From: Candidatus Omnitrophota bacterium
GTDB lineage: Bacteria; Omnitrophota; Gorgyraeia; Aquiviventales; Aquiviventaceae
Assembly (NCBI GenBank): GCA_016193175.1
Contig: JACPSR010000142.1
Coordinates: 54,332 to 118,331, forward strand
Length of the DNA stretch: 64,000 nucleotides
Direction of reading: 5' to 3'
In this document: one piece after another, positions 1-64,000 of the stretch
How positions within the stretch are numbered: the first letter of the stretch is position 1
Layout: each line of letters opens with the position of its first letter
The notes under the pieces: generated by a model
The model's database searches: none
What the model was told of the DNA's origin: nothing
The model's input: the letters and a program-made list of their open reading frames with translations, nothing else
Made by a program: the position numbers and the translations under genes

Positions 1-4
1 GCGG

Positions 5-988
5 ATGGCGCCGCAGCGCATCCTCGAGCTGTATGAGCGGATGTGGCGCATCCGGGTGGTGGAGGAGCGCATCAAAGATGAGTACGCCAGCCGTCGCATC
101 CGCGGGCCGGTCCATCTGAGCATCGGTCAGGAAGCGATTGCGGTGGGGGTGCTGTCTCCTTGCCGCCAAGCCGATGTCTGCTTGAGCACGCACCGCAACC
201 ACGCGCACTATCTGGCGAAAGGGGGAGGTCTGACGGGCATGGTGCATGAGCTGTACGGGTTGCCGAGCGGCTCGTGCAAAGGCTATGGCGGATCGATGCA
301 CCTGTTTGATCGGCAGGCCAACGTTCTGCTGTCGAGCGCCGTCGTGGCGGGGTCGGTGCCGATCGCAGCCGGGATCGCCTTTGCGCTGAAGCGGGATGGC
401 ACCGATGGTGTGTGCATCAGCTTCGTGGGGGATGGCGGGACGGATGAAGGGGTGTTCTACGAAACGCTCAATCTCGCGGCACTGCTCAAACTGCCCGTGT
501 TCTTCGTCGTGGAGAATAACGGCGTGTCCACGCTCACGCCCTTGGCGAAGCGGCAGGCGGTGCCTGACGTCGTATCCAAAGCCGAACGGTTCGGGGTGCA
601 GGGCATGAGGGTGGATGGGAACGACGCCGTCGAGGTCGCTGCGGCGTCGCAGCAGATCCTGGAGTGCATCCGGCGCAGCGGGGAGCCGTTGTTGCTGGAA
701 GCGGTCACCTATCGATTGTGCGCGCACGTCGGCCCGGCGGTCTACACCAGCGGCATCGGGGCGGATGAAGAGCTGTTGACGCACCTGGAGCAGGAGCCAT
801 TGAAAGCCTTCAAAGCCAGGATCCGGAGCGACTACCCTGAGCTCATCGAGGCCTGCGCGAAGCGAGAGCAAGCCGTGTCAGAGGAAGTCCATCAGGTGTT
901 CGAAGAGGCCAAGCGCCGGTTTGACGAGGAAGCGGTGCGGGTCGGATTGCCCCCGCCGCCTCCCCCGCCGGATCCTCGCCGGGTGTAA
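5..988 (+). CDS. ThDP-dependent 2-oxoacid dehydrogenase E1 component, alpha subunit (pyruvate/acetoin dehydrogenase E1-alpha family)
   Basis: 327-aa ORF. N-terminus LELYERMWRIRVVEERI and ThDP block GDGGTDEGVFYETLNLAALLKLPVFFVVENNG are typical of E1-alpha. A matching E1-beta gene follows. C-terminal poly-Pro tail. Confidence 0.8.
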   Translation: MAPQRILELYERMWRIRVVEERIKDEYASRRIRGPVHLSIGQEAIAVGVLSPCRQADVCLSTHRNHAHYLAKGGGLTGMVHELYGLPSGSCKGYGGSMHLFDRQANVLLSSAVVAGSVPIAAGIAFALKRDGTDGVCISFVGDGGTDEGVFYETLNLAALLKLPVFFVVENNGVSTLTPLAKRQAVPDVVSKAERFGVQGMRVDGNDAVEVAAASQQILECIRRSGEPLLLEAVTYRLCAHVGPAVYTSGIGADEELLTHLEQEPLKAFKARIRSDYPELIEACAKREQAVSEEVHQVFEEAKRRFDEEAVRVGLPPPPPPPDPRRV

Positions 989-1008
989 CGCATGGGAGGC
1001 GATGCCGT

Positions 1009-1154
1009 GATCCCACGCCCTGCGACGGGCTGCCGCAGGCAGCCCCTGCAACGCGAGCAAGACGGACGGACATGGTGAGGCAAGCGTTCTTCAGTCTAGG
1101 TGGTGTTGCAGCGCCCCGCCCAAGGGCGGGGCAGCCGCAGGGCGTGGGATGATC
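1009..1154 (+). repeat. Palindromic junction element, copy 1 (146 bp)
   Basis: Left arm GATCCCACGCCCTG 1009-1022 and right arm CAGGGCGTGGGATGATC 1138-1154 (13-bp inverted repeat). Hairpins GGGCTGCC-GCA-GGCAGCCC 1027-1045 and CCCCGCCC-AA-GGGCGGGG 1114-1131. Inner stem CTGCAAC/GTTGCAG 1046-1052/1105-1111. The ATG of the next CDS (1149) lies in the right arm. Confidence 0.85.
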
Positions 1155-2162
1155 GCTGCGCAGCAACGCGACACCGTCGTGCTGACCTTTGGCGAGGCCC
1201 TGGCCCGCGCGACGACGCAGGCGATGGAACAGGACGAACGCGTCGTGATGTATGGCGAGGGGATCAACGATCCCGGCGGGTTCTTCGGGTCGACCGTCGG
1301 GGTGAGGGACCGCTTCTCCGAAGCGAGGTGTTTCGACGTGCCGAATTCAGAGGAAGCGTTGATGGGGTTCGGGATCGGAGCCGGCCTCATGGGGTATCGG
1401 CCGATCTTCGTCAACCTTCGCGTCGAGTTTCTGATGTTGGCTATGAATCAGCTCGTCAATCACGCGGCGCGATTACCAACGATGTCCGGCTATCAATGCA
1501 CGATCCCGATGACCGTCAGGGCCATTATCGGCAAGTCGTGGGGACAAGCCGCGCAGCATTCCAGCGCCCTGCACTCGCTGTTTGCGAACATCCCCGGTCT
1601 GCAGGTCGTCGTGCCATCGAATGTCCAGGATGCCCCAGGGTTGCTCCTGGCCTCCATCCAGTCCGATAGACCGACGGTGTTCATTGAGCTCAAATCGCTG
1701 TACGACCTGAAAGCTCCGGTGATGGTGCCGGTGGAGCCGCTTCCATTGGGGCAGGCTCAGGTCGTCCGCCCCGGCGCCGATCTGACCTGTGTGGCCATCT
1801 CCGAGATGGTGGGGTTCGCCGAGCGCGTCGCCCAGCGCCTGGCTCCTCTGGGCATCGAAGCGGAGGTGCTTGATCTGAGGACCCTGGCTCCCTTGGATGC
1901 CGAGGCGATTCTCGCGTCGGTGAAGAGGACGCGACGGGTGGCGGTCTTCGACATCGGGTGGGAGCCGTTCGGCCTGGCAGCCGAAGTCGCCCGGGTGGTC
2001 AGCACCAGCGATCAGTTTCGTCTCGCCGGCCCGCTCCTGAGCGTTGCCCGAGCGCACGAGCACACCCCGGCGAGTTGTTTTTTGGAATACCGCCACTATC
2101 CCGGGGAAGACGAGACGGTGGCGAGGATCCGCGCGCTCTTTTCACGGAGTGATGCCTCATGA
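1149..2162 (+). CDS. ThDP-dependent 2-oxoacid dehydrogenase E1 component, beta subunit (transketolase-like pyrimidine-binding and C-terminal domains)
   Basis: 337-aa ORF. LTFGEALARATTQAMEQDERVVMYGEGI and FDVPNSEEALMGFGIGAGLMGYRPI are typical E1-beta blocks. Pairs with the upstream alpha subunit. Confidence 0.85.
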   Translation: MIAAQQRDTVVLTFGEALARATTQAMEQDERVVMYGEGINDPGGFFGSTVGVRDRFSEARCFDVPNSEEALMGFGIGAGLMGYRPIFVNLRVEFLMLAMNQLVNHAARLPTMSGYQCTIPMTVRAIIGKSWGQAAQHSSALHSLFANIPGLQVVVPSNVQDAPGLLLASIQSDRPTVFIELKSLYDLKAPVMVPVEPLPLGQAQVVRPGADLTCVAISEMVGFAERVAQRLAPLGIEAEVLDLRTLAPLDAEAILASVKRTRRVAVFDIGWEPFGLAAEVARVVSTSDQFRLAGPLLSVARAHEHTPASCFLEYRHYPGEDETVARIRALFSRSDAS

Positions 2163-3139
2163 CGCCGGCCCTGATCTCCATCATCATCCCGGCGCGCAAC
2201 GAAGAAGGCAACATCCCTCGCCTGGAGCAGGAAGTGCTGGCCGTCGTGGAGGCCTTGCCGGATGAGTTTGAGTTCATCGTCGTGGATAACGACAGCACGG
2301 ACCGCACGGGGGAGCTAGTCAAAGCCATCTGCGCCCGCGATCCGCGCTGGAAATATCTGCGGTTGAGCCGCAACTTCACGGTGGAGATGTCGATGACCGC
2401 CGGCTTGCGCGCGGCGCGCGGTGAGGCCATGATCGTCCTGTATTCCGACCTCCAGGACCCTCCGGCGGTGATCCCTCGATTCATTGCGAAGTGGCGCGAG
2501 GGGTATGACGTGGTGTACGGGGTGCGGACGGCCAGGCCGGGAGAACCGGTCTGGAGAAACCTGGCGGTCCATTGGGTGTATCGCGTGATCGCCTGGTCAT
2601 CCGACGTGCCGATCCCGCCGGATGCGGGCGATTTTCGTCTGATCAGCCGGCAGGTCCGCGACGCCCTTGAGCGGTGCGGGGAGTACAACCGCTACCTGCG
2701 GGGGCTGATTGCCTGGCTGGGGTTTCGGCAGGTCGGCATCCCGTATGAGCGGCGGGCGAGAACCGCGGGGAGGAGCCAAGCCCCGTTTTGGCATCTCGTG
2801 TTCTTCGCCTTCAACGCCATCACGAGCTTTTCCCTCAAGCCGCTGCGGCTCTTTACGTTTCTCGGGTTGGCCCTGTTATTGCTGTCCGCCTTGGCGCTGC
2901 CGGTCTACGTCATCCTGGCCATTGTGGGATCGCCCCCGCCCGGGATCACGACCATCATCACCCTCCTCTTTGTGGCGATCGGGTTGAACAGCCTGGGGAT
3001 CGGCATCTTGGGAGAGTACCTCGGCCGGACCTACGCTGAGGTGAAGCGCCGGCCGCTCTATGTCATTCAAGAAACCGTCAACCTTCCAGCGGATGCGACA
3101 GGTCCTGTAGCGCTTCACCCGGTGTTGGAAGAGCGATGA
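2159..3139 (+). CDS. Family 2 glycosyltransferase, polyprenyl-phosphate sugar synthase type (DPM1/GtrB/CsbB/ArnC-like)
   Basis: SIIIPARNEEGNI, VVDNDSTDRT and DLQDPP motifs, plus two C-terminal TM helices. ATGA overlap with both neighbours. Confidence 0.8.
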   Translation: MTPALISIIIPARNEEGNIPRLEQEVLAVVEALPDEFEFIVVDNDSTDRTGELVKAICARDPRWKYLRLSRNFTVEMSMTAGLRAARGEAMIVLYSDLQDPPAVIPRFIAKWREGYDVVYGVRTARPGEPVWRNLAVHWVYRVIAWSSDVPIPPDAGDFRLISRQVRDALERCGEYNRYLRGLIAWLGFRQVGIPYERRARTAGRSQAPFWHLVFFAFNAITSFSLKPLRLFTFLGLALLLLSALALPVYVILAIVGSPPPGITTIITLLFVAIGLNSLGIGILGEYLGRTYAEVKRRPLYVIQETVNLPADATGPVALHPVLEER

Positions 3140-5520
3140 CCGCGAAGAAGCCGGTGAAAACGTTGAACATCGAGTTTCTCGTGCCGCTGATGGTCTTGCT
3201 GGTCTTCAATGTCTCCTACTGTCTTAGCACCTTCATTCCGATTCACGACACCATGTTCAACGCCCAGGCCTTCCACGTGTTCTATCGCGAGTGGTTCTTT
3301 CATGGCGACCTGGCGCACTGGATTCCGTACGGGACATACGGCTGGACAAGCACGATGGAGCAACTGGCGTTCCTCTCGCCCATGAGCTACGTGGTGGCGT
3401 TGGCGGGCCGGCTGTTGCGCGTGACAGATGCTCTCCTCCTGTTCAAGGGTTCCGTGATCCTTGAGCAGCTCGTCCTGCTCCTCGGGATGTATCTGTTGTC
3501 TCGTCAGCTCTTCTCGAGGAGGAGCACGGTCCTCCTGGTCTGTCTCGGGGCGGTTGGCAGCACGGTCTGGTACGCTCAATACCATTTCAATTTTCGGATC
3601 TTCTATATGTTCCCGTTAGTTGTCCACCTCCTCATCCGCTTCTTTGAGACCCACCAGTCCGCGTGGTTGTGGGTCGCGGGCATCACGACAGTGGCCTGGG
3701 CGCTCGGCAACGTGCCGTACTTTGTGGCGCCATGGCTGTTGACGCTGTCGATCATCGTGCTGGTCCTCTTCTCGGCTGACCGCAAGAGCTGGCGCGCTCT
3801 GCGTGCGCGGTCGCGGGGCAACGTCCTCACGTTGACGCTCTTCACGGTCGCGGTGGCGGTCTATCTGTATCAGGTCGCCAAGGCAGCCGACTTCACGTTT
3901 CTGTCAGCCGGGAGGGATGCGACGACCGGAGCCGTGGGCATCCAGCCCTTCCTGTACCATGGTGGCCGCGCGGATCCTGGCGCGGTCCTGAAAAGCTTGG
4001 TGTTCGGATGGCCTTCGCATTTGCCGTGGGGCTCCACGCGAGATAACAGCATCTACGTCGGGCTGCTGTGCGTGGCCTGTTTTCTCTGGGCCGTCCTGCG
4101 AGTTCGTACGACGCGGTTTCTGGCATTGGCGGGCGCGCTCGCTGCCCTGGTCTGGCTCTCGTTTGGCGGGTTCTTCGCCACGGTCGCCTATTACGTGGTT
4201 CCGACGATGGATCGTTACCGACACGTTGGGCTGGTGTATGGGCTGGCAAAAATATTGTTCCTCCTGTGCGCGGGCTTCGGATGGGAGCACTTTTGGTCCG
4301 CTCGCAGTCGGGTCCGCACCGTCCTGGCGATGCTCATCGTCATGGGTGTGCTGGTGGACGCGTTGCGCGTCGTCTTTCCGTTTGATTTCTATCCATTGAC
4401 GCAACATGGGTGGGCGCGTCTTCGCGAGTTGCTGCAAGCCGGGGGACAGCTCGCGAACGAGGAGGTGTGGCCAACGATCTTTCTCTGGCGGGTGGGTCTC
4501 TACGTTCTCCTGATCGGACTGGGGAGCCTCATCATGCGTGTGGTGATCACGCTGCTGGGGAGGGCCCGTACGCGCCTGGTCGTCCCAACCCATGTGCATG
4601 GGGTCGCCCTGCGGACCGCGTTGGTCCTCGGCTTGGTGTTGGATCTGGTCTCCTACCAGGCGGTGGTCTATGCCGAGGCGCCCAAACTGTCTCCATCCTA
4701 CGTGGCGTATCTTGATGCGATGACGGTGGCCAACTGGCAATTCCAGGATCAGCGAACGACCAAGCCCGCTGGGGTCCGGGAGCAACAGGCGATGGATCTG
4801 ATTACCCGCCCGGGCGCCATGGCCTCCTATGCCTTGGCATACAGTTTCGCGCAGTTCGATCCGTGCGCAACGGCGTTCAGGGGGGACTGGTGGTCGGCAG
4901 GGGTTGTCACGCTGCTGCGAGCCACCAGCGAGGGCGAGTGGTGGGATGCCAAGGGCGAGGTGGTAGCACGCCTCGTGGGTTGCAACTCGCCAAAACTGCG
5001 CCTGGTGCCCCATGCGGTGTCCGCCGAGACCATTGAAGAAGCCATCGCGCTGATCCGCAGGACAACGGATCTCGAGCACGTAGTAGTGCTGCGAGGGGTG
5101 ACGCTGCCAGCCCAACCAGATCATGTTCGTGATGTTGGCACGGAGGCGGCTGGAACCGTGCGGGTGACGCGCTTTACGGCCAATGACTTGATTGTGGAAG
5201 CCGATGTGGCCTCGAACGTCGGCGCATGGCTCGTGTATGCGGATGCGTTTCATCCGGGTTGGATGGTTACTGTGAACGGACGACGCGTGCCCATCGCAGA
5301 GGCGTACCTCGCATTCAAAGCCGTCTGGTTGAATGATGGCCACTCGATCGTGCACTTCACGTTTCGTCACGGGGTGAGCTGGTTCCTCAGTTACATGATC
5401 GCGTTCTTTGGAACGTGCGCAGGCCTCGTCTTGCTGGCTGCCTGTTGGTGGGCCGCATGGTCCTCGCCACGACTGGTTCAGAACAGGATGACGCATGCGA
5501 GTGCTGGTCACAGGGCATAA
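3136..5520 (+). CDS. YfhO-like polytopic membrane protein (GT-C type glycosyltransferase candidate)
   Basis: 794 aa with many hydrophobic helices. The C-terminal soluble domain ends in YADAFHPGWMVTVNGRRVPIAEAYLAFKAVWLNDGHSIVHFTF, the pattern I associate with the YfhO family. Follows a polyprenyl-P-sugar GT2. Confidence 0.65.
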   Translation: MTAKKPVKTLNIEFLVPLMVLLVFNVSYCLSTFIPIHDTMFNAQAFHVFYREWFFHGDLAHWIPYGTYGWTSTMEQLAFLSPMSYVVALAGRLLRVTDALLLFKGSVILEQLVLLLGMYLLSRQLFSRRSTVLLVCLGAVGSTVWYAQYHFNFRIFYMFPLVVHLLIRFFETHQSAWLWVAGITTVAWALGNVPYFVAPWLLTLSIIVLVLFSADRKSWRALRARSRGNVLTLTLFTVAVAVYLYQVAKAADFTFLSAGRDATTGAVGIQPFLYHGGRADPGAVLKSLVFGWPSHLPWGSTRDNSIYVGLLCVACFLWAVLRVRTTRFLALAGALAALVWLSFGGFFATVAYYVVPTMDRYRHVGLVYGLAKILFLLCAGFGWEHFWSARSRVRTVLAMLIVMGVLVDALRVVFPFDFYPLTQHGWARLRELLQAGGQLANEEVWPTIFLWRVGLYVLLIGLGSLIMRVVITLLGRARTRLVVPTHVHGVALRTALVLGLVLDLVSYQAVVYAEAPKLSPSYVAYLDAMTVANWQFQDQRTTKPAGVREQQAMDLITRPGAMASYALAYSFAQFDPCATAFRGDWWSAGVVTLLRATSEGEWWDAKGEVVARLVGCNSPKLRLVPHAVSAETIEEAIALIRRTTDLEHVVVLRGVTLPAQPDHVRDVGTEAAGTVRVTRFTANDLIVEADVASNVGAWLVYADAFHPGWMVTVNGRRVPIAEAYLAFKAVWLNDGHSIVHFTFRHGVSWFLSYMIAFFGTCAGLVLLAACWWAAWSSPRLVQNRMTHASAGHRA

Positions 5521-6559
5521 CGGATATCTCGGGTCGGTCATGACCCCGCTACTGGTCGAATCCGGTCATGACGTTGTGGGTTTGGACACTGACTACTATG
5601 CGGGGTGCACCCTCGTGCCTGAGGCGGTACGGGTGCCGTCGCTCCGCAAAGACCTACGCGACCTTGAACCCCGTGACCTGGAAGGCTTCGATGCGGTGGT
5701 TCATTTGGCGGCACTGAGCAACGACCCGATCGGCAATCTGAATTCCCGCTGGACCGAGGAGATCAACTTCCAGGCCTCGGTGCGGCTGGCGGAGTACGCC
5801 AAGGCGGCGGGCGTGCGGCGGTTCCTGTTTTCTTCTTCCTGCATCATGTACGGAATGTCAGAGGCGGCGGTGGTCACGGAGGAGTCGCCGTTGGATCCCC
5901 AAACGGACTACGCCCGATCGAAGGTCAAGAGCGAACGGGCCATCGCGGCCCTGGCCGGCGACGGCTTCGCCCCGACGTTCCTGCGTAACGGCACGATCTA
6001 TGGCCTGTCCCCTCACATGCGGTTTGACACCGTCTTGAACAATCTCATGGGCTCGGCGGTTGCGACAGGGAAGGTCGTGCTGTACAGCGACGGCCAGCCG
6101 TGGCGGCCGGTCATCCATATTGAAGATGTGGCCCGCGCGTTCCTCCGGGTTCTGCAAGCCCCCATCGCGGTCGTACGGAGCCAGGCCTTCAATATAGGGG
6201 ATGCTGGTATGAATATCCAAATCGGCGAGCTGGCGCGGATCGTGGCGACGATTGTCCCTCGCTGCACCATCGAGCAGCTATCGCGTCCGGACGCCGACCA
6301 GCGGACCTACAAAACCGACTTCAGTAAGTTCGCCAAGACCTTTCCGGACTTTCGGTTTCATTGGACGGTAGAAGAAGGAGCGCGGGATCTGCACCGCGCG
6401 TTGACGGCGATTGGGTTGCGCCATGAGGCGTTTCTCGACCGTCGGTTTACCAGGCTGAAGTGGCTGCGCCATCTGCTCGACAGCGGCCGGCTTGACGCCA
6501 ATCTGCGGTGGCAGGAAAAGACAGCGGAGAGCGTAGAGCGGAGAGCGTGCAGCAGATGA
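5495..6559 (+). CDS. NAD-dependent sugar epimerase/dehydratase (extended SDR)
   Basis: MRVLVTGHNGYLGS Rossmann motif and catalytic YARSK. Confidence 0.8.
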   Translation: MRVLVTGHNGYLGSVMTPLLVESGHDVVGLDTDYYAGCTLVPEAVRVPSLRKDLRDLEPRDLEGFDAVVHLAALSNDPIGNLNSRWTEEINFQASVRLAEYAKAAGVRRFLFSSSCIMYGMSEAAVVTEESPLDPQTDYARSKVKSERAIAALAGDGFAPTFLRNGTIYGLSPHMRFDTVLNNLMGSAVATGKVVLYSDGQPWRPVIHIEDVARAFLRVLQAPIAVVRSQAFNIGDAGMNIQIGELARIVATIVPRCTIEQLSRPDADQRTYKTDFSKFAKTFPDFRFHWTVEEGARDLHRALTAIGLRHEAFLDRRFTRLKWLRHLLDSGRLDANLRWQEKTAESVERRACSR

Positions 6560-7065
6560 CGACGAAACACTTTAAGGATCTGCTCAACGCTGAACGCTCA
6601 ACGCTGAACGCTCGAATGATCGACGGCGTCAAGATCATCCCGCTCAAGCAGATCGTCGATGAGCGGGGAAAAGTCATGCACATGCTCAAAGCCACCGACC
6701 CGCACTTTCTCCGGTTTGGGGAGATTTATTTTTCCTGCGCCTGGCCTGGAGCCATCAAAGCCTGGCATGTGCACAAATCAATGACGTTGCATAACGCGGT
6801 GATCTCCGGGCGGGCCAAGCTCGTCCTGTACGACGGTCGCGACAGTTCACCGACGAAGGGTCAGCTCCAAGAGCTCTTCCTAGGTGAAGACAACTACTGC
6901 CTCGTGCAGATCCCACCGGGCATCACCAACGGCTACAAGGCCTATGGCGACAAGCTGGTGATCCTGGCCAACTGCGCGACGGAGCCGTATGACCCGGAGG
7001 AGATCATCCGCCTGGATCCGTTCACGCCGGACATCCCGTACCGGTGGGAGGTGAAGCATGGTTGA
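6556..7065 (+). CDS. RmlC-like cupin sugar-nucleotide 3,5-epimerase family protein
   Basis: IIPLKQIVDERGKV and FGEIYFSCAWPGAIKAWHVHK resemble the dTDP-4-dehydrorhamnose 3,5-epimerase fold. The 6556 start is an ATGA overlap. An alternative start at 6616 (MIDGVKIIPL) would leave a 56-bp spacer containing the 14-bp tandem repeat. Confidence 0.7.
   Translation: MTTKHFKDLLNAERSTLNARMIDGVKIIPLKQIVDERGKVMHMLKATDPHFLRFGEIYFSCAWPGAIKAWHVHKSMTLHNAVISGRAKLVLYDGRDSSPTKGQLQELFLGEDNYCLVQIPPGITNGYKAYGDKLVILANCATEPYDPEEIIRLDPFTPDIPYRWEVKHG
6583..6610 (+). repeat. 14-bp perfect tandem duplication (CTCAACGCTGAACG x2)
   Basis: Read directly: 6583-6596 is identical to 6597-6610, followed by a partial CTC. Confidence 0.9.
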
Positions 7066-8122
7066 CGCTCGCGTCCTGCACGCTGAGGGGGCGACGATCT
7101 CCGTGCCGCGGCGGCCGGCCGGCTCTGAGCCGGGGCTGGTCGTGACACGGACCCCGCTGCGGGTGAGCTTCGCGGGGGGTGGAACGGATCTGCCGGCCTT
7201 CTATGAACGCGAGCCGGGGGCCGTGCTGAGCACGACCATTGATCAGTACCTCTATGTGACGGTCAAGCGGCACGGCACACTCTTTCATGAGGGTTTCCGC
7301 CTGAACTACTCCGAAAGCGAACAGGTCGATCGGCTCGAGGACATGAAGAACAACATCGCCCGCGAATGTCTCCGGTTCCTCCAGGTCGAGTCGCCCGTCT
7401 ACATCAGTACGATCGCCGATCTGCCGGAGTTCTCCGGCCTTGGATCCTCCAGCAGTTTTGCCGTGGGACTCCTGAACGCCCTGCATGTCTTCAGGGGCGA
7501 GCGCGTCTCAGCCGGGCAGTTAGCGGAGGAGGCCGCGCATGTGGAGATCGATGTCTTGCGGCGACCCATCGGCAAGCAGGATCACTATGCGGCGGCATTT
7601 GGCGGGCTGAATTTCTTCTGCTTCATGCCGGATGGACGGGTGAGCGTCGAGCATCAACCGCTTCCACGTAGCGTCGTGCAACGGTTCTTCGAGCACCTGC
7701 TGTTGTTCTGGACGAGGATCCGTCGCGATGCCGGCACCGTCTTGATGGAACAGCAGCGCCGCATCGATGAGACGTTTGGGACGTTGCAGGCGATGCGGGA
7801 GGATGCCCGGACCCTCCACGCGCTCATGCGCAACGGCTTTGATCCGCTCGCGTTTGGAGCGGTCTTGGACCGCACCTGGTCGCTGAAGCGGCAATTGGCG
7901 AGCGGCATCACCAATGACTGCATTGATGCGTGGTACCAGCGGGCGCGGGAGGCGGGAGCTGTGGGGGGCAAGATCTGCGGAGCAGGCGGTGGCGGGTTTT
8001 TGCTCCTCGTGTTGCCGCCGGATCGCCGAGACACTGTCCGCCGAGCGCTTCCAGACCTGGACGAAGTGACGATCGGCTACGAGGCGCAGGGCTCGCGCGT
8101 CTTGCTGCCGTTTGTGGAGTGA
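7058..8122 (+). CDS. hddA: GHMP-family sugar kinase, D-glycero-D-manno-heptose 7-phosphate kinase-like
   Basis: RTPLRVSFAGGGTDLPAFY N-terminus and GHMP ATP motif PEFSGLGSSSSFAV. gmhA and gmhB are in the same cluster. Confidence 0.7.
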   Translation: MVDARVLHAEGATISVPRRPAGSEPGLVVTRTPLRVSFAGGGTDLPAFYEREPGAVLSTTIDQYLYVTVKRHGTLFHEGFRLNYSESEQVDRLEDMKNNIARECLRFLQVESPVYISTIADLPEFSGLGSSSSFAVGLLNALHVFRGERVSAGQLAEEAAHVEIDVLRRPIGKQDHYAAAFGGLNFFCFMPDGRVSVEHQPLPRSVVQRFFEHLLLFWTRIRRDAGTVLMEQQRRIDETFGTLQAMREDARTLHALMRNGFDPLAFGAVLDRTWSLKRQLASGITNDCIDAWYQRAREAGAVGGKICGAGGGGFLLLVLPPDRRDTVRRALPDLDEVTIGYEAQGSRVLLPFVE

Positions 8123-9093
8123 TGCAGGCGATGGGCGCCATCGGATCGCGCCACGTGCTGGTGACCGGGGGGACGGGCCTGGTCGGCTCCCACCTGGCCC
8201 GGCGGCTGACCGAAGCCGGGCACCGCGTGACCTTGCTGGTCCGCCCAACGTCAGACCGCAGCCGCCTGGCGGGATTCGAGTCTCGCCTGGAATGGGTCAG
8301 CGGGGATCTTCGGGATGCGGCCTCGGTGCAAGCTGCGGTTCGGCAGGCGGATCCGGAGCTGGTCTACCATTTGGCAAGCACGGCGCTGAACCAGGGCCAC
8401 GCTGGTCCGCGGGATCACGTTGAAACGATTGTCCTGGGCACGCAACATCTCTTGGAAGCGCTGAAGGACCGCCCGGGTCTGCGGATCGTGGCGGCCGGTT
8501 CCGCCGCGGAATACGGCAGTGGCACCGGCGTGCGCGAGGACCAACTGCTTCGTCCCAGCACCGTGCTGGGGGCGGCCAAAGCTGCGGCCTTCCATTTGCT
8601 GCAGGCCTATGCGCAGACCACCGGATTGCAGCCGGTGACGCTGCGGCTGTTCACGCCCTACGGGCCAGGCGAGCATCCGCGGCGCCTGATCCCATACGTC
8701 ATTGTGAGCGCGCTGGCCAAACAGGAGGTTGCGCTGACCTCGGGCGAGCAGGAGCGGGATTTTGTGTACATCGAAGATGTGGTGGACGCGTTGCTGGCGG
8801 CGACCTCGCCGTCGGTAGCCGGCGGCTCGGTCTTCAATATCGGATCGGGGCAGGGCACGCGCGTGCGCGACGTGGTCGAGCGCGTGCTCGGTTTGATGGG
8901 CAATCCGGTGCAGGCTCGCTTCGGCGCCGTTCCCACGCGGGCGGATGAGATCGTGCGCATGTCGGCCGACATCACCGCGGCGCAAGCGCAACTGGGCTGG
9001 TCGCCGCGCGTGCCGCTGGAGGAGGGGCTGCGGCGTTCGATCGCCTGGTTCGTTCAGCGCCGCCAGCCGACCGAGGCGGTGGCCGGGCGCTAA
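8122..9093 (+). CDS. NAD-dependent sugar epimerase/dehydratase/reductase (extended SDR)
   Basis: HVLVTGGTGLVGSHL Rossmann motif. TGATG junction with hddA. The in-frame ORF begins at 7930, but the N-terminal region overlaps hddA. Confidence 0.8.
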   Translation: MQAMGAIGSRHVLVTGGTGLVGSHLARRLTEAGHRVTLLVRPTSDRSRLAGFESRLEWVSGDLRDAASVQAAVRQADPELVYHLASTALNQGHAGPRDHVETIVLGTQHLLEALKDRPGLRIVAAGSAAEYGSGTGVREDQLLRPSTVLGAAKAAAFHLLQAYAQTTGLQPVTLRLFTPYGPGEHPRRLIPYVIVSALAKQEVALTSGEQERDFVYIEDVVDALLAATSPSVAGGSVFNIGSGQGTRVRDVVERVLGLMGNPVQARFGAVPTRADEIVRMSADITAAQAQLGWSPRVPLEEGLRRSIAWFVQRRQPTEAVAGR

Positions 9094-9094
9094 G

Positions 9095-10141
9095 ATGCCG
9101 GAGCAGAATCGCAAGTCGGCTTACGTGTACGACCAAGATGTCTTCCGGCCGGGAGCGCTCTTTTGCCGCCCTCATACAATCGCCTGGTTCGGTCGGATTC
9201 ACAGTGGCGGGGCGCTGGAGTTCTGTCACCAGGTGCGCTGGAACAACTGGGGATTCCGCGACGACGCACCGTATGGCCCACGGCGAACAGCGCGCGAACT
9301 CCGGATTGCTGTGCTCGGGGATTCTTTCGTGAGCAACCTCGACAGCGAGGCGGCGTGGCCAAATCTGGCGGATGGTTTGCTGAAAGCTCGCCTCGGGCCG
9401 GAAATCCGCGTGTTCAACTTAGGATTGCCCGGAGTCGGACCGGCGAACTGGATGGCGATGGAACACCTGGTGCGGGCGCTCGCGCCGGACCTGATTGTAG
9501 CGGCGTGTTATGACGGCATTCTGAAGCGACCGGCGATCCAGTTCGTTACAGACGTGCCTCGCCGGCGCTTTGTGTGCCGCTACGGCTATCCGCTGCACAG
9601 CGCGCGGCCGATCGGACTCTACGATCCGGCGTTCCGGACGCGGTGCGCTGAGGAGCGGGCGGCGGCGGTGCAGGCGCTGAATCATGCGCAGCGCGCTGCC
9701 GGGCCGACTACCTGGTCCCATGTGCGCACCTGGCTGGATCGGCGCTGGATGAATGGGCAGACCATCGGTGAGCTGAATGCGTCGCGCTTGCGGCGGATCC
9801 TTCGGTGGGCGCCCGCAGCCATGGTGGTGGGGTGTCCGTCCCAGGCCCGGTTCACGGGCGAGATCCTGGATGACGACTCCTCCCAAGCATTGGAGCGTGT
9901 GGCGGTGGCCGAACGGGTGCCATTGGTGGACCTGTACGCTGAGTTGCAGGGACGGAGTCCGGAGCAGCTCTATACCGCCAGCAGCGGTCATTGGAGCCGT
10001 TCCGGCAACCAGGCGGTGGCAGAGCGCCTCGCGGACCACTGGGAAGCATGGGCCCGGGCGCGCTGGACCGGTGCGGCGATGCGTGAAGCTACGCCATCCA
10101 TTCACGTGGATGGAGCTCCCGTCCGGGCAGCGGGACAATGA
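9095..10141 (+). CDS. SGNH/GDSL-type hydrolase or acyl-esterase family protein
   Basis: Block I IAVLGDSFV. Size and context fit a glycan O-acyl esterase/transferase. Start is the first ATG after the upstream stop. Confidence 0.55.
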   Translation: MPEQNRKSAYVYDQDVFRPGALFCRPHTIAWFGRIHSGGALEFCHQVRWNNWGFRDDAPYGPRRTARELRIAVLGDSFVSNLDSEAAWPNLADGLLKARLGPEIRVFNLGLPGVGPANWMAMEHLVRALAPDLIVAACYDGILKRPAIQFVTDVPRRRFVCRYGYPLHSARPIGLYDPAFRTRCAEERAAAVQALNHAQRAAGPTTWSHVRTWLDRRWMNGQTIGELNASRLRRILRWAPAAMVVGCPSQARFTGEILDDDSSQALERVAVAERVPLVDLYAELQGRSPEQLYTASSGHWSRSGNQAVAERLADHWEAWARARWTGAAMREATPSIHVDGAPVRAAGQ

Positions 10142-11394
10142 GCGCTGAGATGGAGGAGGTGGTGGTGGAGCCGCCTGTCGCGTGTGTCGTATGCGGCGGA
10201 ACGGCGGTGGAGTTGGTGCTCGACCTCGGGTGCACCGCACTGGCGAACAAGTTCCTTGCAACCTCTGAACTGGGGCGGCCGGAGCCGGTGTACCCGCTGC
10301 GCCTTGGGTATTGCCGCGAGTGCACGCATGTGCAGCTCCTCGACCGCGTGCCGCCCTCGGCCATGTTCACCGATTACCTCTATATGTCCTCCGCCTCTGA
10401 CACGCTGAAGGCGCACCTGTGGTCGCTGAGCGACGTCGTCCAGCGGCGCGCCCGCCTGACGGCGAGCGATTTGGTGATCGACATCGGTTGCAACGACGGC
10501 ACGCTGCTGGACGGGTTTGCGCGCTACGGCGTGCGGCTGCTGGGCGTCGATCCGGCGAAAAACCTGGCCGAGATAACCCGGTCCAAGCGCGTCGAGCGCT
10601 ACATCGGTTTTTTCAACGCGGAGACGGCCTGCGAGATTGTGCAGCGGTGGGGTCGGGCCTCGGCGGTGACCGCGACGAACACCTTCCCGCACATCCCTAA
10701 GCTGGAGGATTTTCTGACTGGCATCGAGCACGTGCTGGCGCCGGGCGGAGTGTTCGTGATCGAGGCACACTACCTGATGGATCTCCTGGACCGCTGCGCG
10801 TTCGATACGGTCTATCACGAGCATGTCTCGTACTGGGCGCTGGCACCCATGCAGCGGCTGTTTGCGCGCCATGGGATGCAGGTGGTGGACGTGGAGCGGT
10901 TGCCGATTCATCACGGGCAGCTGCGGGTGTTCGTGCAGCGGCGGGGTGAGGGAACGGTGCAGCCACGTGTGGCCGAGTTGCTGGACCTGGAGCGAGTCCG
11001 AGGGCTGAACCGGTTTGAAACGTACCAGCGCTTTGCTGGACAGGCCCAACGGATCAAGCGCGAGTTGCGCCAGACGCTGAGTCGATTGGCGGCGCAGGGC
11101 AAGCGCCTCGCCGGCTACGGGGCGCCCGCAAAAGCCAGCACGCTGCTGGGGTTTGTCGGGATCGGTCCGGAGAGGCTTGCGTACATCGCGGATAACAACC
11201 CTCTGAAACAAGGACGCTACATACCAGGCGTCCGCATCCCCGTCGTTCCGCCGGCACGGATTCTGGAGGACCCGCCGGATTATCTGTTGCTGTTGGCATG
11301 GAACTTTACAGACGAGATCATGCGGCAACAGGCGGAGTACCGAACGCGGGGCGGGAAGTTTATCATCCCCGTTCCTGAAGTGCAGTACCTGTAG
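10138..11394 (+). CDS. SAM-dependent sugar C-methyltransferase (TylCIII-like: Zn-ribbon, class I MT and C-terminal C-MT domains)
   Basis: Cys pairs CVVCGG ... CRECTHVQ, SAM motif VIDIGCNDG, and a long C-terminal domain as in NDP-hexose C-methyltransferases. Confidence 0.7.
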   Translation: MSAEMEEVVVEPPVACVVCGGTAVELVLDLGCTALANKFLATSELGRPEPVYPLRLGYCRECTHVQLLDRVPPSAMFTDYLYMSSASDTLKAHLWSLSDVVQRRARLTASDLVIDIGCNDGTLLDGFARYGVRLLGVDPAKNLAEITRSKRVERYIGFFNAETACEIVQRWGRASAVTATNTFPHIPKLEDFLTGIEHVLAPGGVFVIEAHYLMDLLDRCAFDTVYHEHVSYWALAPMQRLFARHGMQVVDVERLPIHHGQLRVFVQRRGEGTVQPRVAELLDLERVRGLNRFETYQRFAGQAQRIKRELRQTLSRLAAQGKRLAGYGAPAKASTLLGFVGIGPERLAYIADNNPLKQGRYIPGVRIPVVPPARILEDPPDYLLLLAWNFTDEIMRQQAEYRTRGGKFIIPVPEVQYL

Positions 11395-11418
11395 AGGGAG
11401 TGCGACATCGAGATCGAG

Positions 11419-12918
11419 ATGGAACGTGCAGACCACCGAGGTGAAGGTACCCTCTCGCCCCGCGAGGTTGAGATGGTCAATGCCTACGGTCCCTATCATC
11501 ATGCCGTCTGGTCTGCTGGGGGTGTGGCGATCAGCCATGAAGAACGGCTCAGCGGCCGCGGGGAGTTCTTGGTCGATCGGATTCGCGAATCCCTCCTGAA
11601 GCGTTTCACACTCGATGAGATCAAGACGTTTTCCATTCTGGACGTGGGATGCTATGACGGGTGGATCCTGCAGCAACTCAGCGAGTTACCGTTTGCCCGG
11701 TTGGTCGGCATCGAGCCGCGAGAGAAAAATCTCATGAAAGGGCAGAAGGTGAGGGAACTCCTGCGCATTCCCTCGCGCGTTGAGTTCAAAGTCGGCGACC
11801 TTGATTCGCTGGGCGAGGAGACGTTCGACGTGGTCATCTGCGCTGGGTTGCTTCATCATGTCGAATCTACGCCGGCGGCGCTGCGCCGCCTGAGGGCTGT
11901 CTGCCGGCGGTTCCTGTTTATCGAGACGATCTGTCTCTCATCCCGGCATATCACGAAGGCGCTCCAGCGCGAGATTGAGATGAAGGATGTCGTGTACTTT
12001 TATAAGCGCAAAATCTGCGGGGTGACAGGCCAGAAATGGGAGTCATCCTATTCCGATGGGTCAACTACCAGGCTCTGTGTCGTGAACATCCCGTCCTTGG
12101 AATCGCTGACGATGTATCTGGATCTCTGTGGATTTGAAGGGGTGGACATCGTGACGAATCCCGCGGAGTACCGTGCAGCCGTCTGGAGGGATCAACGGGC
12201 CTGCAACGCCGTCTGTCTTTCCGCGGTCATCCGGGCCGAACAGCCGGAAGCCGTTTCTGAGGAAGAGTCCTGGGTGCAGGGGTATGAGAGGGGGCTGGCC
12301 AGAACGATCCTGAAGAAAGCGTACGTGCAACCGCTCTATGAGATCTGGTGTCTGCGAAAGAAACGGGTCCGTCTTCCCGTGTCCTGTTGGACCACCTGGC
12401 TGTATCTCCGTTCGCCAAACCGGTGGGCGGGCCTGTGTCATTCCCTCACGGCCATCTGGTTCAAGGATCGGTATGCGCTGGAGATCGTCAAAAATCTGAG
12501 GTTTAACCCGGAAGACAAGCTCCGTCTGGAATATGGCAAAGTCCTCTGCGACGAGGGCGATACCGAGGGGGCCATCGCGGTTCTGAAGGCCGTGGTGCAG
12601 ACGCTCAACGCGGATTGGTGGTCGGTGTATCGGTCCTTTGCGCTGCTCTCGGACGCCTACGTGCGGATCGGATCGCACGAAGAAGCACAGCGGTATGCCT
12701 CGTTGTGCGCCACCTGCAACCCGAAGTTTCCGCACATCGCTCAGGCGGCACGGGGATTTCCCGAGAGCGACCGACAGGACCACGATGATGGTGCGATGTC
12801 GATGATCCCACGCCCTGCTTCGGTCCCGCCAACGGCGGGACCGTGTTTGCCCACAGCGCATCAACCCATCTTGCAAACACACGCTGCCTGCGGCAGCGGG
12901 AAGCGGGGCGTGGGATGA
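11419..12918 (+). CDS. Class I SAM-dependent methyltransferase with C-terminal helical-repeat (TPR-like) region
   Basis: ILDVGCYDGWILQQL and FDVVICAGLLHHV motifs. The last ~38 codons (12805-12918) are encoded by junction element copy 2, so the true C-terminus is uncertain. An alternative start is at 11473. Confidence 0.6.
   Translation: MERADHRGEGTLSPREVEMVNAYGPYHHAVWSAGGVAISHEERLSGRGEFLVDRIRESLLKRFTLDEIKTFSILDVGCYDGWILQQLSELPFARLVGIEPREKNLMKGQKVRELLRIPSRVEFKVGDLDSLGEETFDVVICAGLLHHVESTPAALRRLRAVCRRFLFIETICLSSRHITKALQREIEMKDVVYFYKRKICGVTGQKWESSYSDGSTTRLCVVNIPSLESLTMYLDLCGFEGVDIVTNPAEYRAAVWRDQRACNAVCLSAVIRAEQPEAVSEEESWVQGYERGLARTILKKAYVQPLYEIWCLRKKRVRLPVSCWTTWLYLRSPNRWAGLCHSLTAIWFKDRYALEIVKNLRFNPEDKLRLEYGKVLCDEGDTEGAIAVLKAVVQTLNADWWSVYRSFALLSDAYVRIGSHEEAQRYASLCATCNPKFPHIAQAARGFPESDRQDHDDGAMSMIPRPASVPPTAGPCLPTAHQPILQTHAACGSGKRGVG
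12802..12918 (+). repeat. Palindromic junction element, copy 2 (117 bp, right arm slightly degenerate)
   Basis: Left arm ATGATCCCACGCCCTG 12802-12817 and right arm GGGGCGTGGGATGA 12905-12918. Hairpins GGTCCCGCC-AAC-GGCGGGACC 12822-12842 and CGCTGCC-TGC-GGCAGCG 12882-12898. Inner stem GTGTTTGC/GCAAACAC 12843-12850/12873-12880. Confidence 0.85.
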
Positions 12919-12934
12919 GCTGCGAAGGGATCAT

Positions 12935-13837
12935 GTGACGATGCGGGTGGTGGTGACCGGATCAGAGAGCTTCATCGGTAGGGAATTGCGACGGCATGGC
13001 CAAGCGAAACAGATCGAATGGGTCGGCCTGGATACGGCCCCCGCTGACGATCCGGGGCACATCCAGATCGACATTCGCTCTCCGGAGCTTGCGGATGTCA
13101 TCCCAGAGGGGCTGGACGCGGTGGTGCACCTCGCGGCCATTTCGCGTGATCAAGATTGTCGTGCCAACCCGCAGCAGGCATTTGATGTCAACGTGTCAGG
13201 GACCCTGAACGTCATACGGGCCGCACGGGAGCGAAACGCCCGCCAATTCATCTTCGCCTCGAGTGAATGGGTGTATGGGGACGTGAGCTCCGATGCCGTC
13301 CAGACGGAAGATCAGCCCATTGCGGTGACGGGGATCCGGTCCGAGTATGCACTGTCCAAACTAGTCGGGGAGCAAGTGCTCCGCATGGCCTTCGCCCAGG
13401 GTCTCTGTCCGGTCACCGTGCTGCGGTTCGGGATTGTGTACGGCCCAAGGCCTTCCAACTGGTCGGCCGTGGAGACGCTCTTTCACGCGGTACGGACACA
13501 ACAGACCGTGACGGTGGGAAGCCTGGAGACGGCAAGACGATTCATCCATGTCTCCGACATCGCTGAGGGGATTGTGAGCGCGATCGGACAGGACGGATTC
13601 CAGATCTTCAATCTCAGCGGGGATCGGCTCATCACCCTGCGTGAAGTAATCGAGCAGAGTGCGTTGTTGCTTGATCGACGCCCCACCGTGGTAGAGCGGG
13701 CGCCGGAAGGCGTGAGCATCCGCAATCCTGATAACCGAAAGGCGAAGCACCTGCTTGGCTGGGAACCCGCCACGGATCTCCCACATGGATTGCGATCCCT
13801 GGACGAGACGCTGCAGACGACCGGTGCGCATGAGTGA
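12935..13837 (+). CDS. NAD-dependent sugar epimerase/dehydratase (SDR)
   Basis: RVVVTGSESFIGREL Rossmann motif and catalytic YALSK. GTG start at 12935 or ATG at 12941. Confidence 0.8.
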   Translation: MTMRVVVTGSESFIGRELRRHGQAKQIEWVGLDTAPADDPGHIQIDIRSPELADVIPEGLDAVVHLAAISRDQDCRANPQQAFDVNVSGTLNVIRAARERNARQFIFASSEWVYGDVSSDAVQTEDQPIAVTGIRSEYALSKLVGEQVLRMAFAQGLCPVTVLRFGIVYGPRPSNWSAVETLFHAVRTQQTVTVGSLETARRFIHVSDIAEGIVSAIGQDGFQIFNLSGDRLITLREVIEQSALLLDRRPTVVERAPEGVSIRNPDNRKAKHLLGWEPATDLPHGLRSLDETLQTTGAHE

Positions 13838-13843
13838 CCACGC

Positions 13844-14005
13844 GATCCCACGCCCTGGCACCGGTAGCGCCTCAATGACCACGAGTGAATACGCGGACAC
13901 CGCAGGCTGGTTCGGCACTGCCGAGGCCGGCCAGCAGATGAGACCAACCGGAGGAGCCGGCCAGGGCCACGCGATGCGTGGCCCGTGCCAGGGCGTGGGA
14001 TGATC
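13844..14005 (+). repeat. Palindromic junction element, copy 3 (162 bp, longest)
   Basis: Arms extend to 15 bp: CCCACGCCCTGGCAC 13847-13861 and GTGCCAGGGCGTGGG 13985-13999. Hairpin GGGCCACGC-GAT-GCGTGGCCC 13964-13984. The downstream ATG at 14000 lies in the right arm. Confidence 0.85.
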
Positions 14006-14845
14006 ACGACGCCTAAGGCCACGCGGCCGCCTCACAAGGGCTCCGTGCGGGGCCATCCCATCGAGGTTCGCAAATCCGTGTTGTCCATCCTCTACAAGAG
14101 CAAGGCCTCGCACCTGGGACCCTCCATGTCGGCGGTCGAGATGTTGCTTGCGATCTACAATTCCGTGGACCTTGATGCCATCCGTGCCAAAGATGTGCTC
14201 CGGCCTCGGGTGATCATCAGTAAAGGCCATTGCGCGGCGGCGACCTACAGCGTGATGGCCCACGTCGGGCTCATGGATTTTCGGACCCTCGAGACCTACC
14301 ATCAAGACGATTCCGCGCTGGCCGGGCATGTCAGCCATGCCGTGGAGTTCGTCGAACACTCGACGGGAGCGCTCGGCCATGGGCTGCCGGTCGCGTGTGG
14401 ATGCGCCATGGGGCTTCGGGCTCGTGGTGCCCCACAGACCCCCGTCTTTGCGCTCCTGGGTGATGGAGAACTCCAAGAGGGGGCGGTGTGGGAAGCCATC
14501 ATGTTCGCCAAGCACCACCAGCTGGCCAACCTCATCCTCCTGATCGATGACAACCGGATCAGTAGCATCACCAACACCGCAGAGGTCATCAACCTGCTGC
14601 CCCTGAAGGACCGCTTCGCCGGGTTCGGGCTTCGGGTCTATGAAGTCGATGGCCATGATGTCGAAGCGATCATTGAGGCGATTGATGACATCAAGAGGAT
14701 TCGGGAAGTCAGCGTGATTATTTGCCGGACGACGAAGGGCTACGGGGTCCCCTTCGCTGAAGGCGAGCCGATCTGGCATTACCGGACCCTGAACGAGCAG
14801 GACTACCGCGCTGCGATGGCGTATCTCGAACAGGGGCAGATCTGA
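14000..14845 (+). CDS. Transketolase, N-terminal (ThDP-binding) subunit
   Basis: SKASHLGPSMSAVEMLLAIY, GALGHGLPVACG and ThDP motif LLGDGELQEGAVWEA. Start is the ATG within the repeat arm. Confidence 0.85.
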   Translation: MITTPKATRPPHKGSVRGHPIEVRKSVLSILYKSKASHLGPSMSAVEMLLAIYNSVDLDAIRAKDVLRPRVIISKGHCAAATYSVMAHVGLMDFRTLETYHQDDSALAGHVSHAVEFVEHSTGALGHGLPVACGCAMGLRARGAPQTPVFALLGDGELQEGAVWEAIMFAKHHQLANLILLIDDNRISSITNTAEVINLLPLKDRFAGFGLRVYEVDGHDVEAIIEAIDDIKRIREVSVIICRTTKGYGVPFAEGEPIWHYRTLNEQDYRAAMAYLEQGQI

Positions 14846-15762
14846 TGCGAGGCCGCATCATGAACGCCGTCTTCGCGCGGATGCAGGCTGATGAGAACGT
14901 CTTCTTCCTCACGGCCGACATGGGAATTAATTTGGTCGAGAAGATTCAACAGGTGTTTCCATCCCGGTATCTCAATGTGGGCATTGCCGAACAGAACTTG
15001 ATCGGCATCTGTGCCGGGCTGTGCAATCTGGGCTTCCGTCCGGTGGCCTATACGATCTCGCAGTTCATCAGCCATCGCTGCTATGAGCAAATTCGCAACG
15101 ACCTGAAGCTTCACGACTATCCTATTACGCTGCTGGGAACCTCTGCGGGGTTTGATAACGCTCCGCTGGGCCCGACCCACCATATCGTGGACGACTGGGG
15201 CGCGGTCCGCACCATCCCGGGGATTGACATCTACTGTCCGTCCAGCGTCAGTTATGCGGACACGCTCGTGGACAAGATCTTGGCGCAGCCTCGTCCGGCG
15301 TATGTGCGGATTCCAAAGGGAGCCTTTGAACAACCCGCCTCGCGAGACGATACCCTGTATCTCGAGGGGGCACGCGGGGGCCCCTTGCTGATCTCGTATG
15401 GGTCAACCGTACAGACGTGCTTAGCGCTTCAGGCGCGGCATGCGGAGGTATCAGTCCTGGTGTGTAATCGGTTGCGTCCACTGCAGGCCGATCTCGTGCG
15501 GGCCGCGCTGCAGCGGCATCCCAGCGCATTCGTGGTCGAGGATCATTTCCCCAGCAGCGGCCTGTACAACATGCTATGTCAGTTCTGCATGGAGCATCGC
15601 CTCGCCTGCCAGCTGAGCAGTTTGGGCCCGCGGGAGGAGTATCACCTGAAGGTCGGGGCCTCGGCAGGCTACTATCATCGGCTCTATGGTTTTGACGAAC
15701 AAGGGATCGAGCGCGCGTTGTGGGGCCAATCACATGCTCTCATTGATTCTCCCAACCTATAA
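14845..15762 (+). CDS. Transketolase, C-terminal (pyrimidine-binding) subunit
   Basis: FFLTADMG, NVGIAEQNLIGICAGL and GPTHH motifs. TGATG junction with the N-terminal subunit. Confidence 0.85.
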   Translation: MRGRIMNAVFARMQADENVFFLTADMGINLVEKIQQVFPSRYLNVGIAEQNLIGICAGLCNLGFRPVAYTISQFISHRCYEQIRNDLKLHDYPITLLGTSAGFDNAPLGPTHHIVDDWGAVRTIPGIDIYCPSSVSYADTLVDKILAQPRPAYVRIPKGAFEQPASRDDTLYLEGARGGPLLISYGSTVQTCLALQARHAEVSVLVCNRLRPLQADLVRAALQRHPSAFVVEDHFPSSGLYNMLCQFCMEHRLACQLSSLGPREEYHLKVGASAGYYHRLYGFDEQGIERALWGQSHALIDSPNL

Positions 15763-16831
15763 TCGACCCGGGTTGCTTCGCCGGGTCCTGAGGTATTACG
15801 AGGCATGCCAATTTCCGCATCGGGTGCTCGTGGCGGACTCGAGTGACGCGCCTGCGGCGGAGGCGAACCGGCAGATCGTGGAGGCCGTCTCCCGCGCCAT
15901 GCCGGTCGAGTACCGGCGGTATGATTCCGCTCTTGAGGTGCCGATGAAACTGGCGGAAGCGCTCGAAGGGATTCAGTCGACGTACGCGGTGATCGGATCG
16001 GATGACGATTTTTTTGTTCCGAGTGCACTAGAACGAGGGGTGGCGTTTCTGGAATCGCATCCCGACTACGCCCTGGCGCATGGTGAGTCGGCGTATTTCG
16101 TCTTAGAGTCTGACAGGATCGTTTCCGGCCGGTGTGTGGGGGTGGGGCGATATCTGCAACGCACGATCGATCACGCGAGCGGCTCGGAGCGATTGGCGGC
16201 GCATCTCGCGCAATACACCACCACCTTTTATTCAGTCCATCGGACGGAGCAACTGCGCAGGAATTGGCGTCGAGTGGCTGCGCTGCCTCTCGATCATTTG
16301 TTCGACGAGTTGCTCCCGTCATGCCTGTCGCTCATCGAAGGCAAGAGTCAGAAACTCGACGAACTCTACATGGTGAGGCAAATCCACTCTGCGCAAACAG
16401 CACGGACACGGGGTTCCAGAGGCCTCGGTTGGGTGATGGGTCAACGCTGGTCAGAACACTACGCACGATTTCAGGATCTGCTGGCTGAGGAGCTGGTTGG
16501 CCAGGACAGGATCACCATGGAGGCCGCGAGGGAAGTTGCCAAACAGGCGTTCCGGCCCTATGTAGCCCGATATGTGGCCAAAGAAGTGGGGAAGTCGCGT
16601 CAGTTGCACGATAGCGTCGCCATCAGGATCGGGGCGCGAGTGCGCAGGGTGGCACGAGGGATGCCTCTGCTGCGTTGGGGCTGGCACCTGGCACGCGCGA
16701 TCAGGCCGATGTCGCGCACAGCCATCTCGCTTGAGGCGTTGCTTCGCCAGACCTCGCGCTATCACGAAGGATTTATGCCGATCTATCGAGCGGTGACGGC
16801 GCAGAACGGTCACGAGGTCGGTGCGTCATGA
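15734..16831 (+). CDS. Glycosyltransferase family 2-like protein (paralog 1 of a tandem pair)
   Basis: LILPTYNRPGLLRRVLRYY N-terminus (GT-A style) and VADSSD. C-terminal SRYHEGFMPIYRAVT is shared with the next gene. Confidence 0.5.
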   Translation: MLSLILPTYNRPGLLRRVLRYYEACQFPHRVLVADSSDAPAAEANRQIVEAVSRAMPVEYRRYDSALEVPMKLAEALEGIQSTYAVIGSDDDFFVPSALERGVAFLESHPDYALAHGESAYFVLESDRIVSGRCVGVGRYLQRTIDHASGSERLAAHLAQYTTTFYSVHRTEQLRRNWRRVAALPLDHLFDELLPSCLSLIEGKSQKLDELYMVRQIHSAQTARTRGSRGLGWVMGQRWSEHYARFQDLLAEELVGQDRITMEAAREVAKQAFRPYVARYVAKEVGKSRQLHDSVAIRIGARVRRVARGMPLLRWGWHLARAIRPMSRTAISLEALLRQTSRYHEGFMPIYRAVTAQNGHEVGAS

Positions 16832-16941
16832 TCCGCCCTAGCAGTCCCGCCGAAGGCGGGGTCGCCCGACGACCACAGGATTGCAACAGCGGGTGCGACG
16901 GCTCCACCACGGGTGGAGCCCTGCCAGGGCGTGGGATGATC
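16828..16941 (+). repeat. Palindromic junction element, copy 4 (114 bp, left arm carries a 2-nt deletion)
   Basis: Left arm ATGATCCGCCCT 16828-16839 (CA missing) and right arm CAGGGCGTGGGATGATC 16925-16941. Hairpins CCCGCC-GAA-GGCGGG 16846-16860 and GGCTCCACC-ACG-GGTGGAGCC 16900-16920. Upstream stop TGA 16829-16831 lies in the left arm; downstream ATG 16936 lies in the right arm. Confidence 0.85.
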
Positions 16942-18096
16942 ACCCTGTGCGTTCCCACCTACAATCGTCCCGCGTTCATCGAGCGGTTGCTGCGCTACTA
17001 CGCAGCCACCAGCTCTCGGCACTGGATCTTCATCGGCGATTCCAGCGATCCCAATGATGCCAAGCGCACCCAGCGGGCGGTCGCGTCGTGGGGGGGGCGG
17101 CTCCAGGTGCGCTACGAGGCGTGCGCGGGCTTAAGTTCCTGTGCCGCCTTGGAACATGTCAGTCGCCTCATCATGACCCCCTATTGCGCCTTTTTAGGCG
17201 ATGACGATTTCCTCTGCACGAATGGGATCGAGCAGTGCCTGGAGTTTCTGGAGCGCCATCCCAGCTACGGGGCGGCTCATGGAAAAGGCCTCCTGTTCCA
17301 AACCGAAACCGGAGCTGCGTACGGACCGATTGGGATGGTCAGGCCGTATCCGCAGGTCGTGCTGAATGCGGATTCTGCTGCCGGGCGACTGCGAGACGTA
17401 TTGACCGCACGCGTCGGCGGGCTGCTGTATTCGGTGCATCGGACTCACACGTGGCGGGCCATGTTCGCGGGGATCGGGCGGCTCTCAGGCACGACGAATA
17501 CGAACATCTTCAAAGATGAGCTCATCGCGGTTTGCCTCTCCGCCATTCGCAACACGGTGCAGGAACTCGACTGTTTGTACCTGATTCGTCACACACATGA
17601 GGCGATCTATAAGTACCCCACTATCTACGATTGGGTGACAGATCCGATGTGGTTTCCGTCGTTCCAGGCATTCCGTGATCGCCTGGTCACGGAACTGATG
17701 GAGCAGGACCGTCTGCATGAGCCAGACGCGCAGGCCGTCTTCAAGGATGTGTTCTGGTCCTTTCTGGCTCATGTCCTCATGAACGGTTGGCAGCGATCCC
17801 GGCAACCAGCGCGAGTGAAACCAGTGAGTCGGCTGCAGGTTCTGGCCAAGCGCGTGCCGGGCCTACAGCGCGGGTGGCAAAAGGTGTTGGCCATTCGGCA
17901 GCGGTGGCAAGACGAACTGTCGCTGCCGGCGCTGCTTCACCCCTCCTCACCGTACCATGACGATTTCATGCCGATTTATGAGGCGGTGACCCACGCGCCC
18001 GCGGACGCACTCGTGGCGGTGGCGTCCGAGCGCCACCTGGTGTCCAGCAAGGGCGCGTTGGATGCTGGTGCGGTGCTGAGAGAGCCCCATGGCTGA
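16936..18096 (+). CDS. Glycosyltransferase family 2-like protein (paralog 2 of a tandem pair)
   Basis: MITLCVPTYNRPAFIERLLRYY, IGDSSD and C-terminal SPYHDDFMPIYEAVT parallel the preceding gene. The open frame extends to the ATG at 16828 through the repeat. Confidence 0.5.
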   Translation: MITLCVPTYNRPAFIERLLRYYAATSSRHWIFIGDSSDPNDAKRTQRAVASWGGRLQVRYEACAGLSSCAALEHVSRLIMTPYCAFLGDDDFLCTNGIEQCLEFLERHPSYGAAHGKGLLFQTETGAAYGPIGMVRPYPQVVLNADSAAGRLRDVLTARVGGLLYSVHRTHTWRAMFAGIGRLSGTTNTNIFKDELIAVCLSAIRNTVQELDCLYLIRHTHEAIYKYPTIYDWVTDPMWFPSFQAFRDRLVTELMEQDRLHEPDAQAVFKDVFWSFLAHVLMNGWQRSRQPARVKPVSRLQVLAKRVPGLQRGWQKVLAIRQRWQDELSLPALLHPSSPYHDDFMPIYEAVTHAPADALVAVASERHLVSSKGALDAGAVLREPHG

Positions 18097-18271
18097 ACGG
18101 GATCAGACGCGGGTGTTGATTGTTGGGTGCCGACAAGTGGGCAGTCGGCATCTGCAGGCCGTCGCGACGTTGCCACACGTTGCTGAGATTGACGTCATCG
18201 ATCCGCGCGCTGCGGCGACGCTGACGAGGCACACAGAATCGGTGTTTGGCTACGAAGGAGGAACTGGATGA
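18089..18271 (+). pseudogene. N-terminal remnant (about 40 aa) of a Rossmann oxidoreductase, paralogous to the 5' end of CDS 21227-22231
   Basis: MAERDQTRVLIVGCRQVGSRHLQAVATLPHVAEIDVIDPR versus MAESDNARVLIVGCGELGSRHLQAVATLPDVAEIDVVDSR. Both have the same ATGGCTGA junction. The 60-codon ORF then diverges and stops. Confidence 0.65.
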
Positions 18272-18981
18272 CGCTCACAGGACTCGTGCAACGGGGATGT
18301 CGCACGTTTGGCTTCGAGGTGCGCCGTCTCCACGGCGGGGTCGTACCCCAGCCGCCGCCCATGATTGCGTACTGGCTCGACCGGGTCGAATATGTCCGGT
18401 GCCGCATGGAGCAGATTGCCCATCTCGATGGCGCTATCGTTGAATGCGGGGTCTATCGGGGTCGTACCCTGTCGATGTTCGCCTATTGGATGCAGCGGCC
18501 GGCGCACGCCCAGCGCCACCTCTTTGGATTCGATTCGTTCCGAGGGTTCCCCGCACCGACGCCGAACGATGGAGGAAACCGGGAGGCTCACGAGGGGAAC
18601 TATGGAGACACCTCCCCAGCGATCGTGCGCGCGTTCCTTGAAGCCTCAGGCATTCCTCGGGAATTCATGGAGACGCGGTGTCACCTGATCCCTGGCTTTT
18701 TCAGCGAGACCGTGCCCAATTGGACGCCGCAGCCTATTGCCCTGCTGCATGTGGACTGCGATCTCTATGAATCCACCATGCAGGTGCTCACCCTCCTTGC
18801 GCCGCAGGTCGTCCCAGGAGGCGTCATCCTGTTTGATGAGTACGAAGAGCCTCGGTATCCTGGGGCCAGGCAGGCGATCGAGGAGTATTTCGGTGAGGAG
18901 GTCTCGGCAATCCAAACGGACGCCTTCCGGAACAAGCACTACCTCGTCAAGGTAGGTGTGCCGGCTCAGAGGAGCGCCTAG
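18268..18981 (+). CDS. TylF/MycF-family class I SAM-dependent O-methyltransferase
   Basis: LLHVDCDLYESTMQVLTLLAPQVVPGGVILFDEY is characteristic of the macrocin-O-methyltransferase family. Confidence 0.7.
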   Translation: MTLTGLVQRGCRTFGFEVRRLHGGVVPQPPPMIAYWLDRVEYVRCRMEQIAHLDGAIVECGVYRGRTLSMFAYWMQRPAHAQRHLFGFDSFRGFPAPTPNDGGNREAHEGNYGDTSPAIVRAFLEASGIPREFMETRCHLIPGFFSETVPNWTPQPIALLHVDCDLYESTMQVLTLLAPQVVPGGVILFDEYEEPRYPGARQAIEEYFGEEVSAIQTDAFRNKHYLVKVGVPAQRSA

Positions 18982-20076
18982 GTGTCAGGATCGCCATGGC
19001 GTGGTGAGATGACGGCTGTGCTGACCGAGTATGCACAGGCCCATGTGGTGCGGGAGCCGCGTCTTGTCGAGCGGCTGTTAGTCATCGGGGGGCTGCCCGG
19101 GTGCGGGAAGGGCCTGTTGGCGCCGATCCTCGGCACCTTGGCCCGGATCGAGATCCAGAAGTACAACGAGGCCATCGAGCATGTCTGTGGACTGCGCCTC
19201 CTCGGCAAGCTGGATGAGGAGACGGCCACGGTGATGATCCGGATGCTCACGGACTTGGATCTCTATTACCTCAGCATGTCCAGAGAAGTTAATCTGAGAT
19301 TCGGGGACATCACATCCGTGTGGAAGAATGCCGGAACCCTCCGATATCTCCGAAGGCTGTACCAGCCCGGGGATGCGGCGGCGGTCGAGAGGATTCGACG
19401 CGAACACCCCATCCTCCAGATTCTCCTGCACAGCGGTCTGGCGATCAGCCCGCCGCTGTTTCGGGCCTTGGGAAGCGCCGTGCGGTTGCTCGATCTGGTC
19501 CGGCATCCCCTCCACCTCATTCACGTGTCGTGGCGGGCGTACATCGAACGCTATGGCATCGATGTCCGAGATTTCACGCTCTGGTGTGCGTACGAGGGCC
19601 GGGCGGTGCCGTATTTTGCGCAGGGATGGGAGGACCTCTACCTCAGATCGAACCCCATGGATCGCGTGATTTTTTCGATCGAGCGCTTGCTGGAGATGGG
19701 TCGCCAGGCGATAGAGAGCTTGCCTGATGATCAGAAGGCACAGGTGTTGATTGTCCCATTCGAGCGCTTTGTGCTGGATCCCTGGCCGTACCTGGAGCAA
19801 ATCGAGGGGTGGCTGGGCACACGGCGGACCTCCCTGACACGCAGGACCATGAAGCGGCAGCGCGTGCCGAGGGATCGGGTGACCGCGACGGTTGACCGTC
19901 CGATCGACAAGCTGTATCGCTGGAAGTCTGCGGGGAAGGCCACAGGTGCAGGCGGTGAGTTGGCCCAGCTGCGGCGCGCGGTGGCGACGGAGGCCTCCGC
20001 GGAGGGCCTCAAGGTACTCGACCGACTGTGTGCCGACTATGAGGCGACCTACCTCGACGGCGGCGTGAGATGGTGA
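18982..20076 (+). CDS. P-loop (GxPGxGKG) protein of unknown function, kinase- or sulfotransferase-like
   Basis: VIGGLPGCGKGLL resembles an NMP-kinase-type Walker A motif. GTG start at 18982 or ATG at 19009. The C-terminus LCADYEATYLDGGVRW is duplicated as a remnant at 23326-23413. Confidence 0.4.
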   Translation: MSGSPWRGEMTAVLTEYAQAHVVREPRLVERLLVIGGLPGCGKGLLAPILGTLARIEIQKYNEAIEHVCGLRLLGKLDEETATVMIRMLTDLDLYYLSMSREVNLRFGDITSVWKNAGTLRYLRRLYQPGDAAAVERIRREHPILQILLHSGLAISPPLFRALGSAVRLLDLVRHPLHLIHVSWRAYIERYGIDVRDFTLWCAYEGRAVPYFAQGWEDLYLRSNPMDRVIFSIERLLEMGRQAIESLPDDQKAQVLIVPFERFVLDPWPYLEQIEGWLGTRRTSLTRRTMKRQRVPRDRVTATVDRPIDKLYRWKSAGKATGAGGELAQLRRAVATEASAEGLKVLDRLCADYEATYLDGGVRW

Positions 20077-20342
20077 CCGGCGTCGGTCTCAGGGGGCTTG
20101 CGACGTCCACGCGACGTGGAGGGATTGGCACGCTGCGGGTTGCGGTTCTCGGGACGGGAAGTGCCGGCCTGATGCCTCTGCGTGCGCTGCGTCAGCTCGA
20201 GGGAGTTGAGCCAGTCGCGGTGCCAAGGCGTCTTGAATGCATCGAGGCGTTGGCTGCGATGGGCATGCGCACATCGCGAGATCTGCGTGAGGCAGCCGCA
20301 ACGGGCGCCATCCGCCGTGAGGGGCAATCCCATGACTCCTGA
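20070..20342 (+). pseudogene. N-terminal remnant (about 70 aa) of a Gfo/Idh/MocA oxidoreductase, paralogous to the 5' end of CDS 23407-24423
   Basis: RVAVLGTGSAGLMPLRALRQLEGVEPVAVPRR...RDLREAAATGA versus RVAVVGTGSAGMRHLDVLRQLDGVESIAVPKR...RDLREVVASGA. Both have the same ATGGTGA stop/start junction. Similarity ends near 20312 and the ORF stops at 20342. Confidence 0.65.
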
Positions 20343-21234
20343 GGCAGCCGAAGTTCGTATCGCCGCACCATCCATCGACGCTGGAGAACTCTATGATGTG
20401 GCGGCGGCTGGTGGGGAGTTCTGGTTCTACCAAGATCTCCGAGACAAGAGCCCTCGGTGGTATGATGAATGCTATTTCAACCCAGACTGCGTGTTGCTGT
20501 TTCCGGAGACCCGGCAGGTCTACTGGTTTGATCTCGACCACGTCTCGGTGGGGGCGGAGGCGACCGGTACCCGGCGGCACGTCTTGGGGAACCTCTGGAG
20601 GAAAAAATTCGCCTTCGCCTCCGATGGTAATCGACTGAGTATCCTGCCCTGTGCAGTGACAGGCCTGTGGAGGGGCAGGCCCACGGCGATGCGGCCGCAG
20701 GAGACAGAAGGCATCGCCTACGTGGTCGGCGATCGCTATCGGAGAGTATGCGAGATCAGGGCCGATGGCACGATGGATCCTCAAGAGCGACGCGAGCTCG
20801 ATGAGGCCTGGCGTCAGCACCGGAAGTTGAAGGTGGGGGTACCACTGGGCCGGAGCGTGCTCATCTATGGGATCCGGCTGGCGTTCCAGCAAAAGGGGGT
20901 CTACAGTTTTGCTTCGAAAACCGTGGTCATCCCATCCCCGCAGGCGCGGGCGTTCTCATGGGAGCAGGCATCACTTGGGAACATCTGCGTGGGATCGGAT
21001 GGCTCCTGTTCCATCTACCGTGAACAGACCTCGCGGCCGGGTCTCCTGCAGGTCCTCGCAACCTATGCTCCCACGGTGCTGCAACGGGCTAGCGGCATGT
21101 TGAACCGATCCCCGGATGGGTTCAAGGAATGGGTGCGGTCGCTGGCGCGGCCGATGCTTCGGTGTCTGCTCACATTTGAAGTCGACCATGCGCGGTGCCC
21201 GTTCACGATCTTTGTGAGGGAGGCCGATGGCTGA
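20332..21234 (+). CDS. Hypothetical protein (300 aa), no domain recognised
   Basis: Long ORF with balanced, protein-like composition. Its stop lies in an ATGGCTGA junction with the next gene. It sits between the two remnant-bearing junctions. Confidence 0.5.
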   Translation: MTPEAAEVRIAAPSIDAGELYDVAAAGGEFWFYQDLRDKSPRWYDECYFNPDCVLLFPETRQVYWFDLDHVSVGAEATGTRRHVLGNLWRKKFAFASDGNRLSILPCAVTGLWRGRPTAMRPQETEGIAYVVGDRYRRVCEIRADGTMDPQERRELDEAWRQHRKLKVGVPLGRSVLIYGIRLAFQQKGVYSFASKTVVIPSPQARAFSWEQASLGNICVGSDGSCSIYREQTSRPGLLQVLATYAPTVLQRASGMLNRSPDGFKEWVRSLARPMLRCLLTFEVDHARCPFTIFVREADG

Positions 21235-22231
21235 GTCGGACAACGCTCGGGTGCTGATCGTCGGGTGCGGCGAGCTTGGCAGTCGTCATCTGCAGGCCGT
21301 CGCGACGCTCCCAGACGTGGCGGAGATTGACGTCGTGGACTCACGCACCGAGGCGTTGAGGCAGGGACAGGAACGCCTCGTTGAGGTCACGGAGCGCAAC
21401 CCCCAAACGCGGTATCGTTGGCTATCCTCGTTGGAGGAGGCTGCTGGTGGGGGTCAACTGTGCATTGTGGCTACCCAGGCGGAAGGGCGCTGTCAGCTCG
21501 TGCGGGATGTGGTTGAGCGGCTAGGGTACGGAGGGTTTCTTTTGGAGAAGATCGTCGGCCAGTCCATCGAGGAAATTGAAGGTCTCGAAACGTTCTTGGG
21601 GGTGCGGGGGTGTACCGCCTGGGTCAACCTGAAAACACGGACGTACCCCATCTATCAGCACATCAAGCAGCGGCTGGAGCCTGGCGAGCCCATCCAATTG
21701 ACGTCGCTCGGCGGTAATCACGGTCTGGCCACGAACGGCGTGCATACGGCGGATTTGTTTGCGTTCTTCGATGGAACCGAGGAGATCGAGTTGGTTGGCT
21801 GCCGCGTTGATCCGATCCTGCATCCGTCAAAGCGGGGCGAGCGTCTCTTTGACCTCAGCGGAACCCTCCAAGGGGCCACGAAGAACGGGAGCCATTTTAT
21901 GCTGTCGTATGCGAAGGACCACAAGCAGTCGGAGCAGATCACGATTGCGGGTCGGCGCTATCGGTGCATCGTCGATCAGAGCGAGAGGAAGCGGTGGGTG
22001 GTCGAAAGCCACGTGGACACGGGTTGGGTGTGGCAGCCGGTCCCATCGACAGAGAACCTTCGGGTCAGCCTGATGAGCCGGCAATTTGTCCGGGAGATCC
22101 TCCATACCGGAACCTGCAGCCTGCCGACGCTCAAGGAGTCCTTGGTGGCGCACCGGTTCATCTTCGGGGCCATTCAGCCGGTGTTCAGTCAGCTGATGGG
22201 ACATGAGGTTGAGTTATGTCCGGTGACGTGA
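21227..22231 (+). CDS. Rossmann-fold oxidoreductase, Gfo/Idh/MocA-like
   Basis: RVLIVGCGELGSRHLQA N-terminal dinucleotide fold and FLLEKIVG (a variant of the EKP motif). Confidence 0.55.
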   Translation: MAESDNARVLIVGCGELGSRHLQAVATLPDVAEIDVVDSRTEALRQGQERLVEVTERNPQTRYRWLSSLEEAAGGGQLCIVATQAEGRCQLVRDVVERLGYGGFLLEKIVGQSIEEIEGLETFLGVRGCTAWVNLKTRTYPIYQHIKQRLEPGEPIQLTSLGGNHGLATNGVHTADLFAFFDGTEEIELVGCRVDPILHPSKRGERLFDLSGTLQGATKNGSHFMLSYAKDHKQSEQITIAGRRYRCIVDQSERKRWVVESHVDTGWVWQPVPSTENLRVSLMSRQFVREILHTGTCSLPTLKESLVAHRFIFGAIQPVFSQLMGHEVELCPVT

Positions 22232-23280
22232 CGGGGTCGGCGCTTGAGGCGCGCGCGCCGTGCTCTGCGTCGGAGCTTGCAGCCGCCATCGCCCGGGCGG
22301 ATGTGGCGGGTGCCGTTGCGACCGTGGTCGGAATCGGCACGATGGGCAAACACTTCGTGAGCGCGCTCCGGGCGCTCGGGGTGAAGCGTGTGCGCCTCTG
22401 CGCTCGTTCGCCAGGACCCTTGGAGTCGTTCCGAGCGTTCGAGGGGTTCGAAACGTTCGCCGGCGGCATTGAGCGGTTCGTCGGCCGACCGGCTCCTGGC
22501 GAGCTGGCGATTATCGCGACCCCGACGGCCTTGCTCATCCCGGCCGCCCGGCGGCTGGCGTCGCTGGGCTTCCGTCGGCTGCTGATTGAGAAACCTGTCT
22601 CGCTCTGGCCGGCGGAGATTGAGCGGCTGGCCGAGGAGCTTGAGGGCGAGGGGGTCGAGGCGTCCTGCGCCTACAACCGCGTCGCGTATCCCTCGTGTCA
22701 AGAAGTGCGGGCTCGTGTCGCCCGCGAGGGCGGGGCCACCTCGTGTACCTATACGTTCACCGAGCGGATCAAGCCGGATTGGCCGCAGACGTTTTCCGCG
22801 GAAGAGCTGGCGCGGTGGGGCATCGCCAACAGCTTGCATGTGATGAGCATGGCGCATGGGGTGATCGGCTGGCCCGCGTCCTGGTCGGCCCATCGTTCCG
22901 GCAGCCTGCCGTGGCACCCGACCGGAGCCGTCTTTATGGGGTCCGGCGTCTCGGATCGTGGGATCCCCTTTGGGTATCATGCGGATTGGGGTTCCACTGG
23001 CCGCTGGTCCGTCGAGGTCCATACCGCGGCCGCGTCGTATCGGTTGTGTCCCCTCGAACAAGTGTTTCGCCGGACATCGACGACGAGCGGCTGGACAGAC
23101 ATTCCGGTCGCGGCCTTCGCGCCGCAGGTGAAGGCGGGAATCACGGAGCAGGTGGCGGCGATGTTGTGTGAGGAGATCGGGGAGCGGGTGCCGCTGGTGT
23201 CGCTGCGCGCGGCCGCCTCGCTGTCGAGATACGCTGAAGCGGTCTTCGGCTATGACTCGGCGGAGACAGAGGCGCCATGA
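22216..23280 (+). CDS. Rossmann-fold oxidoreductase, Gfo/Idh/MocA-like
   Basis: VVGIGTMGKHFVSAL, IATPTALLIPAARRL and LLIEKPVS (EKP motif). Confidence 0.55.
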   Translation: MSGDVTGSALEARAPCSASELAAAIARADVAGAVATVVGIGTMGKHFVSALRALGVKRVRLCARSPGPLESFRAFEGFETFAGGIERFVGRPAPGELAIIATPTALLIPAARRLASLGFRRLLIEKPVSLWPAEIERLAEELEGEGVEASCAYNRVAYPSCQEVRARVAREGGATSCTYTFTERIKPDWPQTFSAEELARWGIANSLHVMSMAHGVIGWPASWSAHRSGSLPWHPTGAVFMGSGVSDRGIPFGYHADWGSTGRWSVEVHTAAASYRLCPLEQVFRRTSTTSGWTDIPVAAFAPQVKAGITEQVAAMLCEEIGERVPLVSLRAAASLSRYAEAVFGYDSAETEAP

Positions 23281-23325
23281 TCGTCGCAGTCGATCGCGCG
23301 GATCGATGAGGATGGAGACGCCAGT

Positions 23326-23413
23326 GCCAACCGTGTCATCCTTCGTTGAGACAGCGAGGCGGCTGTGCGCAGCCTATGAGGCGATGTACCTCGACGGTGG
23401 CGTGGCATGGTGA
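23326..23413 (+). pseudogene. C-terminal remnant of a paralog of CDS 18982-20076
   Basis: ARRLCAAYEAMYLDGGVAW* versus LDRLCADYEATYLDGGVRW*. DNA similarity runs from 23363, matching 20026 onward. It lies in otherwise non-coding 23281-23406. Confidence 0.55.
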
Positions 23414-24423
23414 TGGGCAGAGTGGCGACGCGGGTCGGGGTGCGGCGGGTGGCCGTCGTCGGAACGGGAAGCGCTGGCATGAGGCATCTGGATGTCCTAC
23501 GTCAACTCGACGGCGTTGAGTCGATCGCCGTGCCCAAGCGTCCCGAGCGTGCCGCAGAACTGGCCGGAGCTGGCCAGGCGGCGTTGCGCGATTTGCGCGA
23601 GGTGGTGGCGTCCGGTGCCACGCGCGCGATCATCGCGACGGATACCGGCTGTCACCTTGAAGATGGGCTTGCAGCGCTGGGGCAGGGGTTGGACCTGCTC
23701 ATCGAAAAGCCGCTGGCGACCAACGCCACCGACGCGGCACGGCTTCGCGCGGCGGCTGTCCACGCCGGGCGAAGACTATTCGTTGGTTGCGTCTTACGGT
23801 TTTCGGAATCCCTCAACGCCTTCCACTCGTTGCTGAAGCAGATCGGCCGGGTGCACTCGGTGCGCATCGAATGCCAGTCATATCTGCCGGACTGGCGGCC
23901 CGCCCGCCCCTATCAGGAGTCCTATGTGGCGCGTCGCGTAGAAGGCGGGGTCTTGTTAGATCTCATTCATGAGATCGACTACGCGGGGTGGATCTTCGGG
24001 TGGCCCAAGGCGGTTCAGGCGAGGCTACGCAACGTGGGGCGCTTGAGCATCGCGGAAGAGGAAACCGTTGATCTGCTGTGGGAAACGCCCATGGCCGGCT
24101 GCGTCTCGATGAGCTTGGATTATCTGACCCGCCCCCCACGCCGCGTGACGCGGGCCTGCGGGGAACGGGGGACCGTGGAGTGGGATGGCATCGCGGGGAC
24201 GGCGAGCTTGGCCCTTGCGGGACAAGCGCCGATGGTCGTCCGCTCTTCACAGACACGCGAGGAGATGTTCCTCGCCCAGGTGCGCGCGTTCCTCGAAGCG
24301 TGTGGTGACGGGCGCGATCCGCGACTGGCCACAGCTGAGGATGGCGTGAGGGCTCTGGCGGTCTGTGACGCAGCACGCCGGTCCTCTCAGAGCCGGCAGG
24401 AGGAGCCGGTGGTGATCCTATGA
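23407..24423 (+). CDS. Gfo/Idh/MocA family oxidoreductase (PtmF-like position in a nonulosonic acid cluster)
   Basis: RVAVVGTGSAGMRHL, LLIEKPLA (EKP motif) and a C-terminal alpha/beta domain. Directly upstream of neuA. Confidence 0.75.
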   Translation: MVMGRVATRVGVRRVAVVGTGSAGMRHLDVLRQLDGVESIAVPKRPERAAELAGAGQAALRDLREVVASGATRAIIATDTGCHLEDGLAALGQGLDLLIEKPLATNATDAARLRAAAVHAGRRLFVGCVLRFSESLNAFHSLLKQIGRVHSVRIECQSYLPDWRPARPYQESYVARRVEGGVLLDLIHEIDYAGWIFGWPKAVQARLRNVGRLSIAEEETVDLLWETPMAGCVSMSLDYLTRPPRRVTRACGERGTVEWDGIAGTASLALAGQAPMVVRSSQTREEMFLAQVRAFLEACGDGRDPRLATAEDGVRALAVCDAARRSSQSRQEEPVVIL

Positions 24424-25172
24424 GCGTCGGCAGGCGGTTGCTGGCGGTGATTCCCGCGAGGGGAGGATCGCGCGGGCTGCCGGGCAAGAACATCCGACTG
24501 TTTGCGGGGCTGCCCTTGATCGGCCATGCGGTTCGCTTTGCGCAAATGTGTCTTGAGATCACGCGAAGCGTCGTCTCCACGGATGACGAGGAGATTGCCC
24601 GAGTGGCGCGGAACTGTGGCGCGGAGGTCCCGTTCATCCGACCATCAGCGCTCTCGCAGGATGACACACCGCTGTGGCCGGTGGTTCGCCATGCGCTGGC
24701 ATGGGTCGAGGAGCACGAGGGAGAGGCCTACGACCTCGTGTTGCTCTTGGATCCCACCTCACCAGCGAGGGAGCCCTTGGATGTGAGCCAGGCGATGGAG
24801 CGGCTGCGGCACGCCCCAGAAGCCGACGGCATCATCGGGGTATCGCAGCCGGACTTCAACCCCATCTGGCACTGCGTGGTCGAACGTGACGGATGGATGG
24901 CCCATCTGATTGATAGCGGCAGGCAATTTCATCGTCGGCAGGACGTTCCCACGGTGTACCGCATCAACGGCTCGCTCTACCTGTGGCGGGCCGCTTTCGT
25001 CCGGGACCAAGCCGCTGCGTGGGAAGCGGGAAGGCACCTGATGTACGAGATTCCGGAGTCTCGGGCGATGTCGATCGACACGATCGAGGAGTTTGAACAG
25101 GCGGAGTTGTTGGTCACAGGGGGCCTCATCCATCTGCCGTGGGTGCAGGAGGACGAAAGCAGAGCAAGATGA
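24420..25172 (+). CDS. neuA: N-acylneuraminate (nonulosonate) cytidylyltransferase
   Basis: LAVIPARGGSRGLPGKNIRLFAGLPLIGHAV is the CMP-NeuAc synthetase family signature. Confidence 0.85.
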   Translation: MSVGRRLLAVIPARGGSRGLPGKNIRLFAGLPLIGHAVRFAQMCLEITRSVVSTDDEEIARVARNCGAEVPFIRPSALSQDDTPLWPVVRHALAWVEEHEGEAYDLVLLLDPTSPAREPLDVSQAMERLRHAPEADGIIGVSQPDFNPIWHCVVERDGWMAHLIDSGRQFHRRQDVPTVYRINGSLYLWRAAFVRDQAAAWEAGRHLMYEIPESRAMSIDTIEEFEQAELLVTGGLIHLPWVQEDESRAR

Positions 25173-26002
25173 CCAAGGGTCAGGTGACGGCAACGGCGAC
25201 GCGAACCCTCGCGGATCTCATGCGACTGTCAGGACGCAAGGCGCTGATTACTGGAGGGACCGGGCATGTGGGGGTGGCGGTCGGCGAGGCGCTGGTTGAG
25301 TTGGGCGCGACCGTGGCGGTGCTCGATGTCGATGCCGCGAGATGCCAGGAGCGCGCGGACGCCTTGGGCCGGATGCGAGCGCGCAGCGCGGTGGCGATTC
25401 CTTGCGACCTTCGTGACGAGCAAGCGACCCGGGGCGCCATCCACCGGTCGATTGAATGGCTGGGGGGTTTGGACATCCTCGTCCATTGCGCGGCCTATGT
25501 GGGGACGGACCAGCTCCCCGGCTGGGTGGTACCGTTTGAGCAGCAGACGGTGGACGCGTGGGATGCGGCCATGCGGGTCAATCTGACCTCCGCCTTCATT
25601 ATGGTGCAGGAAGCCCGCACGATGCTGGACGCCTCCGGTACCGGCTCGGTGATCCTCATTGGCTCGACGTACGGACTGGTCGGCCCTGATCCGCGCCTCT
25701 ACGAGGGTACGACGATGGGGACTCCCGCAGGTTACGCGGCTTCCAAGGGCGGCGTGCTGCAACTCACGCGGTATCTCTCGACCGTCCTGGCGCCACGCGT
25801 GCGCGTGAATGCCATCACCCCGGGAGGGATCTGGCGCAATCAGCCGGAGGCGTTCCACCAGCGCTATGTCAGCCGCACGCCGCTGGGCCGCATGGCTTCC
25901 GAGGAAGATCTGAAAGGGGCGGTCGCGTATCTGGCCAGCGACCTCTCGGCCTACGTGACAGGGCAGAATCTCGTCGTCGATGGAGGATGGACGGCATGGT
26001 GA
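25169..26002 (+). CDS. Short-chain dehydrogenase/reductase (PtmA-like)
   Basis: ALITGGTGHVGVAVG, YAASKGG catalytic Y-x3-K, and C-terminal VTGQNLVVDGGWTAW. Confidence 0.8.
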   Translation: MTKGQVTATATRTLADLMRLSGRKALITGGTGHVGVAVGEALVELGATVAVLDVDAARCQERADALGRMRARSAVAIPCDLRDEQATRGAIHRSIEWLGGLDILVHCAAYVGTDQLPGWVVPFEQQTVDAWDAAMRVNLTSAFIMVQEARTMLDASGTGSVILIGSTYGLVGPDPRLYEGTTMGTPAGYAASKGGVLQLTRYLSTVLAPRVRVNAITPGGIWRNQPEAFHQRYVSRTPLGRMASEEDLKGAVAYLASDLSAYVTGQNLVVDGGWTAW

Positions 26003-27039
26003 TCGCCGAGCGATCCGTCGGTCCGGGGCAGCCGTGCCTCATTATCGCGGAGGCCGGGGTCAATCATAACGGCGACATGGCGCTCGCGCGGCGCTTGATC
26101 GACGCCGCCGCCGAGGCCGGGGCTGACGCGGTCAAGTTCCAGACCTTCAAGGCCGAACGGTTAGCGAGCGCATCGGCTCCCAAGGCCGCTTATCAATGGC
26201 AGGCCACCGATCGCTGGGAATCGCAGCGCGAGATGCTGCGTCGATTGGAGCTGTCGGAATCGGCTCATCGAGGCCTCATGGTCTCTTGCCAGCAGCGCGG
26301 CATCCTGTTTCTCTCATCTGCTTTTGAGGAGGAAAGCGCCGATCTGTTGGAGCGGTTGGGCGTGTGCGCCTTCAAGATTCCATCAGGAGAACTGACGAAT
26401 CTGCGGTTCTTGGAGCATGTCGCTCAGAAGGGCAAGCCGATGATTGTGTCGACCGGGATGTCCACCCTCTCGGAGGTTGAGCAGGCGGTGCAGATCATTC
26501 GACGAGCCAGGAACGATCAACTCATCCTGCTCCATTGTGTCAGCGACTACCCGGCCAATCCATCGGATGCAAATCTGCGCGCCATGCATACGATGGCTGA
26601 GGCGTTCAACGTGCCAGTGGGGTATTCCGATCACACCCCGGGTGTCGATGTCGCCTTAGCCGCCGTGGCCTTAGGGGCGTGTGTCATCGAAAAGCATTTC
26701 ACGTTGGATCGGGCGCTTCCGGGACCGGATCATCGCGCTTCACTCGAGCCCAATGAGTTGCGTCAACTGGTTGAAGGTATTCGGAGGGTCGAAGCTGCGC
26801 TGGGACATGGGCGCAAGGAACCGGCTCAGCGCGAAGCCCCGACCGCCGCGGTGGCGCGCAAAAGTCTCGTGGCCGCCAGGGATATTCCGGCTGGGAGTCT
26901 CCTGACCGAAACACTCATTGTGGCCAAGCGTCCCGGGACCGGTTTACCGCCAGCCCTCTTGCCTCAACTGGTTGGACGAAAGACCGTCCACGATATTCCT
27001 GCCGGCGCGCTCTTGACCCTCGACATGGTGGCTTCATGA
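25987..27039 (+). CDS. neuB: N-acetylneuraminate/legionaminate synthase family (NeuB) with C-terminal SAF domain
   Basis: PCLIIAEAGVNHNGDMALARRLIDAAAEAGADAVKFQTF and GYSDHTPG. An alternative start at 25996 gives an ATGGTGA overlap. Confidence 0.9.
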   Translation: MDGMVIAERSVGPGQPCLIIAEAGVNHNGDMALARRLIDAAAEAGADAVKFQTFKAERLASASAPKAAYQWQATDRWESQREMLRRLELSESAHRGLMVSCQQRGILFLSSAFEEESADLLERLGVCAFKIPSGELTNLRFLEHVAQKGKPMIVSTGMSTLSEVEQAVQIIRRARNDQLILLHCVSDYPANPSDANLRAMHTMAEAFNVPVGYSDHTPGVDVALAAVALGACVIEKHFTLDRALPGPDHRASLEPNELRQLVEGIRRVEAALGHGRKEPAQREAPTAAVARKSLVAARDIPAGSLLTETLIVAKRPGTGLPPALLPQLVGRKTVHDIPAGALLTLDMVAS

Positions 27040-28961
27040 GAACGATTGGGGTGGTGACGGTTGGTCGCTCAGATTACGGCATCTACGTGCCCATCCTGCG
27101 CGCCATTCAGCACGAGCCGGCTCTGCAGTTGCATCTCATCGTTAGCGGGATGCATCTGTTGGAGGAGTTCGGGTTGACGGTGCGCGAGATTGAAGCCGAC
27201 AGATTTCCGATCGGCGCGCGCGTGTTCCTCCCGTTGCCTGAGGACAGCCCCGAGGCGATCGCGGCGGCGATCGGTGCGGCGGTGACGGGGTTTGCTCGCG
27301 CGTATGCCTCGCAGCGGCCGGATCTGTTGATCGTGCTGGGGGACCGGTTCGAGATGTACGCCGCGGCGGTGGCGGCTTTGCCCTTGAAGATTCCGGTGGC
27401 GCATATCCATGGTGGGGAACTGACGCAAGGTGCGATGGATGACGCGCTGCGTCATTCACTGACGAAACTCAGCCATCTTCACTTCGTCGCGACGGAGGAG
27501 TATGCCCACCGCGTCATCCAACTCGGGGAAGAGCCCTGGCGCGTGACGGTGTCGGGTGCGCCGAGCTTGGATCACGTCGGGATGGTGCCGTTGCTGACGG
27601 CTGAAGCCCTGTGTAACCGGTTTGGATGGCATTGGGAGGCGGCGCCGCTACTGGTGACCTACCATCCGGTGACACTGGAGTACGAGCAGACCGAGTGGCA
27701 GATGACTGAACTCCTCGACGCCCTGGAGGAATGCAAGCGGCCCATGATCTTCACGATGCCCAATGCCGACATGCATGGCCGTGTGATTCGACGACTCCTC
27801 ACAGCGTTCATCGCCTCCCACCCCAATGCGCACGCGGTGGAGAATCTTGGAACCCAAGGCTATTTCAGCTTGATGGCCGCTGCCGCGGCGATGATCGGAA
27901 ACTCCTCCAGCGGTCTGATTGAAGCGCCGTCGTTCGGTCTGCCGGTCGTGAACATCGGGACGAGGCAACAGGGGCGGGTACGGGCCTCGAACGTCATTGA
28001 TGTGGGCTATAGTCGAACGGAGATCATCCGCGGCATTCGCCAGGCGCTGACGGCCGAGTTCCGAGCCGCCATCCGCCATGGCACCAACCCCTATGGCGAT
28101 GGGCACGCCGCCACGGTGATCGTGAACACCCTCAAGGCGATGCCGTTGGATGATCGGTTGATCAAAAAGCGATTCGTCGATCTGCCGGTGGAGAGGCCGG
28201 ACCGTGCTGACTCGCCGGCCCTCGTGCCAACTCGGGGTGAACCGATGGAACGGTGTGTGATCCTTGGGGGCGGAGGGCACGCCCGTGTGGTCATCGACAG
28301 CCTCCTCGCCAGCAAGCTGGCGGTGCCGTATGCCGTCGTTGACGCTGATCGGTCGCTGTGGGGCAAGGAGCTGTTGGGCGTGCCGGTCGTCGGGGACGAT
28401 GAGCGGCTGCGAGAACTGCGCTGTGAGGGGGTGACGCGATTCATCGTGGGGCTTGGCGGGGTCGGGGATAACGGCCCGCGACAGCAGCTCTTTTGTCTGG
28501 GAATGACCAGTGGTCTTGCCCCGCTGACGGTATGCCACCCGTCTGCGATTTGTTCACCCTCAGCGGTGATCGGTGAGGGATCCTTTCTCGCGCCGGCAAC
28601 CGTGGTGAACTCAGGGGCCGGACTGGGGGTGAATGTGATTGTGAATACGGGGGCGATCGTGGAACATGACTGCGCCATCGGTGACCACGTCCACCTCGCG
28701 ACCGGGGCAAGACTCTCAGGGCACGTCCTCGTCGGCGCGGGCGCCCATATTGGCGCCGGGGCCACCATTCGGCAGCGTGTGACGATCGGCGAGGGGGCGA
28801 TTGTTGGCGCGGGCGCGGTCGTCGTGAAATCGGTTGAGCCCTGGACGGTTGTGGTGGGCGTGCCCGCCCGAGTCCTGGAGCAAGAGCCGGCTGACGCTCA
28901 CGACAAAACGCATGACCGCCAACACGTCTCAGGGCGACAACAGAAGGAAGGGGCCCTATGA
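27036..28961 (+). CDS. neuC: Fusion protein: hydrolysing UDP/GDP-N-acetylhexosamine 2-epimerase (NeuC/LegG-like) with a NeuD/PglD-family hexapeptide acetyltransferase
   Basis: The N-terminal ~385 aa start IGVVTVGRSDYGIYVPILRAI. The C-terminal ~220 aa contain VILGGGGHARVVIDSL plus left-handed beta-helix repeats (GAHIGAGATIRQRVTIGEGAIVGAGAVV). Confidence 0.85.
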   Translation: MRTIGVVTVGRSDYGIYVPILRAIQHEPALQLHLIVSGMHLLEEFGLTVREIEADRFPIGARVFLPLPEDSPEAIAAAIGAAVTGFARAYASQRPDLLIVLGDRFEMYAAAVAALPLKIPVAHIHGGELTQGAMDDALRHSLTKLSHLHFVATEEYAHRVIQLGEEPWRVTVSGAPSLDHVGMVPLLTAEALCNRFGWHWEAAPLLVTYHPVTLEYEQTEWQMTELLDALEECKRPMIFTMPNADMHGRVIRRLLTAFIASHPNAHAVENLGTQGYFSLMAAAAAMIGNSSSGLIEAPSFGLPVVNIGTRQQGRVRASNVIDVGYSRTEIIRGIRQALTAEFRAAIRHGTNPYGDGHAATVIVNTLKAMPLDDRLIKKRFVDLPVERPDRADSPALVPTRGEPMERCVILGGGGHARVVIDSLLASKLAVPYAVVDADRSLWGKELLGVPVVGDDERLRELRCEGVTRFIVGLGGVGDNGPRQQLFCLGMTSGLAPLTVCHPSAICSPSAVIGEGSFLAPATVVNSGAGLGVNVIVNTGAIVEHDCAIGDHVHLATGARLSGHVLVGAGAHIGAGATIRQRVTIGEGAIVGAGAVVVKSVEPWTVVVGVPARVLEQEPADAHDKTHDRQHVSGRQQKEGAL

Positions 28962-30505
28962 TTCTGGTAACGATTGTCAGACCGCCCGTGGTGTTCTCCC
29001 GGCGGTCCTATAGCGTCGCCATCGTGCCCCCGCTTGGGCCCGCCTATTTAGCGGCGGCGCTGCGAACAGCAGGGCATCAGGTGAGGATCGTTGATGCCGT
29101 GGGGGGACGGATTTCGCACATCGGGGCCACCGCACGGCCGAACCTCCTCTATCAGGGGCTCTCGATCGACGAGATGATCGCCGGCATGGACCCCGAGACG
29201 CAGCTCATGGCCGTGTCGGCCATGTTCTCACAGGATTGGCCGCATGTCGAAGTCTTGATCGCGAAGATTGCGCAGCGGTTTCCAGAGGTCCCGATCGTGG
29301 TCGGAGGAGAACATGCCACCGCCGCGTGGGACTACATCTTGGACACCTCGCCAGCGATCACCTGTGTCGGTCTGGGCGAGGGGGAAGAGACCATTTGTGA
29401 TCTGGCCAGGTGGGTCGAACACGGAGGCGACCTGAGCGCCATCCCGGGCATCGCCTACCGGCAAGCCGGGCGTCCCGTCATGACGTCGCCGCGCAAACGG
29501 ATCATGGCCGTCGATGACATTCCCCCTCCGGCCTGGAATTTGGTTCCGCTCGAGGCCTATCTGGACGGCGGCTACGGCCACGGGGTCGATTTGGGACGGA
29601 GCATGCCGATCTTGGCCACACGCGGATGCCCATTCCAGTGCACGTTCTGCTCAAACCCGGCGATGTGGACGACCCGCTATGTGATGCGGGATGTCGGCAA
29701 AGTCGTCGATGAAATTGCGCGCTATCTGCGCGAGTATCGCGCGACGAACGTCGATTTTTACGACCTCACCGCCATCATCAGGAAAGATTGGATCATGAAG
29801 TTCTGCGACGAAATTCTGCACAGGCGGCTGACACTCACCTGGCAGCTTCCGAGCGGAACGCGCAGCGAAGCCCTTGACGCCGAAGCGCTGCGCAAAATGT
29901 TTGAGGCTGGATGCCGCAACCTGACCTATGCCCCTGAGAGCGGGTCCGAGCGGACATTGAAGGCGATCAAGAAAGAAGTGCGCTTGCCAAAGATGGTCAG
30001 ATCGATCAAAGCGGCGAAGCGCGCGGGCATTCATCTCAAGTGTAACCTGATCATCGGCTTTCCGAAGGAACGGCGCCGTGACCTCTTTCGCACGATCTGG
30101 TTTGCCTTGAAGATGGCCTGGATGGGCGTCGATGACGCCCCGCTCTTTCTGTTTTCGCCCTACCCCGGAAGCGAGTTGTATCACTATCTGCGCTCAACCG
30201 GAGCGATCCAGAAGATGGACAACGACTATTTTGAGTCGCTGCTCTGCTTTATGGATCTGTCCAAGTCGAGCCGCTATTGTGAGCGCATCGGGCCTCTGGA
30301 GCTCAACATCTACCGATGTGTCGGGATGTCCCTCTTCTATGTGCTGAGCTACCTGCGGCACCCCGCACGAATCGTGCGGACGATCCGGAACCTCTGGCAC
30401 AGCGAGTCAGCCACCGTGTTTGAGCAACGGCTCATTGAGATGAAGCGACGAGTGTCCATGGCGATGGCAGGCCGGTCGGTCGAATCGGCGGTGAATTCTC
30501 GATGA
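28958..30505 (+). CDS. B12-binding domain radical SAM enzyme (class B)
   Basis: N-terminal cobalamin-binding-like Rossmann region and radical SAM cluster motif RGCPFQCTFCSNP. Confidence 0.8.
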   Translation: MILVTIVRPPVVFSRRSYSVAIVPPLGPAYLAAALRTAGHQVRIVDAVGGRISHIGATARPNLLYQGLSIDEMIAGMDPETQLMAVSAMFSQDWPHVEVLIAKIAQRFPEVPIVVGGEHATAAWDYILDTSPAITCVGLGEGEETICDLARWVEHGGDLSAIPGIAYRQAGRPVMTSPRKRIMAVDDIPPPAWNLVPLEAYLDGGYGHGVDLGRSMPILATRGCPFQCTFCSNPAMWTTRYVMRDVGKVVDEIARYLREYRATNVDFYDLTAIIRKDWIMKFCDEILHRRLTLTWQLPSGTRSEALDAEALRKMFEAGCRNLTYAPESGSERTLKAIKKEVRLPKMVRSIKAAKRAGIHLKCNLIIGFPKERRRDLFRTIWFALKMAWMGVDDAPLFLFSPYPGSELYHYLRSTGAIQKMDNDYFESLLCFMDLSKSSRYCERIGPLELNIYRCVGMSLFYVLSYLRHPARIVRTIRNLWHSESATVFEQRLIEMKRRVSMAMAGRSVESAVNSR

Positions 30506-32025
30506 CGCGAGGAGGAGGTTGGCGGCTCCCGCTGCTGCTCTATCTGGCGGGCCTGCTCCATTGGATCGGCTTCCTGTATCTCGATGTCACGCCCTCCGGC
30601 CAGGAGCGGGAACTGGTGTCCATAGCGCTCCGGAGTCCTGAGACGCTCTTGAAGCGTCCGAACTTCGGGATGGAAGACGGCGTCTACATCGGCGACGTCT
30701 GGTTCGTCTATGAGCGCATGCTCACGGCGCTCCAGCAGGCGGTTCGCAGCCGCCAGATCCCCTACCATCTGCCTGGCCTGAGCGGCTATGAGATGATGCC
30801 AACCACCGCCTCGCCGGTCGGCGATCGGCTCTTCGGTTTTCCCAATGGCTGGCCCTGGTCGCCGGAGGCGCTCCTCTTGGCCGTCCTGGATCTTCCAACC
30901 TTCGTCATCGTGACGTGGCTCATCATGTACTCGGTGGGATTTGCGGGGTGCCTCTTGATCCGGCGCCAGTACAGTCTGGGGCCGATGGCCTTCACGTTCC
31001 TGGCGGTGCTGTTCCATCTGAACGGTTGGATCACCACCCACATGACGACCAAGATGCCCGATAACACCGGCTACTATCTGAGCCCGTATCTCGTGCTGCT
31101 CCTGCTGAGGGCCGGGGAAGTGGCCCCCACGGATCGCTACGCGCAGCGGCGTCTCGGGTTATGGATCGGGTTGGTGATGGCGCTGATGTGGTGGCAGGGG
31201 TCGTGCCATCCCTTCATCCACTGGCTCACCATGCTGGGCTTCTGGGGCATTGTGAATTGGAGGAAATGGCGGGTCACGGTGGTGAGTGTGGTGAGCGCGT
31301 TTGCCCTGGCGGCGTTTCGCGTGATTCCGCCTGCGCTCAGTTGGGGCATGAAGCACCGCTATCATGTGGACAATCCCGCGATCATGGGGTTCTGGTCATT
31401 CGATCAATACATCGACGCGCTCGCGGTGTGCCACCCGTTCATCCCCGACGGGGGGTGGGAGCAATTCAATTGCTACGTCAGCGTGTTTGGCTTATGGGCG
31501 ATTCTCTATCTCGCGTTCTGGGCACCATGGAACGGCTCGAGGTGGGTGCGCCTGCGTCCCTGGCAGTCCTTGCTCATTCCCTCCGTGATCTTGGCGGTGA
31601 TGTCGTTCCGTCACATGAAGAGCGTGCTCATTCCGAATTGGATCCCCCTCTTTAACGCCGAGGCCTACACAGGACGATACATGATGATCCCCCTGGTCGT
31701 GTGGATCATTGTCGCGAGTATCAACCTCCAGGGCGCGGTCGAGGCGTTCTGGTCGCAGCGGCGGCTGCGATGGCTCATGGTCAGCGGGCTTGGCGTGATC
31801 GCGGCGTCCTTGCTGAACCATTCGCGCTTGTGGCGCATCTGGATGGCGACAAAGTTTGCGCACTGGGGTGGCTATGGGCCCACGCTGCCTGCGCGGTTGG
31901 CGAACGACATGACCGACCGCCTGTACATCAACGCGGTCGACCTGAGTCTGGGCATCAGCCTGGTCGCCTTGGTCGTGGTGATCGCCTTGTTGGTCGTGCC
32001 GCGCAAGCGACAGGGCGTGGGATGA
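30502..32025 (+). CDS. Polytopic membrane protein of unknown function (polymerase, ligase or GT-C candidate)
   Basis: 507 aa with many hydrophobic helices. ATGA junctions on both sides. The last codons QGVG* coincide with a solo junction-element arm. Confidence 0.55.
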   Translation: MTRGGGWRLPLLLYLAGLLHWIGFLYLDVTPSGQERELVSIALRSPETLLKRPNFGMEDGVYIGDVWFVYERMLTALQQAVRSRQIPYHLPGLSGYEMMPTTASPVGDRLFGFPNGWPWSPEALLLAVLDLPTFVIVTWLIMYSVGFAGCLLIRRQYSLGPMAFTFLAVLFHLNGWITTHMTTKMPDNTGYYLSPYLVLLLLRAGEVAPTDRYAQRRLGLWIGLVMALMWWQGSCHPFIHWLTMLGFWGIVNWRKWRVTVVSVVSAFALAAFRVIPPALSWGMKHRYHVDNPAIMGFWSFDQYIDALAVCHPFIPDGGWEQFNCYVSVFGLWAILYLAFWAPWNGSRWVRLRPWQSLLIPSVILAVMSFRHMKSVLIPNWIPLFNAEAYTGRYMMIPLVVWIIVASINLQGAVEAFWSQRRLRWLMVSGLGVIAASLLNHSRLWRIWMATKFAHWGGYGPTLPARLANDMTDRLYINAVDLSLGISLVALVVVIALLVVPRKRQGVG

Positions 32026-32027
32026 TC
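32011..32027 (+). repeat. Solo right arm of the junction element
   Basis: CAGGGCGTGGGATGATC is identical to the right arms of copies 1, 3 and 4. It carries the stop of 30502-32025 and the ATG (32022) of the hisF paralog. No convincing left arm is present. Confidence 0.7.
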
Positions 32028-32900
32028 GTGCGGCTGATTCCGCGGCTGGACATCAAGGGACCGAATTTGGTGAAGGGGATCCATCTCGAGGGTCTGCGCG
32101 TGCTCGGGAAACCCGAACGATTTGCGCGGATCTACTACGAGCAGGGGGCCGATGAGCTGTTGTACATGGATGTGGTGGCCAGTCTCTATGGCCGTAAGAG
32201 CCTTTTAGACATCGTGACGAGAACCGCCAAGGAGCTCTTTATCCCCCTGACAGTTGGCGGGGGGTTGCGGACGTTAGAGGATATCACACAGGCGTTATGG
32301 GCTGGAGCGGACAAAGTCGCCATCAACACCGCGGCCATCCAGCAGCCCCAACTGATTCATGACGCCGCGCGGAAGTTCGGCTCTTCCACGATCGTCGTCT
32401 CCATTGAGGCGATGCACAAGCCTGATGGACGATACGAGGCCTATACCGATAACGGGCGCCAACGCACAGGCGTCGATGCCGTGGAGTGGGCCCAGCGGGC
32501 AGCGGAGCTGGGTGCCGGCGAGCTGTTGGTGACATCGATCAACCGTGAGGGAACCGGCACCGGGTTTGATGTCGAGCTGACCAGACAGATTGCTGAACGC
32601 GTTCCGATTCCTGTGATCGCATGCGGAGGGGCTGGGATGGTCAGGCACGTCTACGAGGTGATCACGCAGGGCAAGGCCGATGCCGTCTGTCTGGCGTCGA
32701 TCCTGCACTACGGTGTCGTTCGGAACCTCCCACCCAGTGAACGCGACGTTGCTGAAGAAGGCAATACCGCGTATCTCAGAAGCGGCAAGGGCTTTTCGCG
32801 AGTCGAGGAGGCGACCTTGCCGGACATCAAGGCCTACCTCCTCGAGCGAAGGATCTTCTGCCGCGGGGCTCTGCGGGAGTCCGCCAATGCGATCGTGTAA
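32022..32900 (+). CDS. hisF: Imidazole glycerol phosphate synthase cyclase subunit paralog (HisF/WbuZ-like)
   Basis: RLIPRLDIKGPNLVKGIHLEGLRVLGKP and GADELLYMDV. Located in a glycan cluster next to hisH- and wbuX-like genes. Confidence 0.85.
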   Translation: MIVRLIPRLDIKGPNLVKGIHLEGLRVLGKPERFARIYYEQGADELLYMDVVASLYGRKSLLDIVTRTAKELFIPLTVGGGLRTLEDITQALWAGADKVAINTAAIQQPQLIHDAARKFGSSTIVVSIEAMHKPDGRYEAYTDNGRQRTGVDAVEWAQRAAELGAGELLVTSINREGTGTGFDVELTRQIAERVPIPVIACGGAGMVRHVYEVITQGKADAVCLASILHYGVVRNLPPSERDVAEEGNTAYLRSGKGFSRVEEATLPDIKAYLLERRIFCRGALRESANAIV

Positions 32901-33579
32901 GAAGCGGGTGGCGATTGTCGATTACGGGATGGGCAATCTGTTCAGCGTCCAGCAGGCCTGCGAGCACGTGGGGCTGGAGGCGGCGATCACCTCATCCGCA
33001 CAGGCCATCCTGTCGGCGGACGGGGTGATTCTCCCCGGCGTCGGGGCCTTCGGGGACGCCATGGCGACGCTCGCGCAGCGAGATCTGATCGGCGTCCTGA
33101 GGGACGTGGCCGACTCGGACAAACCGTTCCTCGGGATCTGTTTAGGCATGCAGTTGCTCATGACGGAAAGCCATGAGTTTGGGCGGCACGAGGGGTTGAA
33201 GATCTTGGAGGGTGACGTCGTGCGCTTGGCCGAGACGCGTCCCGAAGATGGTCGGATCGTGAAGGTCCCTCAAGTCGGGTGGAATCGAATCCGGCAGATC
33301 AACGGGCGACCGTGGGACGATTCCTGGTTGGCAGGGCTGGCGGATGGCACGTTTATGTACTTCGTCCACTCCTTCTATGTCCAACCGGCCGATCCGAGCC
33401 TGATCTGCGCCACGACCCGGTATGGGCAGACGACGTTTTGCTCAAGCCTTCGGCGTGGGAACGTGTTAGCCTGTCAGTTTCACCCGGAGCGCAGCGGCCC
33501 TCAGGGGCTGCAGGTGTATGCGAATTTCGGCGCGGCGCTGCAGCGGCCGGTTGCGGAATCGAGGGTCTCGACTCGATGA
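32887..33579 (+). CDS. hisH: Glutamine amidotransferase subunit paralog (HisH/WbuY-like)
   Basis: VAIVDYGMGNLFSVQQA, catalytic GICLGMQLL and FHPERS. Confidence 0.85.
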   Translation: MRSCKKRVAIVDYGMGNLFSVQQACEHVGLEAAITSSAQAILSADGVILPGVGAFGDAMATLAQRDLIGVLRDVADSDKPFLGICLGMQLLMTESHEFGRHEGLKILEGDVVRLAETRPEDGRIVKVPQVGWNRIRQINGRPWDDSWLAGLADGTFMYFVHSFYVQPADPSLICATTRYGQTTFCSSLRRGNVLACQFHPERSGPQGLQVYANFGAALQRPVAESRVSTR

Positions 33580-34799
33580 GTCTGGCCGTCCCCACACAAC
33601 GCTCCGAAGCCAAATATGGGTTGCCCGAGGCGGTGGTCTTCTGTCAGCGCTGCGTCATGTCGAACCAGCGTCCCTGCTCCTCGGTTGAATTCCGGCACAC
33701 GAAGGACCGGAGACATCGAACCCTCCGGTTTGACGATGAAGGGGTCTGCGATGCCTGCCGGGTCGCCGAACAGAAGGAGCAGATTGACTGGGCCAAGCGG
33801 GAAGAGGAACTGCTCCGGTTGCTTGACCGGCATCGCCGACGCGACGGCGGGTATGACTGCATCGTGCCGGGCAGCGGCGGCAAGGACAGCGCCTACGCCG
33901 CGCATGTGCTGAAGTACAAGTACGGGATGCACCCCTTGACGGTCACCTGGCCTCCGATCCTCTATACCGAGATCGGATGGAAGAACTTCAGGAGCTGGCT
34001 CGAGGTGGGCGGCTTTGACAACATCACGTTCAAGCCAAACGGCCGGGTGCATCGATTGTTGACACGGCTGGCCATTGAACACCTCCTGCATCCCTTTCAG
34101 ACCTTCATTCTTGGACAGAAGAATCTCGCTCCAAAGATCGCGTTACAAACGCGGGTGCCGCTGATTTTCTATGGCGAAAACGAAGCCGAGTACGGCAACC
34201 CTATTGCCGATACGAGCTCGTCGCTGCGCGATCGATCGTACTACACGATGCGCAACCTCTCGGAAGTGTACCTCGCGGGACTGTCCATCCCCGAGCTGCA
34301 GGAGCGGTATCGCCTGTCCTTGAATGATCTCAGCGCCTACCTGCCGGCCGACGGCCACGCCCTGGAAGAGTCGCAGATCGAAGTCCACTACCTTGGCTAC
34401 TACCTCAAGTGGACACCGCAGGAGAGCTACTACTACGCCGTAGAGCATACGGGCTTTGAGGCCAACCCGTTTCGAACCGAAGGGACGTACAGCAAGTACA
34501 ACAGCTTGGATGACAAGATCGACGGCCTGCACTACTACACGACGTACATCAAATTTGGCATCGGACGCGCCACGTATGATGCCTCGCAGGAAATCCGCAA
34601 CAAGCACCTCACGCGAGAGGAGGGGGTGGCACTCGTGCGGCGCTTTGACGGGGAGTTTCCGGAGCGGTACCTCCGTGAGGTGATGGACTTCATCGAATGC
34701 TCGCCAGAGCGGTTCCTGGAGTTGTGCGATACGTTCCGCTCCCCCCATCTCTGGAAGAAGGTCGAGGGTCGCTGGATGCTCCGTTGCCAGGTGGCATGA
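33576..34799 (+). CDS. N-acetyl sugar amidotransferase (WbuX/PseA/PtmG family, PP-loop ATPase)
   Basis: CQRCVMSN ... CDAC zinc-ribbon-like N-terminus and PP-loop CIVPGSGGKDSAY. Confidence 0.85.
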   Translation: MSLAVPTQRSEAKYGLPEAVVFCQRCVMSNQRPCSSVEFRHTKDRRHRTLRFDDEGVCDACRVAEQKEQIDWAKREEELLRLLDRHRRRDGGYDCIVPGSGGKDSAYAAHVLKYKYGMHPLTVTWPPILYTEIGWKNFRSWLEVGGFDNITFKPNGRVHRLLTRLAIEHLLHPFQTFILGQKNLAPKIALQTRVPLIFYGENEAEYGNPIADTSSSLRDRSYYTMRNLSEVYLAGLSIPELQERYRLSLNDLSAYLPADGHALEESQIEVHYLGYYLKWTPQESYYYAVEHTGFEANPFRTEGTYSKYNSLDDKIDGLHYYTTYIKFGIGRATYDASQEIRNKHLTREEGVALVRRFDGEFPERYLREVMDFIECSPERFLELCDTFRSPHLWKKVEGRWMLRCQVA

Positions 34800-34812
34800 A
34801 CGAGGACGCTCA

Positions 34813-35889
34813 ATGTACACGGACCTGACCACGTTGTGCATCGGACGAGCGAGTTCGTTACGAGCCGCCATAGCCCAGATGGACCGCAGCCGATTTGGCA
34901 TCGTGCTGGTGACCGACGACCAGCGACGCCTGGTGGGCACGATCACCGATGGGGATATCCGCCGCGCCATTTTGGCGAACGTGGATCTTGAGCAATCGGT
35001 GAACGTGCTCCTGGCGCGAAAGGCAACAACTCGCTTTGCGAAGCCCATCACGGCCGCGGCGGGCTCCGATCCCAATCTCTACCTGGCACTCCTGAAACAG
35101 CACAACATCCTTCACCTTCCGCTGATCGACGATGAGCAGCACGTCGTGGGGATGGTGACGAGGGATGAATTTCTGCCCAACGAGGTGCTGCCGCTCCACG
35201 CAGTGGTCATGGCGGGAGGGCTCGGTAGTCGTCTGCACCCCCTCACCGAAGAGCTCCCGAAACCGATGCTGCCGATCGGCAATCGTCCATTGCTCGAGAT
35301 CATCATCGCGCAGCTACGAGAGGCCGGCATTCGTCGCGTCCAGGTCACGACGCACCACAAGCCGGAGAAGATTGAGGAGCATTTTGGCGATGGGAAGGAC
35401 TTCGGGATCAACCTCTCCTATGTCGCAGAAGACCGACCGTTAGGAACAGCGGGGGCCCTGGGATTGCTCGGCGTTCCCAAGGAGACGACGTTGGTCATGA
35501 ACGGCGATATCCTGACGCAGGTGGATTTCCGGGCGATGCTGGTCTACCACCGGGAGTACGGGGCGGACCTCACGATGGCAGTGCGCCAGTACGACCTCAA
35601 GGTGCCCTACGGCGTGGTCGAGTGCGAGGATTCGGTGGTCCGTTCCCTCAGCGAAAAACCCACGGTGGGATTTTTTGTCAACGCGGGCATTTATCTGCTG
35701 GAGCCTCCCGTCTACCAATTCATCCCGAACGGCCAACCGTTCGACATGACGGAGTTGATCCAGTGCCTGCTCAAGGCGGGGAGGATGGTCGTCAGCTTCC
35801 CGGTCCGGGAATACTGGCTTGATATCGGAGAGCACGCGGGGTATGAGCGGGCAGAGCAAGACGTTCGCAACGAGAAGGTGCGGGTATGA
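34813..35889 (+). CDS. CBS-domain sugar-phosphate nucleotidyltransferase (PtmE/HddC-like)
   Basis: Tandem CBS region (LVGTITDGDIRR, VVGMVTRDEF), then NTP-transferase motif AVVMAGGLGSRLHPLTEELPKPMLPI. Confidence 0.8.
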   Translation: MYTDLTTLCIGRASSLRAAIAQMDRSRFGIVLVTDDQRRLVGTITDGDIRRAILANVDLEQSVNVLLARKATTRFAKPITAAAGSDPNLYLALLKQHNILHLPLIDDEQHVVGMVTRDEFLPNEVLPLHAVVMAGGLGSRLHPLTEELPKPMLPIGNRPLLEIIIAQLREAGIRRVQVTTHHKPEKIEEHFGDGKDFGINLSYVAEDRPLGTAGALGLLGVPKETTLVMNGDILTQVDFRAMLVYHREYGADLTMAVRQYDLKVPYGVVECEDSVVRSLSEKPTVGFFVNAGIYLLEPPVYQFIPNGQPFDMTELIQCLLKAGRMVVSFPVREYWLDIGEHAGYERAEQDVRNEKVRV

Positions 35890-36002
35890 TCCCACGCCCT
35901 AGCTGGGCTCCGCCTAAAGGCGGAGCCGCGAAACGGTGCCCCGTGTTTCTGTCATTGATGTTTCGCCCCACCAATAGGCGGGGCAGCCAGGGCGTGGGAT
36001 GA
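35886..36002 (+). repeat. Palindromic junction element, copy 5 (117 bp)
   Basis: Left arm ATGATCCCACGCCCT 35886-35900 and right arm CAGGGCGTGGGATGA 35988-36002. Hairpins GGCTCCGCC-TAAA-GGCGGAGCC 35906-35927 and CCCCACC-AATA-GGCGGGG 35966-35983. Inner stem CGAAAC/GTTTCG 35929-35934/35960-35965. Upstream TGA 35887-35889 and downstream ATG 35999 lie in the arms. Confidence 0.9.
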
Positions 36003-36970
36003 AGGTGCTGCTAACAGGCGGGGCGGGCTATGTGGGGTCAGTCGTGGCGCACGACTTGCTGTCCCGTGGACATGAAGTGCGGGTCGTTGATATGTTGCTG
36101 TACGGAGGCCAGGGGCTGTTGGGGTTGTACCAGGATGAGCGATTCAGTTTCTTGGGTGGGGATCTCCGGTCTGCACAGCTCGTCGAATTGGCCCTGCACG
36201 GTATGGACGCCGTGGTCCATTTGGCGGCGATCGTGGGCGACCCGGCCTGCGCGCGCCAGCCTGAGCTCGCGCGTGCCGTGAACCTCGATGCTTCCCTCCA
36301 GCTCTTCCGCGCGAGCTGCGCGCGAGAGGTTGAGCGGTTCGTATTCGCCTCGACCTGCAGCAACTACGGTCGGATGTCGAACCCGTCTGTCTGGCTCACC
36401 GAGGAGTCCGAACTGCGTCCCGTCTCGCTGTACGCCCAAACCAAAGTGGAGGTGGAACAAGCCTTCTTGAGTCCCTCGGCGGCTTCTCGGCCCGTCACGA
36501 CCGTCCTCCGGTTCGCGACGGTGTTTGGGGTGTCACCTCGGATGCGGTTTGATCTCACGGTGAACGAGTTCACGATGGAGCTGCTGACAAAACGCAAGCT
36601 CACGATCTACGGCGCGCAGTTCTGGCGGCCCTACCTCCACGTCCGGGATGCGGCGCGGGCCATCGGGTTGGTGCTGGAGAGTCCGCTCGACAAGATCGCC
36701 AACCAGGCGTTCAACGTGGGCGATGCCAATCAGAACTACCAGAAGGGGGCATTAGCGGAGCTGATCCGCGCGCAGATCGGCAACCACGCGCGGATTGAGC
36801 GCGTTGAGAAAACGGAGGATCCGCGGGATTACCGGGTCTCATTTGACAAGATTCAACGGGGGTTGGGTTTCCAGATCACCCGGACGGTCGAGCAGGGCGT
36901 TCAAGAGCTCATCGAGGCCATCTCCTCCGGCGTCATCACCGAATGCGATCACTCACGGTATCGAAACTAG
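35999..36970 (+). CDS. NAD-dependent sugar epimerase/dehydratase (extended SDR; LegB-like dehydratase candidate)
   Basis: MKVLLTGGAGYVGS and catalytic YAQTK. Confidence 0.8.
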   Translation: MKVLLTGGAGYVGSVVAHDLLSRGHEVRVVDMLLYGGQGLLGLYQDERFSFLGGDLRSAQLVELALHGMDAVVHLAAIVGDPACARQPELARAVNLDASLQLFRASCAREVERFVFASTCSNYGRMSNPSVWLTEESELRPVSLYAQTKVEVEQAFLSPSAASRPVTTVLRFATVFGVSPRMRFDLTVNEFTMELLTKRKLTIYGAQFWRPYLHVRDAARAIGLVLESPLDKIANQAFNVGDANQNYQKGALAELIRAQIGNHARIERVEKTEDPRDYRVSFDKIQRGLGFQITRTVEQGVQELIEAISSGVITECDHSRYRN

Positions 36971-38181
36971 CGCCCCGCCGAGCGCCTGGCGGTCCTGAGG
37001 CGGCCCGAGCGCCTGAAATCCCGCTCTCGGTCCCCGCGCTGCGTGGGAACGAATGGAAGTATCTCAAGGCATGCCTGGATACCGGCTGGGTCTCATCCGC
37101 CGGACCGTTTGTGGAACGGTTCGAGCAAGCGTTCGCCCACCATCTTGGTGGAGCCGTGTATGCCGTGGCGGTCGTGAATGGGACCGCGGGTCTGCATCTG
37201 GCGCTTCGCGCCATCTGTGTCGAGCCTGAGGACGAGGTGATCGTGCCAACCCTTACGTTCATTGCACCGGTCAACGCGATCCGGTATTGCGGGGCGCATC
37301 CGGTGTTTATCGATGCGGATCCGCAGACCTGGCAGATCGATGTCAACCAGGTGGGGCGATTTTTGGGGCAGGAATGCGAAGTTCGACCGGACGCCCCAGG
37401 GCCAGCGGTGTCCGCGAAGACCTGCTGGAACAAGCGGACCGGACACCGCGTGCGGGCCATTCTGCCTGTCCATGTACTCGGATTGGCGTGCGACATGGAG
37501 CGCCTTAACGCGTTGGCCAACACCTACCACCTCAAGGTCATTGAAGATGCGGCTGAGGCGATCGGTGTGCGCTATCACAACCGGCCGGCTGGCATGTGGG
37601 GAGACATCGGCGTGTTCAGCTTTAACGGCAACAAGACGCTGACCTGTGGTGGCGGAGGGATGGTTGTCGCGGAGAAACGGTACACGGACTACGTTCGTTA
37701 TCTCTCCACGCAAGCCAAGGATGATCCGCGGGACTACTATCATAAAGAAGTGGGATACAACTATCGGCTGACGAACCTCCATGCGGCGCTCGGGTTGGCT
37801 CAACTCGAACAACTCGATGCCTTCCTGCAGCGCAAGCGGAACATCGCGAGACGGTATCGTGAGGCGTTCGCCGAAATCCCCAACGTCACGCCCATGCCGC
37901 AGCAAGACGGGGCGGCCTCTTGGTTATACACGATCCTGACGCCGGACCGTGAGCAGCGGGATTCGTTCTTAGCTGCGCTGGAGGATGAGGGCATTGAAGC
38001 CCGGCCCTTGTGGCGGCCGATTCATACCTTGCCGCCCTACAAGGGCTGCCAGAGCGCCGGATCGCTTGAGACCGCGGTGAATCTCTACGAGCGGGCGGTC
38101 AGTCTTCCCAGCAGCGTGGGATTGAGCGATCAGGAGTTGGCGCGGTGCGTCCAGACGGTACGCGCGTGGGCGCAGCGATGA
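36943..38181 (+). CDS. DegT/DnrJ/EryC1/StrS family PLP-dependent sugar aminotransferase
   Basis: VVNGTAGLHLALRA, and FSFNGNKTLTCGGGG containing the PLP lysine. The start is uncertain (28-nt overlap with the upstream gene if 36943). Confidence 0.85.
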   Translation: MRSLTVSKLAPRRAPGGPEAARAPEIPLSVPALRGNEWKYLKACLDTGWVSSAGPFVERFEQAFAHHLGGAVYAVAVVNGTAGLHLALRAICVEPEDEVIVPTLTFIAPVNAIRYCGAHPVFIDADPQTWQIDVNQVGRFLGQECEVRPDAPGPAVSAKTCWNKRTGHRVRAILPVHVLGLACDMERLNALANTYHLKVIEDAAEAIGVRYHNRPAGMWGDIGVFSFNGNKTLTCGGGGMVVAEKRYTDYVRYLSTQAKDDPRDYYHKEVGYNYRLTNLHAALGLAQLEQLDAFLQRKRNIARRYREAFAEIPNVTPMPQQDGAASWLYTILTPDREQRDSFLAALEDEGIEARPLWRPIHTLPPYKGCQSAGSLETAVNLYERAVSLPSSVGLSDQELARCVQTVRAWAQR

Positions 38182-40316
38182 TGTATTTCATTGAGCGTCT
38201 GACACTCAGAGTCTGGGTCGGGTGGGTTCTGCCGCAGCTGCTTCGGGATCGTGTGGGAGGACGTCGCGGCGGTCGGTGTTACGTCTTCGATGGCTCCAGA
38301 CCCGCCATGAGGGTGGCGCGGATGTCACGCTGGCTGACGGGAGTCGGGGTTGAGTGGTGTCACTTCCGAGCCCTGGAGGTTCGCGATGAGCGCGGCGTCC
38401 AGCTACGGTTGAGGACGATCACTCAGGACATGGCTGACGTTCTGGATGAGGTGACGAACAACCCGCTGTTCCGCCACGTCGCGCGCAACGGCAGCTCGGG
38501 GAGGCTCTGGACCTATCTGACGAAGATTCTCGGGACGATCGTCGTTCATGAGTGCCCATCGTTTTGTCGCACACCGTTTGTCATCCAGTTATGCGCGTGG
38601 AAGCTTCGCAGGGAGCGGCCGGGTGGCCAATGGCCGGTCGCGTTCTTAGACCAACAGCCGTGGATGGACGAGCTCGTGCGGTATGGAGCTCGGTCTGGCG
38701 TTACGGTCATCCCGGTCGGCCGACCCCTCAAGCTGCACGCAGGGTTGCGGCGCCAGCTGACGCCGGAGCTCAGGGAGTGGGTATGGGTCCTGAAGACGTG
38801 CTGGCAGCTTGCCAGGCTGCGGCTTCATCGGCAGCACAGGCGGATCCTCAAGACCAGCGATAGGGCTGGTGAGATCCGCGCCTCTTGCCAGAGGTCGCGG
38901 GTTGGGGTTCAGTACAACGGGCACCTGAATCTCAAGTGCCCAGAACGGCATTCGGATCTATTTTTCTGGCAACAGTCATCGCTCGCAGGAAACGATCTCG
39001 TGGTGGTCTTCAAGGATCCGTGGTATCCACTTGATGAGCCGCAGGGGACTGAACTCACCGCGTGCGGCATGGAGGCGGTCGTGCTGGCGCCTCTCGCCAC
39101 GACCCTTCCCACAGCACCCGTGTTCATTCATCGACCTCAGAGGAAATATTGGGAGCGACCTCGGCTGGCGCTCCCACGACGAAATCTGAATGCCGCGTGG
39201 CTGCGTGATCAGATGTCCGACTATAGGGCGGTGCAAGACTACTGGGCCGCTCTGTGCGACGCCTGTGGCATCAAGGTCTTCGTCACGTGGTTTAAGTACG
39301 ACGCCGTGCACTGTGCGATCGCCGAGGCGCTCCGGCAGGTTGGGGGTCTCCTGGCGATGTACCAGCGGGCCTACGAATTTAATCCTTCACCGGAGACGGC
39401 CGTGGCCACGGATCTGTTCTTCGGGTTCTCGAAGCGCGGCGCCGAGATCGAGCGCCGCTCCCGCTCGGTGATCCAGTATCATGTAACGACCGGCTATCTG
39501 GGCGATCATCGGTTCCCGCTCCTGCAACCAGCAGCGCGGCGTGTTCGACAGGAACTTGAGCGACACGGGGCGCGTCATGTCCTTGCGTACTGTGATGAGA
39601 ACTCGAGAGCTGATGAGCGTTGGTACGTCGGCAACACGTTGATGCGCCAACACTACGCGTTCCTGCTTGAGCGGGTCCTCATGGAACCCTGGTTCGGGCT
39701 CCTGGTGAAGCCGAAGGCGCCTTCGACGCTGAGACAGCGGCTCGGTCCGGTGTCTGAGCTCCTGCAGCGGGCCGAGGCGACGGGACGGTGTGTCGTGTAT
39801 CAGGATGGGCTCAGGCACAGCTCGATTCCGCCGGCTGCCGCGGCGCTCGCCTCCGACATCCTGGTCCACGGTCATCTGACCGCGGGAACGGCGGCAGCAG
39901 AGGCCACCCTGGCCGGCGTGCCGACGCTCTTGCTGGATCGGGAGGGCTGGTCGATTAGTCCGTTGCATCAGCTGGGTGGGCAGGTGGTCTTTACCGACTT
40001 GGACCGTCTATGGAAGGCCTGTCTTGAACACTGGAAACACCCTGGGGGGGTGCCAGGCTTCGGCGATTGGTCCCCCATGCTGGATGATCTCGATCCGTTT
40101 CGGGATGGTCGAGCCGCCCAGCGCATGGGCACGTATCTGAACTGGCTGTTGGACGGATTCAAGGCGGGGAAGGATCGGGAGACCGTGATGGCCGATGCGG
40201 CCGAACGCTACGGTTCCATCTGGGGCCAGGATAAGATCACCACGGTCAATGCGAGTCATCCGAACCGCCCCGAGACGGATGCGCGCCTCGCGGATTCAGC
40301 TGCTGTGGGCGTCTGA
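38178..40316 (+). CDS. Large hypothetical protein (712 aa), possible GT-B-like glycosyltransferase
   Basis: No firm motif. The C-terminal region (ILVHGHLTAGTAAAEATLAGVPTLLLDREGW) resembles the end of GT-B folds. ATGA junction upstream. Confidence 0.45.
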   Translation: MMYFIERLTLRVWVGWVLPQLLRDRVGGRRGGRCYVFDGSRPAMRVARMSRWLTGVGVEWCHFRALEVRDERGVQLRLRTITQDMADVLDEVTNNPLFRHVARNGSSGRLWTYLTKILGTIVVHECPSFCRTPFVIQLCAWKLRRERPGGQWPVAFLDQQPWMDELVRYGARSGVTVIPVGRPLKLHAGLRRQLTPELREWVWVLKTCWQLARLRLHRQHRRILKTSDRAGEIRASCQRSRVGVQYNGHLNLKCPERHSDLFFWQQSSLAGNDLVVVFKDPWYPLDEPQGTELTACGMEAVVLAPLATTLPTAPVFIHRPQRKYWERPRLALPRRNLNAAWLRDQMSDYRAVQDYWAALCDACGIKVFVTWFKYDAVHCAIAEALRQVGGLLAMYQRAYEFNPSPETAVATDLFFGFSKRGAEIERRSRSVIQYHVTTGYLGDHRFPLLQPAARRVRQELERHGARHVLAYCDENSRADERWYVGNTLMRQHYAFLLERVLMEPWFGLLVKPKAPSTLRQRLGPVSELLQRAEATGRCVVYQDGLRHSSIPPAAAALASDILVHGHLTAGTAAAEATLAGVPTLLLDREGWSISPLHQLGGQVVFTDLDRLWKACLEHWKHPGGVPGFGDWSPMLDDLDPFRDGRAAQRMGTYLNWLLDGFKAGKDRETVMADAAERYGSIWGQDKITTVNASHPNRPETDARLADSAAVGV

Positions 40317-40943
40317 ATGGGGAACGCGCACAGACCGGACATCCGTCGAGCCGTGTTTCTCGATCGGGATGGCACCATTGCCCAGTACCGGGAGTACTGT
40401 TGTCGCCCGCAGGATTTTCGATTGCTCCCAGGGGTGGGCCACGCCATTCGGACATTGAATCACGCGGGGCTGGCGGTGATCGTCATGACCAACCAATCGG
40501 CGATTGCGCGAGGCTGGTTGACGGGGGACGTCTTGGAGCAGATTCACCGAAAAATGCGCCGTGCCCTCAGTCGCGTGGGGGCGCGGATCGACGCCATCTA
40601 CGTCTGTCCGCACCATCCGGACGACGGATGTGCGTGTCGAAAACCTGGGATCGCGATGCTCCAGCAGGCTGCAAAGGACTTTGAGCTGTCCTTGGCGTCC
40701 TCCTATGTGGTGGGAGACCGGATGCTGGATGTGCTCTCGGGGCGCGCCGCGGGAAGTCAGACTATCCTTGTCCGCTCAGGCCACAGACTGGAACCGACCA
40801 ACGGCGTTACGCCTGACCACGAGGCGCAGGACCTGAGCGAGGCCGTGGCGTGGATCCTTCAACAGGAGGGGCTGCAAGCGGGACGGGGCAGGCCTCTTGC
40901 CGCGGCGCGAGGTCCGAGCGACCATGCGGGAGTGCAGAGATGA
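40317..40943 (+). CDS. gmhB: D-glycero-D-manno-heptose 1,7-bisphosphate phosphatase (HAD-IIIA)
   Basis: AVFLDRDGTI, VMTNQSAIARG and Zn-binding CPHHPDDGCACRKP. Confidence 0.85.
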   Translation: MGNAHRPDIRRAVFLDRDGTIAQYREYCCRPQDFRLLPGVGHAIRTLNHAGLAVIVMTNQSAIARGWLTGDVLEQIHRKMRRALSRVGARIDAIYVCPHHPDDGCACRKPGIAMLQQAAKDFELSLASSYVVGDRMLDVLSGRAAGSQTILVRSGHRLEPTNGVTPDHEAQDLSEAVAWILQQEGLQAGRGRPLAAARGPSDHAGVQR

Positions 40944-42607
40944 CATTGGACACGCGAGTGGAGACTCCTCCAACCTTGGCAGACGAACCCTCTCATCCTG
41001 ACGCTGAAGGATCCACCCAGACATCTGCAAGGGCGCTCGAGCAACTGGAAGCTGCCTTGGACGCGGTGCGTCGTCAGTGCCCCTGGCTTCCGGTGTTCGC
41101 AATTCGATGGATGCACTTAAAGCATCCCGTGCACCCCGTGCAGCTGCTCCTCCTGCGCGAACATCTGGGTGTTAGTGGAGAGACACCCGATCGTACCGAG
41201 CGACCTCGGTGGGTATTCACCCAGTGGATTCGCCCAAGACTCCTGAGGCGACTCGGACAATGTGTGATCTATGCGATCTACGTCAGTTGCCGGCTGGTCA
41301 GGCTTCAGATTGCGCTGCGTCGTCAGGTGCGGGCCCTCAGGCGACAGCCGTTTGAGGTGCTGATCAAAACGTGCTGCTTTGAAGCAGAGCGGCCGGCGGA
41401 TGGGAGCGATTTTTATTTCGGTGATTTGCAGCAACGATTGGTCAGGCGTGGCGTGCGAACACTGCTCTTGTCCGGGAATGTGCGGCGTGGCAGTTGGACG
41501 GCGTTTGGCCGGGCCCATCTCGCCGCGCCGCCGCTGGCACGGCTGCCGGAGTTAGCGCTGCTGTCTCCACTGGCGCCACTTCGTCTGATGCTGGCGCAAG
41601 TTCGGGCCGCCATCCGGTTGCGTCGCAGGGTGCGGGAGACCGACGATCCGTTGATCAAACACATCACCCTGCTCGCCAGCCACGATTGTCTGGCGCCGGA
41701 TACCACGCGGGCTGGACTGTATTGCTGGGTCATGAAGCGTGCCGTTCAGACGTGGCGTCCTCGGGCCTTCGTGACCCTCTACGAGGGACACGCCTGGGAG
41801 GCGTGTGCGCGATGGGGCGTGAAGGCTCACGATCCGTCCTGTCAAACCGTGGGGTATCAACATACCGCCATCTTTCCGGAATCGCTGTCGTTAACGTCTC
41901 CATCGAAGGCGCCGACAGACCGTCTCGTGCCTGACACCATTCTGGCCTTGGGGCAGATTCCGTTGGACTTCATGGCGTCTGGACACGCAGATCATCACGT
42001 CCGTCTGGTGCGGTTTGGGAGTTTTCGCTATCGCCATGCGAATGTCGATCGACCGGCGGATCGAACCCGTCGTGTCATCCTCGTCGTTCCCGAAGGGTTT
42101 GCGTCGGAGGTCAAGGTGCTCTTTGAGTTCGCCGTGGCCTGCGCCAAGCGGTTGCCCCGCTATACCTTTGTGCTCCGATGCCATCCAGAAGTGCCCATGG
42201 CCGTGGCGGTCCGATTGATGCCAGGGGCACTGACCAGCCAACCGAACATTGAGCTTTCGGACCGTCGTCTGATCGAGGAGGATTTTGCCCGCTCGTCAGC
42301 CGTGTTGTATCGCGGATCCTCGACGGTCCTCTATGCGGTCCTTCACGGCCTGTTGCCGCTGTACGTCCATATGCCCACCCTGCTGGATCGTGACCCGCTG
42401 TACCGCATGCCGGCCTGGCGCCGACGCTGTGTCAGTCCTGATCATCTCGCGACGCAGTTGGCGTGGCATGAGCAAGCCCCGATGGAGCGCTTGGAAGAGG
42501 AATGGGCGCGGGCGGTGCGGTATGTCACGGATTATACCGGCCCGGTGACCGATGAGCAGATCGACGCGTGGCTTACCACGGTCGGTCTCAACGGGAGCGC
42601 GCGCTGA
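40940..42607 (+). CDS. Large hypothetical protein (555 aa), possible GT-B-like surface carbohydrate biosynthesis protein
   Basis: No firm motif. C-terminal SAVLYRGSSTVLYAVLHGLLPLYVH resembles the GT-B C-terminal region. Its stop TGA 42605-42607 opens junction element copy 6. Confidence 0.45.
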   Translation: MTLDTRVETPPTLADEPSHPDAEGSTQTSARALEQLEAALDAVRRQCPWLPVFAIRWMHLKHPVHPVQLLLLREHLGVSGETPDRTERPRWVFTQWIRPRLLRRLGQCVIYAIYVSCRLVRLQIALRRQVRALRRQPFEVLIKTCCFEAERPADGSDFYFGDLQQRLVRRGVRTLLLSGNVRRGSWTAFGRAHLAAPPLARLPELALLSPLAPLRLMLAQVRAAIRLRRRVRETDDPLIKHITLLASHDCLAPDTTRAGLYCWVMKRAVQTWRPRAFVTLYEGHAWEACARWGVKAHDPSCQTVGYQHTAIFPESLSLTSPSKAPTDRLVPDTILALGQIPLDFMASGHADHHVRLVRFGSFRYRHANVDRPADRTRRVILVVPEGFASEVKVLFEFAVACAKRLPRYTFVLRCHPEVPMAVAVRLMPGALTSQPNIELSDRRLIEEDFARSSAVLYRGSSTVLYAVLHGLLPLYVHMPTLLDRDPLYRMPAWRRRCVSPDHLATQLAWHEQAPMERLEEEWARAVRYVTDYTGPVTDEQIDAWLTTVGLNGSAR

Positions 42608-42719
42608 TCCCACGCCCTCGCAGCCTCGCCTTCGGCGAGGTCGCCAACGAGACGAAATGTCAAGAGGGGCTGGCGACGGCTCCGCCTACGGCGGAGCCCT
42701 GCCAGGGCGTGGGATGATG
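42605..42719 (+). repeat. Palindromic junction element, copy 6 (115 bp)
   Basis: Left arm TGATCCCACGCCCT 42605-42618 and right arm CAGGGCGTGGGATGATG 42703-42719. Hairpins CCTCGCC-TTC-GGCGAGG 42624-42640 and GGCTCCGCC-TAC-GGCGGAGCC 42678-42698. Inner stem GTCGCCA/TGGCGAC 42640-42646/42671-42677. Confidence 0.9.
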
Positions 42720-43739
42720 CGGTGTCTCCTGTTTGGCTTTGGCTACATGGGCAAGATCCGCTATCAGGTCCTGCGTCAACATCCCCTAGTGCGCGGCATC
42801 ACCATCGTGGATCACGGCGTGGATCCATCAACCGTCGGGCTCGATGGGCTCCTCCTTCCTGCAGGGGCCCCCATTCCGTGGGACGAAACCGACGCCGTCT
42901 TCGTCTGTACCCCGAACAATGTCACACCGGACCTGTGCGTGGAAGGGCTGCGTCGGTGTCGCCGGGTGTTTTGTGAAAAGCCGCCAGGACGAAACTGGGA
43001 GGATTTCTGTCGGATCGCCGACATGGCGGCCGCGGTCCCTGACCACACGCTGGTGTTCGGGTTCAACCACCGGTTGCACCCGTCTGTGCAGGCGGCCAAG
43101 TCGCTCATCGGCGAGGGCGGCCTGGGCGAGGTGCTGTATCTGAAGGGGACCTACGGCAAATCAGGCGGCATCCGGTATCGTGAGAGCTGGCGCACCAATC
43201 CGGACATCGCAGGCGGGGGCATTTTGCTCGATCAGGGCATCCATATGCTGGATTTGTTTCACCTCTTCCTTGGGCCGCTTACCGTGGTCGATGCCGTCCT
43301 GGTGGATTCCTTCTGGGGAACGGGATTGGAAGACAACGCCTTCATCCTGCTCCGCTCCGAGCAGGGAGTGCCGGTGTTCCTGCATTCTTCCGCGACGTTC
43401 TGGAAACACACGTTCCGCATCGAGGTCGGCTGTCGCAATGGCTACTTGGTGGCCAGTGGGTTGTTGTCACAGACCGGCAGCTACGGCCGTGAGCAGCTCG
43501 TCATCGGCAAGCGACAGTTCGAAGATGAGGCGCTGGCGCTGGGCAACCCCCGCGAGGAAATCATCCACTTCGACCGTGATGAGTCATGGGACAAAGAGGT
43601 CAACGAATTTCTTCTTGCCGCCCATGAAGGCCGACCGGCCACGCATGGCACGCTCGAGGATGCCCGACGGGTCATGCAGGTCATTCGGGATGTCTACGCC
43701 TTGGCCGATCGCCACGTCGTGAAACGGGCCGTCCCATGA
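42714..43739 (+). CDS. Gfo/Idh/MocA family oxidoreductase
   Basis: LLFGFGYMGKIRYQVL N-terminal fold, VFCEKPPG (EKP motif) and a C-terminal domain. Start is the ATG in the repeat arm. Confidence 0.8.
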   Translation: MMRCLLFGFGYMGKIRYQVLRQHPLVRGITIVDHGVDPSTVGLDGLLLPAGAPIPWDETDAVFVCTPNNVTPDLCVEGLRRCRRVFCEKPPGRNWEDFCRIADMAAAVPDHTLVFGFNHRLHPSVQAAKSLIGEGGLGEVLYLKGTYGKSGGIRYRESWRTNPDIAGGGILLDQGIHMLDLFHLFLGPLTVVDAVLVDSFWGTGLEDNAFILLRSEQGVPVFLHSSATFWKHTFRIEVGCRNGYLVASGLLSQTGSYGREQLVIGKRQFEDEALALGNPREEIIHFDRDESWDKEVNEFLLAAHEGRPATHGTLEDARRVMQVIRDVYALADRHVVKRAVP

Positions 43740-44728
43740 GAACCATTCAGACCAGTGCGAGCTTTCCCCTCTCCTCCGTCAAGCCCCTCGATGGGTTGCT
43801 GCGCTATCGCAGCTACTGTCTGGAGAGGACGCGCCAGGCGCTTCGCGGTCCCACCAGGCGCCGTCAACGCTCACCCATTGACGGCGCACCGCTTGAGCCC
43901 TTCGGCGACGTCGAGGGATTGCGCTACCTGCGGTGTCCGAACAGCGGGAGCCTGTTTCTCGAGGAGTTGCCGGCGTCGGCATCATGGGCGAAGCTCCTCC
44001 AGGACGTGAGCCGCCACCGGTTTTCATCAGAGGGCTTCTACCCTGGATTGGCGCAGTCGCGCACCGATCACGTCTACACCCCAAAGTTGGAATGGATTCG
44101 GGACACCCTCCGATTGCAGGGGATGCATCAGCCGATCATCCTGGAGGCCGCCACACCTCCCAGCACCTTCACGCATCTGCTGAAGGACAGCGGGATGTGT
44201 TCAGAGGTGCTGGTCGTTGATGAAATGACCGTGGCCGCGGGGTCCGGCCACGACGCTGACGCGCCTCGCGTCCACGCCGCGATTCTGCTAGAATCGCTGG
44301 ATCGCGTGGATGATCCGGTGGCGCTGTTGCAAGCCGTGGTGAGTCGGATGGAGGAGGGCGGGTTGCTGTTTGTGACGGCGTTGGTGTGTTCAGGGTTTGA
44401 CCTGGCGGTGCTGGGACTCAACAATCTGTATCTGTGTCCCCCGGATCGGACCAACTGTTTTAGCCTCCAGGGGCTGTCGCGCGTGCTGACCCAAGCCGGG
44501 TTGACGTTACTCGAAGTCAGCACGCCGGGGGTGTTGGACGTCGAGGTGGTCCGCGCCCACCTCCAGCACAATCCGTCGCTGCCGGTGTCGCGCTTCGAGC
44601 GGCAGCTCATCGAGGCCGATGCCCCAACCCACGTGACGCTCCAGGCCTTTTTACAGCAGCAAGGCCTGAGCTCATTTGCGCGGTTAGTCGGAAAGAAGGT
44701 GTCCTTAGGAAAGGGGGAGCACGTATGA
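43736..44728 (+). CDS. Hypothetical protein, class I methyltransferase-like fold (weak)
   Basis: 330 aa. AAILLESLDRVDDPVALLQAVVSRMEEGGLLFV resembles the distal part of SAM-MT folds, but no clear GxGxG motif is present. Confidence 0.4.
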   Translation: MRTIQTSASFPLSSVKPLDGLLRYRSYCLERTRQALRGPTRRRQRSPIDGAPLEPFGDVEGLRYLRCPNSGSLFLEELPASASWAKLLQDVSRHRFSSEGFYPGLAQSRTDHVYTPKLEWIRDTLRLQGMHQPIILEAATPPSTFTHLLKDSGMCSEVLVVDEMTVAAGSGHDADAPRVHAAILLESLDRVDDPVALLQAVVSRMEEGGLLFVTALVCSGFDLAVLGLNNLYLCPPDRTNCFSLQGLSRVLTQAGLTLLEVSTPGVLDVEVVRAHLQHNPSLPVSRFERQLIEADAPTHVTLQAFLQQQGLSSFARLVGKKVSLGKGEHV

Positions 44729-46284
44729 CCGAACGACATCAGTTTCGGGTATTACTGGCCTATCCGAATTTGAGCATGATGCTCACCCCATCCTATGCAG
44801 TGGGATTGTTTACCGCTATTCTGAAAGCCCAGGGGTATGAGATCGAGCTGTTTGACTGCACCCCCTATCTGGCGACGTACGAATACCTGGGGGAGCCGTT
44901 GCCCGTCACACGAGCCAACAAACTCCTCAACAGCCGGCGGTTTGACGCCTTCACCCTCTGGGGCGAGCCAAAAACACATCTCCTGGATGACTTTGTCAAG
45001 ACCATCGAAGCGTTCAAGCCGCACGTCGTCATCTTTTCAACCCTGGTGGAAGACACCTGGCCCCAGGCGAAAGACCTCCTGAAGCTCCTGGCCCACTACC
45101 CCTCCATCAAGACGCTGGTCGGTGGAGTCTTCTCCACGATGGCCCCCGAGGTGATCGCAGATCCTCACACGCAGTGTGTCGGGCTTGGGGAGGGTGAGGA
45201 GGTCATCGTGGAGTTCTGCGAGTGCGTCCGCCACGGCGTGGCTCCGACCCACATCCAGGGGACCTGGGCGAAGGATGTTGATGGGACGGTGATCCACAAC
45301 CCGGCGCGCCCGCTTGTGGATATCAACAAGGTGGTGCCGGATTTCTCACTGTTCGACGAGCGGCGGTTTCTCCGGCCGTTGGGAGCACGGATCTGGAAGG
45401 CGATCCCGCTGGAAACCTACCGCGGCTGCCCGTATACCTGCACCTTCTGCAATTCCCCCAGACAGGTCCTCCTCGCGAAAGAACGGCAGCAGGGATTCTT
45501 CCTGCGACGCAAGACCATGGCGACACTCCGTCATGAGATGGAGGTCATGATCGAGCGCTACCGACCGGAGTTCTTTTACATCAACGATGACGCGTTCATG
45601 GCCCGGCCGAAGCAGGAGATCGCCGAGTTCGTCGCCATGTACAAGGACTTCAAGATTCCGTTTTGGTTTCAAACGCGATTCGAGGACGTCGATGCCGAGA
45701 AGCTGGACTGGGTGTCGAGCGTGGGGTGCTACCGGATCTCGTTTGGTCTTGAGCATGGCAACGAGCACTACCGGCAGGAGAAACTCAGGCGGAAGATGAC
45801 GAACGAGTTCATCCTGCAGCAGTCAAAGATTGTCACGGCATCAGGCATTCCGTATACGCTGAATGTCCTCGTCGGCATGCCCTATGAGACCCGGGAGTTG
45901 CTCTTCGACAGCATTCGGCTCTGCCGCGGGATTGGCATGTTTGATTCCCTGAGCGTGAACGTCTTCGTGCCGTACCACGGTACACCCCTGCGGGAGATGG
46001 CGATTCAAGAAGGGTGGTTAGATCCCGAGGCTCAGACCACCTCGGTCATCTCGAAGTCTCTCCTGACAATGCCTGAGCCCTATCTACAAGCCGATGAGAT
46101 CCTTGCGCTGCAGCGGGTCTTTCCCCTGTACGTGCGGTTGCCCGAATCACGATACCAGGAGGTTCGGATCGCGGAGCAGGACGATGACGAAGGGAAGGCG
46201 GTCTTTGAAGCCCTGTCAAAGGAGTTCTATCAAATGGTGTATGGGAAAGATGAAGCCGAACGCATGCTCACGTATGCTGGCTAG
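44725..46284 (+). CDS. B12-binding domain radical SAM enzyme (class B)
   Basis: N-terminal B12-like domain (FKPHVVIFSTL, LVGGVF) and cluster motif YRGCPYTCTFCNSP. Confidence 0.8.
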   Translation: MTERHQFRVLLAYPNLSMMLTPSYAVGLFTAILKAQGYEIELFDCTPYLATYEYLGEPLPVTRANKLLNSRRFDAFTLWGEPKTHLLDDFVKTIEAFKPHVVIFSTLVEDTWPQAKDLLKLLAHYPSIKTLVGGVFSTMAPEVIADPHTQCVGLGEGEEVIVEFCECVRHGVAPTHIQGTWAKDVDGTVIHNPARPLVDINKVVPDFSLFDERRFLRPLGARIWKAIPLETYRGCPYTCTFCNSPRQVLLAKERQQGFFLRRKTMATLRHEMEVMIERYRPEFFYINDDAFMARPKQEIAEFVAMYKDFKIPFWFQTRFEDVDAEKLDWVSSVGCYRISFGLEHGNEHYRQEKLRRKMTNEFILQQSKIVTASGIPYTLNVLVGMPYETRELLFDSIRLCRGIGMFDSLSVNVFVPYHGTPLREMAIQEGWLDPEAQTTSVISKSLLTMPEPYLQADEILALQRVFPLYVRLPESRYQEVRIAEQDDDEGKAVFEALSKEFYQMVYGKDEAERMLTYAG

Positions 46285-46903
46285 AGGGCAGTCGTTCCTC
46301 CAGCAATATCGCGACGAGGCCGCCCAGATTGCCCAGGCGCTGGACGTCGAGACGATGGATCACATGGTGGGGCGGCTTGTCCGGTTGCGCGATGAAGGCG
46401 GTCGTCTCTTCCTCTGCGGCGTGGGCGGGAGTGCCGGAAACTGCAGCCATGCGGTGAACGATTTTCGCAAGCTCGCCGGGATCGAAGCGTACAGTCCGGT
46501 GGATAATGTCTCAGAGCTGACAGCGCGAACCAACGACGAGGGCTGGGAGACGGTGTTTGCGGCATGGCTGAAGGTGAGCCGGGCCAGTTCGCGTGACGTG
46601 CTGTTCATCCTGTCAGTCGGTGGGGGCAGCCGAGAGCGCAACATCAGCGCCAACCTGGTGGCCGCTATTGATGAGGCCAAGGCCCGGGGCATGGATGTGT
46701 TGGGGGTCGTGGGACGGGACGGCGGGTACACGAAGCGACGAGGCGATCTGGTGCTGGTCATTCCGACGGTCAACGAGCAATCGGTCACGCCGCACACCGA
46801 GGCGTTCCAGGCCGTCGTGTGGCATGCCCTCGTGTCCGATCCACGCCTGATGGTGTGTGGCAACAAGTGGGAGACGCAGACCCTCCATGAGTCGAAGGTG
46901 TAA
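46274..46903 (+). CDS. gmhA: SIS-domain sedoheptulose 7-phosphate isomerase
   Basis: RLFLCGVGGSAGNCSHAVNDFRK and VLFILSVGGGS are typical of phosphoheptose isomerase. Start chosen inside the longer ORF at 46094. Confidence 0.8.
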   Translation: MLARGQSFLQQYRDEAAQIAQALDVETMDHMVGRLVRLRDEGGRLFLCGVGGSAGNCSHAVNDFRKLAGIEAYSPVDNVSELTARTNDEGWETVFAAWLKVSRASSRDVLFILSVGGGSRERNISANLVAAIDEAKARGMDVLGVVGRDGGYTKRRGDLVLVIPTVNEQSVTPHTEAFQAVVWHALVSDPRLMVCGNKWETQTLHESKV

Positions 46904-47996
46904 CCGAACCGCACGACGCCACCAACCCATCGGCAAGACGAAAGCCGTCGTCTTCACGACGCTCGCGGTGTTCCTCTCGGCAGCTCTCACGGCTGGTGCC
47001 GTGATCGGCGTGGATCTCTCTCTGCACAAGCGATTCGAAACCTCAGCGGGGCTGAACGTCCGGGGCTACCGCGGTCCGCTGGTCGGAAGGAAGCAACCCG
47101 GAGAGCGGCGGATCGTCGTGCTGGGCGGCAGCGCCGCCTTCGGCTATGGTGTGCGGGTGCATGAAGCGTTCCCCGCGGCCCTTGAGCGACAGCTCAACGA
47201 CGGCCAACGACGGGGGGATCGGGGAGCTGTCGGTGTGGTGAACCTCGCGTACAACCGGGAAGGGGCCTACGCGTTACTCTCTACACTCAAAGACTATGAG
47301 GCGCTGGATTACGACATGGCGCTTTTCTACACGGGATATAACGACTTGCCAGAAGAGCCAAACCTCCAGGTCTATCGACACGAATCGCTCGCCTTCACGT
47401 TGACCGGCTACCACCCAATTCTCCCCCTGGTCTTGAAAGAGAAGTGGATGGCCCTGCGTCACGGAGGCAATCTGGAAGCGGCGTATCGGGAAGCCGGTCA
47501 GCGGGTGCCACCCCACCCCGTCCTCTTCCGGCCGGGGGGTGGGCCGCCGGGCAATGCCGAGATGCGCAAGACGGCTGCCGATATCCGGCAAGCCCTGGAA
47601 CGTCGTCTCGGCCGCCTGACCTACCCGGACACATTGGTTGCCGCGGCGGGCGTCGAGTGCGGTGGTCGCTGGGCGCACTATTGCCAGGGCGTGGCGGTTG
47701 CGGTTGAGTACGCGTTTGAACGCGGGAAGCGGGTCCTCGTCGTGACCGAGCCCTATCTCTCGGACGACCATGTGGCGCAGCAGGCCGCGCTGGCGAACAT
47801 GCTGAAGGCGCGCTTCGGAAACGAACAGCGAGTGCAATATGTGAACCTCGGCCAGGGCGTGGTGGACCTCGACGATTCGAATCTGTGTTTCGATGGGATG
47901 CATCTGACGGCAGCGGGCAACGAGCGGATCGCCGAACACCTCGCCGGTCCCATCCTGGAGATCTTGGATCGGGCCGCAGCGACTGCGGGTTCATGA
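46887..47996 (+). CDS. Membrane-anchored SGNH-like hydrolase/acyltransferase family protein
   Basis: N-terminal TM helix (VVFTTLAVFLSAALTAGAVIG), VVLGGSAAFGYG block and distal DGMH block. Confidence 0.5.
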   Translation: MSRRCNRTARRHQPIGKTKAVVFTTLAVFLSAALTAGAVIGVDLSLHKRFETSAGLNVRGYRGPLVGRKQPGERRIVVLGGSAAFGYGVRVHEAFPAALERQLNDGQRRGDRGAVGVVNLAYNREGAYALLSTLKDYEALDYDMALFYTGYNDLPEEPNLQVYRHESLAFTLTGYHPILPLVLKEKWMALRHGGNLEAAYREAGQRVPPHPVLFRPGGGPPGNAEMRKTAADIRQALERRLGRLTYPDTLVAAAGVECGGRWAHYCQGVAVAVEYAFERGKRVLVVTEPYLSDDHVAQQAALANMLKARFGNEQRVQYVNLGQGVVDLDDSNLCFDGMHLTAAGNERIAEHLAGPILEILDRAAATAGS

Positions 47997-48154
47997 TGGG
48001 AAAGGCCAGAATCCTGTTTGAGTTTTGGGAGTTTCTGAGAACACAGAAGAAGTGTTGGCTCCTTCCGATCATCGTGGTGCTGTGCCTGCTGGGGATCTTG
48101 GTCGCCTTTTCTCAAAGCAGCGTGGTGGCGCCATTCATCTACACCCTGTTTTAG
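47993..48154 (+). CDS. Small membrane protein, DUF5989-like (carbamoyltransferase-associated)
   Basis: 53 aa, MMGKARILFEFWEFLRTQKKCWLLPIIVVLCLLGILV. I recall this type next to SxtJ and carbamoyltransferase genes. ATGA junction upstream. Confidence 0.6.
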   Translation: MMGKARILFEFWEFLRTQKKCWLLPIIVVLCLLGILVAFSQSSVVAPFIYTLF

Positions 48155-48550
48155 ATGGCGGACACGACGCGCGCACAGGAGCGGTCGTTCGGACTATCGG
48201 TCGGTCTCATCTTCGGACTGCTGGCGGCCTTCGCCCTGTGGCGGGGGCGGCCGGCGGTGGGATGGGTGTGCGGACTGATCGCCGTTGCGCTCGTGGTGCC
48301 TGCCCTCACCAGGCCGGCGTGGCTTCGCATCCCCAGCCGCCTGTGGTGGCGGCTGGCCCGTGCGCTGGGATGGGTCAACACGCGGGTGCTGTTGTCGGTG
48401 TTCTTCTTCTTCGTTGTGACGCCGACGGGACTGGTCATGCGGTTATGCGGCTGGGATCCCCTGCACCGGCGACGCGCCAGCCGCGGCAGCGGCTGGGTGC
48501 CGCATTCGGAGCGGTATCGAGACCCCAAGCACTACGAACGGATGTACTGA
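48155..48550 (+). CDS. SxtJ-family membrane protein
   Basis: 131 aa. ERSFGLSVGLIFGLLAAFALWRG and TRVLLSVFFFFVVTPTGLVMR match my recollection of SxtJ-like proteins. Confidence 0.6.
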   Translation: MADTTRAQERSFGLSVGLIFGLLAAFALWRGRPAVGWVCGLIAVALVVPALTRPAWLRIPSRLWWRLARALGWVNTRVLLSVFFFFVVTPTGLVMRLCGWDPLHRRRASRGSGWVPHSERYRDPKHYERMY

Positions 48551-48586
48551 ACCTCTTCATGAGAAGCGAACCATGAGGTGCGAGCG

Positions 48587-49591
48587 ATGAATGCTTCGCC
48601 AGAAGTGTCGATGATCTTCCCACTGCGTGATGAAGCCGGCAACCTCAAGGTCTTATACGAACGGGTCCGGGAAGCCTTTCGTCAGGCGGGCGTGCCGTCG
48701 TACGAACTGGTGTTTGTCGATGATGGAAGTCGAGACGAGTCGCTGACCATCATTAAGACCTTGCGTGCAGACGATCCCTGTGTCCGGTACCTGTCTCTGA
48801 GCCGAAGCTTCGGGCACCAGGCGGCGCTGTTTGCTGGACTGTGCTGGGCCCGTGGTCGAGCCGTGATAATGATGGACGCCGATTTACAGCATCCGCCAGA
48901 GCTCATCCCTGAGATGATCCGACTCTGGCGCGAGGGCTATGAGATCGTCTACACGACGAAGCGCAACGCCCAGATAGCGTGGTTCTGGCGGTGGCAAATG
49001 CGGTTGGTCTACCCAGTGCTTTCGAAGCTCGCTGGTCTGCGGCTCTCCTTCGGGCAGTCCGACTTTAGGCTACTGGACAGCAAGGTCGCCGAGGTCCTGC
49101 GCTCCATGCCGGAATATCGGAAGTTTCTCCGCGGATTGGTCAGCTGGGTCGGATTCAAGCAAATCGGGATCGCCTACACGGTTCCGAAGAGGTGCGAGGG
49201 TCGTTCGAAGTATTCCTACCGGACGCTCGCGCGACTCGCCCTGGACGGCCTCTTCGCGTTTTCAGCGTTCCCCTTACGCATGCTATTGTGGTTTGGAATC
49301 ACGCTCTCGGCAATACTTGCGCCGTACATGGTCTGGGTCATGTCCCTGGGTGTGAGGAGGATGTTGGGGGAAGTCGTCGACTATCCGACAGGGTGGGTGA
49401 CGGTCGTGGTCGCGGTGTTGTTGATAGGGAGTGTCCAGCTCGTTGCCATCGGGTTGATGGGAGAATACATTGCACGGATTTTTGAGCAGACGCAAGGCCG
49501 CCCGCCCTTCATCGTTCGCGAGTATTCAGATCAGGAACAACGGGCCGTGCCGGTTCCTGAGAGATGGGCGGAGCCTGTTGGACTTGGGTGA
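48587..49591 (+). CDS. Family 2 glycosyltransferase, polyprenyl-phosphate sugar synthase type (paralog of 2159-3139)
   Basis: SMIFPLRDEAGNL, FVDDGSRDES, DADLQHPP and two C-terminal TM helices. GTG at 48578 is an alternative start. Confidence 0.8.
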   Translation: MNASPEVSMIFPLRDEAGNLKVLYERVREAFRQAGVPSYELVFVDDGSRDESLTIIKTLRADDPCVRYLSLSRSFGHQAALFAGLCWARGRAVIMMDADLQHPPELIPEMIRLWREGYEIVYTTKRNAQIAWFWRWQMRLVYPVLSKLAGLRLSFGQSDFRLLDSKVAEVLRSMPEYRKFLRGLVSWVGFKQIGIAYTVPKRCEGRSKYSYRTLARLALDGLFAFSAFPLRMLLWFGITLSAILAPYMVWVMSLGVRRMLGEVVDYPTGWVTVVVAVLLIGSVQLVAIGLMGEYIARIFEQTQGRPPFIVREYSDQEQRAVPVPERWAEPVGLG

Positions 49592-49601
49592 TGTCTCGCC
49601 G

Positions 49602-50480
49602 ATGAGAGCGAGCGTGGTCATTAACGCTGACGACTTTGGGATCCATCGCGCGGTGAATCGAGCCATCCAACGAGCGCATCATGAGGGCGTGGTGACCAGC
49701 GCCTCTCTGATGACGTGCGGGGTGGCGTTCGATGATGCGCTGGAACGCCTCAAGGTGAGCCCTGCGCTCGGGGTCGGGATCCATTTGACGTTAGTGGAAG
49801 AACGTCCGGTGCTGCCGTCCTCACACGTGCCGTCATTAGTGGGTCCTGATGGCCGGATGCCGAGATCCTATTGGCACTTTGTGAACGGATGGCTCAGGGG
49901 TCGCATTCAGCCATGCGATGTCCAGCGCGAATTGGAAGCCCAAGTGGACCGACTGCTTGCCAACGGGATTCAGCCCACCCATGCGGATAGCCATCAACAC
50001 ATCCACGTGGTGCCTGGAGTGTGGTCCATCGTGGCGCGGATTGCCCACGCCTACCGGATTCCGTTTCTCCGAACGCCGTGCTTCACGTCGTTGTGGGAGC
50101 ACATCGACAGCTGGTCAGAGCCGTTTCTAAGGGGCGGGATGAATCTGCTAAGGGCCATGCGTTGTCTGTGGTGGCCATCCAAGATTGCCCGGGCCGATTA
50201 CCTTGATGGACTGAGCCAGAGCGGCCGCATGACAGCCGAAGCGTTGCTGAGGATTCTGACGTCCCTGCGCCCTGGGCTTACCGAAATCATGGTGCATCCC
50301 GGAGAGGAGAACGAGACGTTACGACGCCTGTACTCCTGTGGACCCTGGCAGGGGTTCGATTGGGAAGCTGAGCTGGCGGCGTTGACCGATGCGCGGGTCC
50401 AGGCCGTCTGTCGTCAGGAGACGTTCTCGTTGACTCACTTCGGGGCTGTGTGGGCATCCATCTCAGAGGAGCGGCGATGA
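49602..50480 (+). CDS. YdjC/ChbG/HpnK-family carbohydrate deacetylase
   Basis: VVINADDFGIHRAVNRAIQRAHHEGVVTSASLM and HADSHQHIH metal-site motifs. Confidence 0.8.
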   Translation: MRASVVINADDFGIHRAVNRAIQRAHHEGVVTSASLMTCGVAFDDALERLKVSPALGVGIHLTLVEERPVLPSSHVPSLVGPDGRMPRSYWHFVNGWLRGRIQPCDVQRELEAQVDRLLANGIQPTHADSHQHIHVVPGVWSIVARIAHAYRIPFLRTPCFTSLWEHIDSWSEPFLRGGMNLLRAMRCLWWPSKIARADYLDGLSQSGRMTAEALLRILTSLRPGLTEIMVHPGEENETLRRLYSCGPWQGFDWEAELAALTDARVQAVCRQETFSLTHFGAVWASISEERR

Positions 50481-52480
50481 GGTCGGACGAACGTCGGAGC
50501 GACACCAGCGCGCCTGCCATGACGACGCGGATTTTGGGAATTTCCGCCTACTATCACGATGCGGCCGCGTGCCTGCTGGTCGACGGGGAGATTGTCGCTG
50601 CCGCGCAGGAGGAGCGCTTTACGCGCAAGAAGCACGATGAGCGGTTTCCGTCGAACGCGATCAGGTACTGTCTTCAGGCAGGCAGAATTCCCATCGAGGC
50701 GGTCGATCTCGTCGGCTTCTATGAGAAGCCCATTGTGAAATTCGAGCGGCTCATTGAAACCTACTTGGCCGACGCCCCGCGGGGTCTGCGCTCGTTTTTG
50801 ATGGCGATGTCAACGTGGTTGGGGGAAAAACTGTGGTTGGCGGACACGATCCAACGGGAGCTGGGCTGGAGGCGTCCCGTGTTGTTTGGTGATCACCACG
50901 AATCCCATGCGGCCTCGGCCTTTTACCCCTCACCGTTTGAGGAGGCGGCGGTCCTCACGATGGATGCCGTTGGGGAATGGGCCACGGCCTCGTATGGCTA
51001 CGGGAAGGGCAACGAGCTGGTCCTGTTGAAGGAGATGCGATTCCCCCACTCCTTGGGATTGTTGTACTCGGCGTTCACCTATTTCTGCGGGTTCAAGGTC
51101 AACTCGGGCGAATACAAGTTGATGGGTCTGGCCCCCTACGGCGAGCCTCGGTATGTCGAGGCCATTCGGGATCACCTCGTGGACATTCGCGAGGACGGCA
51201 GTCTGTGGCTCAACCTTGAGTCCTTCAACTACTGCACCGGTCTGACGATGACCTCCCCCGCCTTTGCGCGGCTCTTCGGGGGACCTCCGCGTAAGCCTGA
51301 CGACGCCATCACGCAGCGAGAGATGGATCTCGCTCGCTCGATTCAGGAGATTACCGAGGAGATCATGCTCCGTATGGCCTGCCATGTCTATCGAGAAACA
51401 CGGCTGCCCTATCTGTGCCTCGCGGGCGGGGTGGCGTTGAACTGTGTCGGCAATGGCCGGATCTTGCGGGAGGGTCCGTTCAAGGAGCTTTGGGTGCAGC
51501 CGGCTGCGGGTGATGCCGGGGGCGCGTTGGGTGTGGCCATGGCGCTGTGGCATCGGTATCTGGGGAAGCCTCGGCTCAGCCCGGAGCGCGAGGGCACGTG
51601 GCATCCTGCCATGAAGGGGAAGGGGCGCGGGGCGCCGGTTGCTCTCGCCGTCGGTGCGGGTCTGCAGCGTGGCGAGGGTGCCACGTTGGCGTCGGCGCAT
51701 GAATCCAACGACCTGCCCGTGTACACGGATCGGATGAAGAGTGCGCTGTTGGGCCCGGCGTTCTCCGAGGAGGAGATTGGTGCGTGGCTGGCAAAGCAAG
51801 GCTACCCTGCGCAGCGCCTCGAGCGCGAGGCGCTGGTTGAGCGCGTGGCGGAGCTGTTGGCTAAGGGTGAGGTCATTGGGCTGTTCCAGTCTCGCATGGA
51901 GTTTGGGCCACGGGCGCTCGGCGCGCGATCCATCATCGGGGATGCCCGTTCGCCCCAGATGCAGTCGCTCATGAACCTGAAGATCAAATTCCGGGAATCC
52001 TTCCGGCCATTTGCGCCCTCCGTCCTGCGGGAACATGTCGGGGACTGGTTTGCATTTGACGGGGAGAGTCCGTACATGCTGCTCGTGTGTGATGTCGCGG
52101 TCCATCGGCGGCTGCCGCTGGCGCCAGCCGATGCGGCGCGCCTAGGCCTGGAGAAACTCCAAGTTCCCCGCTCGGAGATTCCGGCGGTGACCCATGTCGA
52201 TCACTCGGCGAGGATCCAGACCGTGCGGCGGAAGCACAACCCGCTGTTCTACGACATCCTGCGCGCCTTCTATGAGCGGACCGGCTGCCCCGTCATCATC
52301 AATACCTCGTTCAACGTCCGTGGGGAGCCGATCGTCTGCACGCCGGATGACGCCTATCGATGCTTCATGCGCACCCAGATTGACGCGCTCGTGTTGGAGT
52401 GTTTTGTCCTCGAGAAGGGTGAGCAGGTCCCGACCGGGGAGCCACAGGAAGTCTGGCAATGGGAGATCCCGCCCGATTGA
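50477..52480 (+). CDS. NodU/CmcH-family carbamoyltransferase
   Basis: ILGISAYYHDAAACLLVDGEIVAAAQEERFTRKKHD N-terminus and a C-terminal carbamoyltransferase domain (NTSFNVRGEPIVCTP). The 50477 start gives an ATGA overlap; 50519 is an alternative. Confidence 0.85.
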   Translation: MRSDERRSDTSAPAMTTRILGISAYYHDAAACLLVDGEIVAAAQEERFTRKKHDERFPSNAIRYCLQAGRIPIEAVDLVGFYEKPIVKFERLIETYLADAPRGLRSFLMAMSTWLGEKLWLADTIQRELGWRRPVLFGDHHESHAASAFYPSPFEEAAVLTMDAVGEWATASYGYGKGNELVLLKEMRFPHSLGLLYSAFTYFCGFKVNSGEYKLMGLAPYGEPRYVEAIRDHLVDIREDGSLWLNLESFNYCTGLTMTSPAFARLFGGPPRKPDDAITQREMDLARSIQEITEEIMLRMACHVYRETRLPYLCLAGGVALNCVGNGRILREGPFKELWVQPAAGDAGGALGVAMALWHRYLGKPRLSPEREGTWHPAMKGKGRGAPVALAVGAGLQRGEGATLASAHESNDLPVYTDRMKSALLGPAFSEEEIGAWLAKQGYPAQRLEREALVERVAELLAKGEVIGLFQSRMEFGPRALGARSIIGDARSPQMQSLMNLKIKFRESFRPFAPSVLREHVGDWFAFDGESPYMLLVCDVAVHRRLPLAPADAARLGLEKLQVPRSEIPAVTHVDHSARIQTVRRKHNPLFYDILRAFYERTGCPVIINTSFNVRGEPIVCTPDDAYRCFMRTQIDALVLECFVLEKGEQVPTGEPQEVWQWEIPPD

Positions 52481-52529
52481 CGGCGAACACTATGGCACAG
52501 GGACAGTCCTGAAGAGAAAGGTGGAAGCC

Positions 52530-53288
52530 ATGAGAACCTTAACCGGGATCTTTTTGGACACCGGAAGTCTGGAAGAGATTCGGAAGTACCATGCGTTGGG
52601 GATCATCCGGGGTGTGACGACCAACCCGACGATCCTGGCGAAAGAGGGACTGAGGGGAGGATGGTTGGGGATTGAGGAGCGCTGCCGGCAGATCGCGCAG
52701 CTCGTCAGCCCGCTGCCCGTCTCGGTGGAAGTCACCACGAACGACCCAGAAGGGATGCTCGAGCAGGCCCAGAGGTTTGTCAGCTGGGCGCCCAACATCA
52801 ACGTCAAGATTCCGATTCACGACGTGGAGGGCGGCACGGAGAACTTGCGGCTCGTGCATGAGCTGGAGACGCAACACGACATTCGCGTCAACGTGACCGC
52901 CATGATGAGCGCGCAGCAGTGTCTGCTGGCGGCGATGGCGGGTGCGACCTATGTCTCCTTGTTCGGGGGGCGGGTCAACAACATGGGCTACAACGCGTGC
53001 CAGGAGATCCGGCGCCTCCGGGGTTTGTTGGATGCCTTTGGCAGCCCCGCCAAGATGATCGTCGGATCCACCCGCGAGGTCCTGAACATCGTGGAGTGGT
53101 TTGAAGCGGGCGCGGATATTGTTACGACGGTCCCGCCGTTGCTGGAAGGGATGCTTGTGCATCCCTACAGCAAGGAGACGGTCCAGCAGTTCCTCCGGGA
53201 CGCCGCGAAGCTGGAGCAGGTTGACGAGCGTCGACAGCCGGAGCGTATCTCGAAACCGGGTCCTCGTGTTGCGCGCGTGTTGGCCTGA
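52530..53288 (+). CDS. Transaldolase family protein (fructose-6-phosphate aldolase/TalC-like)
   Basis: IFLDTGSLEEIRKYHALGIIRGVTTNPTIL and Schiff-base lysine context NINVKIP. GAAAGGTGGA precedes the ATG, RBS-like. Confidence 0.85.
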   Translation: MRTLTGIFLDTGSLEEIRKYHALGIIRGVTTNPTILAKEGLRGGWLGIEERCRQIAQLVSPLPVSVEVTTNDPEGMLEQAQRFVSWAPNINVKIPIHDVEGGTENLRLVHELETQHDIRVNVTAMMSAQQCLLAAMAGATYVSLFGGRVNNMGYNACQEIRRLRGLLDAFGSPAKMIVGSTREVLNIVEWFEAGADIVTTVPPLLEGMLVHPYSKETVQQFLRDAAKLEQVDERRQPERISKPGPRVARVLA

Positions 53289-53300
53289 CGGGGTGATGGG

Positions 53301-54242
53301 ATGAGCCAGTGGTACGACGATTGGCAGCACCAGCGGCATGCGGAGGCGTTCGATGGACGCTGGCAGCTCGATCGTCGCAACCTGATCCGCAACCAGGAAG
53401 GCTTCAACGACGTCCGGCTGCTGAATGAACGGATTGACCAGGATCGTTCGCTCCAGCTACTGGAAGTCGGATGCGCCACCGGAGAGTTCTACCGCTACTT
53501 GCGCAGTCGCTATCCCTACACGCGCTACTACGGTCTGGACGTCTCCGGTCCGGCCATCGCGCGAGCCAAACAGAAGTACGCCGAGGGGACATTCATCATG
53601 GGCGAGCCCGCCGCCTCCATCAGCGCGACCCTCCGACTCCATGGCCTGCCGGAGCATCCGCATCTCGTGTACGCCAAGGACGTCATCCAGCACCAGACCG
53701 AGCCTCTCGCCTTCCTCTCGGAGCTCATCAGAATCGCAGAGGAGACGGTGATCGTCCGATGCCGCACGCGGGATGTCGGCCACACGGAGTGGGATCCAGA
53801 ACGCTCCTGCCAGTACCATTACGAAGGCTGGATGCCATTCATCGTGCTCAATCTTCAGGAGCTCATTGACGCTGCGATGGCCGAGGCGCTCAGAGCAGAA
53901 GTGGTCGTCTATCGAAGCCATATCGTCCTCGGCGGAACGCACAACCGGTTTGTGCCCAAGGAGCTGTTTGTGGCCTCGACAGGAACCGCGGAGACAGCCC
54001 TTGGCGTGTTCAAGCGCACAGCGCATTCTGGGCGAGTGACGATTGCGGATCGTTTGGATCAGAATCCGAGGTATACCTGGGACTACGTGCTGAAGCACGC
54101 AGCGCGACAGGCCTGGGATGCCTTACGAGTGTGCAGGGTGCGCGACGCGGGGCCGCCTGTCGTGGCGCAGTTCCAATGGAGCCGTTCGAGCGGACTGATG
54201 CAGCACGACCAAGGGCGATCAGTCGAAGAGGCCAGAAGCTGA
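53301..54242 (+). CDS. Class I SAM-dependent methyltransferase
   Basis: LLEVGCATGEFYRYL and YYGLDVSGPAIARAK motifs. Confidence 0.7.
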   Translation: MSQWYDDWQHQRHAEAFDGRWQLDRRNLIRNQEGFNDVRLLNERIDQDRSLQLLEVGCATGEFYRYLRSRYPYTRYYGLDVSGPAIARAKQKYAEGTFIMGEPAASISATLRLHGLPEHPHLVYAKDVIQHQTEPLAFLSELIRIAEETVIVRCRTRDVGHTEWDPERSCQYHYEGWMPFIVLNLQELIDAAMAEALRAEVVVYRSHIVLGGTHNRFVPKELFVASTGTAETALGVFKRTAHSGRVTIADRLDQNPRYTWDYVLKHAARQAWDALRVCRVRDAGPPVVAQFQWSRSSGLMQHDQGRSVEEARS

Positions 54243-54243
54243 C

Positions 54244-55941
54244 ATGTGGCTCTTCATGATCCTCTGCAGCCTCCTGTATACGGTGACGCGCTTCACCGGG
54301 CTGGAATACCTGTCGCTGTACTCTGGCGGTGCGTTTCAGGTCCTGCATCCGGAGAGCTTTCCTGTCGATCGCTACATGCCGCCGTTTCGGGCCACGCTGC
54401 TCTCGCTCTATTATGTCGTCGTGCGGTTGGTGGGCGACCTCTGGCTGGACGATCGCTTTACGATTGTGGTGTACGGCGGGCTCGTCCTCATGGCCGTCGT
54501 GGTCTTGGACAAGACGGCACGGCTCTTCGGCGCAGACCGTCCCGCAGCACGTGTTGCGATGCTCTCCCTGATGCTGACGATTGGCAACGGCTTTAAACGC
54601 ACGCAGTTTGTGAGCGCGTTGGAGTTTAACCCCACGACCATGGCAGGACCCGTGGCGTACTGGTTGTTCTACCTGGTGCTTGCCGGAAAGCGCCCAGCCC
54701 TCATTTTCGCTGTCATGGCCCTTCTGGCGTCCATCTCCATCAAGAACGCATGGTTGCCAATCCTGATTGGCCTGGCGATCCTGTTCAAGGAACGCTTGAC
54801 ACCCCGCGGCAAATGGCGTGTGGGGTTGAGCGTCCTGGGACTGATCGCGGCGGCCCTTGGGGTGTATTACGCGGTGGTCAGGCTGCAGAATCCAAACCAG
54901 GTGGCCCTGTTCGACTTCATCCTGGAGGAGATGGAACGAGAAGAAGCCAACCCCTTCTGGGACGCCTGGTGGAGTAACCTGGCGTTTCTGGTGGTGTGCG
55001 CCGGAGCCTGGTGGGTCAGGCTTCCTTCCGTCGTGCTTGAACAACGGGTGAAGATGACCGCTGTCGTTGGGGCTACCGTCTGGTTGCTTGGTGGGGTGTA
55101 CCTGTCCTACACGCCGGACATGCTCAAGATCCCCTACGTGGTCCCCTTTGATGTCGAGAGGGCCCTGGTGTGGCCGCAGTATGTCCTCCTCGTCGCGATC
55201 GCGGCCTCGGTGTTGAGGCGTCTCGACTCGGCCTCCTCATGGAGAGGTGTCTGGGTTTGCATCGCGGTGCTGTTGGCGATCTATCTGACGCCATTCCACC
55301 TGAAGCGGGCCAGCACGGTCGTCGTCCTCTTGGGGCTGATGTGGCTGTGGCGGTACGTGTCTGAACGGCGGCGGGCGATCGATCCGTCCTGGCGGCTGCG
55401 GATCGTCGCTGGCGCGCTCTGCGCCACGACGTTGTCCACATTGGTCTCGTGGACGGTCCATCGGATGCCAGCCCTTCAGTTTTTGGCTGAGCATGGCATC
55501 ATGGGGGACAACCCGGGAGCCAAGTGGGTGGGAATCAACGAGTACATCCGGGAAAGGACACCCCCCAACTCGCTGGTCCTCGCCTTCTCGATGGGGGACT
55601 ATCCATGGCGGCGTCCTCAACGACTCACGCTCGAGACGTCCTTGCGCACGCGGACCGGTCGGTCTATGCCATTTGGATCTCCCGTGGTGTTCGTGTTCGA
55701 TTACCTCTCCATTGGCTGGTCCGTCCACGAACGTGGGCCACATCATGACCGGCTCATCGACGCATGGGAACGGCACGACGTGACTGGCGTCACGGCGAGC
55801 CTGAACGCCATTGGAGCGCCTGACTATCTGGTGGTCCCGACGACGAAGGCACAGTGGCTTCAAGACCGCTCGAGCTTTCCCTACCGGATCGAGACGGTCA
55901 TTCGCGAATTCACGATCCTGCGAAAGGCCATCTCTGCGTGA
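54244..55941 (+). CDS. Polytopic membrane protein with C-terminal soluble domain (GT-C or polymerase candidate)
   Basis: 565 aa, about 10 or more hydrophobic helices followed by a ~150-aa hydrophilic C-terminus. Confidence 0.55.
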   Translation: MWLFMILCSLLYTVTRFTGLEYLSLYSGGAFQVLHPESFPVDRYMPPFRATLLSLYYVVVRLVGDLWLDDRFTIVVYGGLVLMAVVVLDKTARLFGADRPAARVAMLSLMLTIGNGFKRTQFVSALEFNPTTMAGPVAYWLFYLVLAGKRPALIFAVMALLASISIKNAWLPILIGLAILFKERLTPRGKWRVGLSVLGLIAAALGVYYAVVRLQNPNQVALFDFILEEMEREEANPFWDAWWSNLAFLVVCAGAWWVRLPSVVLEQRVKMTAVVGATVWLLGGVYLSYTPDMLKIPYVVPFDVERALVWPQYVLLVAIAASVLRRLDSASSWRGVWVCIAVLLAIYLTPFHLKRASTVVVLLGLMWLWRYVSERRRAIDPSWRLRIVAGALCATTLSTLVSWTVHRMPALQFLAEHGIMGDNPGAKWVGINEYIRERTPPNSLVLAFSMGDYPWRRPQRLTLETSLRTRTGRSMPFGSPVVFVFDYLSIGWSVHERGPHHDRLIDAWERHDVTGVTASLNAIGAPDYLVVPTTKAQWLQDRSSFPYRIETVIREFTILRKAISA

Positions 55942-56780
55942 TGGTGAACGAGCGTGTTCAGGTGAAACGAGAAAAGCGGATGGATGTGGCAGATCCCCTG
56001 GCTGTGGCGGAACGGTTGCGTCGCCGCTTGAAGCAGCGGGCGCTCACCTTCGGGGCGTGGATCTCGATCGGGCATCCGGAGATCGCCAGCATCTTCGCCG
56101 GCGCGCGGGGGGACTTCGTGGGGTTCGACCTGGAGCATACGACGATCGATTTTGCGACAGCCCAGCAGATCATCCGGGCCTGCCACGAGTTTGGCCGCGC
56201 GTGCCTGCCACGCATTGGCCCGGGGAATCTGGAGCAGCTCAGTCGCCTGCTCGATGCCGGGGCCGACGGCGTGGTCGTCCCGCAGGTGCAGGGTCGTGAT
56301 GACATCGAGCGCGTCGTCGATGCGCTGCGGTACCCGCCGGCGGGCCGGCGTAGCTTCGGGGTCGCCGCGGCCCATCAGTACGGGCGCGCGTTTGACGCGT
56401 ATGTGCGGTCGGCGAACGCCTCCCTGTCGCTCATCGTGCAGGTCGAAACGATTGGGGCGGTGGAGCAGGTCAAGCCGATTGTGGCGCATCCGGATGTGGA
56501 TGGCGTGATGGTCGGACCCTATGACCTTTCTGGGTCCCTTGGCATTCCAGGGAAGCTGTCCGATCCCCGCGTCACCGAGGCAGCCGGGCGCGTGGTGACG
56601 GCGTGCGCCTCGGCCGGCAAGAGTTGCGGCACGCACCTCGTGCGCCCAAGCCTTGAGGGGATCCGGCGGCATCTCGCCGACGGGTTCACGTTTCTCGTCC
56701 TGGGCTCCGATGTCTTCAACCTGGCGCAGCGAAGCGAAGAGCTCGATGCGATGATCGAGGCGTGCCATGCCGACCGTTGA
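55941..56780 (+). CDS. HpcH/HpaI-family class II (pyruvate-dependent) aldolase
   Basis: TFGAWISIGHPEIASIFAGARGDFVGFDLEHT and VQVETIGAVEQV blocks are typical of 2-keto-3-deoxy-acid aldolases. Confidence 0.8.
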   Translation: MVNERVQVKREKRMDVADPLAVAERLRRRLKQRALTFGAWISIGHPEIASIFAGARGDFVGFDLEHTTIDFATAQQIIRACHEFGRACLPRIGPGNLEQLSRLLDAGADGVVVPQVQGRDDIERVVDALRYPPAGRRSFGVAAAHQYGRAFDAYVRSANASLSLIVQVETIGAVEQVKPIVAHPDVDGVMVGPYDLSGSLGIPGKLSDPRVTEAAGRVVTACASAGKSCGTHLVRPSLEGIRRHLADGFTFLVLGSDVFNLAQRSEELDAMIEACHADR

Positions 56781-57531
56781 GGAACGCTTCAATCTGCGCG
56801 GAAAAGTCGCCGCGATCATTGGGGGCGCGGGGTACCTGTGTTCCACGCTGGCGGAGGCGATGGCGGAAGCCGGCATATCGGTCTTCATCCTCGACGTGGC
56901 TGAGCCGGTGCGGGGCAACCCGGTACCGACGGGTACCATGCTGCCGTGCCTTCGCTGCGATGTCACCTCGAAGGATGATCTCATTCGCTGTCGGGACCAG
57001 ATTCAGCGAGAGCACGGCCGGATCGATATCCTGCTCAACGGCGCCGGGACAAACGCCCCCACCCCATTCTTCGACATCTCGCTCGAGGAATTCGACCGCA
57101 TCATGCGAGTGAACCTGCTGGGAACCCTCCTAAGTTGCCAAGTGTTCGGCGAAGTTATGGTGCGCCAGCGTGCGGGGAGCATCATCAATTTCACCTCTGT
57201 ATCCAAAGACCCCCCCCTTTCGAAAGCGTTCGTCTACTCCACGGCCAAGGCGGGCGTGGCCAATCTGACGCAGAACCTGGCGCGGGAGTGGGCGCCGTTC
57301 AACGTGCGGGTGAACGCGCTGCGGCCAGGGTTCTTCCCAACCGCCTGGAGCATGCGGCACTTCATTGACGAGCCGCGCAAGGCCGCCATCCTGAACCACA
57401 CTCCCATGGGTCGGTTTGGTCAGCCCGAGGAGCTCATCGGCGCGGTGCTGTGGCTGGCCTCCGATGCGGCCAGCTTCGTGACTGGTTCCATCGTGACGGT
57501 GGATGGCGGTTTCACGGCGATGACCATTTAA
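56767..57531 (+). CDS. Short-chain dehydrogenase/reductase
   Basis: AAIIGGAGYLCSTLA, YSTAKAG catalytic motif and C-terminal VTGSIVTVDGGFTA. Confidence 0.85.
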   Translation: MPTVEERFNLRGKVAAIIGGAGYLCSTLAEAMAEAGISVFILDVAEPVRGNPVPTGTMLPCLRCDVTSKDDLIRCRDQIQREHGRIDILLNGAGTNAPTPFFDISLEEFDRIMRVNLLGTLLSCQVFGEVMVRQRAGSIINFTSVSKDPPLSKAFVYSTAKAGVANLTQNLAREWAPFNVRVNALRPGFFPTAWSMRHFIDEPRKAAILNHTPMGRFGQPEELIGAVLWLASDAASFVTGSIVTVDGGFTAMTI

Positions 57532-58289
57532 TGAGCTTGCGACGTCAGGGTCGTGTCGTGGCGATCACGGGAGGCACACGGGGGATTGGTCGCTCGGTCG
57601 CAGAGCTGTTCCATGACCGTGGTGAAGCCGTTGCGGTCTGCGGCCGTTCAGACCCAGAGCCTGCGCTGCCACCCGAGATTCTGTTCGGCCGTGTCGACGT
57701 GCGCGATCGCGAGGCTCTGGACGGTTTCGTTGGGAAGGTTGTGGAGCAGTGGGGAGCGCCGAATGTGTTCGTCAATTGTGCCGGCGTCTCGCGGTGGCGG
57801 GCCGTTGAGGAGATCGATGAGGCCTTTGTGCGGGAGGTGCTGGACACGATTGTCCGTGGGACGCTGTGGGGATGTGCGGCGGCTGCGAAGGTGATGACAG
57901 AGGGCGGCTGCATCGTGAATATCTCGAGCCTCGCTGGCAAGCGAGGCAGCGCGAATAACAGCGTCTACTGCGCCGCCAAGTTCGCGGTCAACGGCATCAC
58001 CCAGGCGTTGGCGAAGGAGCTCGGTCCGAGGGGCATTCGCGTCAATGCGGTGTGTCCGGCCTATGTGCCGACACCTCAGGTCCTTGCCGCGTTAGCGGAG
58101 CCGGTCTCGCCAGCCCGTGGTCAAGATGTGGAGCAGTACCTGGAGCAATTTGCGGCGACGCAGACTGCGCTGGGGCGGCTCTCCGACGCGCACGAGATCG
58201 CCGAGGCCGTGTACTTCCTGGCCAGTCCAGCAGCGTCTGCGATCACCGGACAGTGTCTCAATGTGGACTGCGGAACGCTCCCTCAGTGA
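57531..58289 (+). CDS. Short-chain dehydrogenase/reductase
   Basis: VAITGGTRGIGRSV, YCAAKFA catalytic motif and ITGQCLNVDCG. TAATG junction. Confidence 0.85.
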   Translation: MSLRRQGRVVAITGGTRGIGRSVAELFHDRGEAVAVCGRSDPEPALPPEILFGRVDVRDREALDGFVGKVVEQWGAPNVFVNCAGVSRWRAVEEIDEAFVREVLDTIVRGTLWGCAAAAKVMTEGGCIVNISSLAGKRGSANNSVYCAAKFAVNGITQALAKELGPRGIRVNAVCPAYVPTPQVLAALAEPVSPARGQDVEQYLEQFAATQTALGRLSDAHEIAEAVYFLASPAASAITGQCLNVDCGTLPQ

Positions 58290-58299
58290 GACGCCACGC

Positions 58300-59076
58300 A
58301 TGCCGGTGCGGGTAGCGGCGGTCATCCCTGCGCGGATGGCCTCACACCGGTTTCCGGGCAAGCCGCTGCTTTCGATCAGAGGGCTGCCCCTCGTGGAGCA
58401 TGTGCGACGGCGGGCGACTTTGTGCGGCCGGTTCTCAGAGGTCGTCGTGGCGACGTGTGATCCGGAGATCGCCCAAGTGGTTGAGGGCTATGGTGGGCGG
58501 TGCCTGATGACCTCCTCAGCGCATCCGGCCGCGACCGATCGAGTCGCTGAGGCGGCCCGTCAGTTGGACTGCACCCATGTGGTCAACGTGCAGGGGGATG
58601 AAGTCTTGGTGCTGGCGAGCGACTTGGCACGGATGGTCCGCGCTATTGAGACAGAGCCTGAGGTACCAGCCTGGAATGCAGTGACGACCATTGAGCAAGC
58701 CAGCGAGCTGAGTGATTCGGCCATCGTCAAGTGCGTCGTCTCCATGTCTGGACGGATCCTCTATTGCTTGCGCGACGGTTCATCGCTGGCGATGAAGCTG
58801 GGTCCGGCGTATGAGCCCATTCGGACGGTCGTGGGAATCCTCGGCTATACCCGAACCTTCTTGGAGCAGTACACCGTCCTGGCGCGCACCCCGCTTGAAG
58901 TAGCCGAGGGGATCGACCAATCCCGCATCCTGGAGCATGACATCCTGTTGCGGGCGGTCGAGTTTAGCAGGGGCTATCCTGCCATCAACGAGCCGCGCGA
59001 GGTAGAGCTGGTGCGGCAGTATCTTGCCGAAGATCCGGTGCAACAGGCCGTGCTCGATCAGGTGCTCCAGCGATGA
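58300..59076 (+). CDS. KdsB-family 3-deoxy-ulosonate cytidylyltransferase
   Basis: VAAVIPARMASHRFPGKPLLSIRGLPLVEHV and VVNVQGDE motifs of the CMP-Kdo synthetase family. Confidence 0.8.
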   Translation: MPVRVAAVIPARMASHRFPGKPLLSIRGLPLVEHVRRRATLCGRFSEVVVATCDPEIAQVVEGYGGRCLMTSSAHPAATDRVAEAARQLDCTHVVNVQGDEVLVLASDLARMVRAIETEPEVPAWNAVTTIEQASELSDSAIVKCVVSMSGRILYCLRDGSSLAMKLGPAYEPIRTVVGILGYTRTFLEQYTVLARTPLEVAEGIDQSRILEHDILLRAVEFSRGYPAINEPREVELVRQYLAEDPVQQAVLDQVLQR

Positions 59077-60017
59077 GCCGTGGGGTCGTGTACGTCGCGC
59101 TGCAGCAGTTCTGCGAGTTCGAGCCAGTCCCGAAGCAGCTCTTGCGCGAGGCCGGATGGGAGGTTCGGGTCAACGAGCTGGGTCGTCGCTTAACATCAGA
59201 GGACTTGATCCACGTACTTCGTGACGCCGAGGCGGTCGTGGCGGGTGTCGAGCCCTACGATGCCGCCGTCCTCGAGGCGCTGCCCCGCCTGCAATGCATC
59301 AGCCGATGCGGTGTGGGGACGGATGCCATCGATCTCGATGTGGCGCGTCGGAAAGGCATTGCCGTGTACACAACGCCTGACGAAGTCGTCGAGCCCGTCG
59401 CGCAGATGACAGTGGCCATGATCCTGGCCTTGGCGAGGAATCTACCCCAATACCTCGCAGCCAGCCGACAGGGCGCGTGGGTCAAGCGTCCCGGATGGCT
59501 GCTGTCTGAGTGGACGGTGGGCCTGGTAGGGTTTGGCCGGATTGGCAGGACGGTGGAACGGTATCTCCGTGTTTTTGGGCCACGTGTCCTCGTGTCAGAT
59601 CCATTCGTCGCGCCCCACGAGGTTCCGGAGACGGCCCACTGGTGTCCGCTTCCTCGGCTATTAGCTGAGGCTGATGTGGTGTCGCTCCACGCGAACCGTC
59701 CTCGACAAGAAGGTGTGCTGATGGGCCGCGCAGAGTTGGGGCAGATGAAGGCCGGCAGTCGACTCATCAACACCTCGCGGGGATACCTCGTTGATGAGCA
59801 GGCCCTCGAGGCGGCGCTCCGATCCGGGCATCTGGCGGCAGCCGCATTCGATGTGTTTGAGCAGGAACCTTATACAGGGCCGTTGACGAGGTTCCCACAC
59901 GTGCTCTGCACGCCGCATGTCGCCTCGCTGACGCGCGCCTCACGGGCTGCCATGGAGCGGCGGGCCGTCCAGCACCTCCTGGAGCACTTTACGCGGATGC
60001 CAGCGCCAAGCCGATGA
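59073..60017 (+). CDS. D-isomer-specific 2-hydroxyacid dehydrogenase (phosphoglycerate dehydrogenase-like)
   Basis: NAD site VGLVGFGRIGRTVERYL, NTSRG, and catalytic-region TPHVAS. Confidence 0.85.
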   Translation: MSRGVVYVALQQFCEFEPVPKQLLREAGWEVRVNELGRRLTSEDLIHVLRDAEAVVAGVEPYDAAVLEALPRLQCISRCGVGTDAIDLDVARRKGIAVYTTPDEVVEPVAQMTVAMILALARNLPQYLAASRQGAWVKRPGWLLSEWTVGLVGFGRIGRTVERYLRVFGPRVLVSDPFVAPHEVPETAHWCPLPRLLAEADVVSLHANRPRQEGVLMGRAELGQMKAGSRLINTSRGYLVDEQALEAALRSGHLAAAAFDVFEQEPYTGPLTRFPHVLCTPHVASLTRASRAAMERRAVQHLLEHFTRMPAPSR

Positions 60018-61213
60018 TCAACACAGCTTCGAATCCGCGCGTGACGGTGCTGTTGCCGGTGTACAACGGGATGCCGTATCTCGCTGAGGCGATTGAGAGC
60101 GTCTTGGCCCAGACGTTCACCGACCTTGAGCTGCTGATCGTCGATGATGCCAGCACCGATGAGTCCATAGCCTGTATCCAGCGTTTCCGGGACCAGCGGA
60201 TTCGACTGGTGCGCAACGAGCGCAACATGGGGCAGGTGGGGTCATTAAATCGGGGATTGGCATTGGCCCGCGCGCCGTACATCGCCCGCCTCGACCAGGA
60301 TGATCGGTGTCTGCCCGACCGATTGCGGCAACAGGTCGCGGTGTTGGACCGATACCCCAACGTGGGGCTGGTGGGGTCGTGGTTGTGGTTGCATCGCGGG
60401 GGACTGCATGGGCGGCGGACGGTCGTTGTGGGCATGACGCAGGTTCAGGATTACGGCTCATTCCTCGGTGCAGTCCTCACCTACGCCTCTCCGATTGATC
60501 ACCCGACGGTGATGTTCCGCCGGGATGCCGCGCTGTCTGCAGGCGGCTATGACGACTCCTTCAAGTTCTGCGAAGACTATGCGCTCTGGTGCGCGATGGC
60601 GACAAGGCGCTGGAGTGCGGTGGTGCTCCGAGCCCCCCTGATCATGAGACGCGTCCATGAGACGCAGCAGAGCCGAACGTACGCAGGGGTACAGCGGCAG
60701 AATGCGCGGCGCGCTCATCACGCGTTGGTGGCGTCGCTGGGCGCGGATGGAGCGGCCCAGCGACTGAGTCAGGTCCTCCAGATGGAGGAGGCGTTTTGGG
60801 AGGCGTGTCCGTCTCAGGCGACAGTCCAGCAGGCCCTGGATGTGCTGGAGGCGTTCCTGCAGCGGCTGGAACGGGCCCTGGCGCTGACACCGTTTGAGGC
60901 TGCCCATCTGCGTCACCGGGTGCACTGGTGGATGAGCCATGGGGCTCTGATGGGGATTCTTCAGCGGCGGTACCGAAGCCTGCCGGTGTACCGGTTTGCG
61001 TTGCGCGGCGGCTGGCGGATGGCGCGGTGCCCGGCGATGTGGGTGTATCCCGTGTGTCTGGCGCTGTCACCCCTATTCGTCCCCTCGGTGCGTGGGGTGC
61101 TTGTGAAGATCCTCCTCCGGATCGGCCGGCAGAAGTACGTGGTGCGATCGTTGTCCCATCGCCTCGGGGAGTGGATCGGCCGGTTTTCGTCCCACTTATG
61201 CCGTGCGGTGTGA
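60014..61213 (+). CDS. Family 2 glycosyltransferase
   Basis: VTVLLPVYNGMPYLAEAIESVLAQTFTDLELLIVDDASTDES and RLDQDD (DxD-like) motif. Confidence 0.8.
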   Translation: MINTASNPRVTVLLPVYNGMPYLAEAIESVLAQTFTDLELLIVDDASTDESIACIQRFRDQRIRLVRNERNMGQVGSLNRGLALARAPYIARLDQDDRCLPDRLRQQVAVLDRYPNVGLVGSWLWLHRGGLHGRRTVVVGMTQVQDYGSFLGAVLTYASPIDHPTVMFRRDAALSAGGYDDSFKFCEDYALWCAMATRRWSAVVLRAPLIMRRVHETQQSRTYAGVQRQNARRAHHALVASLGADGAAQRLSQVLQMEEAFWEACPSQATVQQALDVLEAFLQRLERALALTPFEAAHLRHRVHWWMSHGALMGILQRRYRSLPVYRFALRGGWRMARCPAMWVYPVCLALSPLFVPSVRGVLVKILLRIGRQKYVVRSLSHRLGEWIGRFSSHLCRAV

Positions 61214-61222
61214 GGTCGGCCC

Positions 61223-62530
61223 ATGGAGCTCCTCTATATTTCCTATGACGGGATGTTGGAGCCGCTCGGCCAGTCGCAGGTCCTCAGTTATTTGCGCCAG
61301 ATCGCCAAGCACCGCACGGTTGCGCTCTTGTCGTACGAGAAACGGCGAGATCTGAAGGACCGTGGGCGGCTCGTGCCGCTGGCGCAGGAGCTTCAGGCTG
61401 CGGCGATCCACTGGCGACGGCTGCGCTACCACAAATGGCCTTCGCTGTTGGCGACAGGCTACGATGCCTTGCGCGGGATCGTTGCAGGGATCGTCCTCTG
61501 CCGACGGCATCGCATCCGTGTGGTGCACGCCAGGGGCTATGTGGCCTCCGTCATTGCGGTACGCCTCAAGCGGTGCTGCGGGACGCGGTTCATCTTCGAT
61601 ATGCGCGGGTTCTGGGCTGATGAGAAGGTGGACGCGGGACATTGGAGTTCCCATTCGCTTGCCTACCGACTGGCCAAGCGATGGGAGCGTCGGTTCTTTG
61701 AGGAGGCCGATGCGATCGTCTCGTTGACGGCGGAGGGCATCGCGGCATTTCCGACGCTTGGGTATCGAATCCCATCGGATCGGCCCACCGTCGTCGTGCC
61801 GACCTGCGTGGACCTCGATCGGTTTGTCCCTGGCCAGAAGGACCCGGAGCTGCTCACGCGGTTTGGATTGCACGACGCGACCGTCATAGGGTGTGTCGGC
61901 AACACCGGCAACTGGTATCTCCGGGACTGGATGTTGCGCTACCTGGCGTTTGTGTGTGGTCACCTCCCCAACGTCAAGGTCTTGTTAGTCACGAGGGATG
62001 ATCACGCGCGTCTGAAGAAAGACGCCGTGGCGGCCGGCGTGCCGCCTGACCGACTCGTGCTGACTCAAGCCTCGTTTGAAGAGATGCCGGCCTACCTGCG
62101 CCTGCTGGATCTTGCGGTATTCTTCAGGAAGCTGCAGTTTTCCAAACAGGGCTCCTTGGCGGCTAAGCTCGGAGAGCTGCTCGCGAGCGGCGTGCCAATG
62201 GTGATCAACGAAGGGATCGGGGATGCTGGCGCGCTGATCCGCCAGGAGCGGGTTGGTGTGGTGTTGTCAGACGTCAGCGATGCGGCGTTCGAGACGACGT
62301 TTGATGACGTGGCTCGACTGCTTCAGGACCCCCTGTGTCGAAGGCGATGTCGGCAGGTGGCTGAGCGCCACTTCGATCTCCGTATGGGGGTGGGGAGGTA
62401 TCTTGAGTTATACCGTCGCCTCAATGGGTCGGACGAACCGAGGGGAGGGGAGGATGAAGGTATTGGTGACCGGGGCGGAAGGGATGTTGAGCAGTGCCCT
62501 GTGCCCGGAGCTGCGGCAGCGGGGCCATGA
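61223..62530 (+). CDS. Family 4 (GT-B) glycosyltransferase
   Basis: MELLYISYDGMLEPLGQSQV N-terminus and C-terminal GT1/GT4-type region (SLAAKLGELLASGVPMVINEGIGD). The 3' end overlaps the next gene by 77 nt. Confidence 0.7.
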   Translation: MELLYISYDGMLEPLGQSQVLSYLRQIAKHRTVALLSYEKRRDLKDRGRLVPLAQELQAAAIHWRRLRYHKWPSLLATGYDALRGIVAGIVLCRRHRIRVVHARGYVASVIAVRLKRCCGTRFIFDMRGFWADEKVDAGHWSSHSLAYRLAKRWERRFFEEADAIVSLTAEGIAAFPTLGYRIPSDRPTVVVPTCVDLDRFVPGQKDPELLTRFGLHDATVIGCVGNTGNWYLRDWMLRYLAFVCGHLPNVKVLLVTRDDHARLKKDAVAAGVPPDRLVLTQASFEEMPAYLRLLDLAVFFRKLQFSKQGSLAAKLGELLASGVPMVINEGIGDAGALIRQERVGVVLSDVSDAAFETTFDDVARLLQDPLCRRRCRQVAERHFDLRMGVGRYLELYRRLNGSDEPRGGEDEGIGDRGGRDVEQCPVPGAAAAGP

Positions 62531-63350
62531 GGTGATCCCGACGGATCTGGAGCCGAGAAGCCCTGGCACCGTTCAGCTTGACGTGCGGGATGAGGGCGCC
62601 GTTCATGCGGTGCTCACGGCGGAGCGACCCCAGTTCCTCCTGCACCTTGCGGCAGAAACGGACGTGGATCGATGCGAGAAGGAACCCGCGCACGCGTACC
62701 TGACCAATGCCGTAGGGACCGAATACCTGGCAAGCGCCTGCGGGCGATCCCGCATCCGGATGCTCTATGTGAGTACCGCGGGGGTCTTCAACGGCCTGAA
62801 GCCCACGCCCTATGTGGAGTCTGATCAACCCGATCCGGTGAACGTCTATGGCCGGGCGAAACTGAGCGGGGAAATCGCCGTGCGGCACCACGTGTCCGCC
62901 CATCTGATCGTGCGGGCCGGATGGATGGTGGGCGGGCATGACCGGGACAAAAAATTCGCCGGAAAGATTCTGCAGTTGCTGCAGACTCGGAACACGCTGT
63001 CGGTCGTGACCGATAAGATCGGCAGCCCCACCTTCACCGAGGACCTCGCTCGGGGGATTGCCACGCTGATCGAAACCGAGCACGTCGGCATGTTTCACAT
63101 GACGAACCAAGGCGTGTGTTCCCGCTACGAGTTTGCGTGCAAGCTCGTGGAGTTCCTCGGTCGATCGGACATCACCATCAGGCCGGTGACCTCGGAGGCC
63201 TTCCCGTTGCCAGCGCCCAGAGCGCCCTCGGAGGCCATGGCGAACCAACGGCTGCAATCCTTGGGGTTGGATCACATGCCGCCGTGGCAGGACGCCTTGA
63301 GGATCTATGTGCAGCGGTACCTGACGCACAGCACGTTGCAGCAGGTGTGA
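62454..63350 (+). CDS. RmlD-like NAD(P)-dependent 4-keto-sugar reductase (SDR)
   Basis: MKVLVTGAEGMLSSAL and YGRAKLSGE catalytic motif. The purine-rich GAGGGGAGGGGAGG precedes the ATG. Confidence 0.8.
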   Translation: MKVLVTGAEGMLSSALCPELRQRGHEVIPTDLEPRSPGTVQLDVRDEGAVHAVLTAERPQFLLHLAAETDVDRCEKEPAHAYLTNAVGTEYLASACGRSRIRMLYVSTAGVFNGLKPTPYVESDQPDPVNVYGRAKLSGEIAVRHHVSAHLIVRAGWMVGGHDRDKKFAGKILQLLQTRNTLSVVTDKIGSPTFTEDLARGIATLIETEHVGMFHMTNQGVCSRYEFACKLVEFLGRSDITIRPVTSEAFPLPAPRAPSEAMANQRLQSLGLDHMPPWQDALRIYVQRYLTHSTLQQV

Positions 63351-63365
63351 CACGAAGTCAGCATC

Positions 63366-64000
63366 ATGCGCGTTCTCTTTCTAACCCCGCATCCCGCGGA
63401 AGGAGCGAGTAGCCGGTATCGTGTGTTGCAGTACCTGCCGCATTTGCGGCTGCAGGGCATCCACTGCATGGTGAGCCCCTTTCTGACGCCACGGTTCTAC
63501 CGGATTGCGTACCAACGGGGGCGGTGGGGAGCCAAGCTCGGCCACTTCCTCATCAGCAGCCTCAAGCGGCTTCGAGACGTCATCCGCAGCGGCCGATACG
63601 ATGCGGTGTTCATCCACCTCGAAGCCTTCCCGATCGGCCCCCCGATTATCGAGTGGCTCTTGGCGGTCCGCGATGTGCCGATGGTCTTTGACCTTGACGA
63701 TGCCATCTTTCTGTCTCGGAGCAGCCCGTCGAACCCCATCGCCGCGTGGCTTCGCATGCCGCAAAAATTGCCGTCGATCCTGCGGTGGAGTCGGTGCGTG
63801 ATTACCTGCAACGACTACCTGCGCCAGTACGCCGAACGGTTCAACCCTCAGGTCTACATGATTCCCACGTGTGTGGACGTCGAGCAGTTTTGCGTGCCTC
63901 CCCCCCGGCCTCTTCGGCGGCGCCCCCTGATCGGATGGATTGGCAGCCACAGCACGGCCCCCTTTCTCGAGGCCCTGAAACCCGTCTTGAGTCGTCTGGC
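63366..64000 (+). CDS. Family 4 (GT-B) glycosyltransferase, 3'-truncated by the window end
   Basis: My own translation from ATG 63366 is stop-free to 64000: MRVLFLTPHPAEGASSRYRVLQYLPHL...LIGWIGSHSTAPFLEAL. This ORF is not in the supplied track because it is open-ended. Confidence 0.7.
   Translation, partial: MRVLFLTPHPAEGASSRYRVLQYLPHLRLQGIHCMVSPFLTPRFYRIAYQRGRWGAKLGHFLISSLKRLRDVIRSGRYDAVFIHLEAFPIGPPIIEWLLAVRDVPMVFDLDDAIFLSRSSPSNPIAAWLRMPQKLPSILRWSRCVITCNDYLRQYAERFNPQVYMIPTCVDVEQFCVPPPRPLRRRPLIGWIGSHSTAPFLEALKPVLSRL

Follow-up and report, generated by a model that had tools for sequence, protein, structure and literature searches.

The E1 pair and its neighbouring genes

The window, by which we mean the whole 64,000-nt stretch of DNA analysed here, comes from an uncultivated Candidatus Omnitrophota MAG and lies in a cluster of surface-glycan type extending over more than 70 kb. 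Its plus strand opens inside a gene for the alpha subunit of an E1 component (1-988), which encodes the C-terminal 327 of 342 residues with the ThDP-binding region and was recognised as E1_dh (PF00676, E=9.7e-57 in the ORF at 5-988). The beta subunit follows on the same strand (1149-2162, 337 residues) and comprises the pyrimidine-binding domain (Transket_pyr, PF02779, E=2.8e-25) and the C-terminal domain (Transketolase_C, PF02780, E=1.1e-22). These Pfam matches, and that of the glycosyltransferase gene downstream, are far above chance and confirm the E1 alpha/beta pair that a reading of the sequence alone (hereafter the sequence-only reading) had placed at 5-2162. Of that extent, the beta end at 2162 stands and the alpha start does not: in contig JACPTW010000094.1 (L001), which shares 99.93% identity with window positions 1-12127 and was used to view a further 8.8 kb on the 5' side, the full alpha gene occupies 8812-9840 and begins 41 nt 5' of window position 1, the ATG at position 5 being Met16 of the 342-residue protein. 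Homologues of 342-343 residues support this longer form. Window and extension together cover about 73 kb of the genome.

The cofactor and catalytic residues of both subunits are in place. The alpha subunit keeps the ThDP motif GDG...NN (G157-D158-G159 and N187) together with His52 and His256, the equivalents of human His63 and His263 (the latter also of His271 in Geobacillus stearothermophilus), and carries a valine at the position of human Ser264. In the beta subunit, Glu68 corresponds to the ThDP-activating Glu59 of the G. stearothermophilus enzyme and His137 to its His128. The solved proteins that match the beta subunit best are PDH E1 beta chains (about 165 bits), and comparison with human PDH E1 gave 134 bits for alpha and 165 bits for beta. 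Both subunits score under the NCBIfam cut-offs, at 264.9 bits against 393.85 for PDH E1 alpha (TIGR03182) and at 245.3 bits against 321 for the beta model NF006667. The alpha subunit ends in a proline-rich tail, GLPPPPPPPDPRRV, which is found only in the subclade of related loci described below.

Alpha and beta genes are separated by a 160-nt spacer (989-1148, plus strand) with a strong predicted structure, for which a minimum free energy of -100.1 kcal/mol was calculated (z=-6.6 against shuffled sequences). It contains a GC hairpin, CCCCGCCC-AAGG-GGCGGGG, which is a 25-nt insertion with respect to a 94% identical relative (L015) and is followed by no T-run; in the relatives the spacer measures 0-117 nt. 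An Rfam scan of the whole window returned no match, and the spacer is thus not a known RNA.

On the 5' side, L001 carries at least 8.8 kb of sugar genes on the same strand, which places the pair inside the cluster and not at its head, where it had been put from the window alone. Directly 5' of the alpha gene lie rfbF, rfbH, an rfbG-like 4,6-dehydratase gene and an SDR gene; most of these genes overlap at their stops and starts, and the alpha start itself overlaps the SDR stop. The assignments of rfbF (339.9 bits, NCBIfam cut-off 300) and rfbH (657.7 bits, cut-off 423) are above threshold; RfbH in addition matches the Yersinia E1 dehydrase (3BCX) with 513 bits and retains its His220 and the four Fe-S cysteines (Cys193/251/253/261). 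Among solved structures, the SDR is closest to a sugar 4-ketoreductase (Rmd). Heptose-nucleotide genes are also found just 5' (GmhA-like, HddA-like and an NTP-transferase/GmhB fusion).

On the 3' side, the next gene (2159-3139, plus strand) encodes a GT2 (Glycos_transf_2), as the sequence-only reading had stated, and its start overlaps the beta stop. The protein is of GtrB/ArnC/PgfS type, that is, a polyprenyl-phosphate glycosyltransferase: it aligns over residues 6-306 with Synechocystis GtrB (5EKP, 235 bits) and ArnC (142-151 bits), full-length homology that includes the membrane-anchoring C-terminus, where two hydrophobic stretches are visible by eye, and its best NCBIfam matches are PgfS and ArnC, both under the equivalog cut-offs. 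Orthologues with 74-78% identity stand 3' of E1 beta in loci L009, L010 and L016. The following gene (3136-5520, plus strand), the start of which overlaps the GT2 stop, encodes a hydrophobic membrane protein of 794 residues and is kept only in L015 among the relatives. Its sole match is a weak C-terminal one to YfhO (18.2 bits, cut-off 28.5), PDB and NCBIfam searches gave no match, and the PMT-like proteins encoded in L009 and L096 are not similar to it. We regard it as a candidate for a lipid-carrier-dependent (GT-C-like) transferase; a GtrA-like flippase was not observed.

E2 and E3 genes were sought with Pfam on the tested ORFs and by tblastn with E2, E3, lipoyl-protein and LipA seeds. Neither approach found an E2, E3, lipoyl-protein or LipA gene in the 8.8 kb upstream or in the 64-kb window, which bears out the sequence-only reading that no such partner is visible and extends it to the upstream side, where rfbF, rfbH, the rfbG-like gene and the SDR gene are found instead. 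The same seeds detected no E2, E3 or lipoyl gene in 87 related loci and matched only the control loci (L098, L099, L101, L104 and L105), in which E2/E3 or a lipoyl protein adjoins the E1 genes.

Synteny and phylogeny of related E1 pairs

Unrooted, bootstrapped neighbour-joining (NJ) trees were built from 94 alpha and 97 beta sequences, the genes of high-GC loci having been extracted via tblastn. E1s with an E2/E3 or lipoyl partner were represented in both trees by Klebsiella, Sinorhizobium, Agrobacterium, Thermus and Streptomyces, and in the beta tree additionally by the human, Geobacillus and Pyrobaculum proteins. All 87 E2-less loci are split from these partner-bearing E1s with bootstrap values of 94% (alpha) and 97.5% (beta), and the present pair is thereby set apart from them; two plasmid pairs that lack E2/E3 fall with the partner-bearing E1s in this split. 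The pair belongs to a subclade of ten loci that has 100% bootstrap in both the alpha and the beta tree, its position inside the E2-less group having less than 40%. Identity to canonical E1 is 39-42%, similar to that of many E2-less relatives. Near the active site, the E2-less group keeps alpha Pro50, Arg198 and Pro259, where partner-bearing E1s have other residues; likewise, beta Arg91, Trp131 and Gln133 are shared by the E2-less pairs and do not occur in the partner-bearing E1s. The catalytic histidines were considered as a marker of carboligase versus dehydrogenase function and were rejected, since both are conserved and are therefore uninformative between the two families.

Linkage to keto-deoxysugar genes recurs in the subclade. 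Beside the pair, rfbF, rfbG and rfbH are found in L009, L011, L013 and L014, relatives with 48-66% alpha identity, whereas L017 from the same identity range has only rfbH and an SDR gene. An additional SDR gene is present in all ten subclade loci, although it is of three non-orthologous types. Seven of the ten carry rfbH; it is absent from L010, L012 and L016, a C-methyltransferase gene taking its place in L012, and the acceptor is therefore not always a 3,6-dideoxy sugar. In the wider E2-less group, a DegT aminotransferase gene adjoins the pair in 49 of the 87 loci. The E2-less pairs of two Streptomyces plasmid loci, L095 and L103, are set in non-sugar secondary-metabolite contexts, the former adjoining NRPS condensation, ACP and KS genes and the latter P450, AMP-ligase and acyl-CoA dehydrogenase genes; a further locus (L102) has no clear gene context.

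Predicted reaction and competing readings

Adjacent keto-sugar genes, conserved linkage and tree separation all speak for the sugar-branching function that the sequence-only reading had put forward. We assign a probability of roughly 0.6 to the pair being an E2-independent carboligase of the AviB1/AviB2 type (alpha-KADH2) that would add a pyruvate-derived C2 branch to a sugar, and a ThDP enzyme of heterotetramer type is the probable form. From their sequences, RfbF, the RfbG-like protein and RfbH are predicted to make CDP-4-keto-3,6-dideoxyhexose, which is the acceptor for C2 branching by YerE in yersiniose synthesis (PMC9306805). A keto-sugar acceptor is thus encoded beside the E2-less pair. 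The pair would decarboxylate pyruvate to give hydroxyethylidene-ThDP, and the carbanion would be added to the C-4 keto group of this CDP-sugar instead of an acetyl group being passed to a lipoyl arm, the expected product being CDP-4-C-acetyl-3,6-dideoxyhexose. The upstream SDR would then probably turn the added acetyl group into a 1-hydroxyethyl branch, and a yersiniose-like octose would result; an Rmd-type enzyme, by contrast, would be predicted to compete for the same keto group and not to reduce the branch. Finally, the GtrB-like GT2 probably attaches the sugar to undecaprenyl phosphate, from which it would pass to a surface glycan outside the membrane. Gene content and gene order are the basis on which we infer each of these steps, from the donor and the acceptor through the site of the branch and its reduction to the route via the carrier lipid.

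The same carboligation could run on other substrates, with a different keto sugar as acceptor or a longer 2-oxo acid as donor, and we regard this as somewhat unlikely. The acceptor might be some other keto sugar made in this extensive cluster: a 4-keto-6-deoxyhexose without 3-deoxygenation, a 3-keto sugar like those of aldgarose and kibdelomycin, or a ketone derived from a heptose, in keeping with the heptose-nucleotide genes just upstream. The AscD-type E3 reductase needed by RfbH is absent from the locus (a search with the L009 protein matched only L009), and three subclade loci lack rfbH, with the C-methyltransferase gene in one of them; both findings favour another acceptor. For the donor, a 4-hydroxy-2-oxo acid could be supplied by the HpcH/HpaI aldolase encoded at 55854-56780, and ErwE uses hydroxy-keto acids made by aldolases as its donors (PMC9306805). 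However, this aldolase gene lies 54 kb from the E1 pair, the linkage with rfbF, rfbH, the rfbG-like gene and the SDR gene recurs in relatives whereas the heptose genes and the aldolase do not, and the known alpha-KADH2 enzymes take only pyruvate (PMC12247030). The pair might also act without E2 and yet form no branch, as a 2-oxo-acid decarboxylase that yields an aldehyde or acyl unit or that acts on a sugar-derived 2-oxo acid. The E2-less pairs of non-sugar Streptomyces clusters may work in this way, the beta tree places L095 and L103 near the subclade at a bootstrap of less than 30%, and NeuB in the window indicates that 2-oxo-acid sugars are also made there. Against such a decarboxylase, which we judge quite improbable, the conserved partners of the subclade are keto-deoxysugar genes and a polyprenyl-phosphate glycosyltransferase, and no carrier-protein, ligase or acyltransferase gene adjoins the pair.

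If the pair were an ordinary E1 of pyruvate or acetoin dehydrogenase that lies in a glycan cluster by chance, with its E2 and E3 encoded elsewhere, this would account for the canonical fold, the full set of catalytic residues and the 39-42% identity to canonical E1, a value that many E2-less relatives share. An E2 encoded elsewhere is compatible with the sequence because both histidines involved in lipoamide acylation are retained, and the analysis covered approximately 73 kb of the genome. Nevertheless, this reading has very little probability in our estimate, given that E2, E3 and lipoyl genes are missing from the window and from the 87 related loci but adjacent to E1 in the controls, that the pair overlaps sugar genes on either side through its stops and starts, that synteny with rfbH, rfbF and GT2 is kept down to 48% identity, that alpha and beta both score under the PDH equivalog cut-offs, and that the trees separate the pair from partner-bearing E1s at the values given above.

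Comparison with described sugar-branching systems

Sugar branching by E1 pairs has so far been described mainly from antibiotic-producing actinomycetes. An in-silico survey by Krug et al. 2024 (Angew e202403535) reportedly comprises about 120 alpha-KADH2 clusters. E1 pairs of this type attach a C2 branch from pyruvate to deoxysugars with a 4-keto or 3-keto group, as seen in genetic work on avilamycin, trioxacarcin and aldgamycin and in vitro with KbDH (PMC12247030, PMC5659172, PMC4802897, PMC4753412), and E2-less pairs stand beside keto-sugar genes in the AviB1/B2, TxnB3/B4 and Pau11/12 clusters (PMC4753412, PMC5659172, PMC12247030). No structure of the alpha-KADH2 class has yet been solved (PMC12247030). 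The present pair was compared, via published descriptions, with AviB1/AviB2 (avilamycin), TxnB3/B4 (trioxacarcin), KstD7/D8 (kosinostatin), Pau11/12 = Plm8/9 (paulomycin), the aldgamycin pair and KbDH-alpha/beta (kibdelomycin). It shares with them separate E1 alpha and beta subunits of about 330-345 residues (327 and 345 in TxnB3/B4 (PMC5659172), 342 and 337 here), the ThDP motif, the lack of E2/E3 in the cluster and the surrounding NDP-keto-deoxysugar genes (PMC5659172, PMC4753412, PMC12247030). Systems of this kind also carry a gene for an enzyme that modifies the branch, for example an aminotransferase or, as with Pau7 and YerF, a ketoreductase; here the SDR gene beside the pair is a candidate for such a gene. 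The pair differs in its setting, an Omnitrophota surface-glycan cluster instead of an actinomycete antibiotic cluster, in a predicted CDP-activated 3,6-dideoxy sugar (rfbF/G/H) instead of a dTDP-activated one, in a GtrB-type polyprenyl-phosphate glycosyltransferase as the predicted recipient instead of an aglycone glycosyltransferase, and in the subclade-specific tail of its alpha subunit.

YerE performs the same branching on CDP-4-keto-3,6-dideoxyglucose (PMC9306805), and the predicted pathway resembles the YerE/YerF route to CDP-yersiniose A of Yersinia pseudotuberculosis O:VI, with which the YerE-like enzymes ErwE and MygE were grouped, in its glucose-1-phosphate cytidylyltransferase, CDP-glucose 4,6-dehydratase and E1-type 3-dehydrase and in the transfer of a pyruvate-derived C2 unit to C-4 followed by reduction (PMC9306805). 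The enzymes themselves differ, YerE being a single-chain, acetolactate-synthase-like ThDP flavoprotein and the pair described here being of the two-subunit E1 type. The ORFs of the window that were scanned with Pfam include no YerE-type protein (TPP_enzyme_N/M/C), and the pair would be a functional analogue of YerE through non-orthologous replacement. With the canonical heterotetrameric E1s of the complexes for pyruvate, acetoin and branched-chain 2-oxo acids (human PDHA1/PDHB, G. stearothermophilus E1p and AcoA/AcoB) the pair has in common the fold, the ThDP/Mg motif, the activating glutamate and both active-site histidines; it departs from them in the missing E2/E3/lipoyl genes nearby, in the NCBIfam scores, in its tree group and in alpha Arg198 and Pro259 and beta Arg91, Trp131 and Gln133. 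In relation to the GtrB/ArnC/PgfS systems, the GT2 is a close homologue of the same length and is likewise followed by a gene for a large membrane protein, although the predicted donor here is a CDP-linked branched octose and the membrane protein is a GT-C candidate only.

If the carboligase reading is correct, a yersiniose-like, C-branched octose would be present on the surface of an Omnitrophota bacterium. To our knowledge, almost no glycan chemistry is known from this phylum. The finding would also blur the textbook division between YerE-like enzymes for LPS and E1 pairs for the antibiotics of Gram-positives (PMC4753412, PMC12247030); nothing relevant emerged when the literature was searched for O-antigen clusters with E1 pairs and for branched sugars in Coxiella. 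Many easily recognised E2-less E1 pairs would then lie in glycan clusters across many phyla, and these are candidate biocatalysts for making tertiary alcohols. Such genes are at present named pyruvate/acetoin dehydrogenase, an annotation that would distort metabolic reconstructions from MAGs.

A far-reaching version of the proposal, which we consider distinctly doubtful, is that E1 carboligases might form a widespread second route beside YerE to C-branched glycan sugars in many uncultivated and some cultured Gram-negatives, with an Omnitrophota variant that would be characterised by its own tail, remodelled active-site loops, a CDP-3,6-dideoxy-4-ketohexose substrate and undecaprenyl-phosphate decoration, and which may be joined by the HpaI-type aldolase or by a split transketolase for branches other than C2. 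The transketolase noted in the sequence-only reading is indeed present in the window as a split pair of genes (13985-14845 and 14845-15762), with a putative ThDP role.

The E1 pair and its missing E2/E3 partners

The pair consists of an E1 alpha ORF (window 5-988, + strand; E1_dh domain, E=9.7e-57) and an E1 beta ORF (1149-2162, + strand; Transket_pyr and Transketolase_C domains), the exact E1 beta protein being present in eight contigs by protein look-up. The E1 alpha gene is cut by the window edge; in a near-identical contig that supplies the upstream side (L001; JACPTW010000094.1, assembly GCA_016192565.1; 99.93% identical to window 1-12127) it begins 41 nt ahead of the window's first base, giving a full-length protein of 342 aa, a length matched by homologues of 342-343 aa. 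Both proteins scored below cut-off against the NCBIfam PDH profiles. The ThDP motif (G157-D158-G159 ... N187), His52 and His256 are kept in E1 alpha, and E1 beta retains the activating Glu68 and His137. The kept histidines include two implicated in canonical E1 lipoyl acylation, so that their retention does not discriminate between carboligase and canonical E1 function. Residues kept across the E2-less group that differ in partnered E1s (those with E2/E3 or lipoyl-protein partners) are Pro50, Tyr84, Gly89, Arg198 and Pro259 in alpha, the last adjoining the active-site His, and Asp41, Arg91, Trp131, Gln133 and Tyr317 in beta, where Gln133 lies just ahead of the active-site His. A proline-rich C-terminal tail of E1 alpha, GLPPPPPPPDPRRV (GL.PPPPDP.RV; window 946-988), is found in 10/10 subclade members and is absent from other E2-less pairs and from partnered E1s. 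The alpha-beta spacer (989-1148) has a very stable predicted fold (-100 kcal/mol, z=-6.6). It matches nothing in Rfam and has no T-run, and the 94% relative L015 lacks its GC hairpin (about 1113-1134).

L001 reaches 8.8 kb further upstream than the window, and this stretch holds sugar genes instead of the E2/E3 genes that the sequence-only reading had named as evidence against a stand-alone pair. The same genes place the pair inside the cluster and not at its head, as that reading had it. Among the tested + strand ORFs of the 64-kb window, Pfam identified no 2-oxoacid_dh, lipoyl or pyridine-nucleotide-disulfide oxidoreductase protein. Seeds for E2, E3, lipoyl-protein and LipA were taken from plasmid-borne E1 operons possessing those genes (Klebsiella, Sinorhizobium, Agrobacterium, Thermus and Streptomyces) and searched with tblastn against all fetched DNA; matches were confined to the control loci, plus one in the plasmid locus L100, with zero in the window, L001 or any related locus.

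Predicted acceptor and proposed mechanism

Towards the pair, L001 encodes in order an HddA-like GHMP kinase, an ABC exporter, a GmhA-like isomerase, an NTP-transferase/GmhB fusion, RfbF (glucose-1-phosphate cytidylyltransferase; 339.9 bits, cut-off 300.25), RfbH (657.7 bits, cut-off 423), a CDP-glucose 4,6-dehydratase-like protein (RfbG-like; best match at 213.6 bits, below cut-off) and, overlapping the E1 alpha start with its stop, an SDR of 319 aa. RfbH aligned to the Yersinia pseudotuberculosis CDP-6-deoxy-4-hexulose 3-dehydrase (3BCX) with 513 bits and retains His220, Cys193, Cys251, Cys253 and Cys261, which mark the Fe-S, PMP-dependent 3-dehydrase. With RfbF, RfbH and the RfbG-like protein together, the genes upstream of the pair are thus predicted to encode a route to CDP-4-keto-3,6-dideoxyhexose. 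RfbH needs an AscD-type reductase, which is missing at the window/L001 locus and counts as a weak point. The only AscD/E3 candidate found among related loci is an FNR-like 243-aa reductase between rfbH and rfbG in the relative L009 (2685-3416), lacking the length of the N-terminal ferredoxin domain of AscD. In yersiniose biosynthesis, YerE attaches a C2 unit from pyruvate to this same sugar, CDP-4-keto-3,6-dideoxyhexose (PMC9306805).

Downstream, the next gene is, as first read, a family-2 glycosyltransferase (GT2; 2159-3139, + strand) overlapping the E1 beta stop, and its product is a full-length homologue of GtrB (5EKP, 235 bits), ArnC and PgfS, enzymes that load sugar onto undecaprenyl phosphate. 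Orthologues with 74-78% identity directly follow E1 beta in three relatives (L009, L010 and L016). The following gene encodes a 794-aa hydrophobic protein with a weak YfhO match as its sole match and none in PDB or NCBIfam, leaving assignment as a GT-C transferase unsupported; it is dissimilar to the PMT-like proteins of L009 and of plasmid pDMC1.

The most likely mechanism, to which we assign a probability of roughly 0.6, is that the pair acts as a pyruvate-dependent C2-branching carboligase. It would bind ThDP and decarboxylate pyruvate, and the hydroxyethylidene carbanion would be transferred to C-4 of CDP-4-keto-3,6-dideoxyhexose to give a C-acetyl branch. The branch would then be reduced by an SDR, and the resulting octose would be loaded onto undecaprenyl phosphate by the GtrB-like enzyme for surface-glycan decoration. 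The analysis directly shows the gene identities, the motifs, the lack of E2/E3, the synteny and the place in the trees; the donor, the acceptor, the regiochemistry, the reduction and the route over a lipid carrier are inferred from gene content and gene order.

Relatives, gene neighbourhoods and phylogeny

The protein search returned thousands of homologues, the best 120 being 48-99% identical. Six neighbourhoods with 49-66% alpha identity were sampled (L009-L014), all six without E2/E3 and all six with sugar genes. L009 (66%) carries RfbF, RfbH, the FNR-like reductase, RfbG, E1 alpha, E1 beta, GT2, an SDR and a GT-C-like gene; L010 (65%) has E1 alpha, E1 beta, GT2 and an SDR, without RfbH; L011 (56%) has RfbF, RfbG, RfbH, an SDR, E1 alpha and E1 beta, a set rearranged in L013 (54%) and L014 (49%); and L012 (55%) has RfbF, RfbG, an SDR, a C-methyltransferase, E1 alpha and E1 beta. 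One SDR beyond RfbG adjoins the module in every subclade locus, three unrelated SDR types being represented; for the SDR upstream of the window's pair, the nearest protein of solved structure is a GDP-4-keto-6-deoxymannose reductase. The absence of rfbH from three subclade loci is a further weak point of the proposed mechanism.

Scanning a single genome from each GTDB species gave 80 loci, including the 94% Omnitrophota relative L015, with an eight-gene order identical to that around the pair, and L016 (65% identical) from an Anaerolineaceae genome; the remainder were 35-49% identical (Gemmataceae, Rhodospirillales and Azospirillum, Nitrospina, Legionella, Myxococcota, Bacillota and other groups). 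ORFs just 3' of these pairs (n=81) encoded DegT aminotransferases (28), NAD-epimerase/dehydratases (13), radical SAM proteins (12, ten with a B12-binding domain) and GT2 (4), and E2/E3 families were not among the 25 commonest. By tblastn, a DegT gene lay within 2.5 kb of the pair in 49/87 E2-less loci, which hints at aminoethyl-type branches by analogy with kibdelomycin. Cultured bacteria with the same arrangement include Solidesulfovibrio magneticus RS-1, on its plasmid pDMC1, and Azospirillum, also on plasmids.

Unrooted NJ trees with 200 bootstraps were computed for the alpha and beta proteins of 94 loci, the beta set additionally including human PDHB, Geobacillus PdhB and Pyrobaculum E1 beta from PDB alignments. 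The window's pair falls in a ten-locus subclade (L001, L009-L017; 100% bootstrap in both trees). The comparison with bona fide E1s called for by the sequence-only reading separated the pair from them: a split supported at 94% (alpha) and 97.5% (beta) sets every E1 that has E2/E3 or lipoyl partners, together with L100 and L102, apart from the other 87 E2-less loci. L100 and L102 are E2-less plasmid pairs in other contexts, yet lie on the partnered side. Branching deeper inside the E2-less group had bootstraps below 40%. Percent identity by itself fails to separate the groups: the window's proteins share 39-42% identity with canonical E1s. The E2-less group (L018-L094, L096 and L097) is large and spans many phyla. 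E2-less pairs also occur on Streptomyces linear plasmids, beside NRPS condensation, ACP and KS genes (L095, 10980-13026) and beside P450, AMP-ligase and acyl-CoA dehydrogenase genes (L103, 8955-10927); judged by their neighbours these are non-sugar secondary-metabolite settings, and they too count as a weak point.

Known systems and the remainder of the cluster

Sugar branching by E1 pairs is backed by knock-outs and feeding for avilamycin, aldgamycin, trioxacarcin and paulomycin, and in vitro by one study, of KbDH; the known pairs are always pyruvate-dependent, and the branch they form is always C2 and sits on C-3 or C-4, with about 120 such clusters predicted and no solved structures (PMC12247030, PMC5659172, PMC4802897). 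The literature links E1 pairs to Gram-positive secondary metabolism and YerE-like enzymes to LPS (PMC4753412, PMC12247030). The window locus differs from YerE systems in combining a YerE-type acceptor pathway with an E1-type enzyme, and from the known Gram-positive E1 pairs in that its cluster serves a surface glycan and its host is uncultivated and not an actinomycete. A C2-branching E1 pair here would not surprise a specialist, and is a clean, testable prediction; the locus points to a wide, mis-annotated E1-pair family in environmental glycan clusters.

The Pfam-positive ORFs tested across the 64 kb are all on the + strand and all sugar-related, including SDRs, an RmlC-like epimerase, a carbamoyltransferase, several glycosyltransferases, NeuB and two CMP-transferase-family proteins. 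A split transketolase (N-terminal ThDP-domain gene, 13985-14845; pyrimidine/C-terminal-domain gene, 14845-15762; both + strand) may supply sedoheptulose-7-P for the heptose genes or may instead serve as a second ThDP system for branching, as proposed for miharamycin split transketolases (PMC12247030); the cluster further has a transaldolase (52194-53288) and SIS isomerases. Given a TylC3-like NDP-hexose C-methyltransferase (10138-11394, + strand; Methyltransf_13/14 domains), the glycan is also predicted to contain a C-methyl-branched sugar; a gene related to this methyltransferase lies immediately 5' of the E1 pair in L012. An HpcH/HpaI-type pyruvate aldolase (55854-56780, + strand) scores 140 bits against HpaI, below the cut-off, and behind it lie genes for two SDRs, a cytidylyltransferase and a D-2-hydroxyacid dehydrogenase; HpaI-like aldolases make 4-hydroxy-2-oxo acids, the long branch donors for ErwE (PMC9306805). 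A nonulosonic-acid module (24420-34799) is made up of a CMP-transferase, an SDR, NeuB, a UDP-GlcNAc 2-epimerase/PglD-like acetyltransferase fusion, a B12-radical SAM protein and HisF/HisH-like proteins. The window has two B12-binding radical SAM enzymes (28958-30505 and 44725-46284), and this family recurs beside the E1 pairs of other loci.

Follow-up and report, generated by a model that had tools for sequence, protein, structure and literature searches.

A palindromic, MITE-like family that probably lands at TGA in Omnitrophota operons and is bridged by a predicted relay reading frame

Introduction

The window, by which we mean the whole 64,000-nucleotide stretch analysed here, raises the question of how a repeated palindrome could enter a coupled operon and be tolerated there. 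Six copies occupy intergenic junctions of one giant Omnitrophota sugar-synthesis operon, in which open reading frames (ORFs) of at least 150 codons meet at 20 ATGA and 4 GTGA overlaps, in agreement with the roughly twenty ordinary ATGA junctions of a first-pass annotation; five of the overlaps read ATGAT, 60014 among them. That annotation proposed that insertion duplicated four to five target bases, ATGA(T), leaving a stop codon on the left of each copy and a start codon on the right, and that this duplication also explained the tolerance of the operon. We compared the window copies with relatives in other genomes, with their empty orthologous junctions and with known repeat families.

Results

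A profile search of the window returned exactly six copies and one solo right end (32005-32026), and every direct flank of the six copies was exactly as first listed:

Copy 1, 1008..1152, + strand: core 1012-1148 (137 bases), flanks gTGAT / ATGAT; left TGA 1008-1010 (inside GTGA), element T1011-A1149, right TGA 1150-1152
Copy 2, 12803..12918, + strand: core 12807-12914 (108 bases), flanks ATGAT / ATGAg; left TGA 12803-12805, element 12806-12915, right TGA 12916-12918
Copy 3 with relay ORF, 13830..14003, + strand: core 13847-13999 (153 bases), flanks cGAT / ATGAT; left repeat decayed to CGA 13843-13845, element 13846-14000, right TGA 14001-14003
Copy 4, 16828..16939, + strand: core 16833-16935, left core shortened to CCGCCCT, flanks ATGAT / ATGAT; left ATGA 16828-16831, element 16832-16936 (left core minus 3 bases), right ATGA 16936-16939
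Solo right terminus, 32012..32025, + strand: AGGGCGTGGG-ATGA at an ordinary ATGA junction
Copy 5 with relay ORF, 35886..36002, + strand: core 35891-35998 (108 bases), flanks ATGAT / ATGAa; left ATGA 35886-35889, element 35890-35999, right ATGA 35999-36002
Copy 6, 42604..42717, + strand: core 42609-42713 (105 bases), flanks cTGAT / ATGAT; left CTGA 42604-42607, element 42608-42714, right ATGA 42714-42717

The copies lie 0.9-19 kb apart, all inside one coherent operon, and an exact 10-mer was enriched in the window (20 matches with at most one mismatch against 8.8 expected; 0/100 shuffles reached 20). Translated in the relay frame, the solo terminus supplies the C-terminal end (…RQGVG, then stop) of a 507-residue ORF (30502..32025); it may be the remnant of a seventh copy.

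Together with 18 copies from four other MAGs, which show the same TGAT/ATGA flank pattern, the six form a family of 24, sampled from five MAGs in all and lying between unrelated gene pairs. The unit reads T-CCCACGCCCT … AGGGCGTGGG-A, with a core-to-core length of 99-153 bases (most commonly 105). Its terminal inverted repeat, TCCCACGCCCT / AGGGCGTGGGA, is almost invariant across the 24 copies and five further base pairs beside the core covary, the stem extension showing 25 double-change cells where shuffles give 5.7 (0/500 shuffles reached 25). Copies from the window and from the other MAGs share 78-87% identity, with unrelated flanking DNA. Several subfamilies have only the termini in common, their arms differing in sequence with pairing maintained, and related copies differ in length by 3, 6 and 21 bases. 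Copy 1, copy 4 and the copy at locus L067 are decayed or broken, and assembly contigs end within copies, as they do in dispersed repeats.

All 24 copies fold into a closing stem of 15-18 bp with hairpin arms, three in 22 copies and four in the other two, at -58 to -99 kcal/mol; z scores against shuffles ranged from -3.2 (copy 4) to -8.9 in the 12 copies scored. A hairpin about 16 bases inside each terminus is conserved in shape, not in sequence, and the hairpin of the left arm differs from that of the right, the two not being inverted copies of each other. Sense and antisense strands fold equally well and G-U makes up about 3% of pairs, suggesting that the hairpins may matter at the DNA rather than the RNA level. 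Rfam gave no match across the whole window, and copy 6 gave only chance-level hits (best E = 0.086, far under threshold).

The left flank is ATGAT in 19 copies, GTGAT in three, CTGAT in one and GCGAT in one, giving TGAT in 23/24, and the right flank has the form A-TGA-n, with ATGA in 23/24; its fifth base is T in 8 and A, C or G in 15 of these 23. TGA stands at both ends of 22 copies, the two exceptions being one base off. The alternative parse in the first-pass annotation, with AT inside the inverted repeat and no duplication, was half right: the inverted repeat does end in T and A, but the A:T pair beyond them follows of itself, its A closing the left TGA and its T opening the right TGA.

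The proposed stop and start roles of the flanks were borne out in part. The right ATG is the start of the downstream gene in every window copy except copy 2, whereas the left TGA is the true stop of the upstream gene in copies 4, 5 and 6 only. At copy 1, the upstream stop lies 20 bases before the left TGA and an E1-beta-like gene begins at ATG 1149; the site reconstructs to GGGAGG, seven bases and GTGATC, which reads as a former GTG start preceded by its ribosome-binding site. Copy 2 sits at an out-of-frame ATGA within the non-conserved tail of a methyltransferase ORF (11419..12918), which continues through the element in the relay frame as far as the right TGA; the element encodes its final 37 residues (IPRPASV…KRGVG), and homologues stop about 50 residues sooner. 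Copies 1 and 2 thus retain TGA flanks though the coding role is absent there. At copy 3, ATG 13830 overlaps the 3' end of an epimerase gene (stop 13835-13837, ten bases ahead of the left repeat), the relay frame stays open over 58 codons (13830 to 14003) and a transketolase-N gene begins at ATG 14000. The left ATGA of copy 4 combines the stop of a 381-residue gene with the old start, and its ATG shares the frame of the downstream GT2 gene, making a 36-residue N-terminal extension of that protein possible. At copy 5, the left ATGA carries an NTP-transferase stop and the right one an epimerase start, and the predicted relay peptide has 38 residues (MIPRP…SQGVG). The left CTGA of copy 6 carries the stop of a 585-residue gene; the relay frame is open with CTG as its first codon, and the old start is the second ATG, 42717.

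Empty orthologous junctions, all from relatives at 59-91% protein identity, read ATGA once, supporting the claim that insertion occurred at pre-existing (A)TGA sites that now carry one TGA per side. The fifth base is A, not the predicted T. For copy 5, four loci read ATGAAC (L128), ATGAAG (L129 and L130) and ATGAAA (L139); for copy 6, L217 and L218 read gggATGAactg, L218 sharing the five-gene order of the window, and in a 91% relative (the contig of P0241) genes 1..273 and 270..1292 overlap by 4 bases. Orthologues of the gene downstream of copy 6 begin M(R/N/K)C and the window protein begins MMRC, consistent with an added ATG; seven of the eight N-termini examined have a single M, and P0244 starts MMNC.

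An ORF running from the left xTG without a stop through the element and ending exactly on the right TGA, here called the relay, was found in 19/24 copies and in 10/12 lineages (p = 5e-7). Length is divisible by 3 in 20/24 copies (p = 6.6e-7), so that a mini-ORF without internal stops begins at the old start codon and extends for 35-57 codons where that start is intact, with the predicted peptide pattern M-I-P-R-P … G-V-G. The relay frame lacks stops in 21/24 copies, compared with 23/48 for the other frames (Fisher p = 9e-4), and in-frame copies are open in 20/20 cases as found and in 8/20 if the element is flipped. In copy 2, copy 4 and L002 the element is fused to a neighbouring gene. The relay is broken in copy 1 (length not a multiple of 3, two stops), L051 and L067, which together with the CTG start of copy 6 indicates that it is not essential everywhere.

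Discussion

The best overall explanation, which we regard as probable, is a non-autonomous, MITE-like palindromic family in Omnitrophota MAGs that lands at TGA and is bridged by the relay frame. The best parse places T-CCCACGCCCT…AGGGCGTGGG-A between 3-base TGA repeats rather than ATGAT. The left T would belong to the element because the right fifth base varies and empty sites read ATGAA, and a 3-base duplication is more likely than a 4-base one (ATGA) because five of the 24 left flanks carry G, C or CGA and the right always A; at the three GTGA sites a duplicated GTG start would have required no change, yet the right base is A. A cut-and-paste element with the core CCCACGCCCT…AGGGCGTGGG that duplicates all of ATGA(T), as first proposed, is accordingly unlikely: ATGAT does stand on the left in 19/24 copies, on the right in eight and at five ordinary junctions, but, besides the fifth base and the ATGAA sites, left GTGA (3), CTGA and GCGA are each paired with right ATGA, and T…A lengthens the inverted repeat as expected of bases owned by the element. 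We find it very improbable that nothing beyond AT was duplicated, with AT lying within a 12-base inverted repeat ATCCCACGCCCT and left TG and right GA either selected as stop and start or reflecting a target TG|GA, or a target TGATGA with AT duplication. The 23-copy alignment pairs AT with AT in each of its 22 distinct rows, which permits this parse. Without duplication, however, taking out ATCCC…GGGAT would rebuild copy 5 to ATGGAAG, with neither stop nor overlap, where four orthologues read ATGAAx; AT duplication predicts MMKV and MMRC ancestors, against the single M of 7/8 orthologues (P0244 with MMNC being the exception); and copies 1 and 2 hold TGA flanks that have no stop or start function.

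On the preferred parse, the TGA pair would be a 3-base target-site duplication or, equally, would combine the TGA of the target with a second one that the element brings at its right cleavage site, and sequence alone cannot separate such a duplication from a single-strand transposon whose right end bears its own TGA. A strand-specific mover with the same anatomy, namely an HUH transposase of the IS200/IS605 or RAYT type, or a site-specific recombinase whose crossover core is TGA, rather than a classical DDE enzyme, is thus a possible but clearly less favoured author; it would insert 3' of TGA, with the arms serving as protein-recognised DNA hairpins. IS200/IS605 elements have subterminal hairpins and no terminal inverted repeats, insert 3' of a fixed short target in fixed orientation and need no true target duplication. 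In favour of such a mover are a specific, non-palindromic triplet target, an orientation locked to it (12/12 related copy pairs align in the forward sense only), subterminal hairpins of conserved shape whose pairing is nearly all Watson-Crick and equal on both strands, as DNA hairpins predict, and a GC skew that is positive in the element's orientation at 15/18 loci and near zero at the other three. The 11-17 bp terminal inverted repeat is nevertheless foreign to IS200/IS605 ends, no HUH gene was seen within the loci examined, and selection on the relay ORF also explains the orientation lock (20/20 open against 8/20 flipped). A REP is a 20-40 base palindrome headed by the tetranucleotide GTAG or CGTC, and a REPIN is two inverted REPs; GC-rich hairpins of conserved shape within transcription units are a common feature, but the termini here are ATCCCACGCCCT, the GTAG/CGTC head is absent and the end hairpins are not mutual inverted copies. 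We give still less credence to a host intercistronic module, that is, a structure for RNA processing or stability, or a device that sets stoichiometry, spread in glycan operons. Its appeal lies in a very stable fold placed exactly between cistrons, an architecture conserved with covariation and an orientation that always follows gene direction; against it, stability and G-U use show no sense-strand bias, Rfam matches are absent, orthologous junctions in relatives work without the element, and in several genomes the copies separate gene pairs that are unrelated, some copies being decayed and some interrupted by contig ends as dispersed repeats are. Integron attC sites, in which RYYYAAC … GTTRRRY core sites bound single-gene cassettes, were rejected: these cores are absent and the copies lie kilobases apart inside one operon.

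Bacterial MITEs such as Correia/NEMIS, ERIC, Nezha and Chunjie have been reviewed, and Chunjie was reported within an operon that it did not disrupt (PMC3184786). The family resembles MITEs in its size (<200 bases), terminal inverted repeats, short flanking direct repeats (TGA, single in the 59-91%-identical relatives), stable fold, many dispersed copies and lack of a transposase. It differs in its three-arm junction with covarying arms, where a typical MITE is one long hairpin, in subfamilies with only termini in common, in a stop-codon triplet as target, in a length and frame constrained for translation, and in that no partner IS is known. A search for element ends in the window and some 20 related loci (~215 kb) yielded neither an autonomous element nor a transposase with the same termini, and viral contigs yielded no autonomous element. 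Recent presence/absence polymorphism was not seen in the little strain data available, in which Logan contigs match the window at 100% identity and the MAG JACPTW, 99.93% identical, also carries copy 1.

Among repeats fused in frame to genes are the Rickettsia palindromic elements, palindromic repeats of ~105-146 bases translated within ORFs (Ogata 2000, cited in PMC3184786), and copy 2, copy 4 and L002 are likewise fused to their neighbours; those elements are in-frame insertions inside coding sequences, whereas the Omnitrophota element is usually a separate mini-ORF bridging genes via two ATGA overlaps. The closest functional parallel is the MIRU (mycobacterial interspersed repetitive unit; Supply et al. 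1997), summarised in PMC12548453 as a short, transcription-oriented intergenic repeat of operons, apparently inserted at start codons, whose internal ORF shares a 4-base overlap (-4 spacing) with the flanking gene, a coupling that minimises effects on expression. The corresponding layout, an internal ORF placed to overlap the flanking stop and start, is seen here: in 19/24 copies the ORF from the left xTG ends on the right TGA. MIRUs are direct, often tandem repeat units and are not known to have terminal inverted repeats or a multi-arm palindromic fold, whereas the Omnitrophota element is palindromic, occurs once per site with TGA on both sides, belongs to a different phylum and has no sequence relationship to them. 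By analogy, then, it appears to work like a MIRU without being a member of that family.

These comparisons suggest how the element could be accommodated. It would land at TGA and end with TGA on either side, as the flanks and empty orthologous sites indicate; at an ATGA overlap, the left copy would preserve both the stop of the upstream gene and the former start codon, and the terminal A of the element plus the repeated TG would create a new ATG overlapping a new TGA. Ribosomes would end the upstream gene, restart at the overlapping old ATG, traverse and melt the structure, halt at the right TGA and begin the downstream gene from its new ATG, which overlaps that TGA, so that translational coupling would survive the insertion. 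Judged from its ORF layout, the element is thus a putative MIRU-like translational relay. Duplication appears insufficient by itself to account for tolerance in the coupled operon, for which the stop-free, in-frame relay ORF would be the stronger explanation.

Palindromic repeats within a coupled glycan operon

The window carries ~57 co-directional genes on the + strand that form one tightly coupled operon, with a GC content of 62% and a GC skew that is positive throughout; the skew was set aside as evidence because gene direction and replication direction are not separable by it. The operon encodes enzymes of nucleotide-sugar and glycan biosynthesis, including epimerases, NTP-transferases, aminotransferases, glycosyltransferases, methyltransferases, radical SAM enzymes and transketolase/E1-like pairs, all on the + strand. 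Searching the window with a profile built from the family of palindromic MITE-like repeats recovered six copies and a solo right end (32005-32026), and nothing else. These copies and their flanks agreed exactly with those listed in the first-pass annotation.

Cores of the repeat in the window (forward-strand positions)
1012-1148: copy 1
12807-12914: copy 2
13847-13999: copy 3
16833-16935: copy 4
35891-35998: copy 5
42609-42713: copy 6

The source is a Candidatus Omnitrophica MAG, in which a 191,948-base contig encodes a protein (P0001) 100% identical to one of the window. In SRR121134xx runs, Logan contigs matched the window at 100% identity and a second MAG, JACPTW01, at 99.93% over 12 kb, and no strain polymorphism was found in the elements covered by these 99.93-100% identical sequences. 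The methyltransferase gene that reads through copy 2 encodes 487 residues in JACPTW010000094.1 (locus L214) and 499 in the window, as expected from an indel of 12 codons (36 bases) that begins at window position 12128 (12128-12163). Independent Logan assemblies of the same strain break inside copy 5 (loci L121, L125 and L127 start at window position 35971, L124 and L126 at 35917); such breaks are typical of a dispersed repeat and suggest many further genomic copies.

Flanks and empty sites point to a repeated TGA

The first-pass annotation had proposed that the elements inserted into ATGA stop/start overlaps and duplicated ATGA(T), leaving a TGA on the left and an ATG on the right. Its description of the ordinary junctions held, in that we counted 20 ATGA and 4 GTGA overlaps between long ORFs, with five overlaps reading ATGAT, the one at 60014 among them. 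At the copies themselves both flanks were present, but only copies 4, 5 and 6 have a left TGA that actually terminates the upstream gene: in copies 1 and 3 that gene ends 20 and 10 bases before it, and in copy 2 the upstream ORF continues across the whole insert. In five of the six, the downstream gene begins at the right ATG. To compare flanks across the family, all 24 copies, 18 of them from four other MAGs, were oriented so that the flanks read xTGAT…ATGAn.

Flanks of the 24 copies
Left flank: ATGAT 19, GTGAT 3, CTGAT 1, GCGAT 1
Right flank: ATGA 23, ATGG 1
Right flank, fifth base: T in 8 copies, otherwise A, C or G

The termini read TCCCACGCCCT … AGGGCGTGGGA. Because the left T is constant whereas the matching position on the right is variable, this T was assigned to the element, and the right A, constant against a variable x on the left, is most likely the element's as well. 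The variable left flanks include three GTGA sites, where a duplicated GTG would have been a usable start. Parsed in this way, the inverted repeat is extended by T…A and the directly repeated unit is TGA, with the extra A:T pair arising as a by-product of the last base of the left TGA facing the first base of the right TGA.

As no relative closer than 91% protein identity was present in the collections searched, evidence on empty sites was taken from orthologous junctions. The copy 5 junction, between an NTP-transferase and an epimerase gene, is a single ATGA overlap in four relatives with 61-72% epimerase identity.

Empty copy 5 junction in four retrieved loci
L128: gtgagATGAacg
L129: cagctATGAagg
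L130: tctccATGAagg
L139: gaacgATGAaag

In the window this junction reads gtATGA-T[…]A-TGAagg, and removal of the element and one TGA gives gtATGAagg. Copy 6 lies between the genes for a 565-585-residue protein and a Gfo/Idh/MocA oxidoreductase. Here two orthologous loci, L217 (80%) and L218 (79%, with the five-gene order of the window kept), read gggATGAactg; the contig encoding protein P0241 (91%) has a 4-base overlap by its gene coordinates (genes 1..273 and 270..1292), and L216 (84%) has the start ATGCGGTGC within a 13-base overlap. The element is absent from all four junctions. The downstream orthologues examined mostly begin M-R/N/K-C (P0244 begins MMNC) and the window protein begins M-M-R-C, so that the first ATG is the added one. 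Orthologues of copies 2-4 were unusable as empty sites, as gene order or gene type differs.

The empty copy 5 junctions, and those of L217 and L218 at copy 6, contain the single ATGA anticipated by the first-pass annotation, but the base that follows is A and not T. Taken with the constant T/A and their variable neighbours, they favour TGA over ATGA(T) as the duplicated unit. The alternative in which AT belongs to the inverted repeat and nothing was duplicated is right that the inverted repeat extends beyond the core, by T…A; however, the extra A:T pair is accounted for by a repeated TGA, and this parse predicts ATGGAAG, without a stop, at copy 5. Duplication of AT predicts an additional Met codon at both the copy 5 and copy 6 sites. 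Both parses fit less well than a TGA repeat.

In a ~70% identical relative (L132, 1268-1595), the NTP-transferase/epimerase junction holds an unrelated 328-base, GC-rich, hairpin-filled spacer with a predicted folding energy of -166 kcal/mol, so structured inserts may have landed at this junction more than once.

A translatable frame bridges the two overlaps

Starting from the left xTG, a relay frame crosses the element as xTG ATC CCA CGC CCT … GGC GTG GGA TGA. In 19 of the 24 copies this ORF runs without an internal stop and terminates precisely at the right TGA, which overlaps the right ATG. The core spans a multiple of 3 bases in 20/24 copies (99, 102, 105, 108, 123, 138 or 153 bases; binomial p = 6.6e-7), and length differences among related copies are 3, 6 or 21 bases. 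When copies were counted by lineage as a guard against double-counting relatives, the relay was open and in frame in 10/12 (p = 5e-7). The relay frame was stop-free in 21/24 copies, compared with 23/48 for the other two frames (p = 9e-4). In copy 4 (103 bases) the left ATG is fused in frame to the downstream gene, and in locus L002 mutation of the right TGA to TGG fuses the relay ORF to the downstream gene; the frame is lost in copy 1, L051 and L067, the last of these being a relative of L070 that is one base shorter. The encoded mini-peptides are alike only at their terminus-encoded ends (MIPRP…QGVG), indicating a constraint on translatability rather than on the product. An AGGG in the right terminus, six to seven bases before the ATG, could serve as a weak mimic of a ribosome-binding site.

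Insertion would rebuild an ATGA overlap on both sides, with the translatable frame bridging the two. The first-pass annotation had attributed tolerance of the element in a coupled operon to the duplication; tolerance is best explained by the relay frame. The Omnitrophota element matches the proposal made for MIRUs, which are held to insert at start codons and to contain an ORF that is coupled to the gene with a spacing of -4 (PMC12548453, which cites Supply et al. 1997).

The sites of copies 1, 2 and 3 argue for a mechanism rather than selection. That of copy 1, where the left TGA is not a stop, reconstructs to GGGAGG-7 bases-GTGATC, an ordinary GTG start with a ribosome-binding site. Copy 2 lies within the non-conserved tail of the methyltransferase, at an ATGA that is out of frame; the last 37 residues of this protein are element-encoded, and its homologues end ~50 residues earlier. 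Copy 3, with CGA as its left repeat, is probably 12 bases inside the former 5' end of the downstream gene, with ATG 13830 in frame across the reconstructed site.

The element also distorts public gene calls, with starts placed inside copies and upstream proteins extended through them, and assemblies break at its copies. The oxidoreductase is called at 360 residues from a start inside copy 6 (L120-L121 calls, compared with window 42657-43739), its real start being the right ATG, and the methyltransferase is annotated with the 37-residue tail (P0121). Four homologues of the 42714-43739 product (P0252, P0308, P0309, P0326) have non-homologous, Arg/Pro/Ala-rich C-terminal tails of 18-20 residues, which look like read-through into other intergenic repeats.

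Structure and orientation of the element

All 24 copies fold with a closing stem of 15-18 bp, carrying three arms in 22/24 and four hairpin loops in two, and z scores against shuffles ranged from -3.2 (copy 4) to -8.9 in the 12 copies scored. Essentially no variation is seen in the outer 12 base pairs. The five pairs that follow covary, with 97% of cells paired (37-47% in slid controls) and 25 double-change cells against 5.7 in shuffles (0/500 reach 25). The arms fall into at least six unrelated subfamilies of common layout; MAFFT could not bring these into register for a single covariance alignment, so covariation was counted for the closing stem only and arms were described copy by copy. Pairing is nearly all Watson-Crick, and the antisense strand folds equally well (sense favoured in 9/24 copies, p = 0.2). 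A structure selected in sense-strand RNA was dropped, there being no asymmetry in folding energy or G-U counts, and the palindromes therefore look like DNA-level or inherited master-copy features.

The internal sequence always faces the same way with respect to its TGA flanks and to the genes, and 12/12 related pairs align forward only. This orientation lock was rejected as proof of a strand-specific mechanism, since flipping leaves the relay frame open in only 8/20 in-frame copies and closes it in 12/20; copy 5, for example, has two stops when reversed. Selection on the relay is thus sufficient for the lock, which does not decide between DDE and single-strand mobilisation.

Distribution of the family

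One genome per species was scanned with the pattern CCCACGCCCT-N(75-105)-AGGGCGTGGG, flanks unconstrained, which yielded chance palindromes, an unrelated abundant family and the element of interest. The element was found in the Omnitrophota MAGs JACPTX01, MHGA01 and JACQHS01 and in CAYNXT01 (labelled Planctomycetales), and relaxed matching added two copies to reach 24. The MHGA01 copies match window copies 4 and 6 at 84-87% identity, in surrounding DNA without a match. The scan of viral contigs found nothing, and neither the whole window nor copy 6 matched an Rfam family. Readings as tRNA-like or integron attC sequences were ruled out on anatomy.

The abundant family, from Pseudomonadales/Halieaceae, was treated as separate: its inverted repeat continues as GGTTGGAAC, and only a 10-mer is common to both. 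Its repeat of ~107 bases, nearly the element's length, is very abundant (L001, L007, L010-L012 and >50 other loci), in JAZFYA01 (Pseudomonadales MT5bin.1) and also in Halioglobus, Halieaceae and Oceanicoccus MAGs. It has a ~21-base terminal inverted repeat (TCGGTTGGAAC-CCCACGCCCT), both internal orientations and no TGA flanks. The 10-mer common to the two families may reflect chance or shared descent.

Unpaired ends flanking a gene, as in an autonomous element, were absent from the window and ~20 related loci, where the search returned no more than the solo end at 32012 and a degenerate match in L068. This solo right terminus (AGGGCGTGGG-ATGA-T, 32012-32025) supplies the final codons (…RQGVG*) of an ORF of 507 residues that is membrane-like and has no Pfam match. 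The 507-residue gene and the B12-radical-SAM gene before it (28958-32025) are absent from the otherwise syntenic L145, and an ATGAT stands at each edge of this block, at 28958 and 32022. What is seen here may be what is left of a seventh copy, or a gain of genes associated with the element.

Discussion

We place the element, as a new family, among repeats of a known kind, which resemble MITEs in build and MIRUs in their way of working; its multi-arm palindromic architecture is unusual. A 3-base T-N-A duplication is reminiscent of certain IS5-group and Harbinger-type elements, and the fixed asymmetric target and subterminal hairpins recall the IS200/IS605 group. We consider it unlikely that the element is mobile DNA specialised for stop/start overlaps, in which a structure-recognising, strand-specific enzyme (HUH/RAYT-like or a recombinase) places four-way-junction DNA at TGA, and in which the T…A termini, 3n length and stop-free frame evolved so that each insertion rebuilds both ATGA overlaps and is translationally invisible. 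If true, such a strategy would not have been described before and Omnitrophota might hold a new class of transposon, and the copies might also act as recombination joints that shuffle glycan-operon modules.

As MIRU-like repeats, the copies provide a sequence-level account of how a selfish repeat can persist among the 57 genes of a tightly coupled operon. With 12-base termini that are invariant and arms that covary freely, the element is a possible translational-coupling spacer, and the termini offer a handle for tracing the mobilising enzyme. The idea put forward for mycobacterial MIRUs, which are unlike MITEs, now extends to an unrelated palindromic element of an uncultured phylum, which suggests that translationally transparent repeats arose by convergent evolution.

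Follow-up and report, generated by a model that had tools for sequence, protein, structure and literature searches.

In the 64-kb window analysed here (the whole stretch of DNA, from an Omnitrophota MAG), a methyltransferase ORF reads through a short repeat with inverted ends and stops on the target copy at its far side, just ahead of an epimerase gene. The locus raises the question of what this repeat is, how it came to lie at a gene boundary, and whether it is translated or acts as RNA structure. We conclude that the repeat at this junction (copy 2) is probably an insertion of a MITE-like element of Omnitrophota and related uncultured bacteria that has been kept as an in-frame relay ORF, as judged from comparison of many copies.

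Results

A dispersed element with inverted ends and a cloverleaf fold

The window contains six copies of the element and one solo arm (Table 1). The element ends are TCCCACGCCCTG...CAGGGCGTGGGA, and direct TGA repeats flank both sides; the short copies are 84–170 nt long, with a TIR of 13–19 bp. We observed 14 occurrences of the 11-nt arm in the window at no more than one mismatch, 12 of them exact, against an expected 3.0, a count reached by 0/100 shuffles. The inverted ends form the outer stem of a cloverleaf with three hairpins. RNA folds of the elements have energies of −62 to −80 kcal/mol (z −2.9 to −6.7), with a minimum free energy of −77.3 kcal/mol for copy 2 (z = −6.7). In the cloverleaf alignment, 95.3% of cells are paired, as compared to 38–45% with slid partners; covariation scores 0.21, against 0.07 in shuffles, and exceeds that of every control. 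The cloverleaf is a real RNA/DNA structure. No Rfam family matched anywhere in the window at gathering thresholds.

Table 1. Positions of the element copies and neighbouring features in the window
Feature	Coordinates	Strand	ATC-to-TGA span	Remarks
Copy 1	1008–1152	+	1010–1152	Decayed; wrong length class, two relay-frame stops
Methyltransferase ORF	11419–12918	+		499 codons, now reading through copy 2; Pfam class I methyltransferase domains
Left TGA target copy	12803–12805	+		Within ATGA 12802–12805; out of frame for the methyltransferase
Copy 2 proper	12806–12915	+	12805–12918	110 nt; TIR TCCCACGCCCTG / CGGGGCGTGGGA and three internal hairpins (cloverleaf)
Right TGA copy	12916–12918	+		Ends the ORF of methyltransferase plus tail; shares bases with the regenerated ATG (12915)
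"Bridge" ORF	12915–12938	+		7 codons, MSCEGIM*; putative displaced last codons of the original methyltransferase
NAD-dependent epimerase gene	12941–13837	+		Likely start ATG 12941 (MRVVVTGSESFIG)
Copy 3 relay ORF	13830–14003	+	13845–14003	58 codons, ATG 13830 to TGA 14001–14003
Copy 4	16828–16939	+	16831–16939	2-nt left-arm deletion; left ATGA overlaps the upstream stop
Solo right arm (seventh)	32005–32025	+		ACAGGGCGTGGGATGA; arm 32013–32023
Copy 5	35886–36002	+	35889–36002	38-codon relay ORF, textbook case; ATGA overlaps the nucleotidyltransferase stop and the epimerase start
Copy 6	42604–42717	+	42607–42717	Relay frame open; left codon CTG, nearest in-frame GTG 42568

We scanned metagenomes for exact 11-nt arms 80–140 nt apart. 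The sample consists of 120 loci among the matches listed, dominated by a few groundwater and sediment datasets; among these matches there are 148 raw copies and 115 unique oriented copies, which were clustered at 85% identity (70 clusters) and 75% identity (38 clusters). A scan of genome contigs with a single arm gave mostly chance 15-mer matches over unrelated phyla, with only L011, L027, L054, L076, L086, L090 and L099 being relevant. No element was found in the viral contigs searched, and a search for short, SRM-like hairpin forms found no arm pair less than 60 nt apart in 676 kb of element-bearing loci.

The element inserts at ATGA and rebuilds the start codon

The insertion target is 5'-ATGA-3', typically a start codon, which is often also the stop of the preceding gene. 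Three pairs of empty and filled sites were found (L192/L213, L222/L210 and window position 57531/L153). The left ATGA preserves the original initiation or re-initiation site, and the downstream ATG is rebuilt from the last A of the element and the second TGA, such that the inserted length is the span plus one, or 3n+2. Among the matches listed, the flanks are TGA...TGA in 65 copies, TCA...TCA in 58 and mixed in 2, and TGA is directly repeated in 123/148 raw copies. Both orientations relative to the TGA are used by the same subfamilies, and the resulting peptides are unrelated. It could also be that the TGA repeat is not a true duplication but belongs to a strand-specific insertion 3' of TGA like that of IS200/IS605. 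At the window copies themselves, no empty site was found among eight assemblies carrying an identical 507-aa protein, because all eight share one arrangement. We also considered whether the read-through cases L171 and L212 are split single genes, and found no support for this; they join unrelated genes (dxr and rseP).

Copy 2 probably displaced the end of the methyltransferase gene

The methyltransferase ORF does run through copy 2, as the sequence-only reading had reported, and gains 37 aa (IPRP...KRGVG). Its orthologs (53–67% identity) end just past a CNPxFP motif, ~20 residues before the element; its Pfam TPR match is weak. Copy 2 would have landed in an out-of-frame ATGA seven codons ahead of the methyltransferase stop, with a loss of 6 residues and the gain of the 37-aa tail; since this ATGA was out of frame, the tail would be a by-product of insertion, in agreement with the ends of the orthologs. 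When 12806–12918 is removed in silico, the methyltransferase frame reads ...GAMSMSCEGIM*, and it is to this old stop, 2 nt before the epimerase start, that the 7-codon remnant would carry ribosomes. The bridge ORF described earlier after copy 2 thus keeps its sequence and not its status as a new ORF, being most simply the native end of the methyltransferase gene, displaced by the insertion. The next gene had been placed at GTG 12935, overlapping the stop of the bridge. ATG 12941 is instead the most likely start: the gene is called at 298 aa in the near-identical contig L001, fitting this ATG, and the Pfam Epimerase match begins at residue 5 of the GTG-12935 ORF.

The lengths given earlier for the window copies, measured from the left-arm ATC to the right-arm TGA, were reproduced throughout: 114, 159, 114 and 111 nt, all stop-free, for copies 2, 3, 5 and 6; 109 nt for copy 4 with its 2-nt left-arm deletion; and 143 nt for copy 1, where the internal stop proved to be two in-frame stops. 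The 38-codon ORF of copy 5, with ATGA at both ends, was likewise recovered. An in-frame ATG lies 8 nt inside the end of the gene upstream of copy 3, which therefore has a 58-codon relay ORF. The left ATG of copy 4 (16828) is in the frame of the downstream gene, so that ORF 16828–18096 carries an N-terminal extension; the own start of this GT2 gene is ATG 16936. The E1-beta gene downstream of copy 1 begins at the right-arm ATG 1149, and the right ATGA of copy 6 is the start of a GFO/IDH/MocA gene. The solo right arm provides the last four codons and the stop of ORF 30502–32025, as well as the ATG of a HisF-like gene; orthologs of this ORF align up to its C-terminus, and only QGVG* is derived from the element. 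Pfam domains in the window start 3–13 residues past the right-arm ATGs.

Copies are kept in frame and free of stops

We asked how the lengths and stops of many copies are distributed. Among the matches listed, 101/115 unique oriented copies are in the relay length class, in which left ATG and right TGA share a frame (p = 8e-34). The bias is seen in clusters of the matches listed at both 85% identity (62/70, p = 1e-21) and 75% identity (33/38, p = 1e-11), and 122/148 raw copies among these matches have a span of 1 modulo 3. Element lengths among the matches listed step by 3 from 86 to 316 nt, and copies with variant arms follow the same length rule as those with exact arms. Stops are depleted in the relay frame: among the matches listed, 9/101 copies have one, as compared to 30–54/101 in the other five frames, for example 43/101 in frame +1 (p = 5e-8 vs the relay frame) and 54/101 in frame 0 of the unused strand (p = 4e-12). 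The relay ORF is thus stop-free in 92/101 copies of the length class among the matches listed. Statistically, surviving copies have almost always been kept in frame and stop-free in whichever orientation they inserted.

The surroundings of the copies were also scored among the matches listed: the left codon is ATG in 94/115 copies, the right ATG opens at least 90 codons in 85/99, and the upstream frame closes in the left TGA in 65/95. At perfect junctions, 44/49 copies among the matches listed are in frame and stop-free, as compared to 11/16 copies in frame without a long abutting upstream ORF, a difference that is a trend only. About 12% of copies among the matches listed break the length rule; in the window these are copies 1 and 4, and the genes downstream of them presumably still work.

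The elements had been proposed to be translated as relay ORFs rather than, or in addition to, acting as RNA structure. The comparative statistics support translation, and "in addition to" is the right wording because the cloverleaf is also real. In the mechanism that we propose, the old start site would now drive a short leader ORF across the element, and its translation would melt the structure (~−75 kcal/mol) in which the rebuilt ATG is buried. Ribosomes would then terminate at the UGA overlapping the AUG and re-initiate on the host gene, and insertions that break the relay would be purged. Re-initiation at ATGA is an assumption for an uncultured phylum.

Translation might instead be needed only against polarity (Rho-dependent termination or decay of untranslated mRNA) and not for termination-reinitiation at the rebuilt ATG. 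This would yield the same statistics, and the frame of copy 2 is kept even though the gene after it starts at 12941 and not at the right ATGA. However, protection from polarity does not require an ORF to end exactly on ATGA; among the matches listed, 101 copies end there, as compared to 11 that run on out of frame (~9-fold fewer) and 3 that are fused (~34-fold fewer). Moreover, the rebuilt ATG lies inside the outer stem, with no Shine-Dalgarno-like sequence upstream. We consider this explanation unlikely.

We find it distinctly improbable that the copies have a purely structural role like that of REP/BIME or NTS repeats, as mRNA stabilisers, terminators or nuclease recognition sites, with an open frame that is incidental to GC-rich sequence. 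In favour of this are the highly stable cloverleaf with its covariation, the frequency of long random ORFs in window DNA of 62% GC, and the Ssn/NTS precedent for repeats as ssDNA nuclease sites (PMC11893778). Structure alone, however, cannot explain a modulo-3 length law that holds in 33/38 clusters among the matches listed, nor a stop depletion that is restricted to the one of six frames matching the direction of the host gene; structure and translation can coexist.

There is very little probability that the mini-ORFs are genuine small-protein genes with functional peptides. Their frames are open, 94/115 copies among the matches listed start with ATG, and the IPRP and QGVG ends are conserved. 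These ends, however, are merely the inverted repeats; the interiors differ wholly between subfamilies, one DNA family is read in both orientations to give unrelated peptides, and the mini-ORFs have no Pfam matches. The encoded peptides are not conserved between copies, and peptide-level constraint is absent, the variability showing no excess at third codon positions. Least credible of all is that the elements do not move but are inherited vertically within one gene cluster, as operon spacers or leader modules: the window copies do all lie within a single glycan-biosynthesis cluster, but homology among loci stops at the element edges with unrelated flanking DNA, copies elsewhere adjoin dxr/rseP, ruvC, two-component, toxin-antitoxin and SDR genes, tandem copies exist, and the filled and empty alleles at orthologous sites already refute it.

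Full-length copies encode a GIY-YIG nuclease

Full-length copies of 316–319 nt have the same ends, duplication and slot as the short copies, and encode a 107-aa single-domain GIY-YIG nuclease. The inverted repeats encode both termini of the nuclease, which takes its start and stop codons from the target. For example, L054 encodes MIPRP...QGVG*, matching Pfam GIY-YIG (PF01541). Across the nuclease proteins (106–107 aa), PF01541 is the sole match (E = 4e-12 to 1e-14), and no NCBIfam model matched the nuclease; the closest PDB sequences are the UPF0213 entries 1ywl (E = 6e-8) and 1zg2 (E = 5e-6), and also SLX1. ATGA overlaps were seen in seven full-length contexts, on both sides in L241, L242, L243 and L247. 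All seven loci have a 16-nt TIR that is perfect or near-perfect (one mismatch in L244), and in L244 a mini copy with identical variant arms lies in tandem after the full-length one.

About 40 relatives of the nuclease all have the same termini. In a set of ~57 relatives, reaching down to ~40% identity, the terminal pairs are IPRP/QGVG (24), IPPP/QVVG (6), IPQP/QVVG (5) and IPSP/QVMG (1). For the most part, the two terminal peptides change together in the way expected of a DNA palindrome, with compensatory TIR changes such as the pairing of IPQP with QVVG; some pairs, for example IPPP/QVGG, depart from a perfect palindrome. Copy 3 of the window has ends (IPRPGTGSA...RGPCQGVG) that match those of the full-length gene past the core TIR. 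A profile HMM of the nuclease detected no residual homology past the termini in translations of the short copies. We rejected the idea that the short copies are simple recent deletions of the nuclease gene, as only the ends are shared; since internal homology is absent, the autonomous/non-autonomous relation is one that we infer, and the nuclease would be the enzyme that mobilises the short copies.

It is a serious, if tentative, possibility that a single-domain GIY-YIG clade (Ssn/UPF0213-like) mobilises a translation-dependent class of mobile element not described before. Elements of such a class would lack their own promoter, ribosome-binding site and start and stop codons; they would target ATGA start codons, borrow their start and stop from the duplicated target, and be expressed by termination-reinitiation from the host operon. 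MITE-like derivatives would arise and be held translatable by selection in either landing orientation.

Discussion

Comparison with known systems

No description of this element family was found in the literature on GIY-YIG proteins with TIRs or target-site duplications, MITEs, translational coupling and REP sequences. The closest known systems are the mycobacterial MIRUs and the Ssn/SRM nuclease-repeat system. As described in PMC12548453, MIRUs (Supply et al. 1997) are short, dispersed, apparently mobile repeats that insert at start codons, with an internal ORF that couples to the downstream gene by a 4-nt ATGA-type overlap and so minimises the effect on expression; that account also matches the element described here in its dispersal, start-codon insertion, 4-nt-coupled ORF and tandem units within operons. 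Like a MIRU, the element lies at the starts or junctions of co-directional genes, as copies 1 and 3–6 of the window do, and has a co-directional internal ORF with a 4-nt overlap between its stop and the downstream start. By contrast, the phylum is unrelated and the sequence probably so, and the element has TIRs of 13–17 bp, a cloverleaf, a TGA duplication, both orientations and a full-length GIY-YIG form in the same slot. We know of no protein-coding nuclease partner described for MIRUs.

The Ssn proteins are single-domain GIY-YIG ssDNA nucleases associated with SRM/NTS (dRS3) hairpin repeats, in a gene arrangement described as "NTS-ssnA-NTS, identical to an IS"; mobility of these repeats has been hypothesised only (PMC11893778). 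The likeness lies in a ~100-aa GIY-YIG-only nuclease with inverted repeats on both sides of its gene, a cognate repeat dispersed in many copies and rarely inside genes, and the co-variation of repeat and nuclease (PMC11893778). Here too the GIY-YIG protein is a single domain, at 106–107 aa within the ~90–110 aa of the Ssn type, and its gene is flanked by a dispersed cognate repeat, of which there are 6–7 short copies in 64 kb. N. meningitidis SsnA (CAX49033.1) belongs to cd10448, and UPF0213 to cd10456. Unlike the element described here, the Ssn repeats are reported with no mention of start or stop codons, reading frames or target duplication (PMC11893778). SRMs are, furthermore, 20–50-nt local hairpins of a degenerate motif, whereas here the arms are separated by 60 nt or more and span a whole ORF.

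Copy 2, a palindromic repeat that adds a peptide to the methyltransferase, also resembles the Rickettsia palindromic elements (RPEs), which Ogata and colleagues are said to have described in 2000 as coexisting with translation and adding peptide segments to host proteins. RPEs insert in frame inside ORFs and become a translated segment of the host protein. By contrast, the element described here adds 3n+2 bases, with its own stop and a new start, at gene boundaries; its ORF ends at its own TGA, and copy 2 shortens the methyltransferase instead of extending it in frame.

The seg and mob genes of T4-like phages are free-standing GIY-YIG/HNH homing endonuclease genes, and resemble the full-length element as promoter-less nuclease cassettes between genes of a polycistronic unit; in some of them, mobE for example (UAAUGA), the start overlaps the upstream stop, suggesting translational coupling (PMC2988022). 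Their enzymes, however, are multi-domain, with a DNA-binding domain beside GIY-YIG, as compared to the 107-aa single domain here. The phage genes have no TIRs, target duplication or short non-autonomous derivatives, and spread by homing between genomes and not to many sites of one genome.

Like the element described here, MITE/IS pairs, REP/BIME with RAYT, and IS200/IS605 (discussed in PMC11893778) have TIRs or hairpins close to their ends, use a target that is short and fixed, and combine numerous non-autonomous copies with a gene for a small enzyme that has these ends on either side. As in classical MITEs, TIRs and a target-site duplication go together with small size and many copies. The partners of classical MITEs, RAYT and IS200/IS605 are DDE or HUH transposases. 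By contrast, the sole coding form found here carries a GIY-YIG nuclease, a hydrolase, as the putative enzyme with the same TIRs. The element also lies wholly within one ORF, and its non-autonomous copies are frame-constrained. To our knowledge, GIY-YIG enzymes are hydrolytic nucleases and not transposases.

Implications

For the annotation of MAGs, these elements are a source of spurious C-terminal tails, as in the methyltransferase, of N-terminal extensions, as in the GT2 gene after copy 4, and of orphan ORFs of 35–60 codons. They are also natural, structure-rich "bicistronic design" leaders and possible parts for engineering. The GIY-YIG nuclease is a candidate enzyme for a class of repeats, occupying the repeats' own slot. 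In operons with ATGA overlaps, landing on a start codon and remaining translatable would make an element nearly invisible to operon expression, and relay elements would thus be a route for selfish DNA into compact genomes. If the nuclease does mobilise such a class, the same logic could explain the spread of "coding palindromes" of the MIRU and RPE type.

Copies of a palindromic element in a glycan-biosynthesis cluster

The window is a 64-kb glycan-biosynthesis cluster with all genes apparently on the plus strand, and matches a contig of Omnitrophota MAG GCA_016192565.1 at 99.9% identity. ATGA overlaps are common between its genes (21 candidate start/stop overlaps counted). The repeat has inverted ends, read directly in the sequence as ATCCCACGCCCTG...CAGGGCGTGGGAT, and its 11-nt arm has 12 exact matches in the window, with 3.0 matches expected at ≤1 mismatch. 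In the downstream genes, Pfam domains start only a few residues after the right-arm ATG (residue 3 for Epimerase, 4 for both GT2 and His_biosynth, 13 for Transket_pyr), and these ATGs are therefore real starts.

The sequence-only reading had described open, in-frame copies, an upstream ORF reading through copy 2 and a mini-ORF in copy 5. We reproduced all of its figures by direct reading, and add an in-frame ATG in copy 3 and a solo right arm (Table). The solo arm, ACAGGGCGTGGGATGA, provides the stop and the four codons before it for a 507-aa membrane protein ORF, and also supplies the ATG of a HisF-like gene. Orthologs of the membrane protein align up to the basic tail preceding QGVG*; hence, only QGVG* is element-derived. 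The sequence suggests a deletion remnant or footprint.

Table. Element copies, nuclease loci and other repeats (window positions unless a locus is named)
Feature	Position	ATC-to-TGA (nt)	Observation
Copy 1		143	Contains stops
Copy 2		114	At end of methyltransferase ORF
Copy 3		159	In-frame ATG at 13830
Copy 4		109	Length class fuses left ATG to downstream GT2 gene (ORF 16828-18096)
Copy 5	35886-36002	114	38-codon ORF, ATGA at each end
Copy 6		111	
Solo right arm	32005-32025 (arm, 32013-32023)		
L241, L242, L243, L247 (nuclease loci)			ATGA overlap on both sides of nuclease ORF
L244 (nuclease locus)			Upstream ATGA overlap; downstream, tandem mini copy with same variant arms
L240 (nuclease locus)			Downstream ATGA overlap only
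Direct repeat	18077-18217 / 21215-21355		141 nt, 76% identity
Inverted repeat	23202-23225 / 23350-23373		24 nt, 92% complementary

The window has two other repeats. In the direct repeat, the first copy occupies the gap that follows the GT2 gene and is a 59-codon ORF similar to a Gfo/Idh/MocA-type oxidoreductase N-terminus, probably a gene-fragment remnant; the second copy makes up the beginning of gene 21227-22231. The inverted repeat spans the junction of 22216-23280 and 23407-24423, and its sequence is unrelated to the element family.

The element inserts at ATGA

In three comparisons of a filled site with its empty, or orthologous unfilled, counterpart (L213/L192, L210/L222 and L153/window 57531), the empty allele has just one ATGA, at the downstream gene's start codon. 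This defines the element proper as TCCC...GGGA, with one TGA repeated and the terminal A regenerating the ATG. Among the matches listed, 65 copies have the direct-repeat flanks TGA...TGA, 58 have TCA...TCA and two are mixed; an A precedes the left TGA in 94 of 115 copies, and no other flank position in these copies has a comparably strong preference. The TGA repeat may be a true duplication or may reflect strand-specific insertion 3' of a TGA. Perfect stop/start junctions occur in 49 of the 79 listed copies with long flanks, 44 of the 49 being in frame and stop-free, and the upstream ORF reads through the element in ~5% of listed copies, copy 2 included.

Several loci depart from the simple arrangement. 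Tandem arrays at L147 (890-1186; two mini copies) and L244 (1152-1594; a full-length nuclease gene, then a 118-nt mini copy sharing its variant arms) have one ATGA common to adjoining units and amount to multi-step relays. At L170 (5031-5140), L203 (6871-6980) and L217 (12939-13047), the same 11-nt arms are flanked not by TGA repeats but by TGTTCC...GGAACA, a longer palindrome; these copies have spans of 109-110 nt, and the length rule described below is broken in two of the three, so they may represent a different lineage or context. At L171 (1101-1206), an element separates dxr from rseP and the Dxr ORF continues through it, as the methyltransferase ORF does at copy 2. Simple excision there would join dxr and rseP in frame, implying a secondary alteration close to the end of dxr.

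Copy 2 displaced the native end of the methyltransferase gene

The methyltransferase ORF (11419-12918) does pass through copy 2. For the most part, its orthologs (53-67% identity) have 430-470 aa and stop a few residues past a CNPxFP motif, ~20 residues ahead of copy 2, indicating that the tail is not ancestral. The 7-codon ORF at 12915-12938 (MSCEGIM*), previously read as a new bridge to a GTG start at 12935, is present as described; however, the next gene most likely starts at ATG 12941. Removing copy 2 and one TGA in silico restored ...GAMSMSCEGIM*, with its stop 2 nt before ATG 12941 (MRVVVTGSESFIG), indicating that copy 2 hit an internal, out-of-frame ATGA seven codons upstream of the native stop. 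On this sequence reconstruction, the "bridge ORF" consists of the methyltransferase gene's own 3' end, displaced and now opened by the rebuilt ATG, and both tail and bridge are by-products of insertion close to a gene end.

The 99.9%-identical MAG contig (L001) differs from the window as follows: 36 nt (12 aa; window 12128-12157) are missing from its methyltransferase; 55 nt (17072-17125) are missing from its GT2 gene, causing a frameshift that splits the called gene; and in its copy 2, a synonymous A-to-T substitution in the left arm (ATCCCTCGCCC) disrupts one stem pair.

Element length and stop codons are constrained in the relay frame

Scanning metagenome contigs for paired arms 80-140 nt apart in any orientation gave at least 120 loci; with a few genome loci, the listed metagenome loci comprised 148 copies, 115 of them unique and oriented. 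Among these, the span from ATCCC to GGGAT was 1 modulo 3, the class that ends the left ATG frame on the right TGA, in 122/148 raw and 101/115 unique oriented copies, and in 62/70 clusters at 85% identity (p = 1e-21) and 33/38 at 75% (p = 1e-11). Listed elements are 86-316 nt long, in steps of 3, and copies whose variant arms carry compensatory changes also obey the rule. Stops interrupt the relay frame in 9 of the 101 listed in-class copies, and each of the other five frames in 30-54 (relay frame vs frame +1, p = 5e-8; vs the equivalent frame on the unused strand, p = 4e-12; Fisher). Thus, both length bias and stop depletion extend over many copies, and this comparative evidence supports the earlier proposal that the elements may be translated as relay ORFs. 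Third codon positions showed no excess variability within subfamilies, and the same subfamily lies either way round with respect to host transcription, encoding unrelated peptides; the constraint is therefore on translatability, not on the peptide.

A nuclease form occupies the same slot

In a 316-nt copy (L054), the relay frame encodes a GIY-YIG nuclease, MIPRPGTGG...GRLCQGVG*. A protein search gave ~40 relatives, 106-108 aa long, of which nearly all start MIPRP (or MIPQP) and end QGVG (or QVVG); PF01541 is the sole precomputed Pfam domain in all but one, and matched all three nucleases scanned directly. In the seven genomic contexts fetched (Table), neighbours are unrelated (histidine kinase and response regulator, ParE toxin, signal peptidase, glycan genes). 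The terminal inverted repeats (TIRs) are 16 nt, perfect or with one mismatch (L244), and show compensatory double changes (ATCCCACAACCTGTCGC / GCGACAGGTTGTGGGAT). From termini, TIR and slot, the nuclease ORF thus covers the element end to end, taking its start and stop codons from the target. Short copies have only the ends in common with it.

An exhaustive profile search matched 8362 proteins at E ≤ 0.001, 278 at 1e-10 and 3 at 1e-30; the largest of these sets presumably corresponds to the broad GIY-YIG superfamily. The best 150 of 8362 include a distinct clade with ~15-aa N-terminal and ~20-aa C-terminal extensions, whose terminal peptides mostly co-vary as predicted from the DNA palindrome (IPRP/QGVG 24, IPPP/QVVG 6, IPQP/QVVG 5, TPPP/QVVG 4, IPSP/QVMG 1); some pairs, IPPP/QVGG among them, depart from a perfect palindrome. 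More distant relatives (P0167-P0286) start MTPPP and end QVVG, implying that the ends are CCCCACCACCTG / CAGGTGGTGGGG and that the downstream gene receives a rebuilt GTG, not ATG.

A conserved fold and a model for re-initiation

Copies fold as a cloverleaf, with a 16-19-bp outer stem from the element ends and three hairpins (predicted RNA folding energy -62 to -80 kcal/mol; z-scores -2.9 to -6.7). The structure is conserved: across 18 aligned members, 95.3% of cells were paired (38-45% with partners slid), 11 pairs were altered on both sides, and the covariation score was 0.21 vs 0.07 in shuffles, none of 500 scoring as high. The rebuilt ATG lies inside the outer stem, which would explain mechanistically why it could be exposed only by a ribosome translating the element. 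We propose that the captured start site would drive a leader ORF across the element, terminating on a UGA that overlaps the rebuilt AUG, where ribosomes would re-initiate; selection on the host gene would purge broken copies. The GIY-YIG protein, a hydrolytic nuclease, would mobilise both nuclease and short forms.

Relation to known systems

We found no published description of this family in the literature searched. Rickettsia palindromic elements have only coexistence with translation in common with it, and MITEs have the ends alone in common with their partners, as the short copies do with the nuclease form. T4 seg/mob cassettes are likewise promoter-less, intergenic and sometimes coupled (PMC2988022). 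The closest system by function is the mycobacterial MIRU, which is said to insert at start codons, with an internal ORF coupled to the gene by a 4-nt overlap (PMC12548453). The closest by enzyme-repeat architecture is Ssn/SRM, a single-domain GIY-YIG ssDNA nuclease lying between hairpin repeats of its own, an arrangement called "identical to an IS" (PMC11893778); that paper makes no mention of reading frames, start or stop codons, and its repeats are short local hairpins, a form not found in 676 kb of loci carrying the present element. The element family is a combination of two known ideas.
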